IMG/VR virus record: IMGVR_UViG_3300042898_006156
Coordinates: 49,560 to 113,559 of that record
From: a virus
Reading direction: 5' to 3' (one strand)
Length of the DNA stretch: 64,000 nt
The position numbers and the translations under genes were made by a program. Shown here piece after piece: positions 1 to 64,000 of this stretch (positions within the stretch are counted from its first letter, which is position 1; each line of letters begins with the position of its first letter). The notes beneath the pieces are model-generated. The model searched no databases and was not told where the DNA came from. It saw nothing but the letters and a program-made list of their open reading frames with translations.

Positions 1-331
1 ATAAGTTTGATTTTACAATTCCAAAATCAGAAATTAATAAATCAAAAATATCACGATAACCAGGATTAAATGGCGGAGTCACGACAGTTGGGACGCTACT
101 ATTAAGGCTAAATCTTGCTTGTGGAATTTGTAATAAAACATCTGAAGACAAAGTACACGTTTGAGTTACTCCATTGTAAGACATCACATTAACACCAGCA
201 TCACCTTGAATCAAACTTTTAGCTTGAACGGCTCTAGCAGAATTAGATGTAAATTCTTCAACTAAAACTATATTATTGTCATATTTTAGCCAGTGCCATT
301 TACCTATGTGATTAGATGTGTAAATTGCCAT
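1..331 (-). CDS. Partial hypothetical protein (runs off window start), possibly virion structural
   Basis: Not in ORF track. ATG at 331 directly after the stop of the 844-aa ORF, open to position 1: MAIYTSNHIGKWHWLKYDNNIVLVEEFTSNSARAVQAKSLIQGDAGVNVMSYNG... Confidence 0.7.
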   Translation of the reverse strand, partial: MAIYTSNHIGKWHWLKYDNNIVLVEEFTSNSARAVQAKSLIQGDAGVNVMSYNGVTQTCTLSSDVLLQIPQARFSLNSSVPTVVTPPFNPGYRDIFDLLISDFGIVKSNL

Positions 332-332
332 A

Positions 333-2867
333 TTATAATTTTTCTGGATCTGGAACAAATCCAAAAATACCCTCGTCAATTCCCATCAATAATTTTCTCA
401 ACTCTTTCAAATCAGCAGGCATATTTCCGCTTTCTATAGCATTTTTGAGTCTTTCAAATTGTTGTATTTTTTCGAAATGTTCTTTTTCAGATAAAATTTC
501 ATCAACTCTTGATTTGAAAAGTTTCAATGGAGAATTTTCTAATGTAGCCAAATCTCTTTGATTAGCTTCTATCATTTTTTGAGCAGAAATCTTTTGTTCT
601 GTTGATGAGTTAGGACTTAAAATTATTCTTGAAGCATTGTCTATATTGTTTTTGATGCTTTCAACATAGTCATGGTGTTCTTTTATGGTTTTTCTGTCAA
701 ACCCAGCTTTGCCAACAAATTCTTTTTTTGCTTGCTTTACTGCATTTTGTAATTTGTAATGTAAAATTGCAGAATCAATTGCACGAATACATTTTCTTTT
801 ATCATCATTTACAATCATCTTGCGAAATTCTGGGTTATCAAGATTTGCTTGCAATTCAAAATCTACACTATTTTCAATCATCTTTTTAGCTTTACAAAAA
901 TTGTTTGTATTGCTACAGCCTGGATAAGAATAGATAATATTTTTTTCGTCTAATTTCTGGGCAATTGAATTGAATGGAATTTTTAAGTCTTCTTTTTCAA
1001 AACTCAAAGCTTCAGTACCCACAATATGAGCAAGTGTAGAGTAAGTTCTTTTTTTCCATAATGTTTTAAGTTTATATATGTTTCCTATTCTTGTTTTGAC
1101 ACCAGGTACAAGAGGCTCATATTCTTTCATCACTTCACCAGTTTGAGTACTAATTTTTGGTGGAGGAGTAAACACATTGCCATCAGGATCTAACCAAGGT
1201 TTACCCTGGTCTATAATTGTTTTAATATCATCACTATCATAGCCAAAATATTCTCCAACAAACATTACTTTTGACTTTATAACTGGCTGAAAATTAATTG
1301 GATCGATATATTCTAAAACATCTACATATATCATAAAATCTATATCAAAATTATTGGCATTAGTTGGACAGTCAGTAGGAATAGGAACTAAAACTTGGTA
1401 AGGAATAGCATCAATACCAAATTGCTCTCTTAAAATTTGAATAATTTTTGCTTCTTGTTTGGACCTAGTTGTAAGTCCTAAAGCATCATAATTTGGATCA
1501 GGAAAATGATTAGAAGATTCTAAAGAATCACTCAACTCTGTCAAACCTATATCTCTCAAATCACTCCTAAATTGAGTAAGATTACCCTTACAAATACTTA
1601 CAAAATAAAATCTAATAGCTAAACCTGCTGGGTCTAATGGTAAAGAATCAGAATGGACTATTTTTGCTAATCCCGGACCATCATAACCTTCTTGAATAAA
1701 TTCGTAAAGTCTATCTTTTGCGTAGTTGTCTCTTAATGTCATTTGAGAGCGTTTAATGAAGTTAACTCTTTTGTCTACTTCAAATGGAATATTTCTGACA
1801 TCTTGCCCAGGAAAATTTTCTTCAAGGTATTTCATTTCTGATGGTGATAAAAAGGGTAAACCTGTACTTGGATCAAATTCTGGTCTGAAAATTCTATAAT
1901 ATGTATTTCTCAATTCTGTACTTCTAAAACCAGTTTGTTTTATGACTTCTGGTTTTTCAACTTTTATCTCTTCTATTAATCCAGCGTTCTTAATCATTTC
2001 ATATAAGTTAAAATTCACTGGATGGTCTATCAATTTCTTCCATCTAGCAATTTCTTCTTCATTCATTTTTCCAGATAATGCAAGAATTTTTGTCCAACCA
2101 CTTTCACCTTTGACATTGGTTTTTTTAACTAGCTTCTGCACTTCTTCGTTTATTGCTTCTACGTTTTGAATAACTGTTGGATCAGTAAACTTTGATGGCA
2201 GTGGGCTTTTAGATGTCTTTCTTCTGTCTGGGAATAAAATCTTAAGTGCTTCAACAGGTGTGTTAGTAACCATCACTAATAAATCATTTTCATCAAAATT
2301 AGGTATCTGTAAGGCACGACTCTTGATTTCTTTAAATTCATCAATAATTTCATTGATTTCTTTTTGAACTTCTTTTGAAATCCAGGTTTTTATAGAAGCG
2401 ATTTGATCTGGATCTTGATAATCTGGTAGTCTTCCTAAAATTTCAGTGGCTTCAGGAGTATTTCTTTTTGATGTTCTACTTAACTCAATCAATTCTGGAA
2501 TAAATACTTGATTGACACGCTCTAATAATTTCTTGATGATAATCTCTGAAACTTGATTTTGATCTAAACCTGTTTGCTCTAATTGTTCTTTGATAGTACA
2601 AGCTGATTGAATTAAAGTAGTGATGTTACTTCTGTATTTTTCAAGGAACTCAAATTGTTGTGGTACACCTGATACTTTTGTTTCTGCTAATAATTTGTAT
2701 GCAGCCTCAATGCCAATTTCTCCAGCTGCTAATTTTTCACCAATTTCTCTATCAAGGTATTCAGAAATATAGGCAGCTTTTTCTTCAACTGTTCTTCCTG
2801 GAATGTCTTCAGGAGATACTTTAGTGGATAAATCTGCAGCTAATACGTGTTTGTTTAAATTGAACAT
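333..2867 (-). CDS. Large putative virion/cargo protein with an internal PD-(D/E)xK-like nuclease domain
   Basis: 844-aa ORF; TRSKQEAKIIQIL...FDIDF...FVGEYFG resembles restriction-fold/DUF559-like motifs; late-type promoter upstream. Confidence 0.55.
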   Translation of the reverse strand: MFNLNKHVLAADLSTKVSPEDIPGRTVEEKAAYISEYLDREIGEKLAAGEIGIEAAYKLLAETKVSGVPQQFEFLEKYRSNITTLIQSACTIKEQLEQTGLDQNQVSEIIIKKLLERVNQVFIPELIELSRTSKRNTPEATEILGRLPDYQDPDQIASIKTWISKEVQKEINEIIDEFKEIKSRALQIPNFDENDLLVMVTNTPVEALKILFPDRRKTSKSPLPSKFTDPTVIQNVEAINEEVQKLVKKTNVKGESGWTKILALSGKMNEEEIARWKKLIDHPVNFNLYEMIKNAGLIEEIKVEKPEVIKQTGFRSTELRNTYYRIFRPEFDPSTGLPFLSPSEMKYLEENFPGQDVRNIPFEVDKRVNFIKRSQMTLRDNYAKDRLYEFIQEGYDGPGLAKIVHSDSLPLDPAGLAIRFYFVSICKGNLTQFRSDLRDIGLTELSDSLESSNHFPDPNYDALGLTTRSKQEAKIIQILREQFGIDAIPYQVLVPIPTDCPTNANNFDIDFMIYVDVLEYIDPINFQPVIKSKVMFVGEYFGYDSDDIKTIIDQGKPWLDPDGNVFTPPPKISTQTGEVMKEYEPLVPGVKTRIGNIYKLKTLWKKRTYSTLAHIVGTEALSFEKEDLKIPFNSIAQKLDEKNIIYSYPGCSNTNNFCKAKKMIENSVDFELQANLDNPEFRKMIVNDDKRKCIRAIDSAILHYKLQNAVKQAKKEFVGKAGFDRKTIKEHHDYVESIKNNIDNASRIILSPNSSTEQKISAQKMIEANQRDLATLENSPLKLFKSRVDEILSEKEHFEKIQQFERLKNAIESGNMPADLKELRKLLMGIDEGIFGFVPDPEKL

Positions 2868-2899
2868 AAATAAAATCCAAATTAGAGATATGATTACTT

Positions 2900-2926
2900 T
2901 TCTTTTTTAGGAGTTTTCAGCCCTTT
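2900..2926 (-). promoter_or_regulatory. Putative late (sigmaH-like) promoter AAAGG-N18-AGAA
   Basis: Minus strand AAAGG (2926-2922), 18 nt, AGAA (2903-2900), upstream of ORF start 2867. Confidence 0.65.
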
Positions 2927-2962
2927 ATATCTAGAATATTAAAGCTAGTTTAACGTTAGTCC

Positions 2963-3823
2963 TTGGAGGGTTTAACAATGGCGTTCTCTCTTAAGTTATT
3001 TGCTGTGATCAAATGTTTGATTGCGGCTTTATTTATTTTAAATTCTCAACAAACATCTTATTTGTTATACTTGAACAACCCAGAAACAATTAATAAGTCA
3101 GGAGTACTGCACGATAAAAAATATACACAAAATACAAGAGTGAGATATTTTGTTCATTATAAGAATGGAACAGATAAGCCACAAAAGTTTTATATGAATT
3201 CTGATCTTAAAGTGAAGTCATTGAAAAAATCTTTTAATGCTCACTATTTGCCTGACAGAGCGGGAGCATATTCGATTAAAAATTTCTTTACAGCCAAACA
3301 AAATACTGCTCCTCTTAATGTCTACTGCAAATTAGATCCAGAAGAAACTATATCTGGCATCATTGAGGGCGAATTTCAACAAAATGACCGGGTCATATGT
3401 AGATTAGGTGTAGAGAACAACCCAATAAATTACCTTGATGTTTTGCAGTTAGATTATAAACTAGAAAAATCTCTTGATGTTTATATGAAAATTCCATCAT
3501 CAGTTGTTATTGGAGAAAAGATTGAAGGCACAGTTTTAGGTCAGTATGGTTCTGATATAAAGCTCACTGTAATTCCTCACAAATCAGGAATTATGAAGAT
3601 GTCTTTCTCTCCTCGTGGTGGTGACGGATTGCTTGTATTTTCACATAAGGGTAAAATTACAATGACTGAATTTGTATCTGTCAAAAAAGAATCAGATGTA
3701 TTTCATCTTAAGGTAGAAAAGAATGTACCTGAAGTATTTACATTCATTCCTATTGGTGGATTGAATTACCCAATAAAGATAAATTTCAATCTTTATGATT
3801 TTACTGACAAAAATATAGCATAG
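2963..3823 (+). CDS. Hypothetical protein with hydrophobic N-terminus (possible exported beta-rich protein)
   Basis: 286-aa ORF; N-terminal LFAVIKCLIAALFIL; true start uncertain (2978 or later). Confidence 0.6.
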   Translation: MEGLTMAFSLKLFAVIKCLIAALFILNSQQTSYLLYLNNPETINKSGVLHDKKYTQNTRVRYFVHYKNGTDKPQKFYMNSDLKVKSLKKSFNAHYLPDRAGAYSIKNFFTAKQNTAPLNVYCKLDPEETISGIIEGEFQQNDRVICRLGVENNPINYLDVLQLDYKLEKSLDVYMKIPSSVVIGEKIEGTVLGQYGSDIKLTVIPHKSGIMKMSFSPRGGDGLLVFSHKGKITMTEFVSVKKESDVFHLKVEKNVPEVFTFIPIGGLNYPIKINFNLYDFTDKNIA

Positions 3824-3831
3824 GAAACAAG

Positions 3832-4302
3832 ATGGAAGAACGAAAAGTTGCTGGCGTAATTGTTGATGAAATGACAGCTGAAGCACAAACAAGAGCTGCT
3901 ATGGATGAACTTATGGGAGTGGATAGTGATTCCCATAATATGAAGTTTGAGAAGATGTATGTTGTCAGAGATGGAGAAACAATCGAAATTGAAGTTCCAG
4001 TAGATGACATTGATCTTCTTGATGATATGGATGATGATGATCTGACTGAAGAAGGTGAGAGGTCATTAGGAATTATTGATGCTGGTTTTGATACAACAAC
4101 CAATGAATCTGCATCAAAGAAAAATCGTGATCGTATGGCTGTAGTTGATGTTGTAATGAATACCAAGGAAGACCAACCAAATATTGTCTGCCCGTATACC
4201 GGAAGCACAGATGTTTACCAAGTTAATTCTTCCACTTGGGCTAGCTACGAAACAGATCAACCATTTTTAGTCAGAGTGCAAATGAACGATGAGGAAGACT
4301 AA
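3832..4302 (+). CDS. Acidic hypothetical protein with degenerate C-terminal zinc-ribbon-like motif
   Basis: 156-aa ORF, AGGA RBS; CPYTGSTDVYQV motif. Confidence 0.7.
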   Translation: MEERKVAGVIVDEMTAEAQTRAAMDELMGVDSDSHNMKFEKMYVVRDGETIEIEVPVDDIDLLDDMDDDDLTEEGERSLGIIDAGFDTTTNESASKKNRDRMAVVDVVMNTKEDQPNIVCPYTGSTDVYQVNSSTWASYETDQPFLVRVQMNDEED

Positions 4303-4529
4303 TCTTCCTCATCCTCTAAAATAATTCCAAATCCAAGTTTAGATTTATCTTCTAATACTTGGATTTCTTTTTTTAAATCACCAATCTCTTCACTAAGATT
4401 GTTCATTTGATTTTTGATATCTTTAAAATGTTTGCTGAATGAAAGAAACAAATCTCCGAGAATTTCACCTAATTCTTCATTAGAAACACTTTCTTTAGAC
4501 AATATTTCTTCTAATCTTACTTGAGTCAT
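4299..4529 (-). CDS. Small coiled-coil hypothetical protein
   Basis: 76-aa ORF, coupled to the upstream minus-strand ORF by a TAATG overlap, AGGAGAGG RBS. Confidence 0.65.
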   Translation of the reverse strand: MTQVRLEEILSKESVSNEELGEILGDLFLSFSKHFKDIKNQMNNLSEEIGDLKKEIQVLEDKSKLGFGIILEDEED

Positions 4530-4768
4530 TATCCTCTCCTTAATTTCGGCTTTGGATATGATGAATTATTATCTGATTGTGGCGAGTTCATAATCATAGT
4601 GAGAATTTCATCAAGTTTCAATTTGCCTTTTCTTGCTTCGTCTGATTCTAAAGCTGCTTCAGTCAATATTGCTCGTAAATCGTATAATTCAGTAAGTAGC
4701 ATATCCCGATCAATACTTATTTTCACATTCCCCTCCAATGAAGAAGCCAGCACAATATAGATTTTCAC
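4529..4768 (-). CDS. Small hypothetical protein
   Basis: 79-aa ORF, translationally coupled to 4299..4529. Confidence 0.55.
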   Translation of the reverse strand: MKIYIVLASSLEGNVKISIDRDMLLTELYDLRAILTEAALESDEARKGKLKLDEILTMIMNSPQSDNNSSYPKPKLRRG

Positions 4769-5223
4769 AAATTAACAATGAGCTCCTATGCTGTTTGGCT
4801 AGTCCTGGCATTTTATCAGAAACAAAATTTGTTTTTACGAATGATTATGAGATAAAAATACCCAGTACATTATTTGTAGACAACAAGGGAACGACATTTA
4901 GAAAAATATGTGATAACTATAAAGACTTCAATAATCAAACATATTTAAAATTTAGAAAAATAGAACTTGACATTACAGTTGATTTTTTCATTCCATATTT
5001 TAAATCTACAGAATTTCTTTGTATGAGCTGCAATAAATTACATAATGGTAAGACAAACAAATGTTGTCCAATGACTAATAATCCTGTAAAGTTAATCAAA
5101 GCGGAATTGTATAAAATTGAGATTCCTAATGTGTTCGATATTCCTCATTCTATTGTTAGATCCAGAGCTGAATTTATAGACTTGCATTTTCCAGATATAT
5201 TGTCTACAATGCTAGTGAGATGA
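4738..5223 (+). CDS. Hypothetical Cys-containing protein
   Basis: 161-aa ORF with CMSC...CCP; stop overlaps the next ATG (ATGA); start uncertain. Confidence 0.55.
   Translation: MKKPAQYRFSQINNELLCCLASPGILSETKFVFTNDYEIKIPSTLFVDNKGTTFRKICDNYKDFNNQTYLKFRKIELDITVDFFIPYFKSTEFLCMSCNKLHNGKTNKCCPMTNNPVKLIKAELYKIEIPNVFDIPHSIVRSRAEFIDLHFPDILSTMLVR
5182..5210 (+). promoter_or_regulatory. sigma70-type promoter TTGCAT-N17-TACAAT
   Basis: Near-consensus hexamers with 17-nt spacer, 9 nt before the ATG at 5220. Confidence 0.6.
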
Positions 5224-6347
5224 ATAGACAAATAAAATCAATTCGAATTCAAGACTTTCAAAATCACCAAGATACTTTCTTTGAATTAAAACCTGGTCTG
5301 AATATAATCACAGGCAGTTCTGATAATGGTAAGTCAGCAATTTCAAGAAGTTTACACCTTGCTTTTTTAGACTCTTTCAGAAAATACGATGTTAGAGAAG
5401 GTCAGAAAAATGCAAAAGTGTCAATTACATACAATAATGGTGATTGGTATTCTCGTACAAAAGGCGATACGAATGAAATAGAATATCAAAGAGAAGGCCA
5501 AGAAAAAGTAAAGCACTCTAGATTTTCAAAAAATATTCCAACTGATGTTACAGAATTTCTTGGTCATATCCCTAAGACTTTATCTGGCGCACTTCCTTTA
5601 GCTAACCAAGAAGAAAAGTTTTTTCTTGTAACCTTAACCGACGAAGCATTACCTAAAGAAATATCACGTTTGCTTGGAATTGATGACTTAGAAGAAGCTG
5701 CTTCATTACTTGGATCTGATGTCAATAAGATTTCAGGAGATATCAAGAAAGTAGTTTGTGAAATTGAAAGCACTAAAGAAAAACTTGAACCGTATGAAAA
5801 TCTTGATCAAAAGATTAAAAACTTAAATGAATTCAAGGAAATGATTGCGGAATACGAAGCACTTGAAAAAGAAATTAAAGACATAAACGATCTTTGTGCT
5901 GAGTATCAAAAGATTGGCAAGCAATATGCTGATTGCAAGGCTGAAAAAGAAAAATCTGAAAAATTATTCCAATTTCTTTCTGATAATATTCCTGTATTAG
6001 AAAAGCAATTTAATGAAATTTCTGATGGTCTTATTTTAAATGAGAACATCCTTAAAACACGGGAACAATTCAAAATCACAAAAGAAAAATACAACGTCTT
6101 TTATGAAATTGCTGAAGGTGTAATAGGCACTCTAATTTCAGGATGTGTAAATGAACATACAATCCTAGATGAAATAATCAATCTTGATGATGATTTTAAT
6201 GAAATTTCTTTGGATATTGATACAAAAAACAATGCAATTCAAAGTCAAAATAATATCATTGAAGATTGCGATACAAATATCAAAGAACTTGAGCAATACT
6301 TGAAAGATAATTTTGAAGTTTGTGATGTTTGTGGAAACGTAAAATGA
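5220..6347 (+). CDS. sbcC: SbcC/Rad50-like ATPase, N-terminal half (Walker A, coiled coil, terminal CxxC)
   Basis: IKSIRIQDFQNH, GLNIITGSSDNGKSAI, Q-loop NQ, long coiled coil, ends in CDVC (zinc-hook-like). Confidence 0.85.
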   Translation: MNRQIKSIRIQDFQNHQDTFFELKPGLNIITGSSDNGKSAISRSLHLAFLDSFRKYDVREGQKNAKVSITYNNGDWYSRTKGDTNEIEYQREGQEKVKHSRFSKNIPTDVTEFLGHIPKTLSGALPLANQEEKFFLVTLTDEALPKEISRLLGIDDLEEAASLLGSDVNKISGDIKKVVCEIESTKEKLEPYENLDQKIKNLNEFKEMIAEYEALEKEIKDINDLCAEYQKIGKQYADCKAEKEKSEKLFQFLSDNIPVLEKQFNEISDGLILNENILKTREQFKITKEKYNVFYEIAEGVIGTLISGCVNEHTILDEIINLDDDFNEISLDIDTKNNAIQSQNNIIEDCDTNIKELEQYLKDNFEVCDVCGNVK

Positions 6348-7330
6348 ATAACCTTATCAAACAAAATAAAGTGATGTTTGTAGGTGATATCCACTTGATG
6401 GATAAGCAACCTAAAAACAGACTTGATGATTATAGTTTGGCAATTAGAACCAAACTCATTGAATGCTTTACAGTTGCTGAAGAAAAGAAAGTTGACGCTG
6501 TAGTCCTTCTTGGTGATTTATTCGAAGTTTATGAAGTTGGCCCACTTCTTCGTAATCAAACTTTAGATATTCTTAAAGGTGGTCCTAATGGCAACAAACC
6601 TTGGTCATTTCCTATCTATGTTTGTGTAGGAAACCACGATCTTGATAGTTCATCTAATCTTGAAAAAACAGCCCTTGGAACTCTTATTTCTGCTGGTTAT
6701 TTGATCAAAACAGACTACGAACCAACATTAGGAATTTCATTCGCTCATTATCATCCTTCATTAGATAGAGATATTAAGGCTGGACACTTAACTACTTCAC
6801 CAGCAATTATCTGGGTTTGTCACGCTTCTATTTCAAATAAACTTGATCGCTTTGGAGAATATACTTTTCTTTTTGAAGACACTCCATTGCATCCTAATAC
6901 TTCTTTGGTTATTTCAGGGCATATTCACCACGAAATGAAGCAAACTAGAAGTGATGGTAAGCGTTTTATCAACCCAGGTGCAATTAGTCGTTATTCTGCA
7001 TCAAGAGACAATTTAGAGAAAGATATTGAAATTCTTATCCTAGATTACACTCTTGATGGTGAAATTCTCAATGAAGAATATCTCAAGCTTAAATCTGCAA
7101 AGCCAGCTAGTGAAGTTTTCAAGTTAGATGAAATAAAGGCTGCTAAAGATTTGAAAAAAGATACTTTAGAATTTAAGATAAAAGTTGCCCAAATGAGAAC
7201 TCACACTTGGCAATTTACATCTTTGGATGATAAACTAGCTGCTTTAAAGGTAATGGCAGAACAATCAGAAATTGGTGAAGAAATTACTAACATTGTTGTA
7301 GATGCTGTTAAAAAGGTAAATGAAAAATGA
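6344..7330 (+). CDS. sbcD: SbcD/Mre11-like metallophosphoesterase nuclease
   Basis: GDIH, LGDLF, VGNHD, SGHIH, NPGA motifs; ATG at 6344 overlaps the previous stop (track start 6329). Confidence 0.9.
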   Translation: MNNLIKQNKVMFVGDIHLMDKQPKNRLDDYSLAIRTKLIECFTVAEEKKVDAVVLLGDLFEVYEVGPLLRNQTLDILKGGPNGNKPWSFPIYVCVGNHDLDSSSNLEKTALGTLISAGYLIKTDYEPTLGISFAHYHPSLDRDIKAGHLTTSPAIIWVCHASISNKLDRFGEYTFLFEDTPLHPNTSLVISGHIHHEMKQTRSDGKRFINPGAISRYSASRDNLEKDIEILILDYTLDGEILNEEYLKLKSAKPASEVFKLDEIKAAKDLKKDTLEFKIKVAQMRTHTWQFTSLDDKLAALKVMAEQSEIGEEITNIVVDAVKKVNEK

Positions 7331-7581
7331 CCGCTCAAGAAATTTTAGATCAAATCGAATCATACAAGAACAAGAAAGGTAAAGCAGAAGGCAGAGTTCA
7401 AACCTTGACTGAACAACTTGATGCTTTAGAAGTTGACTTTCAAACACTTGTAGATACCTGTGAAGAGAAGTTTGGTTGTAAGCCAAAAGATCTTAAAAAA
7501 CTTATGGCTACGAAACAATCTGAATTAGAAGCTAAACTTCAAGAAATTGAAGAGAAACTCCAAGAGCTCACAGGAGAATAA
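7327..7581 (+). CDS. Small coiled-coil protein in the SbcCD cluster
   Basis: 84-aa helical ORF with ATGA overlap. Confidence 0.75.
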   Translation: MTAQEILDQIESYKNKKGKAEGRVQTLTEQLDALEVDFQTLVDTCEEKFGCKPKDLKKLMATKQSELEAKLQEIEEKLQELTGE

Positions 7582-7583
7582 TC

Positions 7584-8297
7584 TTGGACTTATTAGAAAT
7601 CAAGAAAGAGTGCAACAAAATTGAAAGAAACTTGATTGCACTCGAAATTGAAAGAAACGCCCTTGCAGCCCTTTTAGAAGAACAAGAACTTAAATTGCTA
7701 GAACTTGAAACTAAAAAAGATCATAATAAAAAGGGGCAGATATTTTTACGTATGAAAGCTGCTGACACTAGAGTTCAAGCCCTTGCATCTATTGAAGAAA
7801 TCGTCACCGCAGCATTAAAAGAAATGTATGGTGAAGACTATGTATTCTCTTTGGAATTGAAAGAAGTAAGTAGCAAAGAAGGCGAAAACACTGGTCTATT
7901 TACTATCTTACCTTGTGTTGAGAAATTGCATGATGGCAAAAGATCTAAGCGCCCAATCAAGGGTTCTAATGGTGGAGGCTTGATGGAGATTGTTAGTGTC
8001 CTCTTGCGTTTTGCATTTGGAACCTACAACAACTATGATAGTGTTTACGTACTTGATGAAGCATTCTCTGCTGTTTCTAAAGATGGAATAATGGGACAAT
8101 TGCTCATATTTTTAGACAGATATATTGCCGAATTAGGATTGCAAGTGATATTAATTACCCATTCTGCTGAAAGTTTTTCTCAAATTTCTGCACAGAATTA
8201 TCTTGTTTATAAAGAGGATGGTATTGCTAAGATCAAACTTGCATCTAGAGATGATATCCTTGAAATGCAAAGTTTGGCTATAAGCGCAAAAAAATGA
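7584..8297 (+). CDS. sbcC: SbcC/Rad50-like ATPase, C-terminal half (signature, Walker B, H-loop)
   Basis: Coiled coil, then GSNGGGLMEIVS (ABC-signature-like), VYVLDEAF (Walker B), ILITHS (H-loop); TTG start with AGGAG RBS. Confidence 0.85.
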   Translation: MDLLEIKKECNKIERNLIALEIERNALAALLEEQELKLLELETKKDHNKKGQIFLRMKAADTRVQALASIEEIVTAALKEMYGEDYVFSLELKEVSSKEGENTGLFTILPCVEKLHDGKRSKRPIKGSNGGGLMEIVSVLLRFAFGTYNNYDSVYVLDEAFSAVSKDGIMGQLLIFLDRYIAELGLQVILITHSAESFSQISAQNYLVYKEDGIAKIKLASRDDILEMQSLAISAKK

Positions 8298-9136
8298 AAA
8301 CAGTAAAAGATCCCACTTATGATTTCGTAAAAGGTATTTATATGCAACACGTTCCTCTACAATCTGAATTGGTCAACCCATTTCAAGCTAATAAACGTCA
8401 GCGTAAAAAGCCTGTAGTTAAGACACTCAAAGAAGCACCTGAAGATCTTAAGGATTGGACTGCCAAGCACTTCACTGACTATTTTTTAAATGAATACAAG
8501 AAAGCATTTGATGGGGTCTATCGAGTCACTTACACATCTGACAATAAAATCATCAACATAATTGCTGATTTTATGGAAGACAATAAGTTAGACAAGAATG
8601 AATGGACCAAGAAATTTATTGATTGGTGCTTCACAAACAAGACTGTGATTATGCAAAGGTCAGGACATTTCTTACTTATGGAATTTCCTCACTATTTGAA
8701 TCGTTATTATCAAGACATAATCAACACAAGTAGTACCACTCCTCTTATTGATATCTATGATGAAGTAAAGAATTTGGCAAAGCTTGGTAGGTCCAAAGAA
8801 TTGTTTTCAAAGTTTGGAATTCCTATTGTTTGCTCTTACTACGCTAATACACAAAATATTAGCAAAGAAGATTTTACCTCTGGCTTGAATCAACTTTTCT
8901 TGACACTCTCTAAAGGTAATGCTGAAGAAAAGAAACTGATTGCTGATACTTTCCAAAAATCTGTTTCTAGATCACCATATCTTCCTGAATTTGAAATGCT
9001 TGATTGGCGTGAAATTTTTATTAAATACACTGCTAAATACAAGGAAGAAACCTGGTGGAGAGATGAAGATTATCCAGGTAATCCAAGATTTCAATTCGAT
9101 AAGTTTATAAATGGACAGCAATCAAACAATAGATGA
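8294..9136 (+). CDS. Hypothetical protein (replication cluster)
   Basis: 280-aa ORF, coupled to neighbours; no recognised motif. Confidence 0.75.
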   Translation: MKTVKDPTYDFVKGIYMQHVPLQSELVNPFQANKRQRKKPVVKTLKEAPEDLKDWTAKHFTDYFLNEYKKAFDGVYRVTYTSDNKIINIIADFMEDNKLDKNEWTKKFIDWCFTNKTVIMQRSGHFLLMEFPHYLNRYYQDIINTSSTTPLIDIYDEVKNLAKLGRSKELFSKFGIPIVCSYYANTQNISKEDFTSGLNQLFLTLSKGNAEEKKLIADTFQKSVSRSPYLPEFEMLDWREIFIKYTAKYKEETWWRDEDYPGNPRFQFDKFINGQQSNNR

Positions 9137-10715
9137 AATTGAGCTGCTAATAAGATCTAAAAGAACTGTCTTATATTTAGTATCTCAAGAAGAAAATAGA
9201 GTAATATCAGCTTTGGAAAATTTATGTTCCAAAGCTGATACTTCTTGGGATCTCGTAAAATGGGATATTGTTTCTGGACTTCATTCAACTTTCCCAGAAT
9301 TTTTACCCGCAAAAGCTTCTGATTGTGTACTAGATCAAGAAGAAGTATTGGGCTGGTTCAAAAAACTTATAGTACCAAAGAATAAATTTTGTATACTGGT
9401 ACTTAAAGATTACAACAAATTTTTTGGTTCTGGAAACTATCGTGGACAAGTTGAAATAAAAGTTGTCCGCCAATTGAAAAACTTAAGCTTTGATTTTTCC
9501 ACAGAGAACAAAGCAATAATTATTCTTTCTTCAATACTAGAATTACCAACAGATCTAGAAAAGTCTGTTCCTGTAATTGATTTCCCACTTCCTAGTAAAG
9601 ATGAAATAACAGAAAAAATTACATATCTTTTAGAAAAAGCATCTAAAAGACCTGACCTTGCTGCTAAATTTCAAACATCATACATCAAAGAAGAATTAGA
9701 CAATGTAGTCAATTGTTTCAGAGGTTTGACCATATCTGAATGTGAGCAAGTTTGTACATATTGTATGATCAAGCACACTTCTTTATTACCAGAATCAATT
9801 ATCCAACAAAAGAAAGATATTATCCGTAAGTCAGGTTTATTAGATTGGATTGATGATCCCACTGATATGAATAGTATTGGTGGTTTGTCAGGTTTAAAAT
9901 CTTGGCTTGAAAAACGTAAAGATGCTTTTTCATTAGAAGCATTGGACTATGGATTGCCAGCAAATCCTAAAGGCATATTACTTGTAGGTATTCAAGGTGC
10001 TGGCAAATCATTATTCGCCAAAGCAATATCATCATTCTGGAATTTCCCCTTATTAAGACTTGATATGGGCAAAGTATTTTCTGGTCTTGTTGGAAGTTCT
10101 GAACAAAATATGCGACAGGTTTTCAAAGTGGCTGAATCTGTTGCCCCCTGTATTCTTTGGTGTGATGAAATTGATAAGGGTATGTCTGGATCAAAAGCAT
10201 CTAGCACAACTGATGGCGGTACAACTTCAAGAGTTTTGGGTTCTTGGCTCACATGGATGCAGGATAGAAAATCTCCAGTATTTGTTGTTGCTACTGCCAA
10301 TGATGTTTCTTCCTTACCGCCAGAATTATTAAGAAAAGGTAGATTTGATGAGATTTTCTTTGTAGATCTTCCTAAATTACTGGAAAGAAAAACTATATTT
10401 AAAATCCACCTTGAAAAAAGAAACAGAAATCCTAAGAATTTTAATTTGGAATTATTAGCAGATTTATCTGAAAGTTTTACTGGAGCTGAAATCGAAGCAG
10501 CCATAGAAGCAGCATTATATGAAGCATTTAGTGATAACAAAAGAGAAATTATTACATCCGATATAGCAGACGCAATTAAAGATTCCGTTCCCATTTCTAA
10601 ATTGATGAAAGAAGAGATACAATACTTGAGATCTTGGGCTAGTGAAAGAGCACGAAATGCATCCAGTAGCAATTCTGAAATTAAGAGATACAATGGGAAC
10701 GAGGATGATTTGTAA
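9111..10715 (+). CDS. Ycf46-like AAA+ ATPase
   Basis: N-terminal degenerate domain (LVSQEENRV), IGGLSGLKSWL, GIQGAGKS, LWCDEIDK, ATAN, LPPELLRKGRFDEIFFVDLP. Confidence 0.9.
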   Translation: MDSNQTIDEIELLIRSKRTVLYLVSQEENRVISALENLCSKADTSWDLVKWDIVSGLHSTFPEFLPAKASDCVLDQEEVLGWFKKLIVPKNKFCILVLKDYNKFFGSGNYRGQVEIKVVRQLKNLSFDFSTENKAIIILSSILELPTDLEKSVPVIDFPLPSKDEITEKITYLLEKASKRPDLAAKFQTSYIKEELDNVVNCFRGLTISECEQVCTYCMIKHTSLLPESIIQQKKDIIRKSGLLDWIDDPTDMNSIGGLSGLKSWLEKRKDAFSLEALDYGLPANPKGILLVGIQGAGKSLFAKAISSFWNFPLLRLDMGKVFSGLVGSSEQNMRQVFKVAESVAPCILWCDEIDKGMSGSKASSTTDGGTTSRVLGSWLTWMQDRKSPVFVVATANDVSSLPPELLRKGRFDEIFFVDLPKLLERKTIFKIHLEKRNRNPKNFNLELLADLSESFTGAEIEAAIEAALYEAFSDNKREIITSDIADAIKDSVPISKLMKEEIQYLRSWASERARNASSSNSEIKRYNGNEDDL

Positions 10716-11512
10716 TGGCTGAACCTAATTTTGAAGATATATTGGGTCTAAATGATTTAAAAGAAAACTTACAAAATAGCGCTAGAAACCTTAGAATGAA
10801 TAAAGGTATTGGCTGTGCTCTTTGTGATTATTTTGGTTACACTACAAATTACAAGGGTAAATCTGTAATGTGTTCTTGTGAGAAAGAAAAATTTCTCCGA
10901 GAATTATATGTCAAGGCCAATGTTCCAAGAGTTTATATTGGTAAAAGCTTGGATGATTGGAACATTCGTGCAGACGCTCATGGAAGAGATCTTGGCCAAG
11001 AATCTAAAACTAGTGAACGAGTATTACTTTTACTAAAGTATTTTGAGAAGTTTTTGATTGATATTGTCAATAATGATCCTCCAAATATTCGTCATACCGG
11101 AAACATCAGGACACCACTTACTTCAATTATTTTTGATGGCAAGAATGGTAGTGGCAAAACATTCATAGGTGCTGTTTTAGTTCAATCTGCTATCAAAAAA
11201 GGCTTGTCTTCCAAGTATTATGATTGGACTGAAATTATAAGCATCTTAAGTGATTTTGATAAAAAAGATGAATTTGACAAGATGAACGAAGAATTCAAAA
11301 ATCTTGATTTTATCGTTATTGATGGTATTGAACAATACAAGCAAACCCACCCTCAATTCCCACAAAATTTGGATAGACTATCAAAATCGAGAGTAAATTC
11401 TGGTAAACCTTTTATTTTATTGACGTATGGAACTTCAAACATCTCAACAGGATCAGGATGGAATTCTTTACTTCGCAGTTGTATTACGATAAGGTTGCCT
11501 TACGCAAGATGA
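10715..11512 (+). CDS. DnaC/IstB-like helicase loader ATPase
   Basis: CALC...CSC zinc motif, GKNGSGKT Walker A, FIVIDG Walker B; directly upstream of DnaB. Confidence 0.75.
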   Translation: MAEPNFEDILGLNDLKENLQNSARNLRMNKGIGCALCDYFGYTTNYKGKSVMCSCEKEKFLRELYVKANVPRVYIGKSLDDWNIRADAHGRDLGQESKTSERVLLLLKYFEKFLIDIVNNDPPNIRHTGNIRTPLTSIIFDGKNGSGKTFIGAVLVQSAIKKGLSSKYYDWTEIISILSDFDKKDEFDKMNEEFKNLDFIVIDGIEQYKQTHPQFPQNLDRLSKSRVNSGKPFILLTYGTSNISTGSGWNSLLRSCITIRLPYAR

Positions 11513-13107
11513 AATTAGATCAACGTTCATTAGAAATTATGTTTTTATCATCCATCACTAAAAGTACAAAGTGTATGGATAAGGCTCTTGCACGTCAAAT
11601 TACAAAAGATCATTTCGTTCACATAGAGCCTAGCGACACTTCTTCTTACACCCAGAAAATGTACGATTTTATAATGAAGTACTGGGAAAGAAGTGGTGGA
11701 AGTTTGCTCACTGGCTTTGTTCTTGAATCTTCTTTAAATGAAAGCAATATTAAAGATTACACTCGTAGAAAATATATTTCTTTATGGGATGAGATTGAGA
11801 ATTTTGATTTTGATGAGAATGATTTTCATGAGGTTACTAGTTTATTAAAGAAAAATAAGGGTCTGCGTACACTTACTAAAACTTTTGAATCTTCCAATTC
11901 TTTTCTTGCTAATGGCGATCTTTCTAAAACTGTAGAAGCTATTCAAAAAGATCTTGATGATATACAAGATGAACTTTCTGAAAAATTTTCAGAGATTCAG
12001 AACTTTGATGTTTCTAATAGCGCTGATTTTTTCAAGAAAGAATATGAAAAGCGTCTTACACAGCCTGAATTATTTAAAGGTATTGAGTGTGGGATAAGCA
12101 ACATTGACTCTAAAACTTTTGGATGGATGCCTGGACAAATTATTGTTTTTCTAGCTCCTTCTTCTGGTGGTAAGAGTGTAATGCTCTTAAACTCTGCTCT
12201 TCATGCTAATAAAGTTGGCAAGAAGAAAGTTTTGTATCTCTCTTTTGAAATGAACTCTTGGCTTTGTTTGCTTCGCCATGTTTCATTAAATTTCGAAATT
12301 CCTTATGATCAAATCAAAGGCACAGATCTTTCTCCTGATGAAATGAAGACAATTTATGATGGATTAAAAACACAAGAGAATGGTCCATATTTTGAATATG
12401 ATGTCAATATGGAAGATCCTACGCCAGAGTATATTGATCAGAAAATTAGAGAGTTGATTAACACTAAAGGCAAGCCAGATCTTCTTGTTGTTGACTATAT
12501 CGGAAATATGACTGTACGTAAGGCAGTTAATGGAGCAAAAGATTGGGAAAATCAATCTCAAGCAGTTAAGGGATTATTCTTACTAGCTAAAAGATATAAC
12601 ATTCCAGTGCTTACTGCTCAACAGATTAATCGGGATACAATTAGAGATTCTCGTAAGTCTAAAGATGAGAAGAAATTCATGTCTTATGATCAGGCTGCAG
12701 CATCTGGAGGTCAAAACCTTATGCACCTTTGTACCTATGCTATTGCCATGGAACCTAATCGTGAGCACGGATATTGCATTCTTCATCCTGTAAAAATGCG
12801 TGATGCTTGGTTTAATCCATTTCCTATTCGTATGAACAGAGAATATAACAAAGTCACTGAATTAGATGAAGAAGAGCAACAACAGATATTAGCATTGCAC
12901 GGTGTTGCAACTGGTAATACAGTTGTCAAGGAAGTTCCCAAAACAGATCGCCCAGATGGCAAAACTCCTATAAGACGACCTACTATTATTTCAAATGATG
13001 GCACTGTTGTTGATAATGTGCTTGAACTAGATGAAGAAGAATTTGTACCTTTGAATCTTGATGATAATAGAGAACTTTCAGTGCCAGACTGGATGATTTA
13101 TGAATAA
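11509..13107 (+). CDS. dnaB: Replicative DnaB-family helicase
   Basis: GWMPGQIIVFLAPSSGGKS, YLSFEM, VVDY, TAQQINR, KMRD; ATG at 11509 overlaps the previous stop (track start 11458). Confidence 0.9.
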   Translation: MKLDQRSLEIMFLSSITKSTKCMDKALARQITKDHFVHIEPSDTSSYTQKMYDFIMKYWERSGGSLLTGFVLESSLNESNIKDYTRRKYISLWDEIENFDFDENDFHEVTSLLKKNKGLRTLTKTFESSNSFLANGDLSKTVEAIQKDLDDIQDELSEKFSEIQNFDVSNSADFFKKEYEKRLTQPELFKGIECGISNIDSKTFGWMPGQIIVFLAPSSGGKSVMLLNSALHANKVGKKKVLYLSFEMNSWLCLLRHVSLNFEIPYDQIKGTDLSPDEMKTIYDGLKTQENGPYFEYDVNMEDPTPEYIDQKIRELINTKGKPDLLVVDYIGNMTVRKAVNGAKDWENQSQAVKGLFLLAKRYNIPVLTAQQINRDTIRDSRKSKDEKKFMSYDQAAASGGQNLMHLCTYAIAMEPNREHGYCILHPVKMRDAWFNPFPIRMNREYNKVTELDEEEQQQILALHGVATGNTVVKEVPKTDRPDGKTPIRRPTIISNDGTVVDNVLELDEEEFVPLNLDDNRELSVPDWMIYE

Positions 13108-13732
13108 AGCTACAATCACACGTAATTTTATTGATAATTTAGTAAAATCGATTGATATCATGGAGTTTATGGAGTCTGAGTATGATTCTGACTTCATAAT
13201 ATCAAAACATACTGATTGGGCTAATACAAGATGTCCCATGCCAAATCACGATGATGGTAACCCTTCTTTTGGTGTCAATACCAAAACTAACACCTACAAT
13301 TGTTTTGGCTGTGGTGCTACTGGAGACTTAATTCAACTTGTTCAGGATGTTGAAGGATTGAATTTTGTAGAAGCAATACATAAACTCTCTGTATTTGCTA
13401 AAATTGATGTCGAAACTGTTGATTTTGATGTCAAATATCTTATGAGAGAAGTAAGCAATACAATCAAGAAATATCTAGAGAAAGAAAATAATGCTAGTAA
13501 TTATCCTGGCGGTTTATCAGAGGTAGATTTCTTAATTTCTTTTTCTGAAAAGATTAAAAAATACGAACGGCTTAATAATTATAATCCTGAATTCATCACT
13601 TGGACTGATAGTGTTTATAAGCAGATAGATGAAGACTTACACAAAGAAAACTTTAAGAATTTAAATATCTTATGGAAAAATTTTATCAAGAGTGCAAAAA
13701 TAAAGATGGGAGAACTAAATGAACAGCATTGA
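13100..13732 (+). CDS. Stand-alone primase zinc-binding (CHC2) domain protein
   Basis: CPMPNHDDGNPSF...YNCFGCGATGDLIQLVQDVEGLNFVEAI; no TOPRIM domain. Confidence 0.85.
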   Translation: MNKATITRNFIDNLVKSIDIMEFMESEYDSDFIISKHTDWANTRCPMPNHDDGNPSFGVNTKTNTYNCFGCGATGDLIQLVQDVEGLNFVEAIHKLSVFAKIDVETVDFDVKYLMREVSNTIKKYLEKENNASNYPGGLSEVDFLISFSEKIKKYERLNNYNPEFITWTDSVYKQIDEDLHKENFKNLNILWKNFIKSAKIKMGELNEQH

Positions 13733-13964
13733 AATTATTGAAAAACTAAAACAAACTTTTAATGATGCTCCTGATGAAATTCCAGTGAACATTCTTGTTA
13801 ATGGGCATTTAGCTAATAAAATCTATTTTATTCATCAGCTAATGTTGGCTGAAAATCCAGGATATACTGAAGAAGATGTTTACAAGTATATTTTCTGGTC
13901 TGGTTCAAATAAAATTTTAGAAGATCTAGCTAATAATGTCCAAAACGATTATCCTGAATCCTGA
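13719..13964 (+). CDS. Small hypothetical protein
   Basis: 81-aa ORF with GGGAG RBS, overlapping neighbours. Confidence 0.65.
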   Translation: MNSIEIIEKLKQTFNDAPDEIPVNILVNGHLANKIYFIHQLMLAENPGYTEEDVYKYIFWSGSNKILEDLANNVQNDYPES

Positions 13965-14733
13965 AGTTATAGCTCAAGTTTTAAAACACAACGAAGTGGA
14001 TGTTTATATTCTTTGGGCTATCTCTAAATTGGTTGATGAGAATAATTCAGGTATTGTTCCTATCGAAGAAATCATTAACATAGCTAAAATTGTATTTCAG
14101 TATTCCTCTACTTTTGTTTATGACAAAATCAAAAAAGGAACAGATCTTTATTGGACAGCTCCTCACGGTAAATTTGGCAAAAAGAGTGTCTGTTTATTTT
14201 CTATCAACAAAATTATTAATCGCTTAAAGCCCGAAATCACAAGATCAAAACCTGTAGCTGTCCCATTATCGGCTCTTCAAAGTCAAAGCTCTAAATATGT
14301 CAAAGAACTTTTGATTTGTATTTTTGCTGCTAGATATGAAGATGAAAGACCAGTAGCTATAGAAACTATTTCTATCTACACTGGGCAAAGTGAATCTACA
14401 GTGAGAAATGCCATAAAAAGCTGCAAATATATATCTTCAAGGCAAAATCACGAAGTAATAGATAAAACCCTTAAGAAGACAAAATTATCCCTTACAAATG
14501 AACAAGTGCAAGAGTACAAGAAACTCAAACTCATCCAGAAAAATTATTCTTACATTATCTGTAAACAAATTTCTAATTCTTATAGACTATTGGAGTTTGA
14601 CAGATTGCCTTTGCGCACTCGTCCAAAAGCATTAAAGATGATTGATAAAAATCTAATTCTTAATTTAGAACCAAGGCATTACCACGAAAAAAATGGTAAA
14701 CTTTATTCGAGTCGCAATAAAGCAATTCTCTAA
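13936..14733 (+). CDS. Basic hypothetical protein with probable HTH (possible DNA-binding/initiator)
   Basis: VAIETISIYTGQSESTVRNAIK is HTH-like. Confidence 0.55.
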   Translation: MSKTIILNPEVIAQVLKHNEVDVYILWAISKLVDENNSGIVPIEEIINIAKIVFQYSSTFVYDKIKKGTDLYWTAPHGKFGKKSVCLFSINKIINRLKPEITRSKPVAVPLSALQSQSSKYVKELLICIFAARYEDERPVAIETISIYTGQSESTVRNAIKSCKYISSRQNHEVIDKTLKKTKLSLTNEQVQEYKKLKLIQKNYSYIICKQISNSYRLLEFDRLPLRTRPKALKMIDKNLILNLEPRHYHEKNGKLYSSRNKAIL

Positions 14734-14783
14734 ATCAGCAAGTGAATGACTATCTTTGATGGCGCTTGCAAAAGAGGCATTAT

Positions 14784-17700
14784 ATGTGTAGTTCTAATAA
14801 AGATTTCGTTCATTTACACGCCCATACGCATTTTTCTATTCAAGATGCATTACCCACACCAGCTAAATACGCATTAAAAGCTCGTGAGATGGGTTTCAGA
14901 GCCACAGCAATTACAGACCACGGAAAAATGGGTGGTGCTGTTGAATTTGTTGAAGCTTGTCGTATGCAAGGCAGTTTTGAACCTATTAAACCTATCATTG
15001 GTATTGAAGTGTATACCTGTGAAGATCGTTTTGATAAGAGTAAAACAGAAGATGGCAGACGTAAGAAATTAAATCACCTTACTCTTCTTGCTCAAAACGA
15101 AACAGGATATAAGAATCTTCTTTCTCTTTCAGCTCTTGGCAATGACCCAGATGCTTTTCATTATTCCCCTCGTGTTGATTGGGGGTGTATTGAAAAACAT
15201 AGTGAAGGTGTAATTGCTCTTTCTGGCTGTCTCGCTTCTGAACTAAATCAATCCCTAATGAGAGAAGATGTTGATCTTGCAAATCGTGTTATAAATCGAT
15301 TTAAGAATGTATTTCAAGATCGCTATTTTGTTGAATTGCAGCATCACGGAATTGATGAACAAGCTCATAATATGCCATTTCTTTTAGATCTTGCTAATAA
15401 ATATGACATTCCTGTTGTTGCATCTAATGATGTACATTATCTTGACAAGTTAGACTGGAAAATTCACGATGTCTTAATTCAGATGCGTGACCAAAGAGAC
15501 AGCAGAACAGATAAAAAGAATGGTAAGAAAGAAGCTTATGGCAGTCATCAGTTTTATCTAAAACCTTATGATGAAATGCACAAGGTTTTTGGATCAAGTG
15601 TGCCTGAAGCTTTAAAAAATTCTGTTCTTATTTCAGAGATGGTAGAAGATTTCTTCAAACTTGATGTTCCCCACTTACTTCCAGCTGCTCGTATTCCTAA
15701 AGACAATCAAGAGTTTAATAATTTCTGGAAATCCAAATTACCTCATCACAAAGCAAATGAAGCGTATTTAGCCTTTCTTTGTATTTCTGGTTTACGTCAG
15801 GCTAACTTATTCTCAAACAATTATTTAGCCCGTCTTGATAGTGAATTGCGCCAAATTTGGTACATGGGTGTTACTGACTACTTCTTGATTCAAAGAGAAT
15901 TAGTTGAATTTATGAAGCATAAGGATATCCATTTTGGTATTCGTGGTTCTGGTGTTGGATCATTAGTAAACTTCTGTCTTGAAGTTTGTAATGTGGATCC
16001 AGTACGTTGGAACTTGATGTTTGAACGCTTCTTGAATCCTGGTCGTGGAACTCAATACAAAGTAGATATATCTGAATTTCCAGCATCTCAATTTATTAAT
16101 GAGTATGGTGATATGGATCAAATTCCTTACAGTAAGAAGTTAAGGAAGATTACTCAACAATGGCTAGAATTTTTTCCAGAAAATCGCAAATATGAGCCTG
16201 AAATTGAGAAAGAATTATGGGTATTAGAAAATCAAGGTTTATCATCTTATATTTATAACCTTGCTAAAATGGGAATCAAAGCAAAGAAGAATGATTCTCA
16301 ACTTTGGACTGCTCATATTCTTGAAATTACGAAAGAAATGCCTTCAGATGGTCTAGTAATTTCAAAAGTTGCTGCCCTTCCTGACGTTGATACAGATATT
16401 GATGATTCACGTCGCTCTGAAGTTATTGATTGGACTAAAGAAAGATTTGGAGATGATCATGTTGCTCAAATTGGAACTTGGGGTAAATATGCTGCAAAAA
16501 ACTCTGTAGTAGGATGTTTGAAATCCTCTACAAGGTTTCAAGATACATATCCTAATGATTTTCACAATCAGGCTTTAAAGATTTCTGCTTGTATTTCTAA
16601 AAAGCCAGGAACAACAATTGAAGAAACTATTCAAGAAAATGAGGAGTTCAAACATTACTATAACCAGTGGCAAGAAGAATTAGATAGCGCTATTCAATTG
16701 GTTGGTACATATTCTAACTTTGGTGTTCACGCTTCTGGAGTTCTTGTATCTTCTGAACCAATTTATTTAAATGCCCCTATAGAAAACAGTAAGGGAAACT
16801 TGTGTTCTGCATACGATATGAAAAATGTAGAACGTGTTGGTTTGGTAAAGTACGATTTTCTTGGACTAGCTGCTTTTCATCAAGTTGCTCTTTGTCTTGA
16901 ACATATAAAGAGACTTCATAATAAAGAAATTGATTTCAAAAAGATCAATCTTGACGATGCTAAAATTTTTAAGAACATTTATGCTAGGGGAAAAACTGCT
17001 AGTGTTTTCCAATTTGCTTCAAAAGGAATGCAACAATCTCTTCGGGATGTAAACGCCTCTAATGTTGAAGATTTGATTGCTGTGGCTGCTCTTTATCGTC
17101 CTGGTCCTATGGATTATATTCCTCAATATGCTGAAGGTAAAAGACATCCAGAATTAATCAAGTATGCTCACCCTATTATTGAGAAGCATCTTTCAGTGAC
17201 ATATGGAATTATGGTGTATCAGGAGCAAGCTATGTTCTTGGCTCGTGATATGGCTGGATTTACCTGGCAACAAGTGGACAAACTACGTAAAGCAATTTCA
17301 AAGAAGTCTGGTAAAGATTTTGATGATGTTTGTAATCTTTTTGCTACAAAGAGTAAAGAGCGTGGAATTCCTGAACCAGTTATTGATGAAGTACTTGCAT
17401 TAATGGCTAAATTTGGAGGATATGCCTTCAATAGATCTCACGCTTGTTCTTATGCTTTGCTTTCTTATTACACTGCTTATTTGCGTAATTATTATCCTTC
17501 TGAGTGGTTGGCTGCTTGTATTCAAATAGATAGGCTTGATGAAGATAAACTTGCTGTATTACTTAAAGAATGCAGTATGGATAGAATTACAGTAAAGCCA
17601 GCAAATGTAAATGAGTCTGGTGTTGAAACTACTGTAAATAAGAAGGGTGAGATTTTGCTTCCTCTTTCTGCAATTAAGGGTGTCGGAGCAAGAGCAATTG

Positions 17701-18029
17701 ATATAGTTCAACATCAACCTTATGAAGATTGCAAAGACTTGGCATACAGAGCTAGACCTAATCGTGGAATGGTGGCTTTCCTGGCTGAACATGATGCACT
17801 AAGTTGCTTGCCAGATACTATGCAATTTGAAGTTGTAGAAGATTTCTTGGAATACTGGGACAATATTGTTGCAGAAAGAAACAAAGAAGAAAAGAATTCT
17901 TTAAGGATGCAGAAACTTGCAGAGAAAAATTCTGTGTCATATGATGATATAATTAACAACAAAGAAAGAAAAACAAAATCCACTTCATCATCTGTTAAAA
18001 CATTACTGAGTGATGGATTGTTTGATTAG
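14784..18029 (+). CDS. dnaE: DNA polymerase III alpha subunit (family C)
   Basis: PHP motifs HLHAHT, TDHG, HLTLLA, ASNDVHY; RGSGVGS; PDVDTD; HASG; KYDFLGL; YAFNRSHA; ATG at 14784 with GAGG RBS (track start 14766). Confidence 0.97.
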   Translation: MCSSNKDFVHLHAHTHFSIQDALPTPAKYALKAREMGFRATAITDHGKMGGAVEFVEACRMQGSFEPIKPIIGIEVYTCEDRFDKSKTEDGRRKKLNHLTLLAQNETGYKNLLSLSALGNDPDAFHYSPRVDWGCIEKHSEGVIALSGCLASELNQSLMREDVDLANRVINRFKNVFQDRYFVELQHHGIDEQAHNMPFLLDLANKYDIPVVASNDVHYLDKLDWKIHDVLIQMRDQRDSRTDKKNGKKEAYGSHQFYLKPYDEMHKVFGSSVPEALKNSVLISEMVEDFFKLDVPHLLPAARIPKDNQEFNNFWKSKLPHHKANEAYLAFLCISGLRQANLFSNNYLARLDSELRQIWYMGVTDYFLIQRELVEFMKHKDIHFGIRGSGVGSLVNFCLEVCNVDPVRWNLMFERFLNPGRGTQYKVDISEFPASQFINEYGDMDQIPYSKKLRKITQQWLEFFPENRKYEPEIEKELWVLENQGLSSYIYNLAKMGIKAKKNDSQLWTAHILEITKEMPSDGLVISKVAALPDVDTDIDDSRRSEVIDWTKERFGDDHVAQIGTWGKYAAKNSVVGCLKSSTRFQDTYPNDFHNQALKISACISKKPGTTIEETIQENEEFKHYYNQWQEELDSAIQLVGTYSNFGVHASGVLVSSEPIYLNAPIENSKGNLCSAYDMKNVERVGLVKYDFLGLAAFHQVALCLEHIKRLHNKEIDFKKINLDDAKIFKNIYARGKTASVFQFASKGMQQSLRDVNASNVEDLIAVAALYRPGPMDYIPQYAEGKRHPELIKYAHPIIEKHLSVTYGIMVYQEQAMFLARDMAGFTWQQVDKLRKAISKKSGKDFDDVCNLFATKSKERGIPEPVIDEVLALMAKFGGYAFNRSHACSYALLSYYTAYLRNYYPSEWLAACIQIDRLDEDKLAVLLKECSMDRITVKPANVNESGVETTVNKKGEILLPLSAIKGVGARAIDIVQHQPYEDCKDLAYRARPNRGMVAFLAEHDALSCLPDTMQFEVVEDFLEYWDNIVAERNKEEKNSLRMQKLAEKNSVSYDDIINNKERKTKSTSSSVKTLLSDGLFD

Positions 18030-18037
18030 GAATTATT

Positions 18038-18784
18038 ATGGGAATTTTTGACGAATACGAAGAATACGACGATCCAGAATTCAAAATCAGCTCTGAGGAA
18101 GATGAAGATTTTGATGAAGAAAAATCAGTTTTACTTGCAACTTTAGAATGGTCGCCTATGCCAGAAACAGTTTCTTGGCAGGATCCTAATTTTTCAAAAG
18201 ATTTAGTAAGTCGTCTTAAAGGTGTCACTGAAGATTCATTTGCAAAAGAAGTTCAGATTTGGCAAGATGCAATTAGTCTTCTTCCACACTATGATGAAAT
18301 TGAAATTCGCACTGAAGTAAGGCAATGGGATATTTCTATTCCAAGCAAAGATGATTATGAATTTGAATCATTTTCAGCTGCCTATGCTTTGCAAGTTCAA
18401 TACAGAAACAGATTGACTGAAATTATGTCTGTTGTTTTTGCACACTATGAAATGATTTCTCAAGCGCACAAAAACCTTCGAGAAATGGCTATCAAATTAT
18501 CTACAGGAACAGCAAAGGATAAAGAGGCTAATGCTGCTTTCACTGTACACCCATTTGTCATTCCAATGACAAATTCCAAAAGGCTGCTAACATATTTGGA
18601 GCAATATTTAAAAAATATTGAATTTGCAGCATCTCAAATGGATAGAATTTTGCGTGAGCATCAAGCTTTATCCAGAATCAACCAATCCTTTAATAACGAG
18701 GGAATGTCAAATCTTTTTGCGAAAGATAAGACTCCTATGAATAAGGGAAATGCTACAGTAAGAACTAGAAATTCAAGAATGTGA
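18038..18784 (+). CDS. Hypothetical helical protein (possible recombination mediator)
   Basis: 248-aa ORF between dnaE and SSB, acidic N-terminus; function inferred only from context. Confidence 0.65.
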   Translation: MGIFDEYEEYDDPEFKISSEEDEDFDEEKSVLLATLEWSPMPETVSWQDPNFSKDLVSRLKGVTEDSFAKEVQIWQDAISLLPHYDEIEIRTEVRQWDISIPSKDDYEFESFSAAYALQVQYRNRLTEIMSVVFAHYEMISQAHKNLREMAIKLSTGTAKDKEANAAFTVHPFVIPMTNSKRLLTYLEQYLKNIEFAASQMDRILREHQALSRINQSFNNEGMSNLFAKDKTPMNKGNATVRTRNSRM

Positions 18785-18803
18785 AAATATTTTTGAATTA
18801 CTA

Positions 18804-18832
18804 TTGCTTCAGCTAAAAACATACAGTAAACT
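18804..18832 (+). promoter_or_regulatory. sigma70-type promoter TTGCTT-N17-TAAACT
   Basis: Intergenic, upstream of the SSB gene. Confidence 0.55.
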
Positions 18833-18874
18833 AATAAATGTGGGACGGAAGAGCCCAATTGGAGAAAATATAAA

Positions 18875-19882
18875 ATGACTCGACGTGTTTCTGCTACAAA
18901 GATGGTTGCTTCACAGCCAAATCCATCAACTCCTCGTAATTCATTTCCTCGCTTGCAGGATATTCTCGTAAATCTTTCAGTCAAGGACTCACCAAAGGTT
19001 GTCCGTCGTCTGAAGCTTATCGGTGACCCAATTTCATTTATTGAATTCACTGACAAGGTTTATATTCCAAACCCTAACAATGATCCTTCCCTTCGTGGTA
19101 AGACTCAACGTGTACCATTTCCAGATGCTGATTTGAACAAGTCCTTTGTTCGAATTGGACATGATGATCCAAAGCAATGTCCTTGGAAGAAAATGGGTTA
19201 TGTTGGTACCACACAGTATGCCCAGAATGTTCTTGAGAAGCAAGAAGATGGTTCCTGGGAAGCAAAGATCCTAAAGAAGGGTAAGAGCATTTTCAATCGT
19301 ATTGCTGAACAAACCATTCAGAATTATGAAGATGCTGAGAATGAAGATGGCGATGGTCGTCACTATGGTACTCGCAATTCTCCTTGCGTAAAGATTACTG
19401 CTACCGCTACAGGTCAACCAGCTCCTCTTTCAGTTGATTACACACTATATTTTGAAGGCAAGCCAACTTACATTACTGATGAAATGATTGAGCTTCTTCG
19501 TAAAGCTGGTGAGCCATCAACAGAAGATCTTGTGGCAGAGCGTGTAAATTACAACAACGATCGTGAAGATGATCCTAATATGCCAGAATGGGAAGATTTC
19601 TTTACCTATGGTTTTCCTCTGCTCAAGATTTTCAAATTCACTGTTCCAAAGAATGCTGATTCTGAAGTATCTTCAAATTCTTACAAGGTCTCTGCTCCAG
19701 TAGAGGCTCCAAAGGTTGTTGCTAAACCAGCGCCTGTTGTTGAAGATGAAGATGATGATGAGGAAGAATTTATTCCAGCACCAAAACCAGCTCGTCCTGC
19801 TAAGAAGGCTGTTATCTTAGATGAGGATGACGAAGAAGGTGATGATGATGCTCCTTCTCTTGGATGGATGGGCAAGAAGTAA
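18875..19882 (+). CDS. Putative phage single-stranded DNA-binding protein
   Basis: Beta-rich core, long acidic C-terminal tail, located between polymerase and RecA, GGAG RBS. Confidence 0.65.
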   Translation: MTRRVSATKMVASQPNPSTPRNSFPRLQDILVNLSVKDSPKVVRRLKLIGDPISFIEFTDKVYIPNPNNDPSLRGKTQRVPFPDADLNKSFVRIGHDDPKQCPWKKMGYVGTTQYAQNVLEKQEDGSWEAKILKKGKSIFNRIAEQTIQNYEDAENEDGDGRHYGTRNSPCVKITATATGQPAPLSVDYTLYFEGKPTYITDEMIELLRKAGEPSTEDLVAERVNYNNDREDDPNMPEWEDFFTYGFPLLKIFKFTVPKNADSEVSSNSYKVSAPVEAPKVVAKPAPVVEDEDDDEEEFIPAPKPARPAKKAVILDEDDEEGDDDAPSLGWMGKK

Positions 19883-19887
19883 TTGAT

Positions 19888-19918
19888 AAAAGGGATGGAT
19901 TTATTCCATCCCTTTTTT
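19888..19918 (+). terminator. Rho-independent terminator
   Basis: AAAAGGGATGGA-tttat-TCCATCCCTTTTTT. Confidence 0.8.
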
Positions 19919-19929
19919 GAGGATAAATT

Positions 19930-21150
19930 ATGGCTAGAAAAGAACTAAACGAAGCAATTGATAAAGATCAAGAGCGTTTATTGAAACAAAAACTTAAAGC
20001 ACTTGGAATTGATGAAAAGTGTGTTAAGTCTGGTGATGTAGAGAATATTGAATTTATTCCCACAGGTGTTTTTGAAGTTGATTCAATCCTTGGCGCAGGT
20101 ATGGGAATTCCTGCTGGCACATTGATTGAATTTTGTGGTGAATCACAATCTGGCAAAACTTGGCTTGGTTACAAGCTGATTGCTGAAGCTCAAAAATTGG
20201 GTAAGAAGTGTGCTTTCTTCAATGTTGAGAATTCATATTATCCTTTACGTGCCTTATCTTGTGGTGTCAACACTGCTCAACTTTTGCTTGTTGAAAACGT
20301 TGGCTCCGCAGAAAAGTACGGTGAATTGCTCAAGTTTATGGTTGAAACTGGAGACTATTCTGTAATTATTGTTGACTCTATATCAGCAATGATACCAAAT
20401 GATGAATTAGTTAAGTCTATGGAGCAAGTTCAAACAATTGGACTTCATGCACGATTTGTAAAAAGATTAACCAAAGATTTAACTGCTAAAACTGCTGCAT
20501 CTGGAACTATTGTTGTACTTATCAATCAGCTCTATATGGGTGCTGGAGTGATGCCTGGGACAATGGCAAAAACTGCTTCTGGTGGTAATGCTATGAACTA
20601 CTTCACTCACATGCGCCTATGGATCAATAAGATCAATGGTGCTGCTGGACAAGTTACCAAGAAAGATGCTGAAGGTAAAGATGTCGTAATTGGTGGCAAG
20701 AGCAAAGTTCTTGTTATGAAGACTCGTTATGGTCAACCTGGTGTCACTGGTGAATTCAAAATTATGTTCACTGATGATGAAACTACAAATCCTGTTGATG
20801 AATTTCTCTATAAGGCTAAGGCCAAGGGGTTTGAATACGTCAAGGAAGTTCGTAAGAAGTTTATTTACACGAACATTGATACTGGAGAAGTTATAGAATC
20901 TAAAGATGCATATGAATTCTGCAAACTTTTAATGACTCAACCAGCTCCTGAAAAGCGTACTCGTAATGATAATTCTACTACGGCATTTGAATTTATTTGT
21001 GGACGTTTGAAAGTAGTTGGAAAACCACTTGCTGATCTTGTTGAAGCGATCAGTAAAGGTCCATCTTCTGACGATATTGATGAAGACGATGATGATGGTG
21101 ACGATGGTGGCATTGATTTTGATGTTGCTGCAAAACAAATGCTTGAATAA
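19930..21150 (+). CDS. recA: RecA/UvsX recombinase
   Basis: IPTGVFEVDSILG, GESQSGKT, IIVDSISA, INQL, ASGGNAMNY. Confidence 0.93.
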   Translation: MARKELNEAIDKDQERLLKQKLKALGIDEKCVKSGDVENIEFIPTGVFEVDSILGAGMGIPAGTLIEFCGESQSGKTWLGYKLIAEAQKLGKKCAFFNVENSYYPLRALSCGVNTAQLLLVENVGSAEKYGELLKFMVETGDYSVIIVDSISAMIPNDELVKSMEQVQTIGLHARFVKRLTKDLTAKTAASGTIVVLINQLYMGAGVMPGTMAKTASGGNAMNYFTHMRLWINKINGAAGQVTKKDAEGKDVVIGGKSKVLVMKTRYGQPGVTGEFKIMFTDDETTNPVDEFLYKAKAKGFEYVKEVRKKFIYTNIDTGEVIESKDAYEFCKLLMTQPAPEKRTRNDNSTTAFEFICGRLKVVGKPLADLVEAISKGPSSDDIDEDDDDGDDGGIDFDVAAKQMLE

Positions 21151-21152
21151 TT

Positions 21153-21181
21153 AAAAAACCCCTCGAAAGAGGGGTTTTTTT
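21153..21181. terminator. Bidirectional rho-independent terminator
   Basis: AAAAAACCCCTC-GAAA-GAGGGGTTTTTT between convergent genes. Confidence 0.9.
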
Positions 21182-21830
21182 ACATCATTGGTAATGGACT
21201 TGCTTTTCTGAAATCTTTGTATATTCTGTTAACTTGTTTTACAAAAGCTTCGTTTCTTGCAGAATTTTCAAAAAAATCTTGATAATCTAAAGCTAATTTG
21301 TCAGCTTTAAACTTCTTCTTATTTTTGAGCAATTCTTTGATTTGACCAATAATTCTTCTGTATACATAACCTTGCTCTCTTTCATCAAGAATAGGCATTT
21401 TTGGACCAGAGGGTTTATTAATAGTAATATCAGTGTTAGAATTACCAGAAGGTGTATCTTCCACATTTTCATTTTTTTCAGGTCTTAAAGTAGGATTATC
21501 TGGATCTATTACAGTTGTAAATTTACCCAATCTATTTCTTTGATCAGTGGCTTTTTCTATAGCTTTATCAATATACTCTCTTTCTTCTTCAGAATATCGG
21601 CCTGGATCATTTTGATACCACTTGACTAAATTTTCAAAATCTTCATTTGGATTTTGAGCCAAAAGAAACAACTCATCCATAAATTTTTCAGGAGTTTTTA
21701 CTTCATTGGATACAATTTGGGATACTTTTAAAAATTGTTTATGAAGCACTTCTGCAGCTTTGAAATCTCCATAAGTTTCTAATAATTCAATATCTTTGTT
21801 GATTTTTGATAACTTTATAAATTTATTCAT
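21180..21830 (-). CDS. Putative virion cargo protein with helical leader
   Basis: 216 aa; leader MNKFIKLSKINKDIELLETYGDFKAAEVLHKQFLKVSQ shared with neighbour. Confidence 0.75.
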   Translation of the reverse strand: MNKFIKLSKINKDIELLETYGDFKAAEVLHKQFLKVSQIVSNEVKTPEKFMDELFLLAQNPNEDFENLVKWYQNDPGRYSEEEREYIDKAIEKATDQRNRLGKFTTVIDPDNPTLRPEKNENVEDTPSGNSNTDITINKPSGPKMPILDEREQGYVYRRIIGQIKELLKNKKKFKADKLALDYQDFFENSARNEAFVKQVNRIYKDFRKASPLPMM

Positions 21831-21832
21831 AA

Positions 21833-22489
21833 TTAACTCTTTGCTACTGATCCACCTTTATTTTTATCAATCATTCCTCTCAATGTATTGCACTGTGCTG
21901 CAAATGGTCCACAATCCATACCATATTCTCGCTGTAATCTTTGCAATTCGTTTTCTAAATATTGCAGTTCTTGATCTTTTTTATTTTTATCACCATACTG
22001 AGTTGGAGGTGGAGTAGGAGGAGGTACATTTTGTCCACCTGGATTTGTATTACTTCCTTCGTAAGGAGGCTGTACTTGTCCACCAGGTGCAGGCGCAGGT
22101 GAAGGTAATGGTGCTATCTGCATATTTCCAGGGCTCGGTTTAGGAGCTGGAGCAGGGCTTGGAGCTGGGCTTACTCCTGGATTTGGTGGGCCTATTGTTT
22201 GAACAGGAGTTGTTCTTGGTTGAGCTACAGGCATTTGTGCAGGTGCAACAACTGGTTTGGCTAGAGTTGTTGGAGCGATCATTGGTCTTGCCATCATTTG
22301 AGGCATCATCATTGGCATCATTTGTGGCATCATCATTTGAGGCATCATTGTGGTCATCATTTGAGGCATTGCATACTGTGCCTCTTTAATAAACTTCTGA
22401 TGTAATATTTCTGCTGCTTTGATTTTGCCAGCATTCTCTAATAATTCGATATCTCTATTTAATTGAGCTAATTTTTGAAATTTGTTCAT
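21833..22489 (-). CDS. Met/Pro/Gln-rich low-complexity putative virion cargo protein with helical leader
   Basis: 218 aa; leader ends FIKEAQ, followed by MPQMM repeats and a Pro-rich region. Confidence 0.75.
   Translation of the reverse strand: MNKFQKLAQLNRDIELLENAGKIKAAEILHQKFIKEAQYAMPQMMTTMMPQMMMPQMMPMMMPQMMARPMIAPTTLAKPVVAPAQMPVAQPRTTPVQTIGPPNPGVSPAPSPAPAPKPSPGNMQIAPLPSPAPAPGGQVQPPYEGSNTNPGGQNVPPPTPPPTQYGDKNKKDQELQYLENELQRLQREYGMDCGPFAAQCNTLRGMIDKNKGGSVAKS
22291..22372 (-). repeat. Imperfect tandem coding repeat (MPQMM units)
   Basis: Repeated GGCATCAT(CAT)TTG(A/T) units on the + strand. Confidence 0.75.
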
Positions 22490-22522
22490 TTTTACAACCT
22501 AGACTAAAATGATATTATAGTT

Positions 22523-22549
22523 TTCCCAAGAGTTGATTTTTCTACCTTT
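22523..22549 (-). promoter_or_regulatory. Putative late promoter AAAGG-N18-GGAA
   Basis: Same geometry as the AAGG-N18-AGAA motif, upstream of 22489. Confidence 0.55.
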
Positions 22550-22560
22550 AATGATACAAT
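22533..22560 (+). promoter_or_regulatory. sigma70-type promoter TTGATT-N16-TACAAT (extended TG), leaderless position
   Basis: -10 ends 7 nt before the primase ATG at 22568. Confidence 0.6.
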
Positions 22561-22567
22561 TTAACTG

Positions 22568-23332
22568 ATGAACAGCATTGAATTGAACTATAATCAATTT
22601 CTCCGCAACTTTGGTGAGAATAAAACTGTTCAAGATTATTTCCAAACTAGAAATTTATCTAACAAAATTATCCAAAATAATCTTATTGCATTCTGCCCTT
22701 CTTATTCAAGGTATGAATTTCCATTATTAAAAGGCAGATTGATCGTTCCAATTAGAGATGTTCACGGTAATTTTATTGCTCTTGCTGGCAGACAAATTCC
22801 AGATTTAAGAGAACAAACAGTGCAAGCATTTTGGGATCTTTATGGGCACGAACCTGCTAAATGTGCTGACAAAATCAACAAATGGAATAAAGGCAAATGG
22901 ATAAACGAGCCATATCAAAAGAATAAAAATCTATTCTTTCTTGATGTAGCAAAAACAATGGCACGTCAAAAGAACTATCTTATATTGACAGAAGGATACT
23001 TTGATGTTTATTCATTTTATGACAATGGTTTAGAAAATGTAGTTGCCCTTTGTGGAACTGCTATTTCTGATCATCAAATTGCTCTTGCCTCCAGATATTG
23101 TGATAATCTAGTTGTTCTTATGGATGCTGATGATGCTGGCAAAATTGCATCAGAAAAAGTAATCAGCAAAATAGAAGAATTGGGATTGAAAGCTATTAGA
23201 ATATTTCTTCCTTCTGGTATGGATCCTGATGACTTTGCACAAAAATTTGATGTATCTCTTCTTGATGAAACTATTTTGAAGATGATTGACTCTGGTAAGA
23301 AAACTTTAAGTATAAGGGCTGAAAATGGATAG
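22568..23332 (+). CDS. dnaG: DNA primase catalytic core (TOPRIM), lacking the zinc-binding domain
   Basis: RLIVPIRD...ALAGR, LTEGYFDV, VALCGTA, MDADDAG, GMDPDD. Confidence 0.9.
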   Translation: MNSIELNYNQFLRNFGENKTVQDYFQTRNLSNKIIQNNLIAFCPSYSRYEFPLLKGRLIVPIRDVHGNFIALAGRQIPDLREQTVQAFWDLYGHEPAKCADKINKWNKGKWINEPYQKNKNLFFLDVAKTMARQKNYLILTEGYFDVYSFYDNGLENVVALCGTAISDHQIALASRYCDNLVVLMDADDAGKIASEKVISKIEELGLKAIRIFLPSGMDPDDFAQKFDVSLLDETILKMIDSGKKTLSIRAENG

Positions 23333-25118
23333 AATTGAAACAGTTTGGAAAATGAGAGAATGTAGTATGCAAGAAGTTAAAGAACTTGCATATGAACTTG
23401 AGATACCTATTCCTGTAGCCCAAGTTATGCTTACTCGTGGAATTGATTCAGTAGACAAAGCTGAACAATTTTTAGATCTTAAAATTAATAAACTTCATAA
23501 TCCAATGACTCTTCCTGATGCTGAAATTGCTATCAAAAGAATTAGCAAAGCCATCGATACAGGTGAGAAGATCTTTGTATGGGGCGACTATGATGTGGAT
23601 GGCATTACTTCCACTGCAATTGTTGTCACTGCTCTTGAGAAAATGGGAGCAAATATAGAATACAAAGTTCCTCACAGAATGGAAGATGGATACGATATCA
23701 AGATGCATTCTGTTGATCAGGCTTTGGCTTCTGGTGCAACTCTTCTTATGAGCGTGGACTGTGGAATTGTTGCATTTGAAACTGGTGCATATGCAAAAGA
23801 GAAAAATCTTGATTTGATTATCACTGACCACCATCATCCTAGTGAAGATGGATCGTTGCCTGAAGCTATGGCAGTGGTAAATCCAAACAGAGATGATCCT
23901 TTCTATCCAGGAGAACATTTTCAGTCTTATAAGAAAGATAGTTTTGAACGCTATCCATTTGATTATCTGGCTGGTTGTGGAATTGCTTTTAAATTGATGC
24001 TTGGATTAGCTAGGTATCGTAAGCTAAATGTTTTTGATTTTGTAGATAATCTAATTGAATTTGCAGCTTTGGGCACTGTAGCTGACGTTGCTCCGATGAT
24101 TGATGAAAACAGAGTTATAGTTAATTATGGATGTTCAATTCTTTCTAACAGTAATAAGCCAGGAATAAAAGAACTTCTTCGTATTGCTGGTGTCAAAGAT
24201 GTAACTCCAACTACTATTGGTTTTCAAATTGGCCCAAGAATCAATGCTATAGGTAGACTTGCTGATGCTGGTACTGCTTTATCATTGATGCTGTCCAAAG
24301 ATGACATAACAGCAGCTAATCTTGCCAAGCAGATGAACAATGCCAATACTAAAAGACAAGAACAGCAAGAGAAAGCAACTCAACAAGCTATAGATTTTGT
24401 TGAGAGAAATTTTGATTTAGAGAAAGAGCATATATTGATTTTGGGTGAAGAAGATTGGCATCCAGGATTGATTGGTTTAATTGCTGGCAAAATTGCAGAA
24501 ATGTACAACAAGCCTACTTTGGTTTGTTCATTTAAGAAGGATGGATATGCTAAAGGTTCTTGTCGTTCCACTCGTGATTTTAATATCTTGGATGCTCTCA
24601 AGTCAGAAGAGGCTTGGAAATTATTCAAGAAAAGAGCAGATGGTTCTACTGTTTGTGGGGGTCATGCTTTTGCTGCTGGTTTTGAACTTGCTATAGATAA
24701 TATTCCAGCAATGAGAGCAGCATTGAATAATTATGCTCAAGATAGATTGGGAGAACCATCTTCTGAAAAGATTATTGATATTGATGCTCGTATGCCATTT
24801 GGTGATTTGAACATTAAGACATATGTTCATCTTTCAAAAATCTCACCTTTTGGTAGTGGTAATCATAATCCAATCTTCATCACAAAGAATATGACTCTTG
24901 TTGAAGCTAAACCACTTACTCAAGGTAAACACGCAAAATTAAAATTATCAAATGGTGAGAAAACTTGGGTTCCTGCTAATGCTTGGAGGCGGGGATATAT
25001 TTGTAATGAATTTAAACCTGGCGACAAAGTTGATGTTGTTTACACTGTCGAGATAGATAATTGGTCAGGTGGAAATAATTTAGTTATGATTCTTGAGGAT
25101 ATAAAACTCTCTGGTTGA
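23325..25118 (+). CDS. recJ: RecJ ssDNA exonuclease (DHH family)
   Basis: GDYDVDGITS, VDCG, TDHH, GTVADV, PRINAIGR, GSCRS, GGHAFAAG, PFGSGN. Confidence 0.95.
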   Translation: MDRIETVWKMRECSMQEVKELAYELEIPIPVAQVMLTRGIDSVDKAEQFLDLKINKLHNPMTLPDAEIAIKRISKAIDTGEKIFVWGDYDVDGITSTAIVVTALEKMGANIEYKVPHRMEDGYDIKMHSVDQALASGATLLMSVDCGIVAFETGAYAKEKNLDLIITDHHHPSEDGSLPEAMAVVNPNRDDPFYPGEHFQSYKKDSFERYPFDYLAGCGIAFKLMLGLARYRKLNVFDFVDNLIEFAALGTVADVAPMIDENRVIVNYGCSILSNSNKPGIKELLRIAGVKDVTPTTIGFQIGPRINAIGRLADAGTALSLMLSKDDITAANLAKQMNNANTKRQEQQEKATQQAIDFVERNFDLEKEHILILGEEDWHPGLIGLIAGKIAEMYNKPTLVCSFKKDGYAKGSCRSTRDFNILDALKSEEAWKLFKKRADGSTVCGGHAFAAGFELAIDNIPAMRAALNNYAQDRLGEPSSEKIIDIDARMPFGDLNIKTYVHLSKISPFGSGNHNPIFITKNMTLVEAKPLTQGKHAKLKLSNGEKTWVPANAWRRGYICNEFKPGDKVDVVYTVEIDNWSGGNNLVMILEDIKLSG

Positions 25119-25172
25119 TTTCTAATTTTAAAAACAGTAACTATAATTGTAATATCAACGAGGGAATCTTAA

Positions 25173-26147
25173 GTGAACGAGGATATTACAAAACAAGCAA
25201 AGATAAGGACTCAAGAAAATTTAGAAATAGCCATTCTAAAATATCAAGAGGCTTTACTATCAGGCAATAAATGGCGGATAGACAGGCAATACAAAGAAGT
25301 ATGTAAGCTTTATCCGCCTTATCTACATATGCAAGAATGGTGGAATCAATATCATTACTTGTATGACTCACAAGAAGATTTTGCATCAGATTATATAAAA
25401 ATTTTCTGCAATGTCTTGTCAAATTGGAAACCCCGCAATACCAGAAAAGTATCTCGTTATGGAGGAAGTGGGGAATTCAAAAACTATTTTATCGGCGCAT
25501 TACAACACAACTATATCAACTTAGTCAAAGCTGATAATGCTGGTAAAAGAAATCCCTCTCAAAAATGCCCAATTTGTGAAAAATGGGTAAATCCTCTTTC
25601 AACCCATATATTAGTTCATCATCATCATATTCTTTGGGATCATTTAAAAAACACTGGAATTATTCTAGAAGACCTTGAAAGATGTTCATTTTGTAAATCT
25701 CATAAAATGCCAAGAAGCTATGAATGTCTTGAAAATTGTGAAAATAAAAAAGATGGATCGTGTGAGAAATGTATGATAATTCAAAGAACAGCAATTATTA
25801 GAAAGCATATTTTATCCAAGCATTCATCTATGCTTTTTCAAAAATTTAATGAACTTTATCCAGATTATCAAACTGTTTCTCCTAGAGCTTTAAGTGTTTA
25901 TATGTCTGAAGAAGATGACAATGAAAATATCTGTTATTACGACAGCATCAAAGATGAAAATAAAATTAATAATTTAATGAATTTAAGTTTAGATGAAGTT
26001 GAAAATAAAATTATTTCAACCATTCTAAATGGATCATCAAAGCTAAAATATGATTCAAAGCTATATGGCTGCAGTGCTTCAGAGTTCAATAAAGCTGTAG
26101 AAAATATAAAGACGAAAATGTCTCTTATTGGAATTGAGGAAAACTAA
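25173..26147 (+). CDS. Divergent sigma-factor-like protein with inserted zinc fingers
   Basis: Region-2-like FKNYFIGALQHNYINLVK; CPICEKWVNPLSTHILVHH (C2H2), CSFC, CEKC...KHILSKH; C-terminal region-4-like helices. Confidence 0.55.
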   Translation: MNEDITKQAKIRTQENLEIAILKYQEALLSGNKWRIDRQYKEVCKLYPPYLHMQEWWNQYHYLYDSQEDFASDYIKIFCNVLSNWKPRNTRKVSRYGGSGEFKNYFIGALQHNYINLVKADNAGKRNPSQKCPICEKWVNPLSTHILVHHHHILWDHLKNTGIILEDLERCSFCKSHKMPRSYECLENCENKKDGSCEKCMIIQRTAIIRKHILSKHSSMLFQKFNELYPDYQTVSPRALSVYMSEEDDNENICYYDSIKDENKINNLMNLSLDEVENKIISTILNGSSKLKYDSKLYGCSASEFNKAVENIKTKMSLIGIEEN

Positions 26148-26149
26148 AA

Positions 26150-26536
26150 ATGGATAAGATTGAAGAACCTGTGAGCACTATTGCCACAAATGAAAAACCA
26201 AAGAATAATACAAATGACCCAAGGATATTAAAAGCACGAGGAGGAGATCCAAATGCTGAGGATCCTTTGAAGAGACCTACTGATCCTATTGGCTTAAGTC
26301 GTAGTATTTTGCATGTACTTAAAGAGCACGAGTATGTTAGAATTTTATCTGTTGGACCTACTGCATTAAATTCAATTATGACAGCATTCAGACTAGCGTC
26401 CAGAGAAGTTGAAAGTTTGACTAATGGATCAGTTTTAGTTTGTCGTCAATCAGAATATAGTGCTGAAGTTGCTGGCAAGAAAACAAAGGGAATTTCCACT
26501 CGTATTTTTGCTATTGATATTAAGTTTGCATTGTAA
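26150..26536 (+). CDS. spoVS: SpoVS-like protein
   Basis: ILKARG...TDPIGLSRSILHVLKEHEYVRILSVGPTALNSIMTAFRLA...LVCR...EVAGKKTKGI aligns by eye with SpoVS (ILKVS...P.SVAGALAGVLRE.G.AEIQAIGAGALNQAVKA.AIA...LIC...IDGEERTAI). Confidence 0.7.
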   Translation: MDKIEEPVSTIATNEKPKNNTNDPRILKARGGDPNAEDPLKRPTDPIGLSRSILHVLKEHEYVRILSVGPTALNSIMTAFRLASREVESLTNGSVLVCRQSEYSAEVAGKKTKGISTRIFAIDIKFAL

Positions 26537-26539
26537 GAG

Positions 26540-26983
26540 ATGAGAAAAACTAGTTGGCTTGATCAAAAAAGACAATTTCTATCAGATTATTTTGCTAAGA
26601 AAAACAACGGAATTATTAACGTTTTTGTTGAGGAATATTCTAATCCCAAAGAGAATAGTATAGTCAGTAAATATCATTCTTGGACAAAACTTATTGACGA
26701 GTCTAAGGACTTAAATTCATCGTTTGTGTTGTCATCTTTAGACATTCATCCATCTGGTTTTAGGACAGATGATTCTAAAGCTCAATCTATTTTGGACTCT
26801 GGTTTTAATAAAAAAGTGGATGAAATTTTAGAAACATTAGATGAAAAAGATTTAGAAAAATCTACAGTTCAGGAAAAATTATTAGATTATATTATTGCAA
26901 ACAGATTATATAAGAAGAGGCTGGAAGAACTAATCAAAAAGCTTAAAAATTTAGACCCGTTTGAGTTGCAGAATTACAATTAA
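26540..26983 (+). CDS. Hypothetical protein
   Basis: 147-aa ORF in operon. Confidence 0.7.
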   Translation: MRKTSWLDQKRQFLSDYFAKKNNGIINVFVEEYSNPKENSIVSKYHSWTKLIDESKDLNSSFVLSSLDIHPSGFRTDDSKAQSILDSGFNKKVDEILETLDEKDLEKSTVQEKLLDYIIANRLYKKRLEELIKKLKNLDPFELQNYN

Positions 26984-27008
26984 TACCTCATACTAATTAA
27001 AGGAAGGG

Positions 27009-27048
27009 ATAAAAAATATCTGATAGTTTTCTTTCAGATATTTTTTAT
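27009..27048. promoter_or_regulatory. AT-rich 15-bp inverted repeat before nrdB (operator or weak terminator)
   Basis: ATAAAAAATATCTGA-N10-TCAGATATTTTTTAT. Confidence 0.5.
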
Positions 27049-27058
27049 TGTCAAAACT

Positions 27059-28015
27059 ATGGAAAAAATACTTCAAGAGAATAAAAATCGTTTCGTTTTA
27101 TTCCCAATTGAACATCATGACATTTGGGATTATTACAAGAAGGCACAGCAAGTTTTCTGGACTGCTGAAGAAATTGATTTAGCACAAGATTATACTGATT
27201 GGGAAAAGCTAAATGAAGGAGAACAGCATTTTGTAAAGCACGTTCTAGCTTTCTTTGCTGCATCTGATGGAATCGTAAATGAAAATTTAGCAGAAAACTT
27301 TGTTTCAGAAGTTCAATACACAGAAGCAAAATTTTTCTACGGTTTTCAAATTATGATGGAGAATGTTCACTCCGAGACATACTCCCTTCTTATTGACACA
27401 TATATTAAAGATAAAGAAGAACAGAACCATCTTTTCAATGCAATTGATACAGTTCCAGCTGTTCAAAAGAAAGCTGAATGGGCTCTCAAGTGGATTGGTT
27501 CTGAATCATTTGTTGAACGTCTTGTTGCTTTTGCCGCTGTTGAGGGAATTTTCTTTTCTGGATCTTTCTGTTCAATTTTCTGGCTTAAAAAGCGTGGTTT
27601 GATGCCAGGTCTTTCATTCTCAAACGAATTAATTTCTCGTGATGAAGGTCTTCACACGGACTTCGCAGTTCATCTTTACAAGAATCACATTGAGAATAAA
27701 CTTTCTCGTGAGCGTATTCTTGAGATTATTAATTCTGCTCTTATTATTGAAAAAGAATTTATCACTGAAGCTTTACCTGTCTCATTGATTGGTATGAATT
27801 CTGAATTGATGAAGCAGTATTTAGAGTATGTTTGTGATCGTCTTTTGATGGATTTGGGCGTTGGAAAAGTCTATAATACAGAGAACCCTTTTGACTTTAT
27901 GGCTAATATTGCTTTACAGAATAAGACCAATTTCTTTGAGAAGAGAGTTGCTGACTATGTAAAAAGTGGTGTTGGTGAAGTTCAAGAGCAAATTTCATTC
28001 GACGAGGACTTTTAG
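27059..28015 (+). CDS. nrdB: Ribonucleotide reductase class Ia beta subunit
   Basis: [55 protein letters not shown]. Confidence 0.97.
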
Positions 28016-28017
28016 TT

Positions 28018-30462
28018 ATGGATATTATCAAGCGTAATGGTTCAAGAGAGCCATTGAAATTAGAAAAGATCTCCTCACGTATCAAGAAGCTTACATATGG
28101 CTTGAATGAACGTGTAGACCCAGACATTGTAAGTACCAAAGTTGTTTCTGGTCTTTATGATGGTGTTTCTAGTACCGAACTTGATCAGCTAAGTTCTGAA
28201 ACAGCTGCATCTATGGTCACAGTTCATCCTGACTTTGGTAAACTTGCTGCTCGTATTGCAATTACAGCACTATACAAGGATGTTGAAAAAGACTTCTCAG
28301 TTATAGCAAAGAAGCTTTATGACTACATCAATCCCAAGACTGGTGATAAGGCTGGGATGATTTCTGATGAGGTTTATGCTGTCATTCAGAAGTATTCTCA
28401 AGAATTAGATGCAATGATTGTTCACGATCGAGATTTCAATTTTGATTATTTCGGTTTTATGACATTGCGTAAATCTTATCTCTTGAAGATTGATTCACAA
28501 GCTGCAGAAACTCCACAGCATCTTTATATGCGTGTTGCTGTTGGTATTTGGCGTGAAAATTTGGAGATGGTTCAAAAGACTTACGATATGCTCTCTCAAG
28601 GTCTTTTTACTCACGCTACTCCAACTCTTTTTAATGCTTCAACTAATCGCCCTCAACTTTCATCTTGTTTCTTGCTTGATATTGATGATGATAGCATTCC
28701 TGGAATTTATAAGACAATTTCAGACTGTGCGTTAATTTCTCAATCTGCTGGTGGAATTGGCATCAACATTCACAAGATTCGTGCTAAAGGTAGTTATATT
28801 AAGGGTACTAATGGATATTCTAATGGAATCATCCCTATGCTCAAGGTATTCAATGAGACTGCTAGATACGTTGATCAAGGTGGTGGAAAGCGTAAGGGTT
28901 CAATAGCTGTTTATCTTGAGCCTTGGCATGGTGATATCTTTGATTTTCTTGACTTGAGAAAGAATCAAGGTAAGGAAGAATTACGTGCTAGAGACTTGTT
29001 CTTAGCTATGTGGATTCCTGACTTATTTATGAAGCGTGTTGAAGCTGATGGTGATTGGTCATTATTCTCTCCTGATCAAGTTCCAGGATTGATTGATGCA
29101 TACGATTCTCCAGACAAGAAATCTTTTACTGAGCTTTTTGAGAAGTATGAAGCTGAAGGTAAAGCACTCAAGACTATTAAGGCTCGTGAGTTGTGGGAAA
29201 AGATTTTAGATTCACAAGTTGAAACTGGTACTCCTTATATGCTTTACAAAGATGCGTGTAATTATAAGAGCAATCAGAAGAATCTTGGAACAATCAAATC
29301 TTCAAATTTGTGCACAGAAATTTTAGAATATACGGATAAGAATGAGATTGCCGTATGTAATCTTGCTTCTGTTGCATTGCCTAAATATGTACTTATTCCA
29401 TCTGGCAAAGTTCGTGAGAAGGATAAGAAATTACGTAAATATGACTTTAAATTCTTATATGAAGTTGTTTACCAAGCAACAGTTAATTTGAATCAAGTTA
29501 TTGATGTAAATTTCTACCCAACTCCTGAAACAAAGAATTCAAATAACAAGCATCGTCCAATTGGCTTGGGTGTTCAAGGTTTGGCTGACACCTTTGTTAT
29601 GATGGGTTTACCTTTCGAATCAGATGAAGCAAAGAAATTGAACAAAGATATCTTTGAAACAATTTATTTTGCTGCTCTTACTGCGTCTAAGGATTTGGCA
29701 AAGAAACATGGCTCTTATGCGTCTTTTGAAGGATCTCCAGCATCTCAAGGTTTATTACAATATGACCTATGGGGACTTACTGAAAATGATCTTTCCGGTA
29801 TGTGGAATTTTTCAGCGCTCAAAGAAGAAATCAAGCAATTTGGTTTGAGAAATTCACTTCTTGTTGCTCCAATGCCTACCGCTTCAACAGCACAGATTCT
29901 TGGAAATAATGAGTGTTTCGAGCCTTTTACTACCAATCTCTATAAGCGTAATACGTTGAGTGGTGAATATGCTGTTATCAATAAGCATTTAGTAGAAGAT
30001 CTTGTAAATCTTGGCATCTGGAGTGACAATGTTAGATTGAAGCTATTCAATGAGAATGGTTCAGTTCAAAACATTCCTGAAATTCCTACTGATATCAAAG
30101 AAGTTTATAAGACAGTTTGGGAGATGAAGGGCAAGTCTATTCTTGAAATGGCTCGTGATCGTTCATATTTTATTGATCAATCACAATCATTGAATATGTT
30201 TATGGCTGAACCTACTCCAAGTAAATTATCTTCTGCTCACATGTATGGTTGGAAATTAGGATTGAAGACAGGTATGTACTACCTACGTGTCAAACCTAAA
30301 GCACAAGCATTAAAGGGACTTGGAATTGATCTTTCTAGTGCATCTATCCAAGAGGTAGAAAAACCTAAAGAAGTAGAACAAATGAAGGATTTTAATGCTG
30401 AAGAATTTGCTGCTAAAGTATGTTCTTTATCTGATCCGGATTGTGAAAGCTGCGGAGCATAA
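28018..30462 (+). CDS. nrdA: Ribonucleotide reductase class Ia alpha subunit with ATP cone
   Basis: IIKRNG ATP cone, ATPTLFN, QLSSCFL, SNLCTEI, CNLAS, APMPTAS, KTGMYY, C-terminal CESC. Confidence 0.97.
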   Translation: MDIIKRNGSREPLKLEKISSRIKKLTYGLNERVDPDIVSTKVVSGLYDGVSSTELDQLSSETAASMVTVHPDFGKLAARIAITALYKDVEKDFSVIAKKLYDYINPKTGDKAGMISDEVYAVIQKYSQELDAMIVHDRDFNFDYFGFMTLRKSYLLKIDSQAAETPQHLYMRVAVGIWRENLEMVQKTYDMLSQGLFTHATPTLFNASTNRPQLSSCFLLDIDDDSIPGIYKTISDCALISQSAGGIGINIHKIRAKGSYIKGTNGYSNGIIPMLKVFNETARYVDQGGGKRKGSIAVYLEPWHGDIFDFLDLRKNQGKEELRARDLFLAMWIPDLFMKRVEADGDWSLFSPDQVPGLIDAYDSPDKKSFTELFEKYEAEGKALKTIKARELWEKILDSQVETGTPYMLYKDACNYKSNQKNLGTIKSSNLCTEILEYTDKNEIAVCNLASVALPKYVLIPSGKVREKDKKLRKYDFKFLYEVVYQATVNLNQVIDVNFYPTPETKNSNNKHRPIGLGVQGLADTFVMMGLPFESDEAKKLNKDIFETIYFAALTASKDLAKKHGSYASFEGSPASQGLLQYDLWGLTENDLSGMWNFSALKEEIKQFGLRNSLLVAPMPTASTAQILGNNECFEPFTTNLYKRNTLSGEYAVINKHLVEDLVNLGIWSDNVRLKLFNENGSVQNIPEIPTDIKEVYKTVWEMKGKSILEMARDRSYFIDQSQSLNMFMAEPTPSKLSSAHMYGWKLGLKTGMYYLRVKPKAQALKGLGIDLSSASIQEVEKPKEVEQMKDFNAEEFAAKVCSLSDPDCESCGA

Positions 30463-30493
30463 AAAAAGAGGGGAGAAATCCCCTCTTTTTTTT
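30461..30493. terminator. Bidirectional rho-independent terminator
   Basis: AAAAAAAGAGGGGA-GAAA-TCCCCTCTTTTTTT between convergent genes. Confidence 0.9.
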
Positions 30494-30854
30494 ATTTTGG
30501 TTTATAGTACATAGTTCTGGAAAATGTATCTGTCAAATCATAATCTTTTCTTTTTCCAGCATTATCTACAAATTCATTTCGCTCATAAAATCTTTGAAGT
30601 GCACCCTTTTTGCCTTTCTCAGGTTCAGGGTTTAAAACAATTGGCTTGCTTACTCTTTGGCTATAATCTTTAAGAGCAGTAATTATTTCTGTTCCTATAC
30701 CCATACCTCTCATCTCTTTTGGTATGAATATTTTATCTAATTTGATTTTGTTTTCAAATTCATTGATTCTTAAAACAATTTCTGGATATTTATTCATAAA
30801 AAAATTGATTAATTCTTGAATATCATTTTGATTTTGAGCAAGTCGATACCACAT
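30492..30854 (-). CDS. GNAT-family acetyltransferase with MWY leader
   Basis: LDKIFIPKEMRGMGIGT (motif A), LQRFYERNEF; ATG at 30854 gives MWYRLAQ (track start 30869). Confidence 0.8.
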   Translation of the reverse strand: MWYRLAQNQNDIQELINFFMNKYPEIVLRINEFENKIKLDKIFIPKEMRGMGIGTEIITALKDYSQRVSKPIVLNPEPEKGKKGALQRFYERNEFVDNAGKRKDYDLTDTFSRTMYYKPK

Positions 30855-30855
30855 A

Positions 30856-32790
30856 TTATTTCCTAACAACTTGCGCTTGTTTGGATTTGTAATAATTTAG
30901 TAATTCTTGTTTTTGGGCTTCCGACCATTCATTGAGATTATAAATTCTCATAAAAATAGGTCCTTTAATTTTTATATTGCTGGCCATCAATTTATCTATT
31001 GCCTTTATAGCTGATTGAAAAGTAATTTTTAATTTTGTATTATTTTGAATTAACTTTTCATATTTTTCTTTCAAGCTCATTATTTTAATATATAAATCAT
31101 TTGCAATTTTCTGTTTGACATTTTCTAATGAGTTCTTAGTGAAATTATCTTGCTCTAAAGTTTGATTTATTTTTTGCTTGACAATATTTGGATCTAGCGT
31201 ATAAGCAGTTGAGGCGATTTGATAAGGCGAATGCATACCTTGATATGTTGGTTTGCTTGTTTGTGAAATTTGGAAGTCATATAAGAAAAAATCTTCAGGA
31301 TTATTAAAAGTCAACGGAGGAAAAATTGTCTTAATTAATTGCTGATATATTCTGTCAATATTTGCCTGATCATCAATATACTTAGAATTTTTTGTTGATA
31401 TGGCATTAATAATTTTTTGCCCAATTTCATATTCATATTGATTGGCTAGTACCATTTCATCCAATAAAGAAACTTGTGGTATTTTTTGCAAATCAGATTT
31501 ATTTGGAAAACCTGCAGACATGAAATATCTTACAGCTTCGGGCATTAATTTATTTTTAAAATATCTAAATTCTTTATTGTCAGGAGTGAAATGAAATGGC
31601 ATACCATCATATTTCATCCATTCCATAACTTTTTGACCAATTGATGATTCGTAAATATCCAAATGTTGGTCAATAAAATCTTTAATATTTTTTGGTAAGT
31701 AAAAATTGTTTATAAGTTGATTAATTGGACTTATTTTTTCTCTATCTTTGAAAGTAAAATTTTTATAATTGAAAGAAGATGGATCTTTGGTTTTATCCAA
31801 TGATAAAGATAACCTGTAAAGTGCTAACTCTAATTCATCTTGAGAAACAGGTTCTATACTAAAAAAATATTCATTTTTATTCAAGAATCCTACAATATCA
31901 TTTATTTTTTGTTGATCATTGATTAAATTTTTTGCATATTCGTGTTTGTCACCAGAAAATTTATCTATTGCATTTTGAAATGCCCCAACTAAAGTACTCA
32001 ATCTTCTTGATTTAAGGTTCGTAGTTGTATCAGATTTAGATAATTGACCTTTTTGCTTCAAAGAATCAAATTTTATATCAGAACCAAAATCTTTAAAGCT
32101 GCTAGGATTTTTTTTGACTTCTTGTCTTACAATATCTAACAACTGATTTTGTCTGATATTTTGCTCAGAAGTTTCTGGGAATCTATACTCAAACCCCATC
32201 AATGATAATATTTCGTAACCTTCAGCAAATGCCTCGAACTTATTCGTTTTTGCGTAGCCAGTTGGAGCCATTCTTTGATATTTCTTCATGTCTTGATTAC
32301 TACGATCTAGTCGTGTTGATTTATCAATAGCGTGTCCAATCTCATGATTTAATGAAGACATAATATAATCGAAATTAATAAATATTTTATCACTTGTGGG
32401 TTCATACAAACCTGTCCAAGGCAAGTTTTTATTAATACCTATGTTAGTTAAAACTGTGCCTCCGCCTTCTTTGCCCACATTTATATCAAGACCCTTTGAA
32501 GCAATAGTGTTTAAGGCTCCTTTAGGGTATAATGCAAAAACATTCATTACAGTAGAAAAAATTTCATTGATTTGAGATTGAACTAAATTTTTAAATGTTT
32601 CCAAAGTTAACTTAGATTTTGATTCTGTTTGTAGTTTTGAATCACCACCAGGTAAACTTTGATATATATTAACAGTTGGATACTCAGGCAATCCATTAGA
32701 AGTCAAAGTACTTTTCAAAGAAATTTTTAAAAAATTTCCTTCTTGGGTAATATTATAGTTAAATTTATTCTGAGCTGTTTTGTACCACAT
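30856..32790 (-). CDS. Putative virion cargo protein with zincin (lethal-factor-like) metallopeptidase domain and MWY leader
   Basis: MWYKTAQ; GLYEP...LNHEIGHAID...YAKTNKFEAFAEGY. Confidence 0.75.
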   Translation of the reverse strand: MWYKTAQNKFNYNITQEGNFLKISLKSTLTSNGLPEYPTVNIYQSLPGGDSKLQTESKSKLTLETFKNLVQSQINEIFSTVMNVFALYPKGALNTIASKGLDINVGKEGGGTVLTNIGINKNLPWTGLYEPTSDKIFINFDYIMSSLNHEIGHAIDKSTRLDRSNQDMKKYQRMAPTGYAKTNKFEAFAEGYEILSLMGFEYRFPETSEQNIRQNQLLDIVRQEVKKNPSSFKDFGSDIKFDSLKQKGQLSKSDTTTNLKSRRLSTLVGAFQNAIDKFSGDKHEYAKNLINDQQKINDIVGFLNKNEYFFSIEPVSQDELELALYRLSLSLDKTKDPSSFNYKNFTFKDREKISPINQLINNFYLPKNIKDFIDQHLDIYESSIGQKVMEWMKYDGMPFHFTPDNKEFRYFKNKLMPEAVRYFMSAGFPNKSDLQKIPQVSLLDEMVLANQYEYEIGQKIINAISTKNSKYIDDQANIDRIYQQLIKTIFPPLTFNNPEDFFLYDFQISQTSKPTYQGMHSPYQIASTAYTLDPNIVKQKINQTLEQDNFTKNSLENVKQKIANDLYIKIMSLKEKYEKLIQNNTKLKITFQSAIKAIDKLMASNIKIKGPIFMRIYNLNEWSEAQKQELLNYYKSKQAQVVRK

Positions 32791-32828
32791 ACCTTTCTTT
32801 TTACTTCAAAAACGGGTAAAATCCTTGT

Positions 32829-33146
32829 ATGGCAAAATCAGTAGTTAGAGAAGTAAAAATTTTAGATGCAGTATTGAAAGAAGATGAAGGCACTGAAGAT
32901 GAGCCTACAATTGTTCAATTTATTTGGCTTCAACTTCAAGATGTAAAGTCTGAAAGAGTATATACTGCTGTGTTATCACTGGAAGATATTAAAGATTTGA
33001 CAAAGATGGATCGTTATTTAGAAGGTCGTGAACTGATAAATTTCAGCATTGCTCTTAAGAATCGTGAGCATCCATTGTCTCTTATATTTAATCCAGAAGA
33101 CCAAGAGATTACTGTAGATATGATTAAGAATGAGGAAGGTATTTAA
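32829..33146 (+). CDS. Hypothetical protein
   Basis: 105-aa ORF; TAAAAT 6 nt upstream of ATG. Confidence 0.7.
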   Translation: MAKSVVREVKILDAVLKEDEGTEDEPTIVQFIWLQLQDVKSERVYTAVLSLEDIKDLTKMDRYLEGRELINFSIALKNREHPLSLIFNPEDQEITVDMIKNEEGI

Positions 33147-33147
33147 C

Positions 33148-33669
33148 ATGGCAGCATCAGGAAGTGGACAGGTATCAGTATCAGGTCCTAGTGGTTACAA
33201 AGCAACAGTTGAAATTAAGGCTTTTCGTGAGGATGCAATTATCCCTAAGAAGGCTACAGAAAGTGCAGCAGGATATGATCTTTGTGCTTGGCTGAAAGAT
33301 TCTTATGATGAGCAAACTCTTGTTACTCCTCATTCAACTTTGATTGTTCCCACTGGTCTCAATGTAAATATTCCAAATGGTTACGAAATTCAAATTCGAC
33401 CTCGTTCTGGTTTGGCTGCTAAATTTGGTGTTACTGTTCTTAATACTCCAGGTACTATTGACAGTGATTATTGTGGTGATGGCGAAGATTTTGAACTTAA
33501 GGTAATTCTTATCAATCATAACAAGATTCCATTTTCTATCAAGCACGGAGATCGAATTGCTCAAATGGTTGTAGCAAAGTTGGCTGATCACGAACTTGTT
33601 GAAGTTGAAGAATTTGGTAAGACTGATAAGACATCTCGTAAGGGTGGATTGGGTAGTACAGGCAAGTAA
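33148..33669 (+). CDS. dut: Trimeric dUTPase
   Basis: AAGYDL, RPRSGLA, GTIDSDY, DRIAQMV, RKGGLGSTG; ATG 33148 with GAGGAAGG RBS (track start 33130). Confidence 0.95.
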   Translation: MAASGSGQVSVSGPSGYKATVEIKAFREDAIIPKKATESAAGYDLCAWLKDSYDEQTLVTPHSTLIVPTGLNVNIPNGYEIQIRPRSGLAAKFGVTVLNTPGTIDSDYCGDGEDFELKVILINHNKIPFSIKHGDRIAQMVVAKLADHELVEVEEFGKTDKTSRKGGLGSTGK

Positions 33670-34046
33670 TGGAACATAATATTGATCAAGCCACAAAAAA
33701 TTACACTATTTTTTGTGATTTAGACGGAACACTTTGGGAGCAAGGCGATCCTACAGAAATTGCTAAACCTGGATATCAACCAAAAATTATTCACGGAACT
33801 GTAGAGAAGATTCGTGAATGGGATAGCAAGGGTTTCAAAATTATTCTCACTACTGGCAGAAAAGAAAGTTTGCGTGATGTTACGGTCAAGCAGCTTTCTT
33901 ACGCTGGTGTTGTTTATGATCAACTAGTTATGGGCATTGGTGGTGGGTCTAGGGTTCTTATTAACGATTTAAGAGCTAATGGAGACCAATCTGCTTTTGT
34001 TTATCAGCCAGCACGTAATGAAGGAATTGCAGGTATTAATTTATGA
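33669..34046 (+). CDS. Small HAD-superfamily phosphatase
   Basis: IFCDLDGTL, ILTTGR, LINDL. Confidence 0.8.
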   Translation: MEHNIDQATKNYTIFCDLDGTLWEQGDPTEIAKPGYQPKIIHGTVEKIREWDSKGFKIILTTGRKESLRDVTVKQLSYAGVVYDQLVMGIGGGSRVLINDLRANGDQSAFVYQPARNEGIAGINL

Positions 34047-34378
34047 TACATCCAGAATTTAAAAAGTTTGTGAACTTAATTGGTCACGATATTACAATTT
34101 CAGGACACGCTACATTGCCTAGATGTGAGAATCCTTGCCGAATAGAAACCAAGCAAAGAATTGTTGCTTATTTGTCTGGAATTCCTATTGCTGAAACTCA
34201 CTTTGAAAAAATTGTAAATCTTCCTGATTCTGAAGATGGTGTTTATTACATTGTAAGCAGAATTGTAATGGACTTTGTTCCATTTGATCGTGAAGATGTA
34301 TTTAGTGTTGATACTGGTCCAACAGCAATTCGTGATCAAAGTGGACAAGTAGTAGCGGTTACACAGCTATCATTATGA
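34043..34378 (+). CDS. Conserved phage hypothetical protein
   Basis: VNLIGHDI...LPDSEDGVYYIVS...IRDQSGQVVAV resembles a pattern seen in small phage proteins; function unknown. Confidence 0.65.
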   Translation: MIHPEFKKFVNLIGHDITISGHATLPRCENPCRIETKQRIVAYLSGIPIAETHFEKIVNLPDSEDGVYYIVSRIVMDFVPFDREDVFSVDTGPTAIRDQSGQVVAVTQLSL

Positions 34379-34857
34379 GTGATCCAGAATTTATTGAGTC
34401 CATTGAATGCAAAGAAATTGCAGAAAAGCTCGTTTCTAAATATTATCCCTTTTTAGGATATGTAAATTTAGATTTAGTTCATTTTGTAGAGATGGATGGA
34501 TATAAAGGAAAGAATGCCCCGCCATATATTATGTCGGGGCTAACTCAATCTTGGGCTAGGGGAATTTTACAATCTCTTGGTAATGGAAAAGTTTACTGCC
34601 TTGGTGTGTGGTCTGACTTATGGGAAGAATTAGAACAATCTAAAAAGGAATGGATTATTTTCCGTTGCTTATATTCGATAAGTCCCTCATTGGATGGTAA
34701 AATTCGTACATTCGATGTTCAAGATTATGGCTTTATTACAGAATATTTTGTTAGATCTGGATTTGGCCCTTATTGGATGTCCAAGGAAGGTTTACCGTCT
34801 CTTTTAGAAGGTACTCACGCCTTATCTCTTATATTACCGATGGAAGATGATGATTAG
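34375..34857 (+). CDS. Putative phage metallopeptidase-fold protein lacking HExxH
   Basis: WEELEQSKKEWIIFRCLYSI...IRTFDVQDY mirrors the W..L...Q..ALI.HEL.H...HDV pattern without the metal ligands. Confidence 0.5.
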   Translation: MSDPEFIESIECKEIAEKLVSKYYPFLGYVNLDLVHFVEMDGYKGKNAPPYIMSGLTQSWARGILQSLGNGKVYCLGVWSDLWEELEQSKKEWIIFRCLYSISPSLDGKIRTFDVQDYGFITEYFVRSGFGPYWMSKEGLPSLLEGTHALSLILPMEDDD

Positions 34858-35908
34858 TCAAAGCTATTACAATAAATATCGCCCTAAAACATTCAAAGAT
34901 ATAAAGGGCAGTAAGTCAGCAGATATTCTTGAAATTCAAATTAAGAATAACAGAACTACTCACGCCTATATTTTTGCTGGCCCTCCTGGTACTGGTAAGA
35001 CAACTCTTGCTCGTGTTGCTTCAGCTCATCTTCTTTGCAATGAAGGCCAAGATGATTTGAAAGATATGGTCTTAACTGATGAGCATCCAGATGTTTATGA
35101 AATTAATTGTGCTGTAAATAATGGTGTTGATCATATCCGAGAAAATGTTGTTCAATTATCTCGTCTTGCTCCAACACTAGGTAAATATAAGATTTTTATC
35201 CTTGATGAAGCTCAAATGCTAACCACTCAAGCTCAAACATCTCTTATCAAGCTTACTGAAGAACCGCCAGCATATGTAAAATTTTTCTTTTGCACTACAG
35301 ATCCACATAAAATTCTTCGTGCTATCCATACTCGTTGCCAGACATTTATGATGAAGAAGTTGACTAAACAAAATTTAGTTGAATTACTTACAGAAGTTTG
35401 TGAGAAAGAAAATCTTGTTTTTGAAGAAGAGGCATTAAATCTTATTGCTACTGATGCTGAAGGTAGTGCTAGAACAGCTTTATCTATTCTTGAGCAAGCT
35501 TCTTACAAAGATATATCTGAAGAAAACATCAGAGAATTGCTTGATAGATCTCCAAAACAGCTTGCAATAGACCTTTCTTACACAATAATTAATGAAGATT
35601 TTGCTAATGCGTTTAGAATAATTCAATCAGCTAACGCAGAAGGAAGAAATTTAGGTAATTTATTATCAGAAACATCACAAATCTTCATTACTGCTTTTAA
35701 GTATATTGTTATTAAAACAAAAAAGGTGGAAAGAGATGAGGATATAGAAAATATAGCCAAGTCTGTTGATACTTTGTTGCTTATAGATATCGCAGAACAA
35801 TTGTATAATATTTCAAAAGATATAAGGCAAACTGTCTCAGAGGATATCGTTGCAACTACTGGTGTCCTCAAAATTATAGAAAAGTACGCAAATAGGGAAA
35901 AGGCGTAA
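34847..35908 (+). CDS. dnaX: Clamp loader gamma/tau subunit
   Basis: KYRPKTF, HAYIFAGPPGTGKTT, IFILDEAQML, EEPP, TRCQ, GSAR. Confidence 0.93.
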   Translation: MMISQSYYNKYRPKTFKDIKGSKSADILEIQIKNNRTTHAYIFAGPPGTGKTTLARVASAHLLCNEGQDDLKDMVLTDEHPDVYEINCAVNNGVDHIRENVVQLSRLAPTLGKYKIFILDEAQMLTTQAQTSLIKLTEEPPAYVKFFFCTTDPHKILRAIHTRCQTFMMKKLTKQNLVELLTEVCEKENLVFEEEALNLIATDAEGSARTALSILEQASYKDISEENIRELLDRSPKQLAIDLSYTIINEDFANAFRIIQSANAEGRNLGNLLSETSQIFITAFKYIVIKTKKVERDEDIENIAKSVDTLLLIDIAEQLYNISKDIRQTVSEDIVATTGVLKIIEKYANREKA

Positions 35909-35948
35909 AAAGAAGTTTTTTTAATGAATTGTGCCTTCGGGAGTTTTG

Positions 35949-36638
35949 ATGGCAACCGAAGATTTCAGAATAGTCAGAATAGTAAATAGAGCTAAAGCAG
36001 GAAACCAAGCAGCATTTAAAAAGTTGCTTAAGATGGTAGAACCAGATCTCAAGAAGATTGCACCACACTTTTTCATAGTCGGCGGAGACAGAGAAGATGT
36101 AATGCAAGAATTGAGATTAGGTGTATTTAAAGCGGTAAATTCCTACGATTGCACTAAAGACACAACATTTAAGAACTTTTGCGTAAATTTAGTTTGTAAA
36201 AGACATCTTGCAACAGCTATAGCGTCAGCGAAAAGAATGAAGAATTCAGCTTTGAATGATTCTATTTCGCTAGACGCTCCTTTTATTTTAAATGATGATG
36301 GTAATTTCCATTCATTAGGAGACTATATTCCTGATAAGAAAAATCCTTATGATGAATCTCCAGAAGTAAATTTAGTTGAAGATATTATTGTTAGACAAGA
36401 ATTAGAATTAAATTCAGAAATGTTGATGGATAAACTCACTTCATTAGAAGCAGACATTTTTGTTGAATATGGTCACAATTCATCATACAAAGAAATTTCT
36501 CACACCTTGAATGTTCCAGCTAAATGTGTTGACAATGCACTCACTAGAATTAGAAAAAAAGCATCTGAGGTTTATGTTCAATTCAAAGATGATGAGAACA
36601 ATGATGCTACTCATAAGAAGCCAAAAGGTAGATCATGA
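35949..36638 (+). CDS. sigH: sigmaH (Spo0H)-like RNA polymerase sigma factor
   Basis: FFIVGGDREDVMQE, FKNFCVNLVCKRHLATAIASAKRMKNSALNDSISLDAP, LTSLE, SYKEIS, KCVDNALTRIRKK closely follow SigH (YFLIGADREDIVQE...KSIDNALQRVKRK); ATG 35949 with GGGAG RBS (track start 35931). Confidence 0.9.
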   Translation: MATEDFRIVRIVNRAKAGNQAAFKKLLKMVEPDLKKIAPHFFIVGGDREDVMQELRLGVFKAVNSYDCTKDTTFKNFCVNLVCKRHLATAIASAKRMKNSALNDSISLDAPFILNDDGNFHSLGDYIPDKKNPYDESPEVNLVEDIIVRQELELNSEMLMDKLTSLEADIFVEYGHNSSYKEISHTLNVPAKCVDNALTRIRKKASEVYVQFKDDENNDATHKKPKGRS

Positions 36639-37267
36639 TAAACTTTCTTCGCACAGCATCTGTTTTGGATATCTTAGGATGCTTCAAACTTGCAGATAAA
36701 TTTACCAAAGTAGCAATTGATTCTTCTGATTTGGATTTTGATCAGGTATATAAAAATCCTCAGACATTTTCTGATTTTGCCTTAACCAGAGCTAGAAAAG
36801 AAGGCAAAGATCCTATTGAAGTTTTAGGTGATGATAACTTCACTTTTGATCGTTCAAAAGATCCTTTAGAACAAATTTCTGACAAACATAAAGGCACAAG
36901 AAAACATTTTGAGCTTTATCCTCAAATTTTATTATTTCCTGAAAGTGGTGTTTGGAAATTTTTCTTTATGGATCCTTTGTCATTTAAGGCATTATCAAGA
37001 GGGTCTGATAAAGAAGGTAAACTAATTACAGATCAATTGTCTATTCCTGGTTTAGAAGAATTATATAGTGATGAAGAAGATGCAGAAGAAATTCATCATG
37101 AGGTTGTTTTCACCACTAATTTACCATTAGAAGATTACAGCAAAGACGAAGCTATAAGTAGAATAAGACAAAAATTCCCTGATGCCCACATTGATTATCA
37201 AATGAATGGTGTGGATGACAGGGAATTTTTTGATGAAGAAAAAGATATAGATTTATCTTCTTCTTAA
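36635..37267 (+). CDS. Acidic protein with short helical leader (putative virion cargo)
   Basis: MINFLRTASVLDILGCFKLADKFTKVA leader. Confidence 0.7.
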   Translation: MINFLRTASVLDILGCFKLADKFTKVAIDSSDLDFDQVYKNPQTFSDFALTRARKEGKDPIEVLGDDNFTFDRSKDPLEQISDKHKGTRKHFELYPQILLFPESGVWKFFFMDPLSFKALSRGSDKEGKLITDQLSIPGLEELYSDEEDAEEIHHEVVFTTNLPLEDYSKDEAISRIRQKFPDAHIDYQMNGVDDREFFDEEKDIDLSSS

Positions 37268-38878
37268 TAATCCTGATAAAATGCCTTGAACTTGCTCATC
37301 ATCTAAATTAACTTTAGGCAAACTAAATCTTGATTTTTTCTTAAAGAAGTCTGCAGAATGATTTTCTTTAGATTTTCTTCCAGTGTTTCCATTTAAATTA
37401 AATTCAACAATATAATTTTTCTTTTTATCTGGGAAAATAAATTCAACAAACTGATTTACATCGTCATATTCATTTGAAGTAGGTTCGTGTATTCTCAATG
37501 ACACATTTTCACCCAAATGTTTTCGCATAGTGTCAACAACCATATCATCTAATTCAGGGTGTATTCCAGGTATTCTGCTTCTTTTAGAATTGAATTCTTC
37601 TGGCTTATCCAAAGCAGTATCTGGTTTATTTTCTAAATAATATTTATTGTCTTCTCTTTTTTCAGGAATATTTGGCTTGATACGAGAAGAACTTGGTTGA
37701 ACTTCCACTGGCTCTGTTTCAACATTGATTTGTGGAGTATTAAATTGCCTATTATTAAATGTAGGTGTAGTTAAGGACATAGCCTGATCAGATACATTAT
37801 TTTCTGTATTTTTTTGATCTATTTTTTCTTCAGCAGGACCAATTTTACTCTTTGGTTTACTTACTGCCTGAGGTAATGGTACTTTAATATTTTCTTCAGA
37901 TTTAATTTTTGTAGGCGATTGTTTTGATGGAGGCGTATCAGAATGTTGATTTACTCTTTCTTTTTTATCTTCTATCTGTTTGGAGGCTTGAGCTTTTGAT
38001 TGTGAATCAACAAGCTTTCCATTATCAAAAACTTTTATTGATTTGAATTTTTTTGGACTAGTAAATGGTTCTGAAATTTTTTCACCAGATTTTGCTTTAA
38101 GTTTGGTAGTGTTTCTATCATTATTTTCGTCTACTGTCTCAATAATAATTTGATGGAATTTATCATCACTCGGAGTTTGATATTGAATAAAATATCTATA
38201 CACATCATTGACTCTAGTGACATTGATAATTCTTCTATCTTCAACAATTTCAGAAACGGAAGGTATTTGCTGGATATTAAATAATGTAAAATTGACTGGA
38301 GGTAAAGAAGATAAAATTGAAGATATTACTCCAAAAATTACAGTGATGTATTTTGCAATCTCTTCTCTGTTTTCAATGAGATATTTAAGTAAATAATATA
38401 ATTTTGCAGATCCTGCTAAAACAAAAGCAACTGGCAAGCCTTTTCTTATAGCTACTTTTAATGTTTCATTTAACTTATTAATTCTTTTGTCTGATACTGA
38501 TAAAGTTTCAAGCATTTCGACAATTTCTTCACCTTTTTCAGATCTTTCTTGAACATCTATGAATTGATCATTTCCTGTAGATTGTAAAAATTGTTCTGCA
38601 AGTAAACTGTTGTTTGCTCCATATACATTAAAAATTTCTTCAAAATCATCAGATTCTTCAAATTGTGGTTGAGATCTAAAATATTCAATTGCAAAATTTT
38701 TATATTCTTCTTCTAAACCTTTTTCAGCAATAATATCTAAAGCTTCTTTATCACTTGGATTTTGTGTAGGTTGAGCAACTTTTATAAAATGCGAATGTAA
38801 TATTGAAGCTTCTTTGAAATTATTATTTTCAAAAGTTGTGATAATATCATGAAAAAGTACTAGATCAAATGTTTTCAT
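37253..38878 (-). CDS. Putative virion cargo protein with helical leader and possible membrane segment
   Basis: 541 aa; leader ends HFIKVAQ; hydrophobic YITVIFGVISSILSSL; long disordered C-half. Confidence 0.7.
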   Translation of the reverse strand: MKTFDLVLFHDIITTFENNNFKEASILHSHFIKVAQPTQNPSDKEALDIIAEKGLEEEYKNFAIEYFRSQPQFEESDDFEEIFNVYGANNSLLAEQFLQSTGNDQFIDVQERSEKGEEIVEMLETLSVSDKRINKLNETLKVAIRKGLPVAFVLAGSAKLYYLLKYLIENREEIAKYITVIFGVISSILSSLPPVNFTLFNIQQIPSVSEIVEDRRIINVTRVNDVYRYFIQYQTPSDDKFHQIIIETVDENNDRNTTKLKAKSGEKISEPFTSPKKFKSIKVFDNGKLVDSQSKAQASKQIEDKKERVNQHSDTPPSKQSPTKIKSEENIKVPLPQAVSKPKSKIGPAEEKIDQKNTENNVSDQAMSLTTPTFNNRQFNTPQINVETEPVEVQPSSSRIKPNIPEKREDNKYYLENKPDTALDKPEEFNSKRSRIPGIHPELDDMVVDTMRKHLGENVSLRIHEPTSNEYDDVNQFVEFIFPDKKKNYIVEFNLNGNTGRKSKENHSADFFKKKSRFSLPKVNLDDEQVQGILSGLLRRR

Positions 38879-38887
38879 ATCATTGTT

Positions 38888-38914
38888 TACTTATTTATAA
38901 AACTTAATACCTAT
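38888..38914 (-). promoter_or_regulatory. Putative late promoter ATAGG-N18-AGTA
   Basis: Variant of AAGG-N18-AGAA, 9 nt before ATG 38878. Confidence 0.45.
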
Positions 38915-41628
38915 CCTAAACTTTTTCTAAAATTATAAACTTTAGCAGTTTTATCTTCATCTCTCTCTATAGAAAGATCAACTTGTGTTTCATCTTGTTC
39001 AGCATCATCAAATCCTGGAAAATTGCCCGGTGGTCTTCCTGGTCCTTTAAATCTAGGAATAATGACATCAATTTTTCTACCACTAGGAATTGGTTCTGTC
39101 TGCTGTATTTGGAATCTTGAGTGTCCCTTGATATCTTGAGCTGTTGGAGGATCTTGTGTCTTTTTAGCTTGTTCTCTTAATTGCTCATTTTCTTTTCTTC
39201 TATCTTCGCCTTCTGGATTTACAATGTCTGTAGTAAGCAATCCGTTAGCCACAGCTTCTGCAATCTTTGAATAATAATCAGACATATATCCTTCAACTAC
39301 AGCTTCAGATACATCTTTAACATCAAAGATTAACATTTTTCCAGATTCTATTAATTGGGTTTCTACTTCTTTTAATTCTTTTTCAAGATCTGTTCTTTCA
39401 CGAGAATAAATAGGAGTAGACTGTATTTGTTGTAATAATTGATTTTTCCTACCAATCAAGCCTCTTCTGTAATCTCTTCTGCCTTGTATTTGAAATGTTT
39501 CGTGAAAAATCATCTCAAGTCTATTTCTTTGACGTTGTAATTTTTTATTAATTGCTTCAAGTGGGTCTGTTAATTTTATGGTTTGACCAGAATCAGATGT
39601 GAAAGTACCAAATCTTCCAGCTTCCATGTCTGCAAGTAATCTTGTAGCATTGGTTCCACCTGACATTAAGTGAACCATCTCATCCTGAATATCTAAAATC
39701 CATTGTTCTTTTGCAGCATTATAGATTTTTCTATCAGACATCAAGTTACCAATATGAGCATCAAATATTTTTGAAAGATAAGGAATGTCTCCGTGGATTC
39801 TTGCATAAAGCTCTGATGGATTAGAGATATATGCTTCTTCTGGTGTCAATTCTGGATTTAATGCAATAGAATCTTGCATCGTCAAATCACCAGACTGTAA
39901 ATATTGCAATGCGTGAGCAACTTCGTGTCTTCTGGTAGCTTCAACATAATTTTCAGCATCCATACCAATGTTTTCTGCTAAAGCTTTATGATAAGAAAGT
40001 TGATTCCATATGTCAGTTTTAATTAAGATAGCTGGTACTGGGCCTCTATCTTTAGTTGGAAATCTTGGGACAAATAATCCACCCCATTTTTCATCAATCA
40101 AATCTACAGGACCAATTTTCATTTTTGGAGCATTATTTTCTTGCATAAAGTTTTGTAAGCTCCAAGTGCTAAATTCTATGATTACCATCTGATCAGCATA
40201 TGTTTTGATGTCTTTTATGCTTGTTCCAGCAAAGGGTGCTTCTTGCATCATACGATCTTCATAGGATTGATATATTTTTCCAAAAATTTCGTCAGATTTA
40301 TTTTTTTGTCTAATTCCGCTTTCTGACATACCTTCTGGAACTACTTCATTTTTAGGTCCTTTTCCATATGCATAGTTGAAAGAACTATCTGATGCTTTAG
40401 TAATTTTAATTACACCCTGTTTTGCAGCTTTTTCCAATAAAGCTAAACCGTCAGATTGAATTTTTGCTTTGGCTGCAGTTCCACGAGCAATGATTTTATT
40501 TTTAATCTCATCACCCAAACTGCTCAAAAGATTTATATTAAATTTATCAAAATCTTCTGGGTTTTTTTCCAAATACCTTATGATGACTTCAGGCTTTGCA
40601 ATTCCCTTTATTATATACATAGGTGTGCAATCATCACCTAGCGAATCAATATAAGCAATAAATTTTTTACTTCTTTTAAGTTTTCCAATTAGCAAAGGAT
40701 TGTTGTCTAGTTCATATGAATTAATTACGTTATATAATCTTTTGACTAAAGGTGTTACGAATTCATCATACTGGGTATATTGTTCTAAATTAGTAAGTGT
40801 GTCAACTAAAGACTCTGTAGGTAAGCCCATAACCATGCTAACAACATCTTTTTGTTCTATATCAGATTGATTTAATATCTGAATAATCATATTTAAAATT
40901 TGAGGTGGATCAATTCCTGAAAAAAGAAAACTCTTTAATAGGGGCAGATAATTCTTTATTTCTCCACTCCAAATTGTAGTAATTGCAGCATCGTAACTCT
41001 CAAACTTTTCCAATTCAGGTTTCTGTTGTTTTAATTGTTCTATCAATAAATTTCTTTGTTCAGAATCGGGTATTCCCAGTAATGCTTTGTCATCACCACG
41101 CATCATAAATAAAGAGAGAGAATCACTTATTTCAGTGCCTTTTCTAACTAATAAATTAAGTGTCGTAAATCCAATACCTAAAGTAGAATTGACATATGCT
41201 TTTGCTTTTTCAGCATCAGGAATTTCGTCTCCTAATTTATTTCCTTTATGTCCTTGAGATTTTGAAAAACTATTTAATTTTCCCAAAAAATCTAGAACTT
41301 TCATCATATCTGTATTGGCAGAACTACCTTGTTTTTTCATTTCATTATCAATAAATTTTGATAATCCGCTAGTAAAATTGATTATATCTGCCATAGCATT
41401 AACATCTGTTGTAGCTTTTTCAAAATATTTATCAATAATAGAATCATTATTTTTGCCTTTTTCTATGTCAAATAACAACTTAAGCATAGCAGTCATAGTA
41501 GGCATATTATTTGGGCTGTAAAATGAAAAATCTTTGAATGTTCTAGAAAAAGAGCCACTCCAAACAACTTCTTTAGTTGAAAGGACATCCCAGGCAGTTG
41601 CTGATTCGATAATTTTTGAGTACCACAT
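38911..41628 (-). CDS. Large putative virion cargo protein with zincin metallopeptidase domain and MWY leader
   Basis: MWYSKIIESA; WGGLF...TRRHEVAHALQ...YISNPSELYAR. Confidence 0.75.
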   Translation of the reverse strand: MWYSKIIESATAWDVLSTKEVVWSGSFSRTFKDFSFYSPNNMPTMTAMLKLLFDIEKGKNNDSIIDKYFEKATTDVNAMADIINFTSGLSKFIDNEMKKQGSSANTDMMKVLDFLGKLNSFSKSQGHKGNKLGDEIPDAEKAKAYVNSTLGIGFTTLNLLVRKGTEISDSLSLFMMRGDDKALLGIPDSEQRNLLIEQLKQQKPELEKFESYDAAITTIWSGEIKNYLPLLKSFLFSGIDPPQILNMIIQILNQSDIEQKDVVSMVMGLPTESLVDTLTNLEQYTQYDEFVTPLVKRLYNVINSYELDNNPLLIGKLKRSKKFIAYIDSLGDDCTPMYIIKGIAKPEVIIRYLEKNPEDFDKFNINLLSSLGDEIKNKIIARGTAAKAKIQSDGLALLEKAAKQGVIKITKASDSSFNYAYGKGPKNEVVPEGMSESGIRQKNKSDEIFGKIYQSYEDRMMQEAPFAGTSIKDIKTYADQMVIIEFSTWSLQNFMQENNAPKMKIGPVDLIDEKWGGLFVPRFPTKDRGPVPAILIKTDIWNQLSYHKALAENIGMDAENYVEATRRHEVAHALQYLQSGDLTMQDSIALNPELTPEEAYISNPSELYARIHGDIPYLSKIFDAHIGNLMSDRKIYNAAKEQWILDIQDEMVHLMSGGTNATRLLADMEAGRFGTFTSDSGQTIKLTDPLEAINKKLQRQRNRLEMIFHETFQIQGRRDYRRGLIGRKNQLLQQIQSTPIYSRERTDLEKELKEVETQLIESGKMLIFDVKDVSEAVVEGYMSDYYSKIAEAVANGLLTTDIVNPEGEDRRKENEQLREQAKKTQDPPTAQDIKGHSRFQIQQTEPIPSGRKIDVIIPRFKGPGRPPGNFPGFDDAEQDETQVDLSIERDEDKTAKVYNFRKSLG

Positions 41629-41662
41629 ATTTAGTTTATTTTACATTTATCCCCAGAAACCC

Positions 41663-41691
41663 TTGATTTTAAAAGATAGGCTTGGTAATAT
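41663..41691 (+). promoter_or_regulatory. sigma70-type promoter TTGATT-N17-TAATAT, leaderless position
   Basis: -10 (with TG extension) ends 6 nt before the purA ATG. Confidence 0.6.
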
Positions 41692-41697
41692 TCTTTT

Positions 41698-42693
41698 ATG
41701 GAAACTTCAACTGTTGATGTAGTTATTGGTATGCAGTATGGTGATGAGGGCAAAGGTAAAATTGCTAATCAACTGGTAAGTACTGGTAATTATGATTATG
41801 TCGTCCGCTTTAATGGTGGAGGCAATGCTGGTCATACAATTTACCTCAATGGAGAGAAAATTGTTACACACCTTGTTCCTTGCGGCATTCTGCATGGTAT
41901 TCCTAGTATCATCGGTAATGGTTGTGTTATCAATACGCAAAAATTATTTGACGAACTTAAATATCTTGAAGGATTTGGGTTTGACACATCAATCCTTAAA
42001 ATAGCAGAAAACGCACATATAATAACCCAAGATCACATTGACGAAGATTCCAAAGATACAAAAATTGGAACAACTCGCACTGGAAATGGACCTTGTTATC
42101 GAGACAAGTTTGCCCGTATAGGTCTTCGTGCCAAAGATGTTCCAGAATTAGCTCCATATCTTGTTGATATGCATAGTCTTATTCATTCTTCCCCTAAGAG
42201 CTTTTTAGCCGAAGGAGCTCAAGGTTATTGGCTTGATGTTGACTTTGGCGATTACCCTTATGTCACATCATCAAATACAGGTGTAGGAGCAGTATTAAAT
42301 AATGGTTTCAATTATAAGCAAGTACGGAATGTTATCGGGGTTATCAAGTGTTATTCTACCTATGTTGGAGCTAAAGGATACCAAAAAGATGACGAGCGAT
42401 TTGAGCAGCTCAGAGAAATTGGTCAAGAGTATGGAGCCACGACAGGACGACCAAGACAAATTGACTGGCTCAACATCCAAGAAGTTATAACTGCTTGTCA
42501 AATGAATGGTGTTACTAAACTCATCATTAATAAAATGGATGTTCTTCGACAAGTTGACAGTGCTTGGAATTATTACGAAAACAATATGTTGATTTCTTGT
42601 GCAAATGAAGATACATTTGTTTCTAATATTTCGAAAGAAGTTGGAATGGTACTTCCTGGTATATTTATCCAATTCCAAGGGCAACTACATTGA
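41698..42693 (+). CDS. purA: Adenylosuccinate synthetase (short form)
   Basis: GMQYGDEGKGK, RFNGGGNAGHT, IGTTRTGNGP, EGAQG, YPYVTSS, EYGATTGRPR, KMDVL. Confidence 0.96.
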   Translation: METSTVDVVIGMQYGDEGKGKIANQLVSTGNYDYVVRFNGGGNAGHTIYLNGEKIVTHLVPCGILHGIPSIIGNGCVINTQKLFDELKYLEGFGFDTSILKIAENAHIITQDHIDEDSKDTKIGTTRTGNGPCYRDKFARIGLRAKDVPELAPYLVDMHSLIHSSPKSFLAEGAQGYWLDVDFGDYPYVTSSNTGVGAVLNNGFNYKQVRNVIGVIKCYSTYVGAKGYQKDDERFEQLREIGQEYGATTGRPRQIDWLNIQEVITACQMNGVTKLIINKMDVLRQVDSAWNYYENNMLISCANEDTFVSNISKEVGMVLPGIFIQFQGQLH

Positions 42694-43787
42694 AATTTAA
42701 GTTGAATAAGGCAGAGCATCTTGTATGCTTTGCCTTACTTAATAAAATTGAGAAATCTAAGCTATCGATGCGAGAAAACAAAGCATCATCTAGTAGTCTT
42801 ATATTTCATTCTTCTGATGGAAAATTATATGTGCAGTCAGAAAACAATTTTTGTTGTTCTAAATTTCTACTAAAAAATGTTGAACCTACTGAAGATGGCA
42901 CTTTTGGCTTAGATATATCCTCTTTCTATAATGCTGTAAATAATTTTCCAACAGAAGAAATTCAATTTATCTATAATGCTGAAGAAAATATGCTTATCTT
43001 TGGTAATAAGAAAACAAGAGTGTCTTTGGCTTCTGCACCTGTTGATAACTTTACAGTAGATTTTTCTAGTAATTTAGAGCCTTTGGATATTACTGTTGAC
43101 GATTTTGTTCACAGTATCAAGATGACTTCATTTTCTTGTGCCCCTGATTTTGATGAGCACCCTTATACTTCTATTCTTTGGTTTATTGAAGATGGGAAAA
43201 TCAATACTCAATCTTCAGACAAACATAGAATTAGTGTGTTTGGCAAGAAGTATGAATTACAGCCATCTTACTTAATTTCAAAAACTATCTCTGATATCGT
43301 TTTGTATTATGTAGAAAAAGTATCAGCTGTTGTCTTTTCATTACACAATAGCAAGCTTTACCTTTCTTGGGATGGCGGAGAATTGTTTTGTAATCTTGAG
43401 AAGAATACTTTTGAAAAGATATTTTCAAATTTCAATCAATTCTTTAGTGATAGCTTCTTCTTGTCTCTTGCACTTGAAAAAGATGCATTAGTTAAGAGTG
43501 TGAAGTTTGTTTCAAGCATCGCAAATTCTCATATGATAAGCTTGAATTTAGATGCTGATAAGCTTGTCATATCTGGAAACAGCAATGAAAAAAATGCAGT
43601 GGTAGATACAATTGAAATAGAGAATAATGAATTATTTTCAGTCTCGTATGTGTCTTCTCATCTAATCAGAGCTTTAGATTTACTTGACAATAAGAAAATT
43701 AAACTAAATTTTATCAAGCATAATGACTTTATTTTATTAATGTTAGAAGCAGAAAACTTCAAGCACATATTGTTTCCAATGGATTAA
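42690..43787 (+). CDS. dnaN: DNA polymerase III beta sliding clamp (divergent)
   Basis: 365 aa; QSSDKHRIS (cf. ATDGHRLA), C-terminal HILFPM (cf. VVMPM). Confidence 0.8.
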   Translation: MKFKLNKAEHLVCFALLNKIEKSKLSMRENKASSSSLIFHSSDGKLYVQSENNFCCSKFLLKNVEPTEDGTFGLDISSFYNAVNNFPTEEIQFIYNAEENMLIFGNKKTRVSLASAPVDNFTVDFSSNLEPLDITVDDFVHSIKMTSFSCAPDFDEHPYTSILWFIEDGKINTQSSDKHRISVFGKKYELQPSYLISKTISDIVLYYVEKVSAVVFSLHNSKLYLSWDGGELFCNLEKNTFEKIFSNFNQFFSDSFFLSLALEKDALVKSVKFVSSIANSHMISLNLDADKLVISGNSNEKNAVVDTIEIENNELFSVSYVSSHLIRALDLLDNKKIKLNFIKHNDFILLMLEAENFKHILFPMD

Positions 43788-43788
43788 A

Positions 43789-44790
43789 ATGTTCCCAAGA
43801 ATTTACTATGGATCAACCACTTTAGCATTGAATAAGATCAAGGAAGAATTCCCTGGTCTTATTCTTTGTATCGATAACAATGTTGAAAAGATTGTCAATG
43901 GTTATTCTAAATTCTTTGATATGAATAATATTTATATCCACACAAATATTTCCAATGAAGATATTAAACTCATTCAAGATAAGAGTGAAAAACTAGGAAT
44001 CAAACACATCATTTTATATGAGGATGATAGCTTTGATGGTAGATTATCTCTCATTGCAAAAGCCAAGAAGAATAGCTTGATTTTTGATTGTAGTTATCCG
44101 CTTGCTGGAGATTCTAATTCATTAAAACGCCATATCAATAATTTTGTTATGAAAAACAATGCGAATATAAATGGTGAGACTTTAAACCATTTAGTTCAAA
44201 TTTGTCCTATTTTACGTATCAAATCAAAACAGTCTGGCAGTAAGAAAGAAATCTTGTGCTACGATATTGATATTTTATTTAAAGAACTAGAAAAGATCAT
44301 TTCTTACACAGATAAAATATTTTTGCGTGATCTTTCAAATGCTTCTTTCAATGAAGAATGCGACATATTCGAATTTATCGATAAACTGATGAATAAAGAT
44401 CTAGACTATTGCTTGTTAAAGATAGATCTACTAATTGATTCTATGGGTGAGCAAGGGTTTTTATTGGTTCTTTTAAGCCAATTGAACTTTATGCTTGTAA
44501 TATCAGAAACTGATAAGAAATTTCATCCACTTACAGAAGTTCAAGAAATTGTTGAATTACGGGATATTTTAGGCAAGTATTTAGATGATGAATACAAAGA
44601 GCCTACATTCACTGTTAAAGCTCAAAATCCAATTAGGATTCGCATACAATCAAGCAAAGAAAATTTATATAGTCCAGCTCAGTTTTCTAAAATGATTACA
44701 TTAGTGGTAGATAGCATTGTGGATTTACGTACTAATGGCTCTGTCAATCATTCAGTTCCAATATTGATTTCAAAACTGGCATCTGTATAA
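43789..44790 (+). CDS. holA: Clamp loader delta (HolA)-like subunit
   Basis: 333 aa after dnaN; ELEKIISY, CDIFEFIDKL pattern of HolA; no Walker A. Confidence 0.65.
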   Translation: MFPRIYYGSTTLALNKIKEEFPGLILCIDNNVEKIVNGYSKFFDMNNIYIHTNISNEDIKLIQDKSEKLGIKHIILYEDDSFDGRLSLIAKAKKNSLIFDCSYPLAGDSNSLKRHINNFVMKNNANINGETLNHLVQICPILRIKSKQSGSKKEILCYDIDILFKELEKIISYTDKIFLRDLSNASFNEECDIFEFIDKLMNKDLDYCLLKIDLLIDSMGEQGFLLVLLSQLNFMLVISETDKKFHPLTEVQEIVELRDILGKYLDDEYKEPTFTVKAQNPIRIRIQSSKENLYSPAQFSKMITLVVDSIVDLRTNGSVNHSVPILISKLASV

Positions 44791-44791
44791 T
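44764..44791 (+). promoter_or_regulatory. sigma70-type promoter TTGATT-N16-TATAAT, leaderless position
   Basis: -10 ends 6 nt before ATG 44798. Confidence 0.6.
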
Positions 44792-44797
44792 TTTTTT

Positions 44798-45364
44798 ATG
44801 GCTGATCATAACTACGACGAAATTAATAAATTACTATATAAGTACAAAGCTGGTAATGATTCGGCTTTATATGAATTGTATGAATTTTATAAACCCTTAT
44901 TTATTTCATCCGTAAAAAGAATTATCTATAAAGAACCTAGACTTTCTCCTTACAGAGAAGATATTTTAGGCGATACATTATTTGTTTTTATTAAGTTGAT
45001 AGACCAATATGATCCTAAATTATCTTATTTCTCATACTTCTTATCTACTAGAATTGATATAAATTTATTTCGTTATATTTCTGACAAATATTTTCCAAAA
45101 GAAGAGTCAGTAGAAGAAGTAGAATTTCAAGAGCAATATGATGATCCATTTAATAAAATTGACAATGTAATTTGCATTCATCAAGCTTATGAAAAATTAA
45201 ATGAGAAAAGCAAAGAAGTGATACAAGTTTATTTCTTTGAGCAATTAGATCAAAAAGAAGCTTCTGAAAAGTTAGGAATTACTCAAGGTGCCTTTTCTAA
45301 AAGACTATCTAAAGCGCTTGAACAAATGAAAAATATATTGGGAAAAGATTTCCTTTTTGATTAA
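44798..45364 (+). CDS. sigma70-family (region 2 plus region 4) sigma factor
   Basis: GNDSALYELYEFYKP, YDPKLSYFSYFL, LNEKSKEVIQVYFFEQLDQKEASEKLGITQGAFSKRLSKAL. Confidence 0.88.
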   Translation: MADHNYDEINKLLYKYKAGNDSALYELYEFYKPLFISSVKRIIYKEPRLSPYREDILGDTLFVFIKLIDQYDPKLSYFSYFLSTRIDINLFRYISDKYFPKEESVEEVEFQEQYDDPFNKIDNVICIHQAYEKLNEKSKEVIQVYFFEQLDQKEASEKLGITQGAFSKRLSKALEQMKNILGKDFLFD

Positions 45365-45410
45365 TGGAATATATTTTTTGATTTCTCGTATTATATAGAT
45401 ATGTTCCACA

Positions 45411-45448
45411 AAAACCTCTAAGACATTATAATTGCGTCTAGAGGTTTT
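45411..45448 (+). terminator. Imperfect hairpin at the replication/head module boundary (probable terminator)
   Basis: AAAACCTCTA(A)GAC-loop-GTCTAGAGGTTTT followed by an AT-rich run. Confidence 0.55.
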
Positions 45449-45506
45449 ATTATTTAAATAAGTTCCTTTATTGGTGGGGATAAAAAATCAAAGGGAGATA
45501 AGAGAA

Positions 45507-46220
45507 GTGTCTGAAAACAACTCAAATGACATGATTTACAACTGGCGCAATGAATTACGTTCACATAATGATGGTGTTCTTATTGTTGCAAATAGTCAAG
45601 CTCAAAAATACAAAAATCAAGGTTTCGATAAGTCCGAAGTTGTAGAATTGCTCGCAGCTGATAATTTTGATTTAGACGTTGCTAATAGAATCGCTTCAAA
45701 GTTATTTGATTCTGCTGAAAAAGTAGAACAAAACACTGCTGTTGAAGTTGCTGTAGTTCCAACTAGATATTCTGACTGTGCTCCTGTTATTGAAAGATCA
45801 TTAACTAAATTGTCTGCAAAGGAATTCGTCAAGAGACTTTGTGGTGGTCCTCATTCAATTGTAAAAACTGATGAAAAGGGATTAGGATTCTGGTTAAGAA
45901 TTACTCAAGCTGCTAAAGATAGTACTTCTGGGAAGAATCATTTACACGCATCATTAAGACCTTACATCGAAGAAACACTTCTCAACAATGTTCTTTTAGC
46001 ACAATCCCAAGAAGCACAAATCAAGACTGCTTCAAAAACCAAATTTGTTGTATCTATGAAGAAGGGAACTGCTGAAGTTGATTTATCAAATGCAACTTCA
46101 TCAAGCGACAAATTTATTGCTGGAAATTATGTTGATTTTGGGCTTGCTGATGAATTTATGGTGAAGGCCGCTGATACAGTTTCGCCATATCAGAGATTGA
46201 AAAGAGCTCTCAAAGACTAA
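45507..46220 (+). CDS. Hypothetical head-region protein
   Basis: GTG 45507 with AAGGGAG RBS (track start 45471); contains IKTASK site. Confidence 0.7.
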   Translation: MSENNSNDMIYNWRNELRSHNDGVLIVANSQAQKYKNQGFDKSEVVELLAADNFDLDVANRIASKLFDSAEKVEQNTAVEVAVVPTRYSDCAPVIERSLTKLSAKEFVKRLCGGPHSIVKTDEKGLGFWLRITQAAKDSTSGKNHLHASLRPYIEETLLNNVLLAQSQEAQIKTASKTKFVVSMKKGTAEVDLSNATSSSDKFIAGNYVDFGLADEFMVKAADTVSPYQRLKRALKD

Positions 46221-46239
46221 CTCACACTCTAAACTATTG

Positions 46240-46271
46240 AACAAGCCGCTTTTAAGCGGCTTGTTTGTTTT
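46240..46271 (+). terminator. Rho-independent terminator
   Basis: AACAAGCCGCTT-tt-AAGCGGCTTGTT followed by a T-rich tail. Confidence 0.75.
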
Positions 46272-46285
46272 GTATAACTAAAGAA

Positions 46286-46966
46286 ATGGAATCAAAAAAA
46301 GAAACTGTAGATGCACTCATTGTTCCTGATGAAGGACCAAAGAAAGCATCTAAAATGTTCAGGGATTTGAAAGAAGGGGACAAACCATTAGCGCCTCTTC
46401 CCCCTGATAATATGAGTGATATATCTTATCCTCAATTTATGGAACCAAGATGCGCAATTTGTACTTCACCTTTCAGAGATTTGGTAGAACACGTATATCT
46501 TGATTCTGGACGTAAAAATCAATCAGTAATTAGATTCTTCCTACAGTATTTTGATGCACAGATGAACTGGATGCAGATTAATACTCACATGGAACAACAC
46601 TGTGATTTCAAAAAAATCTCAACTTCAGGTCTTAAAAATTATGAGCAAAGGGAAGAACTTATTGCTCCTTGGATTTTTCGTGAACATCATCTTGCCTTGA
46701 CTGCATTACTTGTAGAACTTGATGATGTAAGAGGAATTGACTGCTCTAAAAACAATGATATGAAGCTTAAAAGAGCAGCAATGGTAGAAAAGTTAATTTC
46801 TAAAATCTTACATCTTAAAGAAGTAAGAGATAATCAAGGTATTTATAATATCAACATTTTCGAAATTCTTGCTAAATTGCACGAAAAGATGGATTCTGAA
46901 AATGATAAAAGAATTATTAGAGAAGAAATTGTTGCTTTAAGAGAAAAGATCCAACAAGATAATTAA
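46286..46966 (+). CDS. Putative terminase small subunit
   Basis: Directly upstream of TerL; EPRCAIC...H...H zinc/HTH-like N-domain, helical C-terminus; ATG 46286 (track start 46265). Confidence 0.65.
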   Translation: MESKKETVDALIVPDEGPKKASKMFRDLKEGDKPLAPLPPDNMSDISYPQFMEPRCAICTSPFRDLVEHVYLDSGRKNQSVIRFFLQYFDAQMNWMQINTHMEQHCDFKKISTSGLKNYEQREELIAPWIFREHHLALTALLVELDDVRGIDCSKNNDMKLKRAAMVEKLISKILHLKEVRDNQGIYNINIFEILAKLHEKMDSENDKRIIREEIVALREKIQQDN

Positions 46967-49077
46967 TGAGAAAACAAACACAAGTTCCTAAATCTCCAAC
47001 AGAATTAAGAAACCAATTACTTCAACAAGCCAATACAGTAACAGAATTATTTAAGGGTACTGAATATGCAGATGATTTTGTTGACGAAATTGCTCCTGCC
47101 ACAAGATCAGAAGTCGCTCCTCCATTAAAGCCACCTAAAGACAGATTTAATCCTGATCAAATTGTAGATATTATTACATTTATCGAACATCCCTATTTTT
47201 GTAATCTAAGACCTTATCCTTGGCAAAAACTTATATTAAAGTGTTTTTATATGGGACAAGAAGGCAATACTAATCTTGTAATCAATGAATCTGATAATCA
47301 AGAAGATTGCAAGGGGTGTGTTTGGGATTATGTTCAAAAGAATGAGAATGAATTTTTAAAATCTCGTTCAGAAAGTAAGCAATTTAAAACAATTTTTAAT
47401 GTTGTTAATTCTCCTTGTTTGCAATGTAAGCGTCTTGATAATAATGTTAGAGAAGAAAGATATAAATATGCCAAAGACGAAGCTACAAACCCTGATGCAG
47501 AAAGACAAGTAGAAGTATTAGAAGCAAGACCAATTATTGATGGTTTTCAAAGTGAGTTTGATTTACTTTATTCTGAAGAATTTGATCCAAAATTGAGAAT
47601 GCAAGTTCAAGAGAAATGCACTAAAAGATATAAATTTGAAGAATTAGTTTTAGTACTTGGCAGACGTTCAGGAAAATCATTCCTAGTGTCTGCTATGGCT
47701 CTTTATGAATTATATAGATTGATTTCTATGGGACATCCTCAAGCAAGATATGGTTTGATGGAATTTGATGAAGTTGTTATTCTCAACGTTGCTCGTAATG
47801 AAGAACAGGCTAAAAAAGCAATCTTCTCAAAAATCAAGCAAACAGTTTTAGCTTCTCCATTTTTTGCACCTTATATTGGCAAAGATACAGAGCTTGAAAT
47901 GAGATTCTACACTGAACACGACCGGGAAGAGAATGTAAGAAGAAAAGAGCAAAATATCAATCTTTTTGCGGGTTCTTTAGTATTACGATGTGGTTCTAGT
48001 AATGCTTCAGGTCTCGTTGGTTTAACTTGTTGGACAATTATTATGGACGAAGTTGCAGCAATGGCAGGAGACAATCCTGAATCTGGTGTTGACTATGCTC
48101 TTTATGATGATTTGAAGCCATCTCTTGCTACATTTGGTAAAGACGGAAAGATGATGCTTCTTTCCAACCCCAAAGGTCCTCTTGGGTTACTTTATGATTT
48201 GCACGAGAATAGACAAGAAGATCCTACTACACTTGTTATGAGACTACCAACTTGGCTTACTAATCCAAACATTGATAAAGAATGGTTAGACGGTCAAAAG
48301 AAAAAAGATCCTCAAGAATTTCAAATGCAATATGGTGCAGAGTTTGGTGCATCATCATCTGACCCAATGTTCAATGTTGAAGATGTTGACAGAATGTTCT
48401 CTTCAATGTCTATGGTGAAAAGAAAAGAACAAGCAGAAGGACATTTTGAATATTTTTGTCATTTAGATCCTGCAAGAACTTCAGATTATTACGCCCTTGT
48501 TATTGCTCATACAGAAAATATGTATGGTCAAATTGGTCCTGATTTTCAGCCATTAAAAAGAGTTGTTATTGATCACATTCATTTTTGGAATCCAAGAACA
48601 AAAAATCAACCCGTTAAAGAAAAAGATGTTGAAGATTATGTAATTGAATTGCATAGAAAGTTTAAATTTAAACAAGTAAGCATTGATCAATGGAATTCTC
48701 AATCCTCTCTTATAACTTTACAATCACGAAGAATTCCTATCGTAGAACGTCAATTCAATAAAGAATATAAAGAGAAAATTTATACCGAACTTTCTCAACT
48801 AGTTCGAGATGACCGAATTGATATTTATGATTTATCTGGTGGTGAATATCGAGATTTAGATCACAGATTGATATCTTTGAATGAGATTCAAGAAGCTAAA
48901 ATTCAGTTTTTGTTTTTACAAAAGAAGTGGAAAGGTAAAAGATATTACATTGAAGCTCTATCAGGTTACAAAGACGATATTTGTGATGCTGTAGCTGCTG
49001 TTGCTTACGAATGTCTTACTTCAAAAATTATGATTAGATTACCAAGATCAAAAATGGTCAATCTAAATAGGCGATAA
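46966..49077 (+). CDS. terL: Terminase large subunit
   Basis: PYPWQ, VLGRRSGKS (Walker A), IIMDEVA (Walker B), LSNP, YGAEF, HLDPA (RNase H-like), DQWNS, KDDICDAVA. Confidence 0.93.
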   Translation: MRKQTQVPKSPTELRNQLLQQANTVTELFKGTEYADDFVDEIAPATRSEVAPPLKPPKDRFNPDQIVDIITFIEHPYFCNLRPYPWQKLILKCFYMGQEGNTNLVINESDNQEDCKGCVWDYVQKNENEFLKSRSESKQFKTIFNVVNSPCLQCKRLDNNVREERYKYAKDEATNPDAERQVEVLEARPIIDGFQSEFDLLYSEEFDPKLRMQVQEKCTKRYKFEELVLVLGRRSGKSFLVSAMALYELYRLISMGHPQARYGLMEFDEVVILNVARNEEQAKKAIFSKIKQTVLASPFFAPYIGKDTELEMRFYTEHDREENVRRKEQNINLFAGSLVLRCGSSNASGLVGLTCWTIIMDEVAAMAGDNPESGVDYALYDDLKPSLATFGKDGKMMLLSNPKGPLGLLYDLHENRQEDPTTLVMRLPTWLTNPNIDKEWLDGQKKKDPQEFQMQYGAEFGASSSDPMFNVEDVDRMFSSMSMVKRKEQAEGHFEYFCHLDPARTSDYYALVIAHTENMYGQIGPDFQPLKRVVIDHIHFWNPRTKNQPVKEKDVEDYVIELHRKFKFKQVSIDQWNSQSSLITLQSRRIPIVERQFNKEYKEKIYTELSQLVRDDRIDIYDLSGGEYRDLDHRLISLNEIQEAKIQFLFLQKKWKGKRYYIEALSGYKDDICDAVAAVAYECLTSKIMIRLPRSKMVNLNRR

Positions 49078-49102
49078 AGGTTATTTTTTTAAATAATAAG
49101 AA
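49076..49102 (+). promoter_or_regulatory. Putative late promoter AAAGG-N18-AGAA
   Basis: Exact motif 9 nt before ATG 49112. Confidence 0.65.
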
Positions 49103-49111
49103 CAAATCATT

Positions 49112-50104
49112 ATGTCTAACAATATCAGAACAGCTCAATTTGGTGGTGTAGGCGGCGGGGGAAATGGCTCTGCTTTTCAGCCTGGTGGTAGCCCTTTAGG
49201 TCGTGGTGGATCTAATAGGGGTGGTCACGAGATTAACATTTATGTTGATGAAGATGCTAGTTTTGATAAATTATTAAGAAGAACCCATATTGAGCCTGAT
49301 AATAGAGATGTAAATATTGAGTCGAGACTTACTCCTCAGCACAAACATTATGAAGAGATGATTCCATATGAATTAACTCCTGAAGAAAGAATGAGAGCTA
49401 AATTTAGAGCTCAACTTCATAATTATAAAAACTCACTTGAAAATGCTGCAAACAGTTTGATGAAAAATAGTCCAGCTTACATAAAAGAACATTATCATCC
49501 TAAAGCTGAACATATGATGACTATGGAGCAATCTTTAGAAGATCGTCATAAATATAATAAAGACTTCAAATATCCAAGAGAAGAATACAAAGATCCTGAT
49601 AAACCAGAAAGATTACATTTTGCTATTTCGGATCAAGCTATGAACCGTGTAGCTGAAGATTATGCAGTTAGAAGAAGAAACAGACTTACTGATGAATATC
49701 CAGAAGATAGGAATGAGTTTGATGAAAAACAATTTTCATATGCTCCTATTGGCAAAACACCAATCTTAATTCAAGGTGAAGATATTGATATTTATATGCA
49801 AGACTTGATGTCTGTTAATACTCCTGATCACGATGGATTTCAGGAATATGAGCTTAAGGATACTGTTTTAACCTATCCTGAGCCAGATGGTAAAGCAAAT
49901 GTACACGCTCCAAAAGATATTGCACCAGAACCAGAAGAAATGAAAGATGTTAATGTTTTTATGTCTTTAGAAGGTCAAATGCATCCAAACAAGAAATTCA
50001 CCACTTACCTTGATTACAACGATCAATCCTTAAAAGAAGACAAAGGTGTAGAGGAAGTTTATGATGGTTCCGCATTTTATGGAATTAGCGGTCATAGTTT
50101 GTAA
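49112..50104 (+). CDS. Head-region protein (RTAQ site, Gly-rich N-terminus)
   Basis: MSNNIRTAQFGGVGGGG; ExQL-like motifs. Confidence 0.75.
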   Translation: MSNNIRTAQFGGVGGGGNGSAFQPGGSPLGRGGSNRGGHEINIYVDEDASFDKLLRRTHIEPDNRDVNIESRLTPQHKHYEEMIPYELTPEERMRAKFRAQLHNYKNSLENAANSLMKNSPAYIKEHYHPKAEHMMTMEQSLEDRHKYNKDFKYPREEYKDPDKPERLHFAISDQAMNRVAEDYAVRRRNRLTDEYPEDRNEFDEKQFSYAPIGKTPILIQGEDIDIYMQDLMSVNTPDHDGFQEYELKDTVLTYPEPDGKANVHAPKDIAPEPEEMKDVNVFMSLEGQMHPNKKFTTYLDYNDQSLKEDKGVEEVYDGSAFYGISGHSL

Positions 50105-50138
50105 AGGTAAATAAAGAGAGAGTTAACAACAACAAATT

Positions 50139-50597
50139 ATGAAAGCAAATTCAATCCAAACAATAATCAAGCTTTGTTCAAGATTAGACAAAACAGGCCA
50201 CTATTCTAAAGCTGATCTTTTGTTTGAAAAAATTGCTCAATACTATCCCCAACAATCAGTAACTCAATCGCCAAATGTATCTTTAGTTCCCTATGAAGAC
50301 ATTGAAGAAGAAACCAAGCAAAATGATTTCTGGCGACAAAAAATTAATCCAAGAAAAATTCCAAAAGAATATTTTGACTTGGGTGGAGAAGCTGATGGAC
50401 AAAGTATCGAAGGTCAACTACATGGTCCTGACAATGTTCCAGGGCCAGCATATATTGATCCAGGTAATCCAGCATCAAGCCCCTCAATGGCAGTTCACAG
50501 TGGAGAAGATTTGTGCGATAAATTTTCCTGGGAAGAAACATATGAGAAAAATGTTGATGAAGGGAATGCTTGGAAAAACAGAATACCATACAGATAA
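50139..50597 (+). CDS. Head-region protein with helical leader
   Basis: MKANSIQTIIKLCSRLDKTGHYSKADLLFEKIAQ; AAAGG-N18-ACAA upstream at 50103-50129. Confidence 0.75.
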   Translation: MKANSIQTIIKLCSRLDKTGHYSKADLLFEKIAQYYPQQSVTQSPNVSLVPYEDIEEETKQNDFWRQKINPRKIPKEYFDLGGEADGQSIEGQLHGPDNVPGPAYIDPGNPASSPSMAVHSGEDLCDKFSWEETYEKNVDEGNAWKNRIPYR

Positions 50598-50608
50598 GGA
50601 ATTAAATT

Positions 50609-51100
50609 ATGCCTATACCAATTAAACCAGTTCATTCTTTAGACTTACATGCAGAATTATTTGACGGCCCATCAATGGAAGGCCTTGGACTTTCAGATAT
50701 TCAAATTCAACTTCTTGGTGTTTCACAAGCTCCAAAGAAAATTGAAGCTGCTAAATTGAGTGAAAGATACTTGAATATGCTCAAGTCAATTGATGCAAAT
50801 ACTGATGAACTAGTTACTGCAGCTAGCTATGTTGCTTTGCACAAGGACAGTACAATTTGTGGTGTTCCAACAGAAATTTCTGACAACGATCTTTTAGCTA
50901 TGAAAACAGCTGGATTACTTACTGGTTATGGAAGATCTGTAGAACTTACTGAAAGAGCAAGATTAGCATTACGTGATCATTATTTAAGCATAGATAATGT
51001 TAATGAGTTTAGAAAGCAAAGAACAAAAGATAGATTTGACCTTGATCAAGCAAGAAGTGTAAAAGCATCTTCAAGTAAATTTAAGAAAGTTGGTTCTTGA
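50609..51100 (+). CDS. Hypothetical protein with winged-helix-like C-terminal part
   Basis: DLLAMKTAGLLTGYGRSVELTERARLAL; ends at a TGA in frame with the DUF192 ORF. Confidence 0.7.
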   Translation: MPIPIKPVHSLDLHAELFDGPSMEGLGLSDIQIQLLGVSQAPKKIEAAKLSERYLNMLKSIDANTDELVTAASYVALHKDSTICGVPTEISDNDLLAMKTAGLLTGYGRSVELTERARLALRDHYLSIDNVNEFRKQRTKDRFDLDQARSVKASSSKFKKVGS

Positions 51101-51481
51101 CTCACTAGCAAAGAATTCCGTGATGAATTCGATGTTAGGTTTGTAGCAGACACAGATAAATTAAGAACTAAAGGCTTGATGAATGCAGAGCCTTTAGATG
51201 ATTATGAAGTAGTATTTTTTACTTTTGATTATCCAGATTGCTATTCATTTTGGAATAAAAACGTATCATTTGCACTTTCTTTAGCATTTTTAGATAAAAA
51301 TTATAAGATTGTGGATATTAAGGATATGGAAGCAGATGACCCTAAATCTGTATCTCCAGATTCGAACAATGTTGTATTTGTTGTAGAAGCAAAGAAAGGA
51401 TTGTTCAAAAAATTAGGCATCGGTGTTGGAGATAAATTGTTTTTGAAGGGCAAGAAAGTAATTTTCAGTAAAAAAACATAA
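51101..51481 (+). CDS. DUF192-family protein (conserved N-terminus lies upstream of the first start codon at 51176)
   Basis: VADTDKLRTKGLM...FWNKNVSFALSLAFLD...VVEAKKG...IGVGD. Confidence 0.8.
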   Translation, partial: LTSKEFRDEFDVRFVADTDKLRTKGLMNAEPLDDYEVVFFTFDYPDCYSFWNKNVSFALSLAFLDKNYKIVDIKDMEADDPKSVSPDSNNVVFVVEAKKGLFKKLGIGVGDKLFLKGKKVIFSKKT

Positions 51482-51492
51482 ATGGATGCATT

Positions 51493-51519
51493 AAAGGAAT
51501 TTGAGCATTAAATTTAGAA
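51493..51519 (+). promoter_or_regulatory. Putative late promoter AAAGG-N18-AGAA
   Basis: Exact motif upstream of 51560. Confidence 0.65.
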
Positions 51520-51559
51520 ATTTTCTTAATGTATTTTTTCTTGAGGAGAAAAATTAATT

Positions 51560-52642
51560 ATGGCAGATAGAATTTTCCCAAACAGATTTCAAGAAGATCC
51601 TCTTGATTCTGACTTGGTATTTCAAGGAATCGATTGGGATAACTTTAACCAAAGATTAGCTGAAGCAAAAGAGCCAAAAGAGAACAAGGGTCTCAAAGCT
51701 CTTATTGACGCTATTGGTGACGAAGAAATCGATAGATTGCAAGGCGAAGATCATGATGATCATGATGAAGCTTCAATGGACCATAAGTCTGGTTATATGA
51801 AAGAAGCTAAAAAAGGCCTTCCAGAAGGCTTGAAGAAGTGGATGGAAGAGAATGGCAAGGGCAAGAAGAAGTCTGAAGATTCTGAAGATGAAGATCATGA
51901 TGATAAAGATCATGAAGATCATGAAGATGAAGAAGAAAAAGCTGACAAAGGTCCTATGACTAGAAAAGGACCTAAGTCCAAGTCTGAAAAGAAAGCTTAT
52001 CATTTCAATCATGCATCACAATTGTCAGCTGAAGCAGTAGAAGCTGCAGTGGCTGCTGGTGATGAAGACCTTAAAGAAGCTATTCTTGCTGCTCGTCACG
52101 ACAGAAGAGTTAGATTAGCTGGCAAAATTGAGCGCCAAGTTCAAGCACAACAAGAAACCAATTTGAAGCTTGCACAAAGAAGAGCTTACAGAGAATCATT
52201 GGTTCAAAAAGTTGCTGCTAAGATGGATGATGAGAAAGAAGCAGCTATGGAAAAATCTTGCGAAAAATGTGGCGGAGTTTATGCAGGCAAGAAATGTGAA
52301 TGTGCTGACAAATCAAGTATGAAAGAAGCTAAAGCATTCTCATCAGCTGCTAGAAAAGCATTTGCTGCTAAAGCTCTTGCTGAAGGTTTTCCAATAGAAT
52401 ATATCAACGCAAGATTAGGTGAAACATCAGCGCCTACAGTTGATAAATTATCCGACATCAAGAACGTTCTTGCTTCTGACCTAAACACAAATGTAAAGGT
52501 TGCTGCAGCTTCTTCAATGATTAAAGTTGCAACTCTTTCAGACGCAGACTATTCCAGAATTGTCGATTACTGGAAAAATGAACTTGGTTATGGCGATCAA
52601 GAGTGGATTGATGCACTCTTTACCAAAAAATACGACAAGTAA
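51560..52642 (+). CDS. Charged head-region protein (scaffold/internal-protein-like)
   Basis: GAGGAG RBS; D/E/H/K-rich tracts, CEKC...CEC, many KxA sites. Confidence 0.75.
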   Translation: MADRIFPNRFQEDPLDSDLVFQGIDWDNFNQRLAEAKEPKENKGLKALIDAIGDEEIDRLQGEDHDDHDEASMDHKSGYMKEAKKGLPEGLKKWMEENGKGKKKSEDSEDEDHDDKDHEDHEDEEEKADKGPMTRKGPKSKSEKKAYHFNHASQLSAEAVEAAVAAGDEDLKEAILAARHDRRVRLAGKIERQVQAQQETNLKLAQRRAYRESLVQKVAAKMDDEKEAAMEKSCEKCGGVYAGKKCECADKSSMKEAKAFSSAARKAFAAKALAEGFPIEYINARLGETSAPTVDKLSDIKNVLASDLNTNVKVAAASSMIKVATLSDADYSRIVDYWKNELGYGDQEWIDALFTKKYDK

Positions 52643-52654
52643 CAATTACCATCC

Positions 52655-52698
52655 TCAAGAAAAATAGTCCCAGGGCGAAAGTCCTGGGACATTCTTGA
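52655..52698 (+). promoter_or_regulatory. Intergenic GNRA-tetraloop stem-loop without U-tract
   Basis: TCAAGAA...GTCCCAGGGC-GAAA-GTCCTGGGAC.TTCTTGA. Confidence 0.6.
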
Positions 52699-52723
52699 AA
52701 AGTAATATCAGGATATAATAAAC

Positions 52724-53539
52724 ATGAGCAGATTTAGAAAAGTATCAGAAATCGATAATATTCCAACATTTTTGGAAAAGAGATTTATTGGCGCTCAAGT
52801 TGAAGTTGAAGAAGATCCATACGCTGAGTTAAAGAGAAATTCAACTGCAAACAGACAATCAATTTCTAAACAAAATATTGGTTTCACAAAAGAAGCAAAC
52901 AATATTAACAAGTCTTGGGAAAAGATTCAAGGTGCATCAACTTATCAAGATTTAAGAGACACCACACTTGAAGATAGAATTCTTTCACAAGATTTTGGTG
53001 CTATTAGAAGAGCTGGATCACAGTTCGACGATGGAGAAACTGCAAGAACTACAACTAGTGGACTAAAAGCATTTTCGGCTGATGAATATATGAATGCTAT
53101 GCTTTCAAGATCAGCATCTATTTTCAACCCAGATATGATTTCAATTTCAGAAGAATTCTTGAATTCACAATCTTCGACCAGTGAACAATCTATTGTTGAA
53201 AATCAAAGATTGAGAGAAGCTAAGGCAACTCGTCATAAGGCTTGGGAAGAAAGCCAAATTAATAATTTAAGACAATCTTCTGTAGTTTCTTCAAGAGCAC
53301 ATTCTATCTTGAGAACATCTTCAGATAATGAATTCAATTCAACATTTGGAATGATTGATCCATCTGCTCTGGACAATCGTGAATCAATGAGAATTGCTAA
53401 TCAAGAGAAGAACAGAACTGAAAGAATGGCAATCAAGAAAAACATTCAAAGTGATATGAGTAACAAAGCTCAATCAAGAGCAAAAACTGTTAATGAAATT
53501 TATAATAGCATTGACGTTAATTTTGATGATATTGACTAA
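52724..53539 (+). CDS. Hypothetical head-region protein
   Basis: 271-aa ORF, MSRFRKVSE. Confidence 0.75.
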   Translation: MSRFRKVSEIDNIPTFLEKRFIGAQVEVEEDPYAELKRNSTANRQSISKQNIGFTKEANNINKSWEKIQGASTYQDLRDTTLEDRILSQDFGAIRRAGSQFDDGETARTTTSGLKAFSADEYMNAMLSRSASIFNPDMISISEEFLNSQSSTSEQSIVENQRLREAKATRHKAWEESQINNLRQSSVVSSRAHSILRTSSDNEFNSTFGMIDPSALDNRESMRIANQEKNRTERMAIKKNIQSDMSNKAQSRAKTVNEIYNSIDVNFDDID

Positions 53540-54537
53540 TGAATAAACTGTCTCAAACCGCTCCACCTTTAGCATCAAATCCGGCAAATGGAATTAATAA
53601 TATTCCGTTAAATGGTGAAAGTGTCGAAGGTGTGACAAAAGATGAAATGAGACAGTTAATGAATAAGGTCAAATCTGCTAATGATAATTTCAGTGAACTT
53701 TCAAATGAAGTTACTGTCATAGCAGACAAAGTGCAAGATAAAAATTTAAAACATCAATTAGATAAGTTATCAAAAGCACTACTTATGTCAAATAGTAATA
53801 GAACAAGAACAAAAGATCCAATTACTCAAGAATTGGATCCAAGCTATTCTGATATAGCAAATAAGATTGAACAAACTTATTTATTCGAGGCTAAGAACGT
53901 GTACAACAATTCCAAAACAGCACAGGTCAAAAAGAAAAAGAAAACTAGAGGCAATCCATTCCGTGTTTTAATGGGTAAAGTGGGTAAATTGCTTGATCAC
54001 GGTGTTGAAAAAAGCGACATAGTTAGATACATATCAAAACTTAAGTATTGGAATAAAGAAACAATTGAACGTGCTGTCGATATTGTCAAGGAATACAACA
54101 AAAAACTTGAGAAAGGCAAAGATAAAGACGATAAGCCAAAAAAATCAGAAAAGTCAGAAAAAACTGCAGATACTGTTGATCTTGATAAATTAGTTAGAGA
54201 AAAAGAAGACGTTGAGAAAAAAACTAAAGATGTCGAAGAAACAATAGAGTTGATTAATGACACTGAAGAAAAAGGCAATAAAAATGCTTCAGTTAAAATT
54301 GCTTCTTTAAATTATGATGCAAAACCTAATTTTGAAAAGAGATCTACACCTGAGTTAATTATGAGAGCTTGTTTTCTTATGGATTTACAAGATTATTCTA
54401 AAACAACAAAACAAGGCGATTTCAAAGATGCTGCTGATAAGAAAGGCGTAAGTGAAGAATTAAAGCAACTCAAAGCAGCTCTCAAAGATAGAGGTTTTGA
54501 TAAAGAAGAATTATCGAATTTAGGATTGGGTAAATAA
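53539..54537 (+). CDS. Hypothetical basic head-region protein
   Basis: 332 aa; KTAQVKKKKKTRGNPFRVLMGKVGKLLDHG. Confidence 0.75.
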   Translation: MNKLSQTAPPLASNPANGINNIPLNGESVEGVTKDEMRQLMNKVKSANDNFSELSNEVTVIADKVQDKNLKHQLDKLSKALLMSNSNRTRTKDPITQELDPSYSDIANKIEQTYLFEAKNVYNNSKTAQVKKKKKTRGNPFRVLMGKVGKLLDHGVEKSDIVRYISKLKYWNKETIERAVDIVKEYNKKLEKGKDKDDKPKKSEKSEKTADTVDLDKLVREKEDVEKKTKDVEETIELINDTEEKGNKNASVKIASLNYDAKPNFEKRSTPELIMRACFLMDLQDYSKTTKQGDFKDAADKKGVSEELKQLKAALKDRGFDKEELSNLGLGK

Positions 54538-54539
54538 TT

Positions 54540-56201
54540 ATGGACAAGGGATATAAAATCAAAGCTACATACGAGACTCACGATCCTAAAAAAATTCAAG
54601 ACATTATGGATAAAAAACCATTAGTCGGCGGAACTGGATTACTTAGTATGCTTCAAGACACAATTGCTGGACTTGGAGATGGTGATTCTACGCCAATGTC
54701 TTCTCCTTTTCACGTTTTAGATATGAATGATTTTGGTGATGATCCAGTAATTTCAGCTTTTAAAAATATGGGTGGACCAGAAAATATCGTAAAGATTGTC
54801 GCCCTTCCTGGAAAAGAAGCACATCATCATTTGCATCACGCTTTTAATAAATTGAATAATATAAAATTAGCAGAAGAAAGAAATACTCTTCGTTATGCAT
54901 ATATGGCTTTGCAAAACTTTTTAAACAAGAATAATGAAGCAGCCAGATTAGAAAGAGTAGCATACAAATCAACAGATAAATCTGCTGGATATTGGCAAAT
55001 CGAAGCCATCAATTCTTTGGATAAACTCAAGAAATTTGCATCCACTTCCTTGAGAATTTCTAAACTTGAAAGTGCTAGAAATGTTGTTTTATCAGGAAAC
55101 AAATTACAAACTACTAAAGTATCAAACTATTTACATAATTGGTATTCAGAAATCACACCAAAAGAAAATAGAAGAGTAGCTTACACAACATTATCAACAC
55201 AAGCAAATGAGCCTTATTTACTTTGCCCTAAAGGTAAATTTCAAGGATATAAATCTCCAATCCCTATGGAAATTTCAAAATGCCGTGAGAACTGTATTGA
55301 CTCCAGAGTTGATAAAGAAGGACACGTTACTTGTGCATATCAAGATTGGCTCAAAGTAGCTTTCCAATCACATGATGAAGTTATGGCAAGATTAGATGTT
55401 CATAAACATCCAGATAATGAAGCTAATGCCCTTGAGCTTAAAGAAGGCGAAAGATCCAAGAAACTTACTGAAGGTGAAATTGGATTCGAAGCTAGATTTG
55501 AAAATTCAGATAGAGGCGCTAATAAAATCAGAGGCAAGCAAAATGTCGATGATTCTAGAGAAAAACAATTATCAGATGCCAAACAATCAAGCTATGGTCA
55601 TCAACAAGGCGATAAGCCAGTTATGCGCCCAAAACAAGCTCAATCTGACACTAATAAGACAATCGATTCACAATTACCAAGAAAAGATCAAAAAGGCACA
55701 GATTACCTTGAAATGCTTTTGAGGAAATTGAATGATAAAGAATCTGTAACAGATGAAGTTAGAGAAAATCAACTTGATTCTGATGGTCTTTACAATCATC
55801 GTGGTGAGATGGAAGAATCTTATGCTGATCAATTAAATGTGAAGGGTAAAGATCCAATCAATTACAGAGATGAATTGAATAAGAATAAAAATGAGCCAAA
55901 AGATTCTATTATTCATCAATTAGATAAAAATATTACTGCTTCTAAAAAAGAAATGAATCAAGAACAAATTCTCAATGAAACCAGAAAGAAAAATGTTGTT
56001 GATGTATCTAGAGACAAGCAATTAGAAGACAGAAGACAAAATACAAAAATTACCAAAAATATTGAAGCGCTTTTAGATGCTGAAGATGAAGACAGTATAG
56101 GTCATCATTTTTCAGAAGAAGATCTCAAAAGATTTGCTGATGAACTTGGTTTAGACTACATTATGGAATCTAAAAGAGAAGAATACGACGATGTGGTATA
56201 A
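54540..56201 (+). CDS. Head-region protein with Cys cluster and ExQL repeats
   Basis: LCPKG...KCRENCID...TCAY; repeated SREKQL/VRENQL/SRDKQL motifs. Confidence 0.75.
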   Translation: MDKGYKIKATYETHDPKKIQDIMDKKPLVGGTGLLSMLQDTIAGLGDGDSTPMSSPFHVLDMNDFGDDPVISAFKNMGGPENIVKIVALPGKEAHHHLHHAFNKLNNIKLAEERNTLRYAYMALQNFLNKNNEAARLERVAYKSTDKSAGYWQIEAINSLDKLKKFASTSLRISKLESARNVVLSGNKLQTTKVSNYLHNWYSEITPKENRRVAYTTLSTQANEPYLLCPKGKFQGYKSPIPMEISKCRENCIDSRVDKEGHVTCAYQDWLKVAFQSHDEVMARLDVHKHPDNEANALELKEGERSKKLTEGEIGFEARFENSDRGANKIRGKQNVDDSREKQLSDAKQSSYGHQQGDKPVMRPKQAQSDTNKTIDSQLPRKDQKGTDYLEMLLRKLNDKESVTDEVRENQLDSDGLYNHRGEMEESYADQLNVKGKDPINYRDELNKNKNEPKDSIIHQLDKNITASKKEMNQEQILNETRKKNVVDVSRDKQLEDRRQNTKITKNIEALLDAEDEDSIGHHFSEEDLKRFADELGLDYIMESKREEYDDVV

Positions 56202-56724
56202 GCAAGTTTTGGCCCAATTTGGTGGTGGTGTTAATTTTTCAGAAGAAGAAAAAGTTGATTCTCAAAACAATTCTGAAATTTACAACATTAGAGATGTAGA
56301 CAACGAACCTGCTGGATTATATGATGAATTGTCAGGCATTCTTGAAAAAATGGGCAAAACACTTGATGAATATTACAGTATGAATCAAATTCAACAAAAA
56401 GAAATTTGGGATTTACTTGTTGATCGTCCTCACAGAATGACCATGGATAACACTGGAAATTTTATCAAGTCTCCACAATCCGCATCGAATGAAGCACGTA
56501 GACATTCTCCGTTTCACGAGAATCCAGAAGAAACAACCTTAGAAGAACAACTTAGAGGATCTCAACAAGAAAATAATAATAGAGATCCACAAAGTATGGC
56601 TTCTACAGAAAAAGGTAATAGTTTTCAACATTTCAAGAATGGAGAAGGATATTATCAAGCACTAAAAGGCAAGCAAGATCCTATCCTTTTTGGAAACAAA
56701 CCTTCTAATCAAACTTGGTATTAA
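56191..56724 (+). CDS. Head-region protein with MWY leader
   Basis: MWYKQVLAQFGGG; TTLEEQL. Confidence 0.75.
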   Translation: MWYKQVLAQFGGGVNFSEEEKVDSQNNSEIYNIRDVDNEPAGLYDELSGILEKMGKTLDEYYSMNQIQQKEIWDLLVDRPHRMTMDNTGNFIKSPQSASNEARRHSPFHENPEETTLEEQLRGSQQENNNRDPQSMASTEKGNSFQHFKNGEGYYQALKGKQDPILFGNKPSNQTWY

Positions 56725-56757
56725 GTTATATATTTTTAGAACGGTATAATATATGTT

Positions 56758-59121
56758 ATGGCAAATAGAACATCTTTGGCTTCTGCTATCAGAACAGCAG
56801 CAACACAAGTATCAGGAGCATCAACAACTTCATCAACTGTAGATAGAAATTATGCAAGCAGTCGAATTGGTTTAGGTTTAGGACCAGGCGTAACAAGAAC
56901 TGCTAGTTTAAATACAGTTACGACAGCTCCTAATTTCTATTCGCCATTTTTAACTCCATCATCATTCCAAATTCCAAATGCTCGTCGTGAAGTTTATCTT
57001 TGGGCTAACTGGTGGAGAAATAACGAACCAAAAATTGCTGCAGCTGTCAATTTTTACACCAACTATCCATTCTCTGGTTGGAAATTAGAATGTTCTTCTT
57101 CTTACGTAAAAGACTATTTTGAAAAGTTAGTAGAATCACTAAACTTTCAAAAATGGCTTCCTGAAATTTCCAAAACATATCACTTACTTGGTGATTCATT
57201 TGTTTTGCTTTCTCTTGATTGTCCACATTGTCAAGGGTCAAACTGGGACGATGATAAAAATCAAGAATGTGAACACGATGGTGCAACTTGGAAATCAATA
57301 TCAATTCTTAATCCAGATTCTGTAATTAAAAGCCCAGGCATGATTGATCAGCCTGGAAGTTATGCTTACAGACCATCTGCAGAAGAAACTAGAATTGTAA
57401 ATGAAAGACATCCTAAAGAAGTCTATGACAAGATTCCTGATGATATCAAAAAGATGATTATCCAGGGAAATCCTATCAAACTTAATCCGATCTCTATTCA
57501 TCATTTTAAATACGGATCAAACCCTTGGGAAGATTATGGAATTTCTATGATCAGACCATTGTTTCCAATTTTAACTTACAAAGATAAACTACGTCAAGCT
57601 CAATATATGATTGCTGAGCGTCTTATTTTACCAATCAAGGTTGTAAAAATTGGTAGTGATACAAGACCAGCATCACAAGAAGATATTGACAATGTTCAAG
57701 ATGAATTGGCATCTATTGCAAATGATCCAAACTTAACTCTTGTAACTCACCACAATTTTGATCTTGAATGGTATGGAGCTACAGGAAAAATTCATCCTCT
57801 CACTGGTGAATTTGAATTAATTGAGCAAGAAATTTTAGATGGTGTTATGCTCAACAAAGCTCTCTTGAATGGTGAGGGTCCAACTTATGGCAATGCTCAA
57901 GTTGGTCTTCTTGCAATGGCTCAAAGATTAGAGACTTTTAGAAGAGAAGTTGCACACTGGATTGAGCAAAATGTTTTTATGCCAGTTGCTAAATGGAATG
58001 GCTTTGTAATTGAGGGTGAAAGAGGTCAAGACGAATTAGTTTATCCTAAAATTAAATTTGACGATCTTCAATTACGAGATGATACTGGCAAGCTTCAAAT
58101 GCTTGTCACTGCAAACCAAAATGGTGTTATATCAAATGTTTCTCTTATAGAAGCTTTTGGTTTAGATTCTGATCAAGAAATTGAAAGATTAAGGTTTGAA
58201 CAAGGTGCAAACTTTATGAATGATCAAAATTTTGGTACTCCTAATGTTTCATTAAGCTTTCAAAGTGGTGGCGTTACTGGACAAGGCTTTGGGGCAGCAC
58301 CTACAGATATGTTAGGTGGGATGGGAGCGCCTCCACCTGCTGATTTAGCTGTTGGCGGAGCTGCTCCACCACCAGCAGCCGCTCCTCCAGCTCCAGGTGC
58401 TGCTCCTGCTCCAACAGCATCAACTATGACTAAAAATTACAAGCTAGCCAGTGCAACGATAAATGAAATTTATGATGAAAGAATTAATGCAAAAAATTCA
58501 AGTGTAAGAACTGCTAGTAAAAGAATTAAGTCTGCTGCCCATGAATATTTCTTGATGTCTTTGACTCCAGTGACTGGTAGAGGTTCTCTTGGTCCTCTAC
58601 CAAGTGAATATGATGGATTATTTGGTTCAATACAGATTCCACTTTGTGGTGGAGATAATTCTCATCCATTAAATAATTATGCTCTGGAAGAAATATATCA
58701 ATTTGCCAATAATGATAATGAAGCTATCAAAAAATATGCAAAAAAGAAAGTAGACGTTGCACAACAGCCAAAAATGTTTACTGGCCTAGAAAAGAAATTA
58801 TATGGTTTGACAATGTCTTTAAATATGCCATTTCCTCTATATGCTCAATATTCTGCTGGTCCAACTATGGATTATCAATTAGACGCTGCAATTCCTAACT
58901 TAAAAATTGGTATAGAAGCAGATGGAGAAATTTGGCATAACAATCCAGATAAAATTGCAAAAGATAAACGTAGAGATTCTGAACTAGCTGCAAATGGATG
59001 GATTATTGTAAGATTTACTGATAAAGAAATAAACGATCATCCACAAGATTGTTTGAATGTTCTTATAAAAGCAATAAAGAAACGAACAGGTATGGGTGAA
59101 GGGAATTCGGAATATCTATAA
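56758..59121 (+). CDS. Portal protein fused to a C-terminal DUF559/Vsr-like endonuclease domain
   Basis: Position before the head protease; portal-like core (YHLLGDSF, ILNPD, HFKYGSNPWEDYGISMI, PIKVVKIG, PKIKFDDL); C-terminal YQLDAAIPNLKIGIEADGEIWH...DKRRDSELAANGWIIVRF. Confidence 0.8.
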   Translation: MANRTSLASAIRTAATQVSGASTTSSTVDRNYASSRIGLGLGPGVTRTASLNTVTTAPNFYSPFLTPSSFQIPNARREVYLWANWWRNNEPKIAAAVNFYTNYPFSGWKLECSSSYVKDYFEKLVESLNFQKWLPEISKTYHLLGDSFVLLSLDCPHCQGSNWDDDKNQECEHDGATWKSISILNPDSVIKSPGMIDQPGSYAYRPSAEETRIVNERHPKEVYDKIPDDIKKMIIQGNPIKLNPISIHHFKYGSNPWEDYGISMIRPLFPILTYKDKLRQAQYMIAERLILPIKVVKIGSDTRPASQEDIDNVQDELASIANDPNLTLVTHHNFDLEWYGATGKIHPLTGEFELIEQEILDGVMLNKALLNGEGPTYGNAQVGLLAMAQRLETFRREVAHWIEQNVFMPVAKWNGFVIEGERGQDELVYPKIKFDDLQLRDDTGKLQMLVTANQNGVISNVSLIEAFGLDSDQEIERLRFEQGANFMNDQNFGTPNVSLSFQSGGVTGQGFGAAPTDMLGGMGAPPPADLAVGGAAPPPAAAPPAPGAAPAPTASTMTKNYKLASATINEIYDERINAKNSSVRTASKRIKSAAHEYFLMSLTPVTGRGSLGPLPSEYDGLFGSIQIPLCGGDNSHPLNNYALEEIYQFANNDNEAIKKYAKKKVDVAQQPKMFTGLEKKLYGLTMSLNMPFPLYAQYSAGPTMDYQLDAAIPNLKIGIEADGEIWHNNPDKIAKDKRRDSELAANGWIIVRFTDKEINDHPQDCLNVLIKAIKKRTGMGEGNSEYL

Positions 59122-59147
59122 TTGAAGAATAGTTTGTCACTGTACAA

Positions 59148-59173
59148 TAAACCCGTCGATTTCGACGGGTTTA
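59148..59173 (+). terminator. Hairpin/terminator after portal
   Basis: TAAACCCGTCGA-tt-TCGACGGGTTTA. Confidence 0.7.
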
Positions 59174-59179
59174 AATTTT

Positions 59180-59206
59180 ACAGGTTTTAATATGTTAAAA
59201 ATAGAA
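59180..59206 (+). promoter_or_regulatory. Putative late promoter ACAGG-N18-AGAA
   Basis: Immediately after the terminator, upstream of the protease gene. Confidence 0.65.
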
Positions 59207-59246
59207 CAAATCCTATTGATAACTTTATTTTTTGAGGATTGAATAT

Positions 59247-62200
59247 ATGTACAAGGTTGCAAAAGGAGGAGCTATTACTATTAATAGTTTTCTCAACGAA
59301 AATGACCGAAATATAGCTAGAGATTATATTATTAAGACTGCTTCATCTAATATGAGAGAAGCTGCTAAAATTGGTCTTCAATCTCTATATGCTGATCCAA
59401 AAGAAGTCCTAGAAAAATACAAAGATTTTGACATCGTTAAAGAAATGCAAGCTCGTAAAGGTGCAAAACTTTTATGGGTTAGAGCTAGAGCAATCGATGC
59501 AGATGTTGTAAATGCTAATGGAGACTTATTTTCTAAAGAAGAACTCCTAAAAGAAGCTGAAATTAAAGGCCAAAAAATTCCAGCTTATAAGACTTTTGAA
59601 GGTGTTCCAATTTACACCAATCATAAGAATGACGACATCGAACAGGCTAAAGGTATGGTTGTTTACGCAGAATGGGACGAAAAAGAAAATTGCGTATACT
59701 GCACATTCTTCGTAGATGAAGAAGCTTATCCTGATATTGCAAGAAATATTCGTACTGGCGTAATTCACGATGTTTCAATGGGTGCAAGTGTTGAATGGGG
59801 TGTCTGTTCAATTTGTGGTAATAAAGCATACACTGAAAGAGATTATTGTGAACATCTTAAGAAGTATAAAGGCAAGATTTATCCTGAATCTGGCAAAAAA
59901 GCATATGAAAAGAACTATGGTGTTAAGTTTATTGAATTAAGCTGTGTAGGCGATGGTGCTTTTGAATCTTGTGAAATTCAAGAAATTTATGATGTCGATG
60001 ATGTTTTAGACGCTGCAATGAATTTGGAAAAGAAAGCAAATGAACTTTCTGCAAATATTGTTTTAGCGTTGCAAGGATCTCCACTAGAATCTTCTATAAG
60101 ACCAGAATACGAAAATTGTTTAAGAGTAGCAAATTCTACAGCTAAAACAGCAGTAAGGTTAGCACAACAAGCTGGCACTCTTGTTGGTGGTCCTTTATTA
60201 GCAGGAGCTGGAGCAAATCAAAATTCTACTGTTCAAGCAGTATTGACAGCGCTTGGTATAGATCCTGCTTCTGGATTGAACATTCTTGACTTAATCAATT
60301 TATCACTAAATTTCTTGGAAGTTGCAGTGATGAATATGTTTGCAAGAAAAGATAACGTTGATTTAGGGCATGTTGGCAAAATCACCAAATCAATGGCCGA
60401 ACTTCAATCTACCATGCAGGACATGATTGACGACGGAGTTGATGTTGGGAGTGGACAAAGACCACAGCAAATCAATCAACCTCAAAATATGCAACAGGGG
60501 CAAGCTCCACAAGCTTCTCCTATGAATGCAAATGTTGGTCTGGCTAATTATGCACCAACTGAATCTGTAGGTAAGGTAATGGACCTTACCTATTCTGGAG
60601 ATCAAGGCAGTCAAGTTGGAGGCGGTGTTGCTTTAGCCTCTAGCAATCACAATTTGGTCTGGGCTTCAAGAGACGGCAAAAGAGAAGTTTTTGCTAGTAC
60701 TCAAAAAAGTTCATCTTCCAATAGAATTTTGAATTTTTCACAAAGCATATTAAATTTAAAAGAAAATTTAAACAACGATGCTCAAATTCAAAAAAGTATT
60801 GATAATGTCATTAGAGTTGCTAATGAGAGAAGCAAAAATATAAAAACAAATACGCCTTTTGTGGCGGGGAGCAGAAATCAAATGGATCACTTTGCAAAGA
60901 TTGCATCAGAGCAAAGAAAAAAACTTGCTGCTGCAGTTACAATCGATTTTAAAGTCGAGGATAATGCAGGTAATAGAGTTGTTCTTTCTACTGACGGGTC
61001 AATCACGGGTTACACAAATGGAAAAAGAACTACTTGGGAACCTATCCTAAATGAAAACCAACTTGGTTTAATGGAAAATGGACAAGGAACAAGAGTTGCT
61101 GCAGAATTGCTCAAGGACTACTCACATTTTATCAAGACTGCTTTGCTTGATGTCAAAGAAAGACTTGATGACAGAGAGAGCCAACTCAATGAAGTCAGAG
61201 GCGGTGAGTCATATGATAATTTATATGAAGGTGTTAAATCAAAGAACACTGGCACTGTAAATGAAGTTCGTGAGAAGCAATTAGAGCCTAAACAAACAGG
61301 TGCAAGCCAAGATTGTGTAAGAGAAATTCTTCTTGGAGATGCTGGACTTTATGGTAGAAGAGTAAAGGATGAAGAAGTTCGTAAGTCCTTAACTCAATTA
61401 ATTGACGAAGTTACTCACGGTGTTCCAACTGAAATTTTAGAAAAGCAATTGTCAAATCATCGCACAGAAGGATCTGCTAGTGCAAATGAAATTATGACAG
61501 CAACCATTACTGCATTAGGTAAGGCTGTTATTTCTTCACTAGAAACTCCTAAAACAATTCTTCGTGTTGCGCAAACATTATCTGAAGAGCCAATGCTTCC
61601 AGAAATGATTGGAACTGCTGCTGCTGGAACAGAAATGGAAGCAGATAAAGCAGAAAAGGTAGATTTCTTTGGTGGAGATGCTTCACCAGAAAATTCAGTT
61701 TCCGCTGTTATTAAGCAATTAGGTGCTGCTGTAACTTCTGAAATCACAGCTAGAGATCTTGCTGATGCACTTTCAGTTGCAGTTGAAGAAGGTGAAATGA
61801 CTAAAGAAGGCGTTTCAAGAATCGCTGAACTTCTTATGGGTCAAGCATCTGTTCCTGGAGAAGGTTTGGATGTTGAAACTGCACCTTCAAAAAATGAAGA
61901 ACTCAAGTCTGCACTTATGTCTGCTGTAGATGCTGATGTAGATCTTATCTCCAAAGATGATCTCAAGTCTGCTATTTCTGCTATGGCAATGTCCTCTAAA
62001 GAAACTGGCACAACTCCTGATGAAGTAGTTGATTCTGTTGAAGCAATGCCAGAAAAACAATTAATGGCTGCTATCGATAGAGCAAAGACAGCTACAGCAA
62101 CTGACGGAAGATTAAGATCAAGAGCTAGAAGAGAATTCTGGGGTGTCAAAACTGCATCAACTAAAAGTGTTTCTGAAAATGTTGTTGGTTGGTTAGCAGA

Positions 62201-63383
62201 TTATTCAACAAATTTTGGAATTAGCACAAGAAGAATTGCAAAGGCTGCAAAGAGACTTTGTGAAGAATTTGAAGTTGCACAGAAACTTGTTGCCAAGGCT
62301 GTAGTTGCTTCTGAAAGAACAGCTGGTATGACTGTAACTCAAAGCAAGTCTGATTGTATTAGATTTATGTGTAGAGCTGAAGATCTAAATGGCACACAAC
62401 CAAGCGATAGTAATTTTGATGAGTCTTTCAAGCAAAAAGCTATTGAAGTTCTTCAAGGACATGGATTCCAAGTTGATCCAGGCACATTCTCATTCACAGA
62501 CTTGATTGTTTCTGAAAATGGTGATGTAACAGCAACAGTTTCTACATCTTCCTCAAAAACTTTCAAAACTGACGAAGAATCTGTTGAAATGAATGTTGAA
62601 GATAACGCAGAAATGCCAGTTATAATGACAGAGGGTGCAAGATTAGCTAGAAAGTCTAGAAGAGATGATATTTTAGCGAAATACGCACAAGCCATGCCAG
62701 GAATGGGAGCTCCAGCTCCTCAAGGTCCTGCAGCTGGTCCAGTTGATCCAGGTTTGGGTGGTGGTGCTCCTGCTGGTGGCGATTTAGGTATTTCTTCACT
62801 TACTGGTGGCGCTGACATGAATGAGTCTGCAGATATGGATGCAGTAACAGAGCCTGGTGAAAAGAAGCCTTGGGGTTCTGTTTGTCCAGTTTGTGGTGCT
62901 GATGATGTAAATATTTCAGAATCAAATGCAGACTGCCAAAGCTGTGGAACTACATACAAAATTCTTCAACAAATTGAATTAATTTCAATGGGTGATAAGG
63001 GTAAAACCTCACCTGAAGAAGATCCAATGGGTCTTGGTCCTGATACAGGTTTGGGTGCTGCAACTGCTCCTGCTGAATTACCAGCTCCTGCACCAGCTGC
63101 TCCAGGAATGGGGCCAGTTGCTTCTGATATCAGAACAATGGTTAGATTGTCCGCTACAGTTGATTCTGATGTCTATTTGAAGACTGCATTACCATCGTTT
63201 GATAGAACTGCAGAATCAATGCTTCCTGTCGGTATGGTTTGCCCATCTTGTGGTGATAGAGAAGCACATAAAGTCAAGAATAATACATTCTGTTACAAGT
63301 GTGGAAATTATTCAAGAACAACTGTACAAGCATCAAAGAAAGATCCATCAAAGCTTGATGTATCCATTACTTGGATAGATTAG
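59247..63383 (+). CDS. Prohead protease (HK97/assemblin-like fold) fused to a long scaffold-like region and C-terminal zinc ribbons
   Basis: NANGDLF, PIYTNH (His), HDVSMG (Ser), CSICG...CEH, FIELSCV; CPVC...CQSC and CPSC...CYKC at the C-terminus; ATG 59247 with GAGG RBS (track start 59232). Confidence 0.75.
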   Translation: MYKVAKGGAITINSFLNENDRNIARDYIIKTASSNMREAAKIGLQSLYADPKEVLEKYKDFDIVKEMQARKGAKLLWVRARAIDADVVNANGDLFSKEELLKEAEIKGQKIPAYKTFEGVPIYTNHKNDDIEQAKGMVVYAEWDEKENCVYCTFFVDEEAYPDIARNIRTGVIHDVSMGASVEWGVCSICGNKAYTERDYCEHLKKYKGKIYPESGKKAYEKNYGVKFIELSCVGDGAFESCEIQEIYDVDDVLDAAMNLEKKANELSANIVLALQGSPLESSIRPEYENCLRVANSTAKTAVRLAQQAGTLVGGPLLAGAGANQNSTVQAVLTALGIDPASGLNILDLINLSLNFLEVAVMNMFARKDNVDLGHVGKITKSMAELQSTMQDMIDDGVDVGSGQRPQQINQPQNMQQGQAPQASPMNANVGLANYAPTESVGKVMDLTYSGDQGSQVGGGVALASSNHNLVWASRDGKREVFASTQKSSSSNRILNFSQSILNLKENLNNDAQIQKSIDNVIRVANERSKNIKTNTPFVAGSRNQMDHFAKIASEQRKKLAAAVTIDFKVEDNAGNRVVLSTDGSITGYTNGKRTTWEPILNENQLGLMENGQGTRVAAELLKDYSHFIKTALLDVKERLDDRESQLNEVRGGESYDNLYEGVKSKNTGTVNEVREKQLEPKQTGASQDCVREILLGDAGLYGRRVKDEEVRKSLTQLIDEVTHGVPTEILEKQLSNHRTEGSASANEIMTATITALGKAVISSLETPKTILRVAQTLSEEPMLPEMIGTAAAGTEMEADKAEKVDFFGGDASPENSVSAVIKQLGAAVTSEITARDLADALSVAVEEGEMTKEGVSRIAELLMGQASVPGEGLDVETAPSKNEELKSALMSAVDADVDLISKDDLKSAISAMAMSSKETGTTPDEVVDSVEAMPEKQLMAAIDRAKTATATDGRLRSRARREFWGVKTASTKSVSENVVGWLADYSTNFGISTRRIAKAAKRLCEEFEVAQKLVAKAVVASERTAGMTVTQSKSDCIRFMCRAEDLNGTQPSDSNFDESFKQKAIEVLQGHGFQVDPGTFSFTDLIVSENGDVTATVSTSSSKTFKTDEESVEMNVEDNAEMPVIMTEGARLARKSRRDDILAKYAQAMPGMGAPAPQGPAAGPVDPGLGGGAPAGGDLGISSLTGGADMNESADMDAVTEPGEKKPWGSVCPVCGADDVNISESNADCQSCGTTYKILQQIELISMGDKGKTSPEEDPMGLGPDTGLGAATAPAELPAPAPAAPGMGPVASDIRTMVRLSATVDSDVYLKTALPSFDRTAESMLPVGMVCPSCGDREAHKVKNNTFCYKCGNYSRTTVQASKKDPSKLDVSITWID

Positions 63384-63387
63384 TACA

Positions 63388-63422
63388 CAAAATAGTGGGG
63401 GAATAATTCCCCCACTATTTTG
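63388..63422 (+). terminator. Rho-independent terminator
   Basis: CAAAATAGTGGGGGAA-taa-TTCCCCCACTATTTTG. Confidence 0.85.
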
Positions 63423-63429
63423 CTTGAAA

Positions 63430-63456
63430 AAAGGTGTAAAAACAAGTTATCTAGAA
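63430..63456 (+). promoter_or_regulatory. Putative late promoter AAAGG-N18-AGAA
   Basis: Immediately after the terminator, upstream of ORF 63538. Confidence 0.65.
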
Positions 63457-63537
63457 GATAAAAAAAAGTTTATGAATAACTAATTTATAAATTCTTTGAT
63501 AAAAGATTTTATTTTTATTAAGGGAAGCAGCATAAAA

Positions 63538-64000
63538 ATGAATAAAAATTCGAATAAAGCCAATCAGGGAAAATTTGCAGCAATGAGATTAGCTGAAATT
63601 AATGCAACTGATAAGGAAGATCTTATGAACTGCGCTTCCGACATGGAAAAGACAGCATCTTTGAATACCAATGAAGCTGTCGTTGTCGCAAAAGCAATCA
63701 GAGCAAAATATCTTCCTAATATTGCAAGACAAGCTGGTCTTAACGTTTCAAATTTAGACCTTGATCATGGCAAAGAGACTGTTGACTTCGCAAACGATGA
63801 ATCTGATGATGAAGAAGATGATATGGAATTTCATCACTTTACGAGTGATGAAGATTCAGAAGATGTAGATGACGATGACATGTCTGATGAAGATATGGAT
63901 GACGAAGACGAAGTAGAAGATAGTGATGATGTCGCCACTTTTGAGATTGAAGTTCCCGCTGATATGGTTGACCAAGCACAAAAAGCTGTGCAAGAGGCGC
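63538..64000 (+). CDS. Partial acidic scaffold-like protein (runs off window end)
   Basis: Not in track. ATG 63538 with AAGGGAAG RBS: MNKNSNKANQGKFAAMRLAEINATDKEDLMNCASDMEKTASL... followed by a long D/E tract. Confidence 0.75.
   Translation, partial: MNKNSNKANQGKFAAMRLAEINATDKEDLMNCASDMEKTASLNTNEAVVVAKAIRAKYLPNIARQAGLNVSNLDLDHGKETVDFANDESDDEEDDMEFHHFTSDEDSEDVDDDDMSDEDMDDEDEVEDSDDVATFEIEVPADMVDQAQKAVQEA

Follow-up and report, generated by a model that had tools for sequence, protein, structure and literature searches.

A portable TPR-like helical hairpin on unrelated proteins of a clade of uncultured huge phages

Huge phages presumably load numerous proteins into their particles, and to our knowledge the addressing of this cargo is not understood outside T4 and the phiKZ/SPN3US group. 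Short terminal elements that tether cargo or scaffold inside an HK97-fold shell include the cargo-loading peptides of encapsulins and the C-terminal helix-turn-helix of the P22 scaffolding protein. TPRs, in turn, act as tandem arrays forming a solenoid groove. In T4, the internal proteins have only the capsid targeting sequence (CTS) in common (PMC3012670), a segment present on IPI, IPII and IPIII as well as on Alt (Mullaney and Black, 1996; reviewed in PMC3012670 and PMC7411985). For SPN3US, long N-terminal propeptides, together with a C-terminal one on its protease, were proposed to mediate prohead targeting (PMC7411985).

In this study, we followed up on a segment recurring on unrelated proteins of a huge phage, which the initial annotation of this DNA had interpreted as a loading tag of the T4 type. 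Part of this comparison stands, namely a portable module, a carrier encoded within the head module and an encoded prohead protease. Likeness to the T4 CTS or to its L/I-x-E (x-x-E) cut site is, however, absent from the leaders, which end in [KR]-h-A-x instead.

Carriers of the shared segment

The window, i.e., the whole stretch of 64,000 nucleotides analysed here, corresponds to the final 64 kb of an IMG/VR virus record of 113,559 bp, whose CheckV completeness of 32% implies a genome of about 350 kb; the GC content is 32–39%. It encodes a replication set of clamp, clamp loader, DnaB-like helicase, Toprim-domain primase-like protein and RecA-like protein, two sigma-like proteins and, as we presume from the N-terminal sequence only, a DnaE-like polymerase and a RecJ-like protein. 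The head module consists of the large terminase, the portal and a 1378-aa protein with an N-terminal prohead protease (Table 1), while the gene of the major capsid protein is located past the contig end and thus outside the record. Since a portal search resulted in 69 related loci, some of them on contigs of 261–358 kb, the phage is a member of a clade of uncultured huge phages of about 300–360 kb. A close relative in GenBank was not found by tblastn of gene B (see below) and of one module against 50,697 GenBank phage records.

Table 1. Positions of the tagged genes and of associated features in the window.
Feature	Position	Strand	Evidence or remark
Gene B body: helical, disordered aa 102–146, confident C-terminal three-helix region	21180..21716	-	AlphaFold2 model
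Gene B predicted hairpin module, aa 1–38	21717..21830	-	AlphaFold2 and profile match
Gene A body: Met/Pro/Gln-rich low-complexity region, Pro-rich linker, conserved C-terminal helical segment	21833..22375	-	Translation
Gene A predicted hairpin module, aa 1–38	22376..22489	-	Profile match; 23/38 identity to gene B leader
Promoter-like AAGG-N18-GGAA upstream of gene A	22523..22548	-	One mismatch to the AAGG-N18-AGAA motif preceding head genes
Two MWY[KR]xAQ genes: 120-aa GNAT-like protein and 644-aa protein	30492..32790	-
Predicted hairpin module of 210-aa acidic protein (36635-37267)	36635..36715	+	Profile match
Predicted hairpin module of 541-aa protein (37253-38878)	38771..38878	-	Profile match, 27.5 bits
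905-aa MWY-start protein, preceding the 541-aa module protein in the same unit	38911..41628	-
Large terminase, start of head module	46966..49077	+	tblastn matches to annotated terminases
Predicted hairpin module of 152-aa head-module protein (50139-50597)	50139..50240	+	AlphaFold2; module retained by about 43 orthologs
177-aa MWY-start protein directly before portal	56191..56724	+	Orthologs keep MWY
Portal protein with C-terminal endonuclease-like domain	56758..59121	+	phrog_16240, E 5e-33; PF06074; PF18741/PF04480 at aa 704–773
1378-aa protein with N-terminal prohead-protease domain	59247..63383	+	phrog_18299, E 1e-21 at aa 82–242

Five proteins of the window had been described as sharing a similar N-terminus on unrelated bodies. 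All five reading frames are present with the N-termini quoted at that time, i.e., gene A (21833-22489, minus strand), gene B (21180-21830, minus), 37253-38878 (minus), 50139-50597 (plus) and 36635-37267 (plus), and no BLAST similarity was detected among their bodies (best E 0.5). The leaders of genes A and B are identical at 23 of 38 positions, compared to one of the following 38. The reported abrupt end of similarity at a K-x-A/S site was therefore reproduced between paralogues, but not between orthologues, as the 50139 family is conserved past this junction. When a profile was built from nine copies outside the window, its best non-training matches among 2170 six-frame segments were 36635+ (E 0.004) and 50139+ (E 0.012), and a profile of the five window copies in turn recovers three copies from outside. 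The subtype comprising 21180, 21833 and 37253 was missed by the profile made from outside-window copies only; it is linked to the other copies via intermediates in one relative (G001) and by a common profile. In four proteomes, 71 profile matches stand against none in the reversed proteins and none in five shuffles. Together, cross-validation and these shuffled and reversed controls rule out a chance similarity of the segments. A six-frame scan of the window found no copies besides the five. The shared segment of the window proteins is consequently confirmed as real, and it is more widespread than first noted.

The 113.6-kb fragment carries 14 copies, 12 of them N-terminal and two at the extreme C-terminus of proteins of about 1000 aa, and near-complete relatives feature 8–27 copies each, with five large relatives giving 10–27 matches apiece. 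With regard to placement, 53 of the 71 copies in the four proteomes (~75%) are N-terminal, 11 (~15%) occupy the very C-terminal end and about three have a genuinely internal position. The expectation that a profile scan of the genome and its relatives would give many hits, always at the N-terminus, thus held for their number but not for their position. As the segment is not confined to N-termini and also occurs in C-terminal, internal and multi-copy form, a "cleavable N-terminal leader" is unfit as its general definition, while the view of a modular, portable segment on unrelated bodies is supported. Beyond the clade, a scan of 1.84 billion representatives resulted in 1031 clusters at E<=1e-3. 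Among the best 150 of these, 101 show a single N-terminal copy on small proteins, and roughly 20 phage-like proteins contain two or three copies, frequently one at each end; multi-copy proteins with copies at both ends are P0018, P0022, P0067, P0089 and P0011. The clusters are without annotation, and every member inspected was of metagenomic origin and had no name ("hypothetical protein" only). A related-locus search found no viral contigs carrying loci related to P0089 or P0097.

Orthologs mostly retain the tag, and a few homologous bodies were observed both with and without it. One carrier is indeed encoded inside the head module, as initially reported: the 152-aa protein of the 50139 locus lies between large terminase and portal, is kept in about 43 relatives and retains its module down to 49% portal identity. 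Such conservation bears on the option that the segment has no common function at all and is simply a stable helical cap that recombination has distributed among rapidly evolving paralogues, whose bodies are no longer recognisably related. The tandem arrays of small paralogues in G001 (145–151 kb) would fit this option, and so would the observation that, in orthologs, tag and body mostly stay together. We nevertheless consider it highly doubtful, given that the module is gained or lost on homologous bodies, is preserved at the portal divergence mentioned above and is kept under selection on architectures as unrelated as the C-terminus of folded ~1000-aa proteins and membrane-like, zinc-ribbon or intein-bearing proteins. 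In G001, the ortholog of gene A reads through in frame to another gene that bears the module, with a body showing no relationship to gene B.

The bodies themselves are mostly hydrophilic, acidic or rich in Pro, Gln and Met and are predicted to be disordered, while some feature hydrophobic membrane-like segments, as in the 541-aa protein, or zinc-ribbon motifs, and one database member contains an intein. Pfam and PHROGs searches with the five bodies and nine other tagged proteins gave nothing informative; the sole matches were GNAT and PcfJ, each on one protein of the MWY class described below, and GH5 on a 781-aa protein. For gene B, 42 homologs were found, all unnamed and metagenomic, and a Foldseek search with its model retrieved no structure from PDB or BFVD at E<=0.001. 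A search of the ESM Atlas with a 1007-aa protein carrying a C-terminal module reached a score of at most 0.85, which we treat as a lead only. At its start, the gene of the 210-aa protein shares 4 nt with the stop of a sigma-factor gene.

A conserved terminus in front of a variable body is typical for the anchors of receptor-binding proteins, and together with the extended Pro-rich linkers this could indicate a hairpin that attaches exchangeable fibres, decoration proteins or adhesins to the exterior of capsid or tail. However, the bodies are small, acidic or disordered, several contain hydrophobic segments or zinc ribbons instead, and fibre, spike or binding domains (Ig-like, beta-helix, lectin) were not detected by Pfam, PHROGs and fold searches, with most bodies being unannotatable. 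Such an external anchor hence appears very unlikely.

A solitary TPR-like hairpin

The segment comprises 30–40 residues with the consensus h..h.kIAxxLDxxGxYkxA[DNES]xh..h.[KR]hA. For the 152-aa head-module protein, modelled together with 20 orthologs, AlphaFold2 predicts helices at residues 3–19 and 22–35 separated by a two-residue turn (pLDDT 80–91), while most of the remainder is below pLDDT 50 and hence mostly disordered. The model of gene B shows helices 3–20 and 23–43 connected by a turn, followed by a helical body with a disordered stretch. The closest PDB sequence matches of the module are the TPR domains of KLC1 (kinesin light chain), and hhalign aligns the module profile with one KLC-type TPR repeat at 83% probability (E 8.5e-6). 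Consistently, the top multi-stretch matches in the scan of 1.84 billion proteins were genuine tandem TPR proteins with a 42-residue period. The best Pfam match of the module, TPR_2 (E 0.17; 12.5 bits versus a cut-off of 27), remains under the curated threshold. From models and profiles, we are confident that the segment would fold as a helix-turn-helix resembling a single TPR repeat of the kinesin-light-chain type.

There is one hairpin unit per site and no tandem array of three or more repeats, and TPR_12 (PF13424) arrays were not found in five genomes of the clade. Nearly all conserved residues correspond to generic intra-hairpin TPR positions, with no conserved partner-binding surface evident. 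Within the 25 residues adjoining the module, D, E, P and M are enriched 1.5–1.8-fold and hydrophobic residues are depleted, and this acidic, proline-rich stretch behaves as a flexible tether.

Because a solitary TPR unit exposes its packing faces, we infer that the hairpin must bind something. The hydrophobic faces left exposed by a lone unit could make it a plug which docks its carrier onto a common partner or onto other copies. Taking the latter to its consequence, the hairpins could be self-associating stickers that stack in trans, as a split TPR solenoid or as four-helix bundles, and thereby build a body or condensate of several proteins in the infected cell, such as a viral factory or hub, which need not be part of the virion. 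Besides the unsatisfied packing faces and the structural nature of the conserved residues, which leave no distinct binding surface, this possibility is in line with the naturally bivalent and trivalent proteins with copies at both ends, with low-complexity or disordered bodies resembling "spacers", and with the location of many tagged genes among replication genes. Moreover, the phage genomes encode no TPR array as potential receptor, and head proteins, apart from the 152-aa family, contain neither a module copy nor a TPR array. Self-association outside the virion is possible in our view, but it leaves the head-module member, the end motif common with head proteins and the promoter link (see below) unexplained, all of which would fit if the body were formed inside the capsid.

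End motif, MWY starts and gene arrangement

The K-x-A closing the segment falls where TPR helix B ends (TPR positions A20 to A27). It is spaced by 7–8 or 10–11 residues from the conserved Ala, two distances which are one helical turn apart and therefore place it on the same helix face. The position following the Ala is occupied by different residues (Q, I, E, M, A), a strict [KR]-x-A-Q end is found in only five of the 12 N-terminal copies of this genome, and the C-terminal copies on the ~1000-aa family are without it. On the other hand, the related motif [KR]xA[QS] reaches a density of 4.0–4.5 per 1000 aa in head-module proteins versus 0.61–0.68 elsewhere in three near-complete genomes (~6.5 times). 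Using the reversed motif as composition control, the forward/reverse asymmetry was significant in each of the three (p 0.019, 3e-5 and 5e-5). In the first 50 aa of tagged proteins, the density amounts to 10.5 per 1000 aa. The 1378-aa protease fusion contains six regularly spaced [KR]-x-A-[QS] sites (aa 30, 304, 551, 773, 968 and 1145) that are conserved in 3–4 genomes, with the first site beyond the protease domain located about 60 residues after it. The motif is enriched within the portal too, where cleavage is unlikely. Overall, the head-enriched [KR]-x-A-[QS] has the look expected of a prohead-protease site and would be a putative one.

These data bear on the original proposal of a strict leader, i.e., an N-terminal segment that the prohead protease invariably removes at K-x-A once loading has taken place, in the manner of the T4 CTS. 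The end of the tag coincides with an oriented motif enriched in head proteins, the protease fusion carries conserved and regularly spaced sites including one just past the protease domain, and the short MWY[KR]xAQ class described below terminates in the same motif. However, the K-x-A is accounted for by helix B, with its spacing of A+7/8 or A+10/11 on one face, it is strict in only five of 12 copies, the residue after the Ala varies and a T4-like x-x-E site is lacking. Considering also the C-terminal, internal and multiple copies, obligatory cleavage of every leader is unlikely.

A second N-terminal signature, MWY[KR]xA[QI], starts 32 of 1267 proteins in four genomes, in which WY is among the three commonest dipeptides at positions 2–3. 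As the codons vary synonymously, a nucleotide-level signal behind MWY is ruled out and selection acts at the protein level. Genes starting with MWY form clusters with module genes (Table 1), and an exchange of module and MWY on homologous bodies was observed in one weak case only. Seven of the nine credible minus-strand genes in the window carry the module, the MWY start or a related MFN-type start, and these tagged genes form islands among plus-strand replication genes, where most module genes are located.

The promoter-like sequence upstream of gene A gave a further hint of a connection to head genes. Allowing up to one mismatch, AAGG-N18-AGAA precedes 15 of 45 tagged genes that are first of their unit, compared to 64 of 593 others (odds ratio 4.1, p 1e-4), the latter including the protease fusion, a scaffold candidate and other head genes. 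The exact motif is present before only five of 61 tagged genes, so that the association is visible only in the relaxed, transcription-unit-based test. Since the motif was defined post hoc and is absent from most tagged genes, co-regulation of tagged genes with head genes is only moderately supported.

Possible role and comparison with known systems

The explanation which we favour, albeit tentatively, is that of a portable docking tag by which mostly disordered proteins are brought into one shared assembly, with the prohead as the most probable candidate. This destination is suggested by the carrier encoded in the head module, by the end motif common to tags and head proteins and by the association with the promoter-like sequence; carriers would thereby be delivered to the assembling head, either to the prohead core or to the interior of the shell. 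In this process, the tag could play the role that the capsid targeting sequence has for T4 internal proteins. N-terminal copies ending in [KR]-x-A-[QS] might then be clipped by the prohead protease of the phage, which we regard as the least secure step. Counting against docking to the head are the C-terminal copies on ~1000-aa proteins without K-x-A-Q, the internal and multiple copies, the lack of an evident partner-binding surface, the position of most module genes among replication genes and the major capsid protein of one relative, which has 284 aa and no N-terminal propeptide. External anchoring and the absence of a common function are both less likely than head docking or self-association.

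Elements of these readings could also be combined. Solitary hairpins stacking in trans as a "split solenoid" might join the 10–27 mostly disordered proteins per genome, some of them bivalent, into one body, either an inner body of the capsid or a cytoplasmic condensate, from which N-terminal copies would be released by an assemblin-like prohead protease cutting Ala|Gln/Ser. Although decidedly unlikely as a whole, this scenario would, if true, represent a new structural principle for cargo loading.

Regardless of the reading, a sequence-defined and structurally simple tag is now available for more than 1000 unannotated protein clusters. If it serves as an address label, it would directly yield a set of candidate virion or injected proteins covering a whole uncultured clade, including enzymes and membrane-active proteins possibly acting on the host at entry, as well as a small element by which foreign proteins could be loaded into capsids. 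Even with a destination other than the virion, a solitary TPR unit serving as portable connector would be an unusual use of this fold. In this context, MWY[KR]xAQ and the head-enriched [KR]xA[QS] make the protease specificity directly testable.

Among known folds and systems, KLC-type TPRs (Pfam TPR_12/TPR_10) share the helix-turn-helix pattern LA..L...G.Y.eAe....[KR]A with a significant sequence match, but they form tandem arrays, whereas the unit described here is solitary at each site and below Pfam thresholds. The coat-binding element of P22 is likewise a helical hairpin; the resemblance to P22 and to encapsulins is one of description, with no sequence relationship. The phiKZ/SPN3US group also comprises giant phages packaging many proteins, with propeptides proposed to target the prohead core (PMC7411985, PMC5694885). 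These propeptides are, however, family-specific, 64–130 aa long and cut at A/S/G-x-E, in contrast to one portable module for which no homology to them was detected. The T4 CTS, finally, is a strictly N-terminal segment of about 10–20 aa ending in L/I-x-E, whereas the present candidate tag is a predicted TPR-like hairpin of 30–40 aa without sequence similarity to it and occurs on 8–27 proteins per genome, also at C-termini and in multiple copies. What both systems have in common is a conserved terminal segment as the sole shared part of diverse proteins and an encoded prohead protease, and here the end of the tag coincides with a motif enriched in head proteins.

A second N-terminal signature

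Besides the hairpin module, a second signature, MWY[KR]xA[QI], was found at the N-terminal start of 32 out of 1267 proteins from four genomes, and the stretch encoding it shows synonymous codon variation. Outside the window, seven more genomes' worth of such starts are present in L072 and the related phage genomes G001–G003. Genes with this start cluster together with module genes, and the carriers include one GNAT-like and one PcfJ-domain protein.

Promoter-like motifs, sigma-like proteins and MWY[KR]xA[QI]-start genes in the window
Feature	Positions	Strand
AAGG-N18-AGAA, promoter-like	22523-22548	-
AAGG-N18-AGAA, promoter-like	49076-49102, 51493-51519, 59180-59206	+
Sigma-like proteins	35949-36638, 44798-45364	
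MWY[KR]xA[QI]-start genes	30492-30854, 30856-32790, 38911-41628	-
MWY[KR]xA[QI]-start gene	56191-56724	+

Further proteins from the phage, its relatives and a database

At 88921-90456 (+; L079:8921-10456) of the relative G001, the ortholog of gene A forms an in-frame fusion, uninterrupted by a stop codon, with another gene that carries the module; the body of this second gene shows no relation to that of the window's gene B. Furthermore, L072:10687-16507(+) encodes two paralogous proteins of ~1000 aa (G003 has three), in which an N-terminus of the MFNNRIVIA or MKRYSFRII type is combined with an acidic linker and, at the C-terminus, a hairpin module. The database protein P0044 (612 aa) carries two hairpins and a body of the ...NPSLW...DVYP motif family; this body seems to be split by an insertion that resembles an intein.

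Further phage-encoded proteins include one that resembles type IV pilins and has an N-terminus of the prepilin type, its gene (L072:9180-10145, +) adjoining the cluster of module genes, and a 781-aa protein (L073:13245-15590, -) that contains a cellulase domain of glycoside hydrolase family 5 (E 1.7e-14).

Promoter-like and putative cleavage motifs of the head module

The promoter-like AAGG-N18-AGAA is located upstream of head genes and of one third of the tagged transcription units. The window's genes also include two for sigma-like proteins. The portal protein (56758-59121, +) harbors a C-terminal endonuclease-like domain (REase_MTES_1575/DUF559, aa 704-773), an unusual fusion.

In head-module proteins (window 45500-63383), the density of oriented [KR]-x-A-[QS] is ~6.5 times that elsewhere, and the 1378-aa protease fusion (59247-63383, +) contains six conserved sites (aa 30, 304, 551, 773, 968 and 1145). 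This motif is a candidate for an assemblin-like Ala|Ser/Gln cleavage specificity.

Follow-up and report, generated by a model that had tools for sequence, protein, structure and literature searches.

Why do otherwise unrelated proteins of a giant phage begin with the same few residues? We addressed this question in a 64,000-nt stretch of DNA (the window) from a giant freshwater phage that has not been cultured and is a distant relative of Bacillus phage G; the record of this phage spans 113.6 kb and holds 141 genes, 61 of them in the window. The wider set comprised this record and three relatives of 300-358 kb, four genomes in which protein families were defined by BLAST. The initial annotation had listed four window ORFs starting with MWY, considered them too many to be due to chance, and read the common start as a minimal capsid-targeting peptide cleaved between Ala and Gln. 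Translation confirmed all four, given here with a hairpin next to the first of them:

30492 to 30854, minus strand: GNAT-like protein (Pfam GNAT families), 120 aa, MWYRLAQ, tag codons at 30834-30854
30856 to 32790, minus strand: zincin-like protein, 644 aa, MWYKTAQ, tag codons at 32770-32790, HEIGH at residue 149
38911 to 41628, minus strand: protein with an atypical tag, 905 aa, MWYSKIIESA, HEVAH at residue 568
56191 to 56724, plus strand: portal-adjacent protein, 177 aa, starting MWYKQVLAQFGGG by translation, stop codon 34 nt before the portal gene
30461 to 30492, both directions: hairpin resembling a bidirectional terminator, at the end of the minus-strand MWY operon

The four ORFs are real, but the tag is far more widespread than they suggested. 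Seven of the 141 ORFs of the record begin with MWY (four in the window, three outside), as do 10-15 in each of the three relatives, and the 42 MWY proteins pooled from the four genomes fall into 26 families unrelated by BLAST. Amino acid composition (W 1.2%, Y 4.2%) predicts about 0.03 MWY starts per 61 genes, compared with the four observed, so that the pattern is non-random and far above chance expectation. Wherever Trp stands at position 2 in the ORFs of this record, Tyr follows, and the WY..A motif has no internal occurrence in them. A pattern search of the proteome and relatives against background, proposed together with the annotation, showed the same enrichment: ATGTGGTAYARR occurs 9-12 times in each of the three large relatives, compared with 0-1 for the reversed control, and WY[KR]x[AS] was found 35 times at an N terminus and only about five times truly internally in 340,000 residues. 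The starts themselves also hold. The ATG at 32790 has an in-frame stop seven codons upstream with no intervening start codon; full-length homologues of the 644-aa protein begin with MWYR[IL]AQ in nine of 10 cases, at identities of 32-96%; and 39 of 40 ART-family homologues retain MWY, with no leader swap among the 40. In favour of the reading that the tag is due to chance, misassigned start codons or a translation signal at the nucleotide level, some gene calls (L002, L004, G003) permit an upstream ATG, but the counts, the stop before 32790 and the codon usage described below leave that reading effectively refuted.

Across the 42 tags, only M-W-Y-[KR]-x-[A/S] is conserved, and nothing beyond position 7, which bears out the idea of a minimal N-terminal tag of about the size of the T4 signal, common to unrelated proteins. 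The residue following the Ala, at position 7, is Q in 14 tags, I in nine, K in five and A in four, Val being also common. Because codon choice at the tag positions varies (TAT 24, TAC 18; AAA, AGA, CGA and AGG; GCT and GCA), selection acts on the tag at the protein level. The same synonymous variation, together with Shine-Dalgarno-like sites that occur at tagged genes at the rate seen at other genes, rules out a nucleotide-level signal. It also bears on the proposal that the tag is a by-product of cassette exchange, its short conserved 5′ end serving as a recombination junction and the peptide having no function. Different MWY cassettes do occupy the slot 30462-32829 in nearly identical genomes, and tagged genes often follow one another directly, the stop codon of one overlapping the start codon of the next; however, the conserved stretch measures only 18-21 nt and varies synonymously, the DNA upstream of tagged genes shows no conservation, and proteins whose bodies are only 32-39% identical still bear the tag, which makes such an origin highly improbable.

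In AlphaFold2 models of the 120-aa and 644-aa proteins, residues 1-8 have a pLDDT < 50 and the tag is unanchored in both, suggesting that it sits exposed. Residues 8-40 are less hydrophobic in tagged proteins than in other genes (0.35 vs. 0.42, p = 1e-7) and no hydrophobic run follows the tag; a Sec or Tat signal peptide was thus rejected. Trp and Tyr are ClpS-type destabilizing residues under the N-end rule, and a tag that holds both might instead be an N-terminal degradation signal, by which Clp-type proteases would limit the lifetime of potentially harmful enzymes; G001, G003 and G004 do have a gene for ClpP, and G004 also has one for a ClpS homologue. However, the tag has Met ahead of Trp, a context in which methionine aminopeptidase leaves Met in place, so that Trp is not the first residue, and variants place WY at differing distances from the end (MSWY, MSPWY, MRRSWY, MLRSWY). 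In addition, G004, the only genome with ClpS, has one tagged gene, and degradation would leave the conservation of the tag on a head-module protein unexplained. We consider this reading quite improbable, and a ClpS-type N-degron, in which Leu, Phe, Trp or Tyr is exposed first, was rejected on the first two points.

The bodies behind the tag include GNAT, zincin-like, ART-PolyVal, PcfJ, InPase, NUDIX, HAD_SAK_2, DnaJ (J-domain), AAA_33 P-loop kinase and NlpC/P60 domains. Two proteins, from one BLAST family, score above the ART-PolyVal cut-off, the tagged InPase and PcfJ proteins match at E = 9.5e-45 and E = 1.4e-13, respectively, and LPD26 is weak. Most tagged proteins have one recognizable domain, and only NUDIX+HAD_SAK_2 has two. 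Judged by these domain assignments, several tagged families belong to the effector repertoire of phage polyvalent proteins, which are predicted to be packaged in the capsid and injected, sometimes as fusions to MuF or portal (PMC5512222). A tagged J-domain protein or kinase could equally work inside the producing cell.

Among the enzymes of the window, the GNAT label given earlier to the 120-aa protein holds: it scores 20.8 against Pfam Acetyltransf_1 (cut-off 20.7), and all matches listed in a fold search have the GNAT fold, including AcrVA5 (TM about 0.5-0.65, E about 1e-3). Its model is of moderate quality (pLDDT 69), the low-confidence residues 1-8 preceding a helix at 10-22. For the 644-aa protein, the zincin label draws on HEIGH, whose H149, E150 and H153 are nearly invariant in 13 homologues, on a conserved E186 downstream and on an Atlas search leading to ATLF/IrrE-type peptidases, but a Pfam search gave no match, and a fold search with the model (pLDDT 60) gave nothing at E <= 0.001 and weak zincin rows only, e.g., PPEP-1. 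The same label for the 905-aa protein has a single HEVAH motif as its sole basis, profile searches having found no family and the Atlas search only an LPD23 lead (0.81). The tag of this protein is atypical, with S at position 4; its orthologues carry MWYSRIIESA in G001 and L223 and MWNYKRSKRIVEAA in G002, the latter reading MWNYKRSK. In P0011, a homologous zincin body (36% identity, E = 1e-42) stands behind a leader of another class, MKSFLKISQKLDQSGHYKLSDKL, a single case of leader swap that lends circumstantial support to capsid targeting.

The fourth tagged ORF of the window lies next to the genes of the head module:

49112 to 50104, plus strand: head-module protein, 330 aa, starting MSNNIRTAQFGG by translation
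56758 to 59121, plus strand: portal protein with a C-terminal DUF559/REase-like domain (Pfam Portal_Mu, MTES_1575, DUF559; phrog_16240)
59247 to 63383, plus strand: prohead protease fused to a presumed scaffold, 1378 aa, N terminus MYKVAKGG, phrog_18299 at residues 82-242

The AQFGG that had been noted in both 56191 and 49112 is present in the two translations. The portal-adjacent gene, whose translation is coupled to that of its neighbours, keeps its MWY start in 55 related loci while body identity falls to about 21-35%, and M1, W2 and Y3 are among the four invariant columns of the alignment. In distant relatives, the small portal-adjacent gene is the only one to carry the tag, as MSWY[KR]LAKDY; in G004, a genome 99% complete whose portal is 49% identical, this gene reads MSWYRLAKDY and no other gene is tagged. 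Because these relatives tag this gene only, the tag probably arose on a head-module protein, with the portal-adjacent gene as its likely original carrier. The other tagged genes are dispersed. The portal is 29% identical to phage G gp14; a complex prediction of the portal (787 aa, 26-row alignment) with the 177-aa MWY protein scored 0.00, which speaks neither for nor against binding.

A promoter-like motif, AGG-N18-AGAA, precedes head genes, and its enrichment before genes is specific to the 18-nt spacer. A pattern scan of the window located the following sites:

59182 to 59206, plus strand: exact motif, before the protease-scaffold gene
49078 to 49102, plus strand: exact motif, before the head-module gene at 49112
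51495 to 51519, 63432 to 63456, and 2900 to 2924 (minus strand): further exact motifs
41639 to 41663, minus strand: AGG-N18-AAAA, differing from the head-gene motif at one position and lying 10 nt before the ATG at 41628

The arrangement seen upstream of 41628 recurs before the G001 orthologue of the 905-aa gene. In relaxed form, the motif precedes 9/20 operon-first tagged genes, compared with 43/561 other genes (p = 1.5e-5); this value comes from the regex test, which is the independent one, as tagged genes had contributed to the position-weight matrix. The motif is absent upstream of about half of the operon-first tagged genes, including 32790. No sigma-70-type promoter was found directly upstream of the MWY operons of the window, where counts did not exceed the shuffled expectation. 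Judged only by the identity of the genes downstream, AGG-N18-AGAA would mark late genes. The tag is real, almost exclusively N-terminal, portable, conserved, and linked both to a head-module gene and to a promoter-like motif of head genes.

The prohead protease may act on the tag. The protease-scaffold fusion, 38% identical to phage G gp19, contains six [KR]-x-A-[QS] sites conserved across 30 orthologues, with 7.3 such motifs per protein compared with 1.9 expected, and its own N terminus, MY[KR]VAKGG, is tag-like. Aligned with this motif, the tag has its conserved K/R (position 4) at P3 and its conserved Ala (position 6) at P1. The proposed cleavage between Ala and Gln fares less well: Gln occupies position 7 in only 14 of 42 tags, and as the residue after the Ala varies, with Ile and Lys never found there in the scaffold motif, cleavage of every tag at the Ala bond is doubtful. 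Strict cleavage between Ala and Gln is therefore weakly supported. Genome-wide, [KR]xA[QS] occurs at 1.6-2.5 times the shuffled level, which is suggestive only, because the pattern is also helix-friendly; K-x-A-Q is common as a helix-forming pattern too.

Based on these data, we propose that MWY[KR]x[A/S] is a six-to-seven-residue, portable N-terminal address tag that loads swappable enzymes, which would manipulate the host, into the head in a clade of uncultured, phage G-related jumbo phages, a reading to which we give an even chance of being correct. The tag would have originated on the small, largely disordered portal-adjacent protein and then have spread by copying to numerous effector-type enzymes that stand alone. 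Being exposed, and followed in many proteins by a polar, linker-like region, it would dock its protein to an internal prohead component (scaffold, protease, portal or capsid interior), so that tagged enzymes would enter the head together with the DNA and reach the next host cell with it, amounting to a “polyvalent protein” split into separately tagged pieces. WY would be the docking determinant and [KR]-x-A possibly P3-P1 of a prohead-protease site that later frees the cargo. We infer docking, encapsidation, ejection and cleavage from sequence, and the case for capsid targeting made in the initial annotation is circumstantial, resting on the portal-adjacent ancestral carrier, the effector bodies, the head-gene motif and the zincin leader swap. 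A fuller version is more tentative, and we would sooner expect it to fail than to hold: a two-part capsid-loading code, in which WY docks and [KR]-x-A releases, would be interchangeable with a helical leader of about 30 residues, and the clade would load 10-15 swappable solo effectors per virion.

All the evidence for a portable exposed peptide fits equally well with docking to a common partner other than the capsid interior. This partner might keep the enzymes inactive in the producing cell, as a chaperone or inhibitor would, or it might be a hub of the tail or baseplate or a compartment built by the phage. However, the oldest carrier is a head-module gene coupled in translation to its neighbours just before the portal, the tag resembles the N terminus of the prohead protease, and attachment to the tail would hardly suit ART, Nudix, GNAT or J-domain enzymes. 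A partner of this kind therefore seems unlikely to us.

Injected phage proteins decide the first minutes of infection and, to our knowledge, the proteins that travel in the head cannot be predicted outside T4, P1, N4 and the phiKZ group. Should these six residues signal loading, one could read from sequence what a large clade of uncultured lake jumbo phages injects: ADP-ribosyltransferases, acetyltransferases, Nudix and HAD enzymes, peptidases, a J-domain protein and a cell-wall hydrolase. Such a signal would also represent a modular alternative to the multidomain polyvalent-protein strategy, and its six residues a very small handle for bringing foreign cargo into large capsids. Loading followed by release predicts neo-N-termini at residue 7 of MWY proteins in viral-fraction metaproteomes.

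Searches of the literature on capsid targeting in huge phages, and searches with the tag string, found no description of the MWY tag, and neither the phage G multi-omics paper nor the jumbo-phage comparative paper mentions an N-terminal tag. Docking to the inner face of an HK97-fold shell through a short terminal peptide is known from encapsulins, with their cargo-loading peptides, and from the HK97 protease, with its targeting tail; the MWY tag would be an analogous docking peptide, whereas those peptides are usually C-terminal and have other sequences. Jumbo phages of the phiKZ/SPN3US type carry many internal head proteins that are processed by the prohead protease and ejected (PMC10052503, PMC7411985), as is predicted here, but their propeptides are longer and bear no uniform tag, and the cleavage motif and phage lineage differ. 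With polyvalent proteins, the tagged set has in common ART-PolyVal, InPase, PcfJ, zincin-type peptidases and NlpC/P60, as well as predicted delivery with the DNA; effector domains are fused there to the portal, and the portal here bears a nuclease-like tail. Polyvalent proteins are, however, single polypeptides of 2-15 domains, often anchored by MuF or portal (PMC5512222), whereas here mostly separate small proteins each bear the MWY tag.

The nearest parallel is the capsid-targeting sequence (CTS) of T4 IPI-III and the Alt propeptide, very short N-terminal peptides of 10 and seven residues, respectively (PMC9026906), just as conservation here stops at position 7. The T4 CTS is common to unrelated, fast-evolving, non-essential proteins, among them an ADP-ribosyltransferase, as the MWY tag is to 26 BLAST families. 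Its front part targets and its rear part is the protease site, a division that may also apply to the MWY tag, and the N terminus of the T4 protease resembles the CTS, so that the tag-like protease N terminus found here parallels what was proposed for T4 gp21 (PMC9026906). The two signals differ in that MKTYQEFIAE, with its L/I-x-E site, has no sequence similarity to MWY[KR]xA, and T4 cleaves after Glu, compared with possibly after Ala here. The lineage is also different, the phage studied here being G-like, with a fusion of protease and scaffold and a small HK97-type capsid protein whose orthologue in G001 lies at 40446-41300, and its tag, known so far from sequence, is found on far more cargo families, at least 26, than the T4 signal.

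Translation confirmed all four window ORFs that the initial annotation had described as starting with MWY (on the minus strand 30854, a GNAT protein, 32790, a 644-aa zincin-like protein, and 41628, a 905-aa protein; on the plus strand 56191, next to the portal gene), as well as the AQFGG continuation common to 49112 and 56191. Its view that chance is unlikely also held, given that composition predicts about 0.03 MWY starts in the 61 genes of the window. Using the 141 ORFs of the whole record, we found three more MWY starts beyond the window (MWYNRTILAA, MWYRKAQ and MWYKLAQ); in every case Tyr follows a Trp at position 2, and WY..A is not internal in any protein. Chance and miscalled starts are excluded as the origin of the pattern. 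In three 300–358 kb relatives, ATGTGGTAYARR occurs 9–12 times each, always at the head of long ORFs, compared with 0–1 for the reversed pattern. Full enumeration of four genomes yielded 42 MWY proteins, forming 26 families without BLAST relationship, in which M, W and Y are followed by K/R at position 4 (38/42), any residue at position 5 and A (29) or S (6) at position 6, with no conservation past position 7. In 340,000 residues, WY[KR]x[AS] stands at an N terminus in 35 cases and at a truly internal position in about 5. Across all IMG/VR, MWYKxAQ was found at 52 loci, ~42 of them true ORF starts, including some on contigs of 39–44% G+C and up to 479 kb. The MWY tag is real; it is both conserved and portable, and we found no published description of it.

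Synonymous codon variation is seen at the tag's Tyr, Lys/Arg and Ala positions, and tagged genes have Shine-Dalgarno-like sites as frequently as other genes do; selection therefore acts on the tag peptide. The same synonymous variation speaks against MWY starts being a by-product of a recombination junction, which we disfavor. Residues 8–40 are less hydrophobic in tagged proteins than in other genes (0.35 vs 0.42, p = 1e-7), for example in the ART family (MWYKLAQQLQLPGLDVEQSQPKSKEK...) and the portal-adjacent protein (MWYKQVLAQFGGG...), and AlphaFold2 models of the GNAT and 644-aa proteins have pLDDT < 50 at residues 1–8, ahead of the first confident element. The tag is thus predicted to be an exposed appendage. 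Variants (MSWY, MSPWY, MRRSWY, MLRSWY) carry one to four additional residues ahead of WY. ClpP is encoded by the relatives G001 (C1:206392-206925), G003 (C1:294202-294627) and G004 (C1:324810-325346), the last, a distant relative, also encoding a ClpS-like adaptor (C1:272550-272723). A role of the tag as a degradation signal is nonetheless disfavored, because Met stands before Trp, the WY offset from the N terminus varies, and G004, alone in encoding a ClpS homologue, contains just one tagged gene.

The window spans bases 49560-113559 of a 113.6-kb record (~33% G+C; CheckV completeness estimate 32%) and includes this head module:

46966-49077, large terminase
56758-59121, portal
59247-63383 (+), 1378-aa protein with a prohead protease at residues 52-244

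The closest cultured phage is Bacillus phage G (portal 29% identity, protease domain 38%), whose capsid protein gp27 is 49% identical to its orthologue in G001. IMG/VR holds 69 related loci (portal identity 49–98%) on contigs up to 358 kb, indicating that the phage belongs to a clade of uncultured jumbo phages. Portal residues 658–775, following a Gly/Pro-rich linker, form a C-terminal DUF559/REase_MTES_1575 nuclease-like domain, retained in relatives down to 49% identity. At 649 aa the phage G portal is shorter, and its alignment covers residues 1–486 only. Beyond the window, the ORF at L151:9180-10145 of the same record starts with MKKAFTLIELLVVIAIIAILAAILFPVFAQ, which we take to be a prepilin-type N terminus typical of Planctomycetota and Verrucomicrobiota proteins, a possible host hint.

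The gene directly upstream of the portal has a tag start in 55 related loci, while the remaining protein falls to ~21–35% identity; three of its four invariant columns are M1, W2 and Y3. Where portals are only 49–59% identical, its start reads MSWY[KR]LAKDY or MSWWKFSKDY. In G004 (99% complete) this portal-adjacent gene is the sole tagged one. The tag therefore most likely originated on this protein of the head module, spreading afterwards. Among 1657 ORF starts, the only other fit to M-(x)-Y-[KR]-x-A is the protease-scaffold fusion (MY[KR]VAKGG in the tag-rich clade, MIKRGISGG in the distant clade).

Pfam matches of the tagged bodies comprise GNAT, PcfJ-like, ART-PolyVal, NUDIX, NUDIX+HAD_SAK_2, DnaJ, InPase, AAA_33 kinase, NlpC/P60 and, weakly, LPD26. 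The proteins at 32790 and 41628 each contain a single HExxH motif, nearly invariant across homologues of the former, for which the Atlas lead is ATLF/IrrE-type peptidases. Nearly identical genomes carry differing MWY cassettes in the same slot, here flanked by genes that end at 30462 and start at 32829, which looks like an accessory-gene hot spot bounded by a bidirectional terminator at 30461-30492. It was located, with portals 91–93% identical to the window's in the relatives, at:

30462-32829, window
864-3177, locus L196
10618-13007, locus L223

At G001:C1:225735-229228, five MWY genes follow one another on the same strand, their stop and start codons overlapping or abutting, an arrangement resembling a polyvalent protein that has been split into individually tagged parts.

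Among full-length homologues of the 644-aa protein, 9 of 10 start with MWYR[IL]AQ, at 32–96% identity. The homologue P0011 shares its zincin region (36% identity, E = 1e-42), yet starts with a helical leader, MKSFLKISQKLDQSGHYKLSDKL. This ~30-residue second leader, ..K[IL]AQxLDxxGxYxxAD.., also occurs on other unrelated proteins:

21833-22489, window
21180-21830, window
50139-50597, window
36635-37267, window

Both leaders have an aromatic-x-K-L-A-Q start, and the zincin body of P0011 bearing a helical leader in place of MWY suggests, as a single case, that the two serve the same purpose.

A promoter-like motif, AGG-N18-AGAA, lies ahead of head genes and likely structural genes. Exact sites in the window are:

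49078-49102
51495-51519
59182-59206
63432-63456
2900-2924 (-)

It is spacing-specific, with 7 and 13 gene-proximal sites at the 18-nt spacer and 0–3 at 16, 17, 19 or 20 nt, and the genes it marks are those of the head, those bearing a leader and several very large ones. In relaxed form it precedes 9/20 tagged operon-first genes vs 43/561 others (Fisher p = 1.5e-5). A site with a single mismatch lies 10 nt ahead of gene 41628; gene 32790 lacks a correctly spaced one, and neither gene is directly preceded by a sigma-70-like site. The motif could serve as a promoter recognized by a phage-encoded sigma factor.

Cleavage at A|Q, proposed in the initial annotation, is not borne out as a general site, since position 7 is Q in 14/42 tags, with I (9), K (5) and A (4) among the other residues. 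The tag's K/R and Ala coincide with P3 and P1 of [KR]-x-A-[QS], which is 3.9 times over-represented in the protease-scaffold fusion and found there at six places:

residue 32
residue 306
residue 553
residue 775
residue 970
residue 1147

These lie ~175–275 residues apart and are kept in 18–30 of 30 orthologues, with K/R, x and Q/S varying, making them candidate self-processing sites. The fusion joins the protease to ~1100 further residues, presumed scaffold. Removal of the tag by this protease appears possible but doubtful. We infer that the tag is a capsid-loading signal, the best-supported reading; docking to some other shared partner is a less likely alternative.

Several tagged-body families were defined from "polyvalent proteins," for which packaging in phage heads and injection are predicted, in some cases as MuF or portal fusions (PMC5512222). 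Here, in contrast, most such domains are encoded by small genes of their own, which frequently lie in tandem and overlap at their stop/start codons. Small head-module ORFs of phage G (record 4754-18253) include several (gp5, gp9, gp10, gp17, gp20) that start xxR[LI]KK, gp10 reading MKKSRLKKVSFDGGGG, similar to the window's portal-adjacent start; these starts may represent another tag that is put to the same use. The prohead protease here has a tag-like N terminus, much as a CTS-like end is proposed to bring the T4 protease gp21 into the prohead (PMC9026906).

Follow-up and report, generated by a model that had tools for sequence, protein, structure and literature searches.

A conserved two-box, promoter-like motif with SigH geometry in a family of large uncultured freshwater phages

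Sequence analysis of a 64,000-nt stretch of the viral record IMGVR_UViG_3300042898_006156 (positions 49,560 to 113,559; hereafter, the window) supported AGG-N18-AGAA as a genuine, conserved and promoter-like two-box element with SigH geometry. With a probability of roughly 0.7, the motif is the -35/-10 core of a SigH-type class of phage promoters, read by a SigH-like sigma factor of the phage on the core RNA polymerase of the host. Redirection of host RNA polymerase by a phage sigma is a textbook principle. The switch proposed here would thus be of a familiar type, and its unusual part is the SigH-like factor that probably reads the motif. The features of the window are listed in Table 1.

Table 1. 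Motif sites, terminator hairpins and sigma factor genes in the window
Feature	Position	Strand	Basis or context
Exact AGG-N18-AGAA	2900-2924	-	Pattern match
Exact AGG-N18-AGAA	49078-49102	+	Pattern match
Exact AGG-N18-AGAA	51495-51519	+	Pattern match
Exact AGG-N18-AGAA	59182-59206	+	Pattern match
Exact AGG-N18-AGAA	63432-63456	+	Pattern match
Variant AGG-N18-GGAA	22523-22547	-	Before minus-strand island 21833-22489 + 21180-21830
Variant AGG-N18-AGTA	38888-38912	-	9 nt from ATG 38878 of the 541-aa gene 37253-38878 (-); leaderless geometry
Terminator hairpin	59149-59172	+	-17.6 kcal/mol, z -5.9; U-rich tail; 3' of portal gene
Terminator hairpin	63388-63422	+	-25.3 kcal/mol, z -8.2; U-rich tail; 3' of gene 59247-63383
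SigH-like sigma, 235 aa	35931/35949-36638	+	NCBIfam SigH models, Pfam Sigma70_r2 + r4_2
Sigma-2, ECF/SigBFG-like region 4	44798-45364	+	8 nt after holA-like gene

Occurrence, spacing and base composition of the motif

All five exact sites listed for the window in the initial annotation were recovered, although the coordinates given there were two upstream bases too long. A sixth exact site lies beyond the window, at 18692-18716 (-) of the 113-kb contig. Across the whole window, the bare pattern occurred 10 times versus 11.1 expected, which is the chance level, and five of these matches were inside ORFs; the enrichment is confined to intergenic DNA. When the spacing between AGG and AGAA was varied from 14 to 23 nt, the intergenic DNA of the 113-kb contig gave 1, 1, 0, 0, 6, 0, 1, 2, 1, and 2 matches, respectively. 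After dinucleotide shuffling of the contig's intergenic DNA, matches averaged 0.68 with at most 4 in any one shuffle, and none of 500 shuffles reached 6. Besides the six sites of the contig, 17, 21, 7, and 8 intergenic sites at N18 were found in four near-complete relatives (300-379 kb); in these five genomes, intergenic matches at spacings other than N18 numbered 0-5, with shuffle means of 0.7-2.5. Similarly, 146 related loci contained 93 distinct intergenic matches at N18 versus 0-18 at other spacings. An unbiased scan of 4-mer dyads in intergenic DNA ranked AGGA-N17-AGAA, AAGG-N18-AGAA, and AGGT-N17-AGAA at the top of the family-wide non-palindromic dyads (z 12-14), and the same scan revealed no second family-wide phage-specific promoter motif assignable to other sigmas.

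The exact intergenic sites of the five genomes were directional, with 56 of 59 aiming at a same-strand gene start at most 200 nt away, and the motif can be extended to R-[not G]-AGG-W ... AGAA. Sites preceded genes of the head module, a LysM protein, and a giant Ig-domain protein. None stood before replication genes, and ORFs showed no excess at N18; thus, the concern that the motif might be equally common before replication genes and inside ORFs was removed.

The consensus of SigH promoters has been reported as AGGA at -35 and GAAT at -10 with a spacer of 17-18 nt (PMC12456013) and as RNAGGAWWW / RNNGAATWW (PMC8510167). AGG-N18-AGAA can be written as AGGN-N18-GAA and falls within the published spacer range, in agreement with the earlier comparison of the motif to sigmaH promoters. 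Compared with RNAGGAWWW, the 59 sites had A or G at position -2 in 50 cases, G at position -1 in 2, and A or T after AGG in 48, the AGG itself being fixed by the search pattern. In the -10 box, GAA was kept, mostly with A before it and with T or G tolerated at that place. The base after GAA was A in 26 sites, T in 17, C in 9, and G in 7, indicating that the T of GAAT is dispensable in the phage sites. Many of the mapped SigH promoters of C. difficile also read AGAAA or AGAAG. Indeed, the motif equals the core of the experimentally mapped C. difficile SigH promoters, and approximately half of them contain the phage pattern literally. More generally, the SigH promoters of Bacillota (B. subtilis, B. 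thuringiensis, C. difficile, and Sporomusa) share with the phage sites a -35 box AGG(A/T) preceded by R-N, a -10 box (A)GAA, and the spacing, as AGGA-N17/18-GAAT corresponds to AGG-N18/19-GAA. The phage sites differ from them in having a spacing of rigidly 18 rather than 17-18 nt and no need for the T of GAAT, in being positioned for leaderless mRNAs in a quarter of cases, and in preceding phage morphogenesis genes instead of transition-phase or sporulation genes.

Conservation and genomic setting of the sites

In an ortholog-anchored test, the exact motif was present in 36/50, 29/30, 41/43, 37/39, and 3/3 distinct orthologous upstreams for the sites at 49078, 51495, 59182, 63432, and 2900, respectively, and 0-1 times in five control upstreams. 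The boxes and their spacing stayed while spacer and flanks diverged, as seen at 51495, where the spacer had diverged, and at 2900, where the motif was retained with an unrelated spacer in two relatives, G002 and G003 (59% and 45% protein identity). Under a relaxed form, the fractions rose to 41/50 at 49078 and 39/39 at 63432. The upstreams that retain the 59182 site include that of a genome-wide relative with a 56% identical sigma. The SigH-like sigma and the motif were conserved together in relatives whose sigma identity was as low as 45-56%, and also where the GC content shifted from 33% to 41%.

The site at 49078 lies directly 3' of the terminase stop codon, and its AGAA is followed after 9 nt, a distance that never varied among the orthologs, by the ATG at 49112 without a Shine-Dalgarno sequence. 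Therefore, transcription is predicted to begin on the A of this ATG or on an adjacent base, and the mRNA of g49112 is predicted to be leaderless. The site at 51495 precedes g51560, which has a leader of about 30 nt with the Shine-Dalgarno sequence GAGGAG and encodes an acidic, all-alpha, scaffold-like protein of 360 aa. The earlier statement that two sites directly follow terminators proved correct: those at 59182 and 63432 stand 3' of strong hairpins with U-rich tails, the former at a distance of 10 nt, and both hairpins show compensatory stem changes among relatives, the one at 59149-59172 being kept there. Downstream of 59182, the gene 59247-63383 begins with ATG 59247 and encodes a 1383-aa protein with an N-terminus resembling a head-maturation protease. 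The site at 63432 precedes the gene of an acidic helical protein of about 560 aa, with its real start at ATG 63538 and a reading frame that leaves the window. The site at 2900 is in a divergent intergenic region and aims at the 844-aa minus-strand gene 333-2867.

The initial annotation had placed all sites before head or leader-bearing genes. For head genes this held at the level of the module, which includes terminase, portal, and the protease-domain protein, but not for the individual products, most of which are without a family. PHROGs and Pfam searches on about 40 proteins left most of them without a family, the SpoVS-like gene at 26150-26536 had no Pfam hit, a profile search with g51560 found nothing among PDB sequences, and g54540 had no match in the ESM Atlas. 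AlphaFold2 models of g51560 and of the g63538 orthologue were all-alpha with disorder and of low confidence (pLDDT 62 and 56). No gene for the major capsid protein emerged from these analyses. As most downstream genes are without known function, a late or structural role of the class is documented only in part.

The three one-mismatch variants that had been proposed are all present, namely, the two in Table 1 and an ACAA variant at 50105-50129 (+) before g50139. As classes at N18, GGAA (9 versus 2.5) and AGTA (10 versus 3.1) were enriched, whereas ACAA (2 versus 7) was not. CGAA, the commonest variant in C. difficile, was weakly raised in the phages (5 versus 2.0). The phage-tolerated variants TGAA, GGAA, and AGTA partly overlap the C. 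difficile set, in which TGAA and GGAA are found. The GGAA variant at 22523 is identical in a related locus (L232, 43% protein identity), the homologous place in G002 reads AGG-N19-AGAA, and a weaker promoter is plausible here. For the AGTA variant at 38888, a search for loci related to the downstream gene gave no relatives; enrichment of its class makes a promoter plausible, and AGTA takes the place of AGAA in some g49112 orthologues. The ACAA variant was not supported as a class member, as relatives carry AAAGG-N21-AAGAA-N6-ATG at its position and the class is not enriched. Minus-strand islands inside the plus-strand replication block are also headed by the motif, as had been suggested for scattered islands sharing it with the head operon.

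The SigH-like sigma factor and the predicted transcripts

The protein encoded at 35949, earlier described as a sigH homologue, was SigH-like in that its five best NCBIfam matches were all SigH models (94-109 bits; E value, 1e-26 to 3e-31; residues 15-220 of 235), followed by a generic sigma70-ECF model at 51 bits. ATG 35949 is likely its true start. These scores are far below the SigH equivalog cutoffs of 208-414 bits (TIGR02859 / PRK08295), and the protein is therefore called SigH-like and not a SigH orthologue. Two cellular controls, L227 and L230, scored 253 and 210 bits with one SigH model and thereby exceeded its cutoff of 208 bits. The region-4.2 helix K..DNAL.RI..K was invariant among the phage sigmas and these two cellular sigmas, the invariant residues of the alignment being K192, D195, N196, A197, L198, R200, I201, and K204. 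Thus, the phage factor resembles the SigH of Bacillota in full-length similarity and in the recognition helix, but is virus-encoded and reaches 109 bits compared to equivalog cutoffs of 208-295 bits. It was found in five large relatives with 45-91% identity.

Three phage sigma factors had been assumed; two sigma genes were detectable in the window, and complete relatives carry more elsewhere. The family encodes 2-4 sigmas, of which this is the sole SigH-like one, the others being ECF-, FliA-, or SigBFG-like. Sigma-2 matches it in conservation, and each of the two genes lies within a replication operon; with 2-4 sigmas in the family, the assignment of the motif to the SigH-like sigma is thus one by similarity. 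Pfam domains of RNA polymerase beta / beta' were not found in four large relatives.

From these features we infer promoter activity, start sites, the reading sigma, and a late or middle timing. The SigH-like sigma gene starts 22 nt 3' of dnaX and is therefore probably co-transcribed with the replication genes, so that the factor would be produced along with them. Together with host core RNA polymerase, it would direct starts about 10-11 nt downstream of AGAA, and not 6-9 nt downstream as first proposed. The promoters would drive the head-morphogenesis module downstream of terminase, as well as several gene islands that lie within the replication block on the opposite strand. In relatives, their targets would also include a LysM protein and a large virion-type protein with Ig domains.

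The predicted start position is consistent with the spacing between AGAA and the start codon, which formed a sharp cluster at 9-10 nt among unrelated genes in all five genomes, and with a table of C. difficile SigH promoters in which the rows end 9-11 nt past AGAA. Approximately a quarter of the sites are 9-10 nt from ATG without a Shine-Dalgarno sequence, and leaderless mRNAs are predicted for these, including the site at 49078 and the variant at 38888. Most start codons are 30-100 nt from the boxes, and the other sites would give leaders of 20-80 nt with a Shine-Dalgarno sequence. The metatranscriptome material consisted of contigs from four runs. One RNA-library contig, 51425-51717, spans the site at 51495 and does not begin after the motif, which counts against the promoter reading. 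Neither starts nor expression levels can be read from contigs. The spanning contig was not taken as support. Summed contig depth, which is no measure of expression, was highest at 51401-53200 and 63401-64000 and about zero over terminase.

Alternative readings and other phage systems

A rather improbable reading is that host SigH reads the motif, the SigH-like gene of the phage being an auxiliary one that manipulates stationary-phase or sporulation programmes of the host. Cellular SigH promoter cores cannot be told apart from the motif, host SigH drives the int promoter of staphylococcal prophages (PMC2869324), and sporulation-like phage sigmas can be dispensable for lytic growth (PMC9429907). 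However, all large relatives retain both the motif and the SigH-like sigma, the sigma gene lies inside a replication operon, virion gene expression would hang on host physiology through a stationary-phase sigma, and the freshwater and river-water habitat does not indicate a Bacillota host.

The habitat bears on the preferred reading, in which the promoters are recognised by the SigH-like sigma that the phage encodes, in another way. Presence of the phage in freshwater and riverine metatranscriptomes hints at a host outside Bacillota, as does the absence of a Shine-Dalgarno sequence from many genes. A weak hint of the host is a 94% identical sigma whose contig had been binned with a Bacteroidetes MAG. 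Megablast against cultured phages gave no match and tblastn of the terminase reached 24-27% identity at most, to actinophages and cyanophages, indicating that there is no cultured relative. Although unlikely, the host could belong to a lineage outside Bacillota that lacks SigH, in which case a self-contained SigH-type system would work on a foreign core RNA polymerase, with about a quarter of transcripts leaderless by design.

It is improbable that another phage sigma reads the motif, either sigma-2, which equals the SigH-like sigma in conservation and is nearer to the head module, or a third or fourth sigma outside the fragment, given that complete relatives carry 3-4 sigmas. No second family-wide motif could be assigned to these factors, which leaves room for such a reading; on the other hand, they resemble models for ECF, FliA/WhiG, SigK, or SigB/F/G sigmas, and with SigH models one of them scored 29-32 bits and the rest gave no match. 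The consensus promoters of these classes are not known to resemble AGG/GAA, which also counts against their involvement. Moreover, the extra sigmas are not universal, as two sigmas were found in G004, a relative that is 84% complete.

Lastly, it is very improbable that the motif is bound by a regulatory protein or acts at the RNA level in processing, stability, or translation. In favour of such a role, AGG and AGAA both resemble pieces of an extended Shine-Dalgarno motif, and one site is crossed by an RNA-library contig. Against it, dissimilar boxes a rigid 18 nt apart, with a spacer that is AT-rich and otherwise free, are typical of a sigma promoter and not of a dimeric-repressor site or RNA fold, the sites match mapped SigH promoters exactly, they stand after terminators, in divergent intergenic regions and mostly well upstream of start codons, the motif region showed no RNA structure (z 0.0 and -1.7) or covariation, and Rfam gave no family anywhere in the window, motif region included.

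Phage-encoded sigmas are known to displace the host primary sigma on the host core RNA polymerase and thereby to direct transcription to later gene classes (PMC13401047; PMC9429907). The preferred reading agrees with Bacillus phage SPO1 (gp28 for middle and gp34 for late genes) and T4 (gp55) in that a phage sigma would switch transcription to later classes, with the sigma gene in an earlier class. In contrast to these highly diverged, phage-specific sigmas with their own promoter consensus, sigma and promoters here are recognisably of one cellular class, SigH, and co-factors comparable to gp33 or gp27 were not identified. The int promoter of Staphylococcus aureus prophages is likewise a SigH-type phage promoter (PMC2869324), but it depends on a host sigma and serves a single lysogeny gene, whereas this lytic-type jumbo phage has its own SigH-like factor and 7-21 sites per large genome. 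SP10 g120 and SPO1 gp2.21 of Bacillus phages are also phage-borne homologues of Bacillota alternative sigmas (PMC9429907); they are SigF/G/K-like, dispensable, and without a demonstrated phage regulon, whereas here matching conserved promoters precede core morphogenesis genes.

The motif would make it possible to read a regulatory map of these freshwater phages, a large, uncultured family of 300-380 kb with mostly unannotatable proteins. Genes behind AGG-N18-AGAA would form one co-regulated class, probably late and virion-related, which may help to assign the opposite-strand "cargo" genes, and from the fixed AGAA-N9/10-ATG arrangement one would predict late mRNAs that are leaderless by programme. 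It is suggested that a cellular class of alternative sigma, SigH, can be adopted whole, factor and promoter grammar together, and that in these phages it would serve as a core switch of viral transcription rather than as an accessory gene for manipulating the host.

The intergenic two-box motif

The initial annotation proposed AGG-N18-AGAA as the late promoter of a phage sigma factor. Its five exact sites (49078, 51495, 59182, and 63432 on the plus strand; 2900–2924 on the minus strand) and three one-mismatch variants were all found in the window, although its coordinates carried two surplus 5′ bases. The bare pattern was not enriched over the whole window (10 matches vs. 11.1 expected); the signal is confined to intergenic DNA and to one spacing. 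In the 113-kb contig, intergenic AGG/AGAA matches at spacings of 14–23 nt numbered 1, 1, 0, 0, 6, 0, 1, 2, 1, and 2, and dinucleotide-shuffled intergenic DNA gave a mean of 0.68 N18 matches, with 0 of 500 shuffles reaching six. Four near-complete relatives (G001, 378,848 bp; G002, 358,269 bp; G003, 315,852 bp; G004, 300,000 of 300,536 bp) showed a single N18 peak of 21, 17, 7, and 8 intergenic sites vs. 0–5 at other spacings (shuffle means, 1.1–2.5), and their non-intergenic matches showed no N18 peak. Another 146 related loci contained 93 distinct intergenic N18 matches vs. 0–18 at other spacings. When all 4-mer pairs at spacings of 8–24 were searched blind to the motif in the intergenic DNA of the five genomes, the highest-ranking non-palindromic dyads shared by four or more genomes were AGGA-N17-AGAA, AAGG-N18-AGAA, and AGGT-N17-AGAA. 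Extended to neighbouring bases, the consensus reads R, not-G, AGG, W and, further downstream, AGAA.

Conservation was tested by anchoring on the N-termini of downstream proteins and collecting distinct orthologous upstream regions. In the alignments, both boxes and the 18-nt distance are constant and the spacer and flanks diverge, among relatives whose downstream proteins are down to 36–60% identical across their first 120 residues and which include a genome of 41% GC. Such alignments amount to a phylogenetic footprint of an element with two boxes.

Head-module features and exact motif conservation upstream of window genes
Feature	Position	Strand	Module	Distinct upstream sequences with exact motif
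Terminase large subunit	46966–49077	+	head module	
Portal	56758–59121	+	head module	
1383-aa protein, protease-like N-terminus (g59232)	59247–63383	+	head module	41/43
g49112				36/50
g51560				29/30
g63538				37/39
Minus-strand gene	333–2867	-		3/3
Five neighbouring control genes				0–1 each

Placement, variants, and predicted leaderless genes

Across the five genomes, 56 of 59 exact intergenic sites face a same-strand gene start no more than 200 nt away. Two sites had been described as directly following terminators, and those at 59182 and 63432 indeed lie downstream of strong hairpins with U-rich tails, whose stems carry compensatory changes in relatives. The motif regions themselves gave no significant RNA fold, and an Rfam search of the window returned no match. 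A further strong conserved hairpin (52667–52690; -25.4 kcal/mol), also with compensatory changes, lies directly 3′ of g51560; it lacks a U-tract and may serve as an attenuator or as a 3′ end that stabilises the RNA.

Of the classes differing by one base, TGAA, GGAA, and AGTA were enriched at N18 and ACAA was not. The proposed variants fared unequally. GGAA at 22523–22547 (-) is a plausible member, as it recurs in related locus L232, and the homologous place in G002 has AGAA at N19. AGTA at 38888–38912 (-) is also plausible, and no relatives of its downstream gene were found by related-locus search. ACAA at 50105–50129 was not supported: upstream of g50139 (50105–50138), relatives such as loci L022 and L019 have AAAGG-N21-AAGAA-N6-ATG, the same boxes 3 nt wider apart with AGAA 6 nt before the ATG, and the ACAA is a decayed form of that AGAA. 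Separately, AAGG-N18-AAAATAA at 41629–41697 (-), upstream of a 905-aa minus-strand gene, has a counterpart near 61590 in G002 whose spacer differs. This element could belong to the class as a weak variant or represent some other signal.

The distance from AGAA to the start codon falls into two groups. A short group of 8–12 nt (13 of 56 sites, six of them at 9 nt and five at 10 nt) comprises unrelated genes in all five genomes that have no Shine-Dalgarno sequence, and a second, broad group of 21–81 nt often has one. In a published table of mapped Clostridioides difficile SigH promoters, whose legend states that the mapped start is marked per row, rows end mostly 9–11 nt downstream of AGAA. If this geometry applies, the short-distance class would initiate on the A of the ATG and be leaderless; in the window, this would include g49112 and, with the AGTA variant, the gene at 38878 (-). 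Leaderless expression seems usual for this phage, because small genes in its early region (contig 700–2100, outside the window; G000:C1) also follow apparently sigma-A-like promoters for leaderless mRNAs, TTGCAA-N17-TAATAT/TATATT boxes exactly 6 nt upstream of the ATG. A second family-wide intergenic dyad, TTGA(CAA)-N17-GGTA (22 vs. 2.1), occurs at contig 291–2039 (outside the window) and window 41663–41687. Several copies have a palindrome across the -10 position, and the dyad probably marks a class of regulated, early sigma-A promoters.

The SigH-like sigma factor and its presumed promoter core

SigH promoters of Sporomusa, B. subtilis, and C. difficile have a -35 AGGA and a -10 GAAT separated by 17–18 nt (PMC12456013), and the DBTBS consensus is RNAGGAWWW / RNNGAATWW (PMC8510167). 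By our count, the C. difficile table contains AGG-N17/18-AGAA literally in about 19 rows and AGG-N17/18-NGAA in about 31. Because the phage motif matches both the published consensus and these rows, it corresponds to the SigH promoter core. The motif is very probably a promoter class of SigH type. Compared with cellular SigH promoters, it is fixed at the longer spacing and does not require the final T.

The sigH homologue reported at 35949 was borne out: the five best NCBIfam matches of the 235-aa product (35931–36638), which carries sigma regions 2 and 4, are all SigH models (94–109 bits, nearly full length), vs. 51 bits for a generic sigma model. These scores fall well below equivalog cutoffs, and the protein is SigH-like, not a SigH orthologue. 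Its true start is probably ATG 35949, as in most homologues. Two cellular proteins recovered with the phage-sigma alignment score above a SigH cutoff; when they are aligned with the phage sigmas, no variation is seen in the region-4.2 helix K..DNAL.RI..K or at several positions of region 2. The gene is kept in five large relatives (45–91% identity). It lies 22 nt downstream of dnaX, leaving no space for its own promoter, and the sigma is thus presumably made together with the replication genes. A third sigma factor had been claimed, but only two sigma genes were detected in the window; the second (44798–45364) and the relatives' extra sigmas are ECF, FliA, or SigB/F/G-like. Pfam searches of four large relatives found no RNA polymerase β or β′ domains. 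A 6.9-kb contig (L226; VEQB01000117.1) binned with a "Bacteroidetes bacterium" MAG encodes a 94%-identical SigH-like sigma; as a pointer to the host this is weak and may be an artefact.

Genomic setting and proposed regulon

The IMG/VR viral contig is 113,559 bp long (33% GC; 32% complete by CheckV), with the window covering bases 49560–113559. Since relatives reach 300–379 kb, it represents only part of a jumbo-phage genome. No cultured relative was found by megablast against cultured phages or tblastn with the terminase. The window contains primase, dnaX, dnaN, holA-like, and PurA/PurZ-like replication genes, and the sigma gene together with its presumed promoters; the major capsid gene was not found among its proteins. 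The 331-aa adenylosuccinate-synthase-like gene (41698–42693, +) heads a dnaN/holA-like/sigma-2 operon. Its product scored 190–283 bits with PurA models and 123 bits with the PurZ model (cutoff, 300 bits), and may belong to the PurZ-type enzymes that serve 2-aminoadenine DNA. The head module also encodes a DUF192 domain protein (51176–51481, +; 58.8 bits), and the portal has a C-terminal DUF559/MTES_1575 (Vsr-like) nuclease-type domain (residues ~704–773). For the gene at 26150–26536 (+), Pfam returned no match at E ≤ 0.01.

Both g51560 and the g63538 orthologue encode an acidic, largely helical protein with some disorder, and their low-confidence AF2 models are scaffold-like. Both genes (51560–52642; 63538 to the window end, L087:7353–9029) lie directly behind the motif, and their products are laid out alike, with CxxC motifs in pairs. 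The region is partly present as assembled contigs in four freshwater/riverine metatranscriptomes; one contig crosses the 51495 motif and so does not support transcription beginning just past it.

Taken as a whole, the favored explanation, to which we assign a probability of roughly two-thirds, is that the SigH-like sigma reads SigH-type promoters and that its regulon is the post-replication morphogenesis class. Host RNA polymerase would then be redirected by a viral sigma, the classical strategy of SPO1 and T4. Unlike those phages, this phage would do so with a factor and a promoter grammar that are still recognisable as the cellular SigH type.
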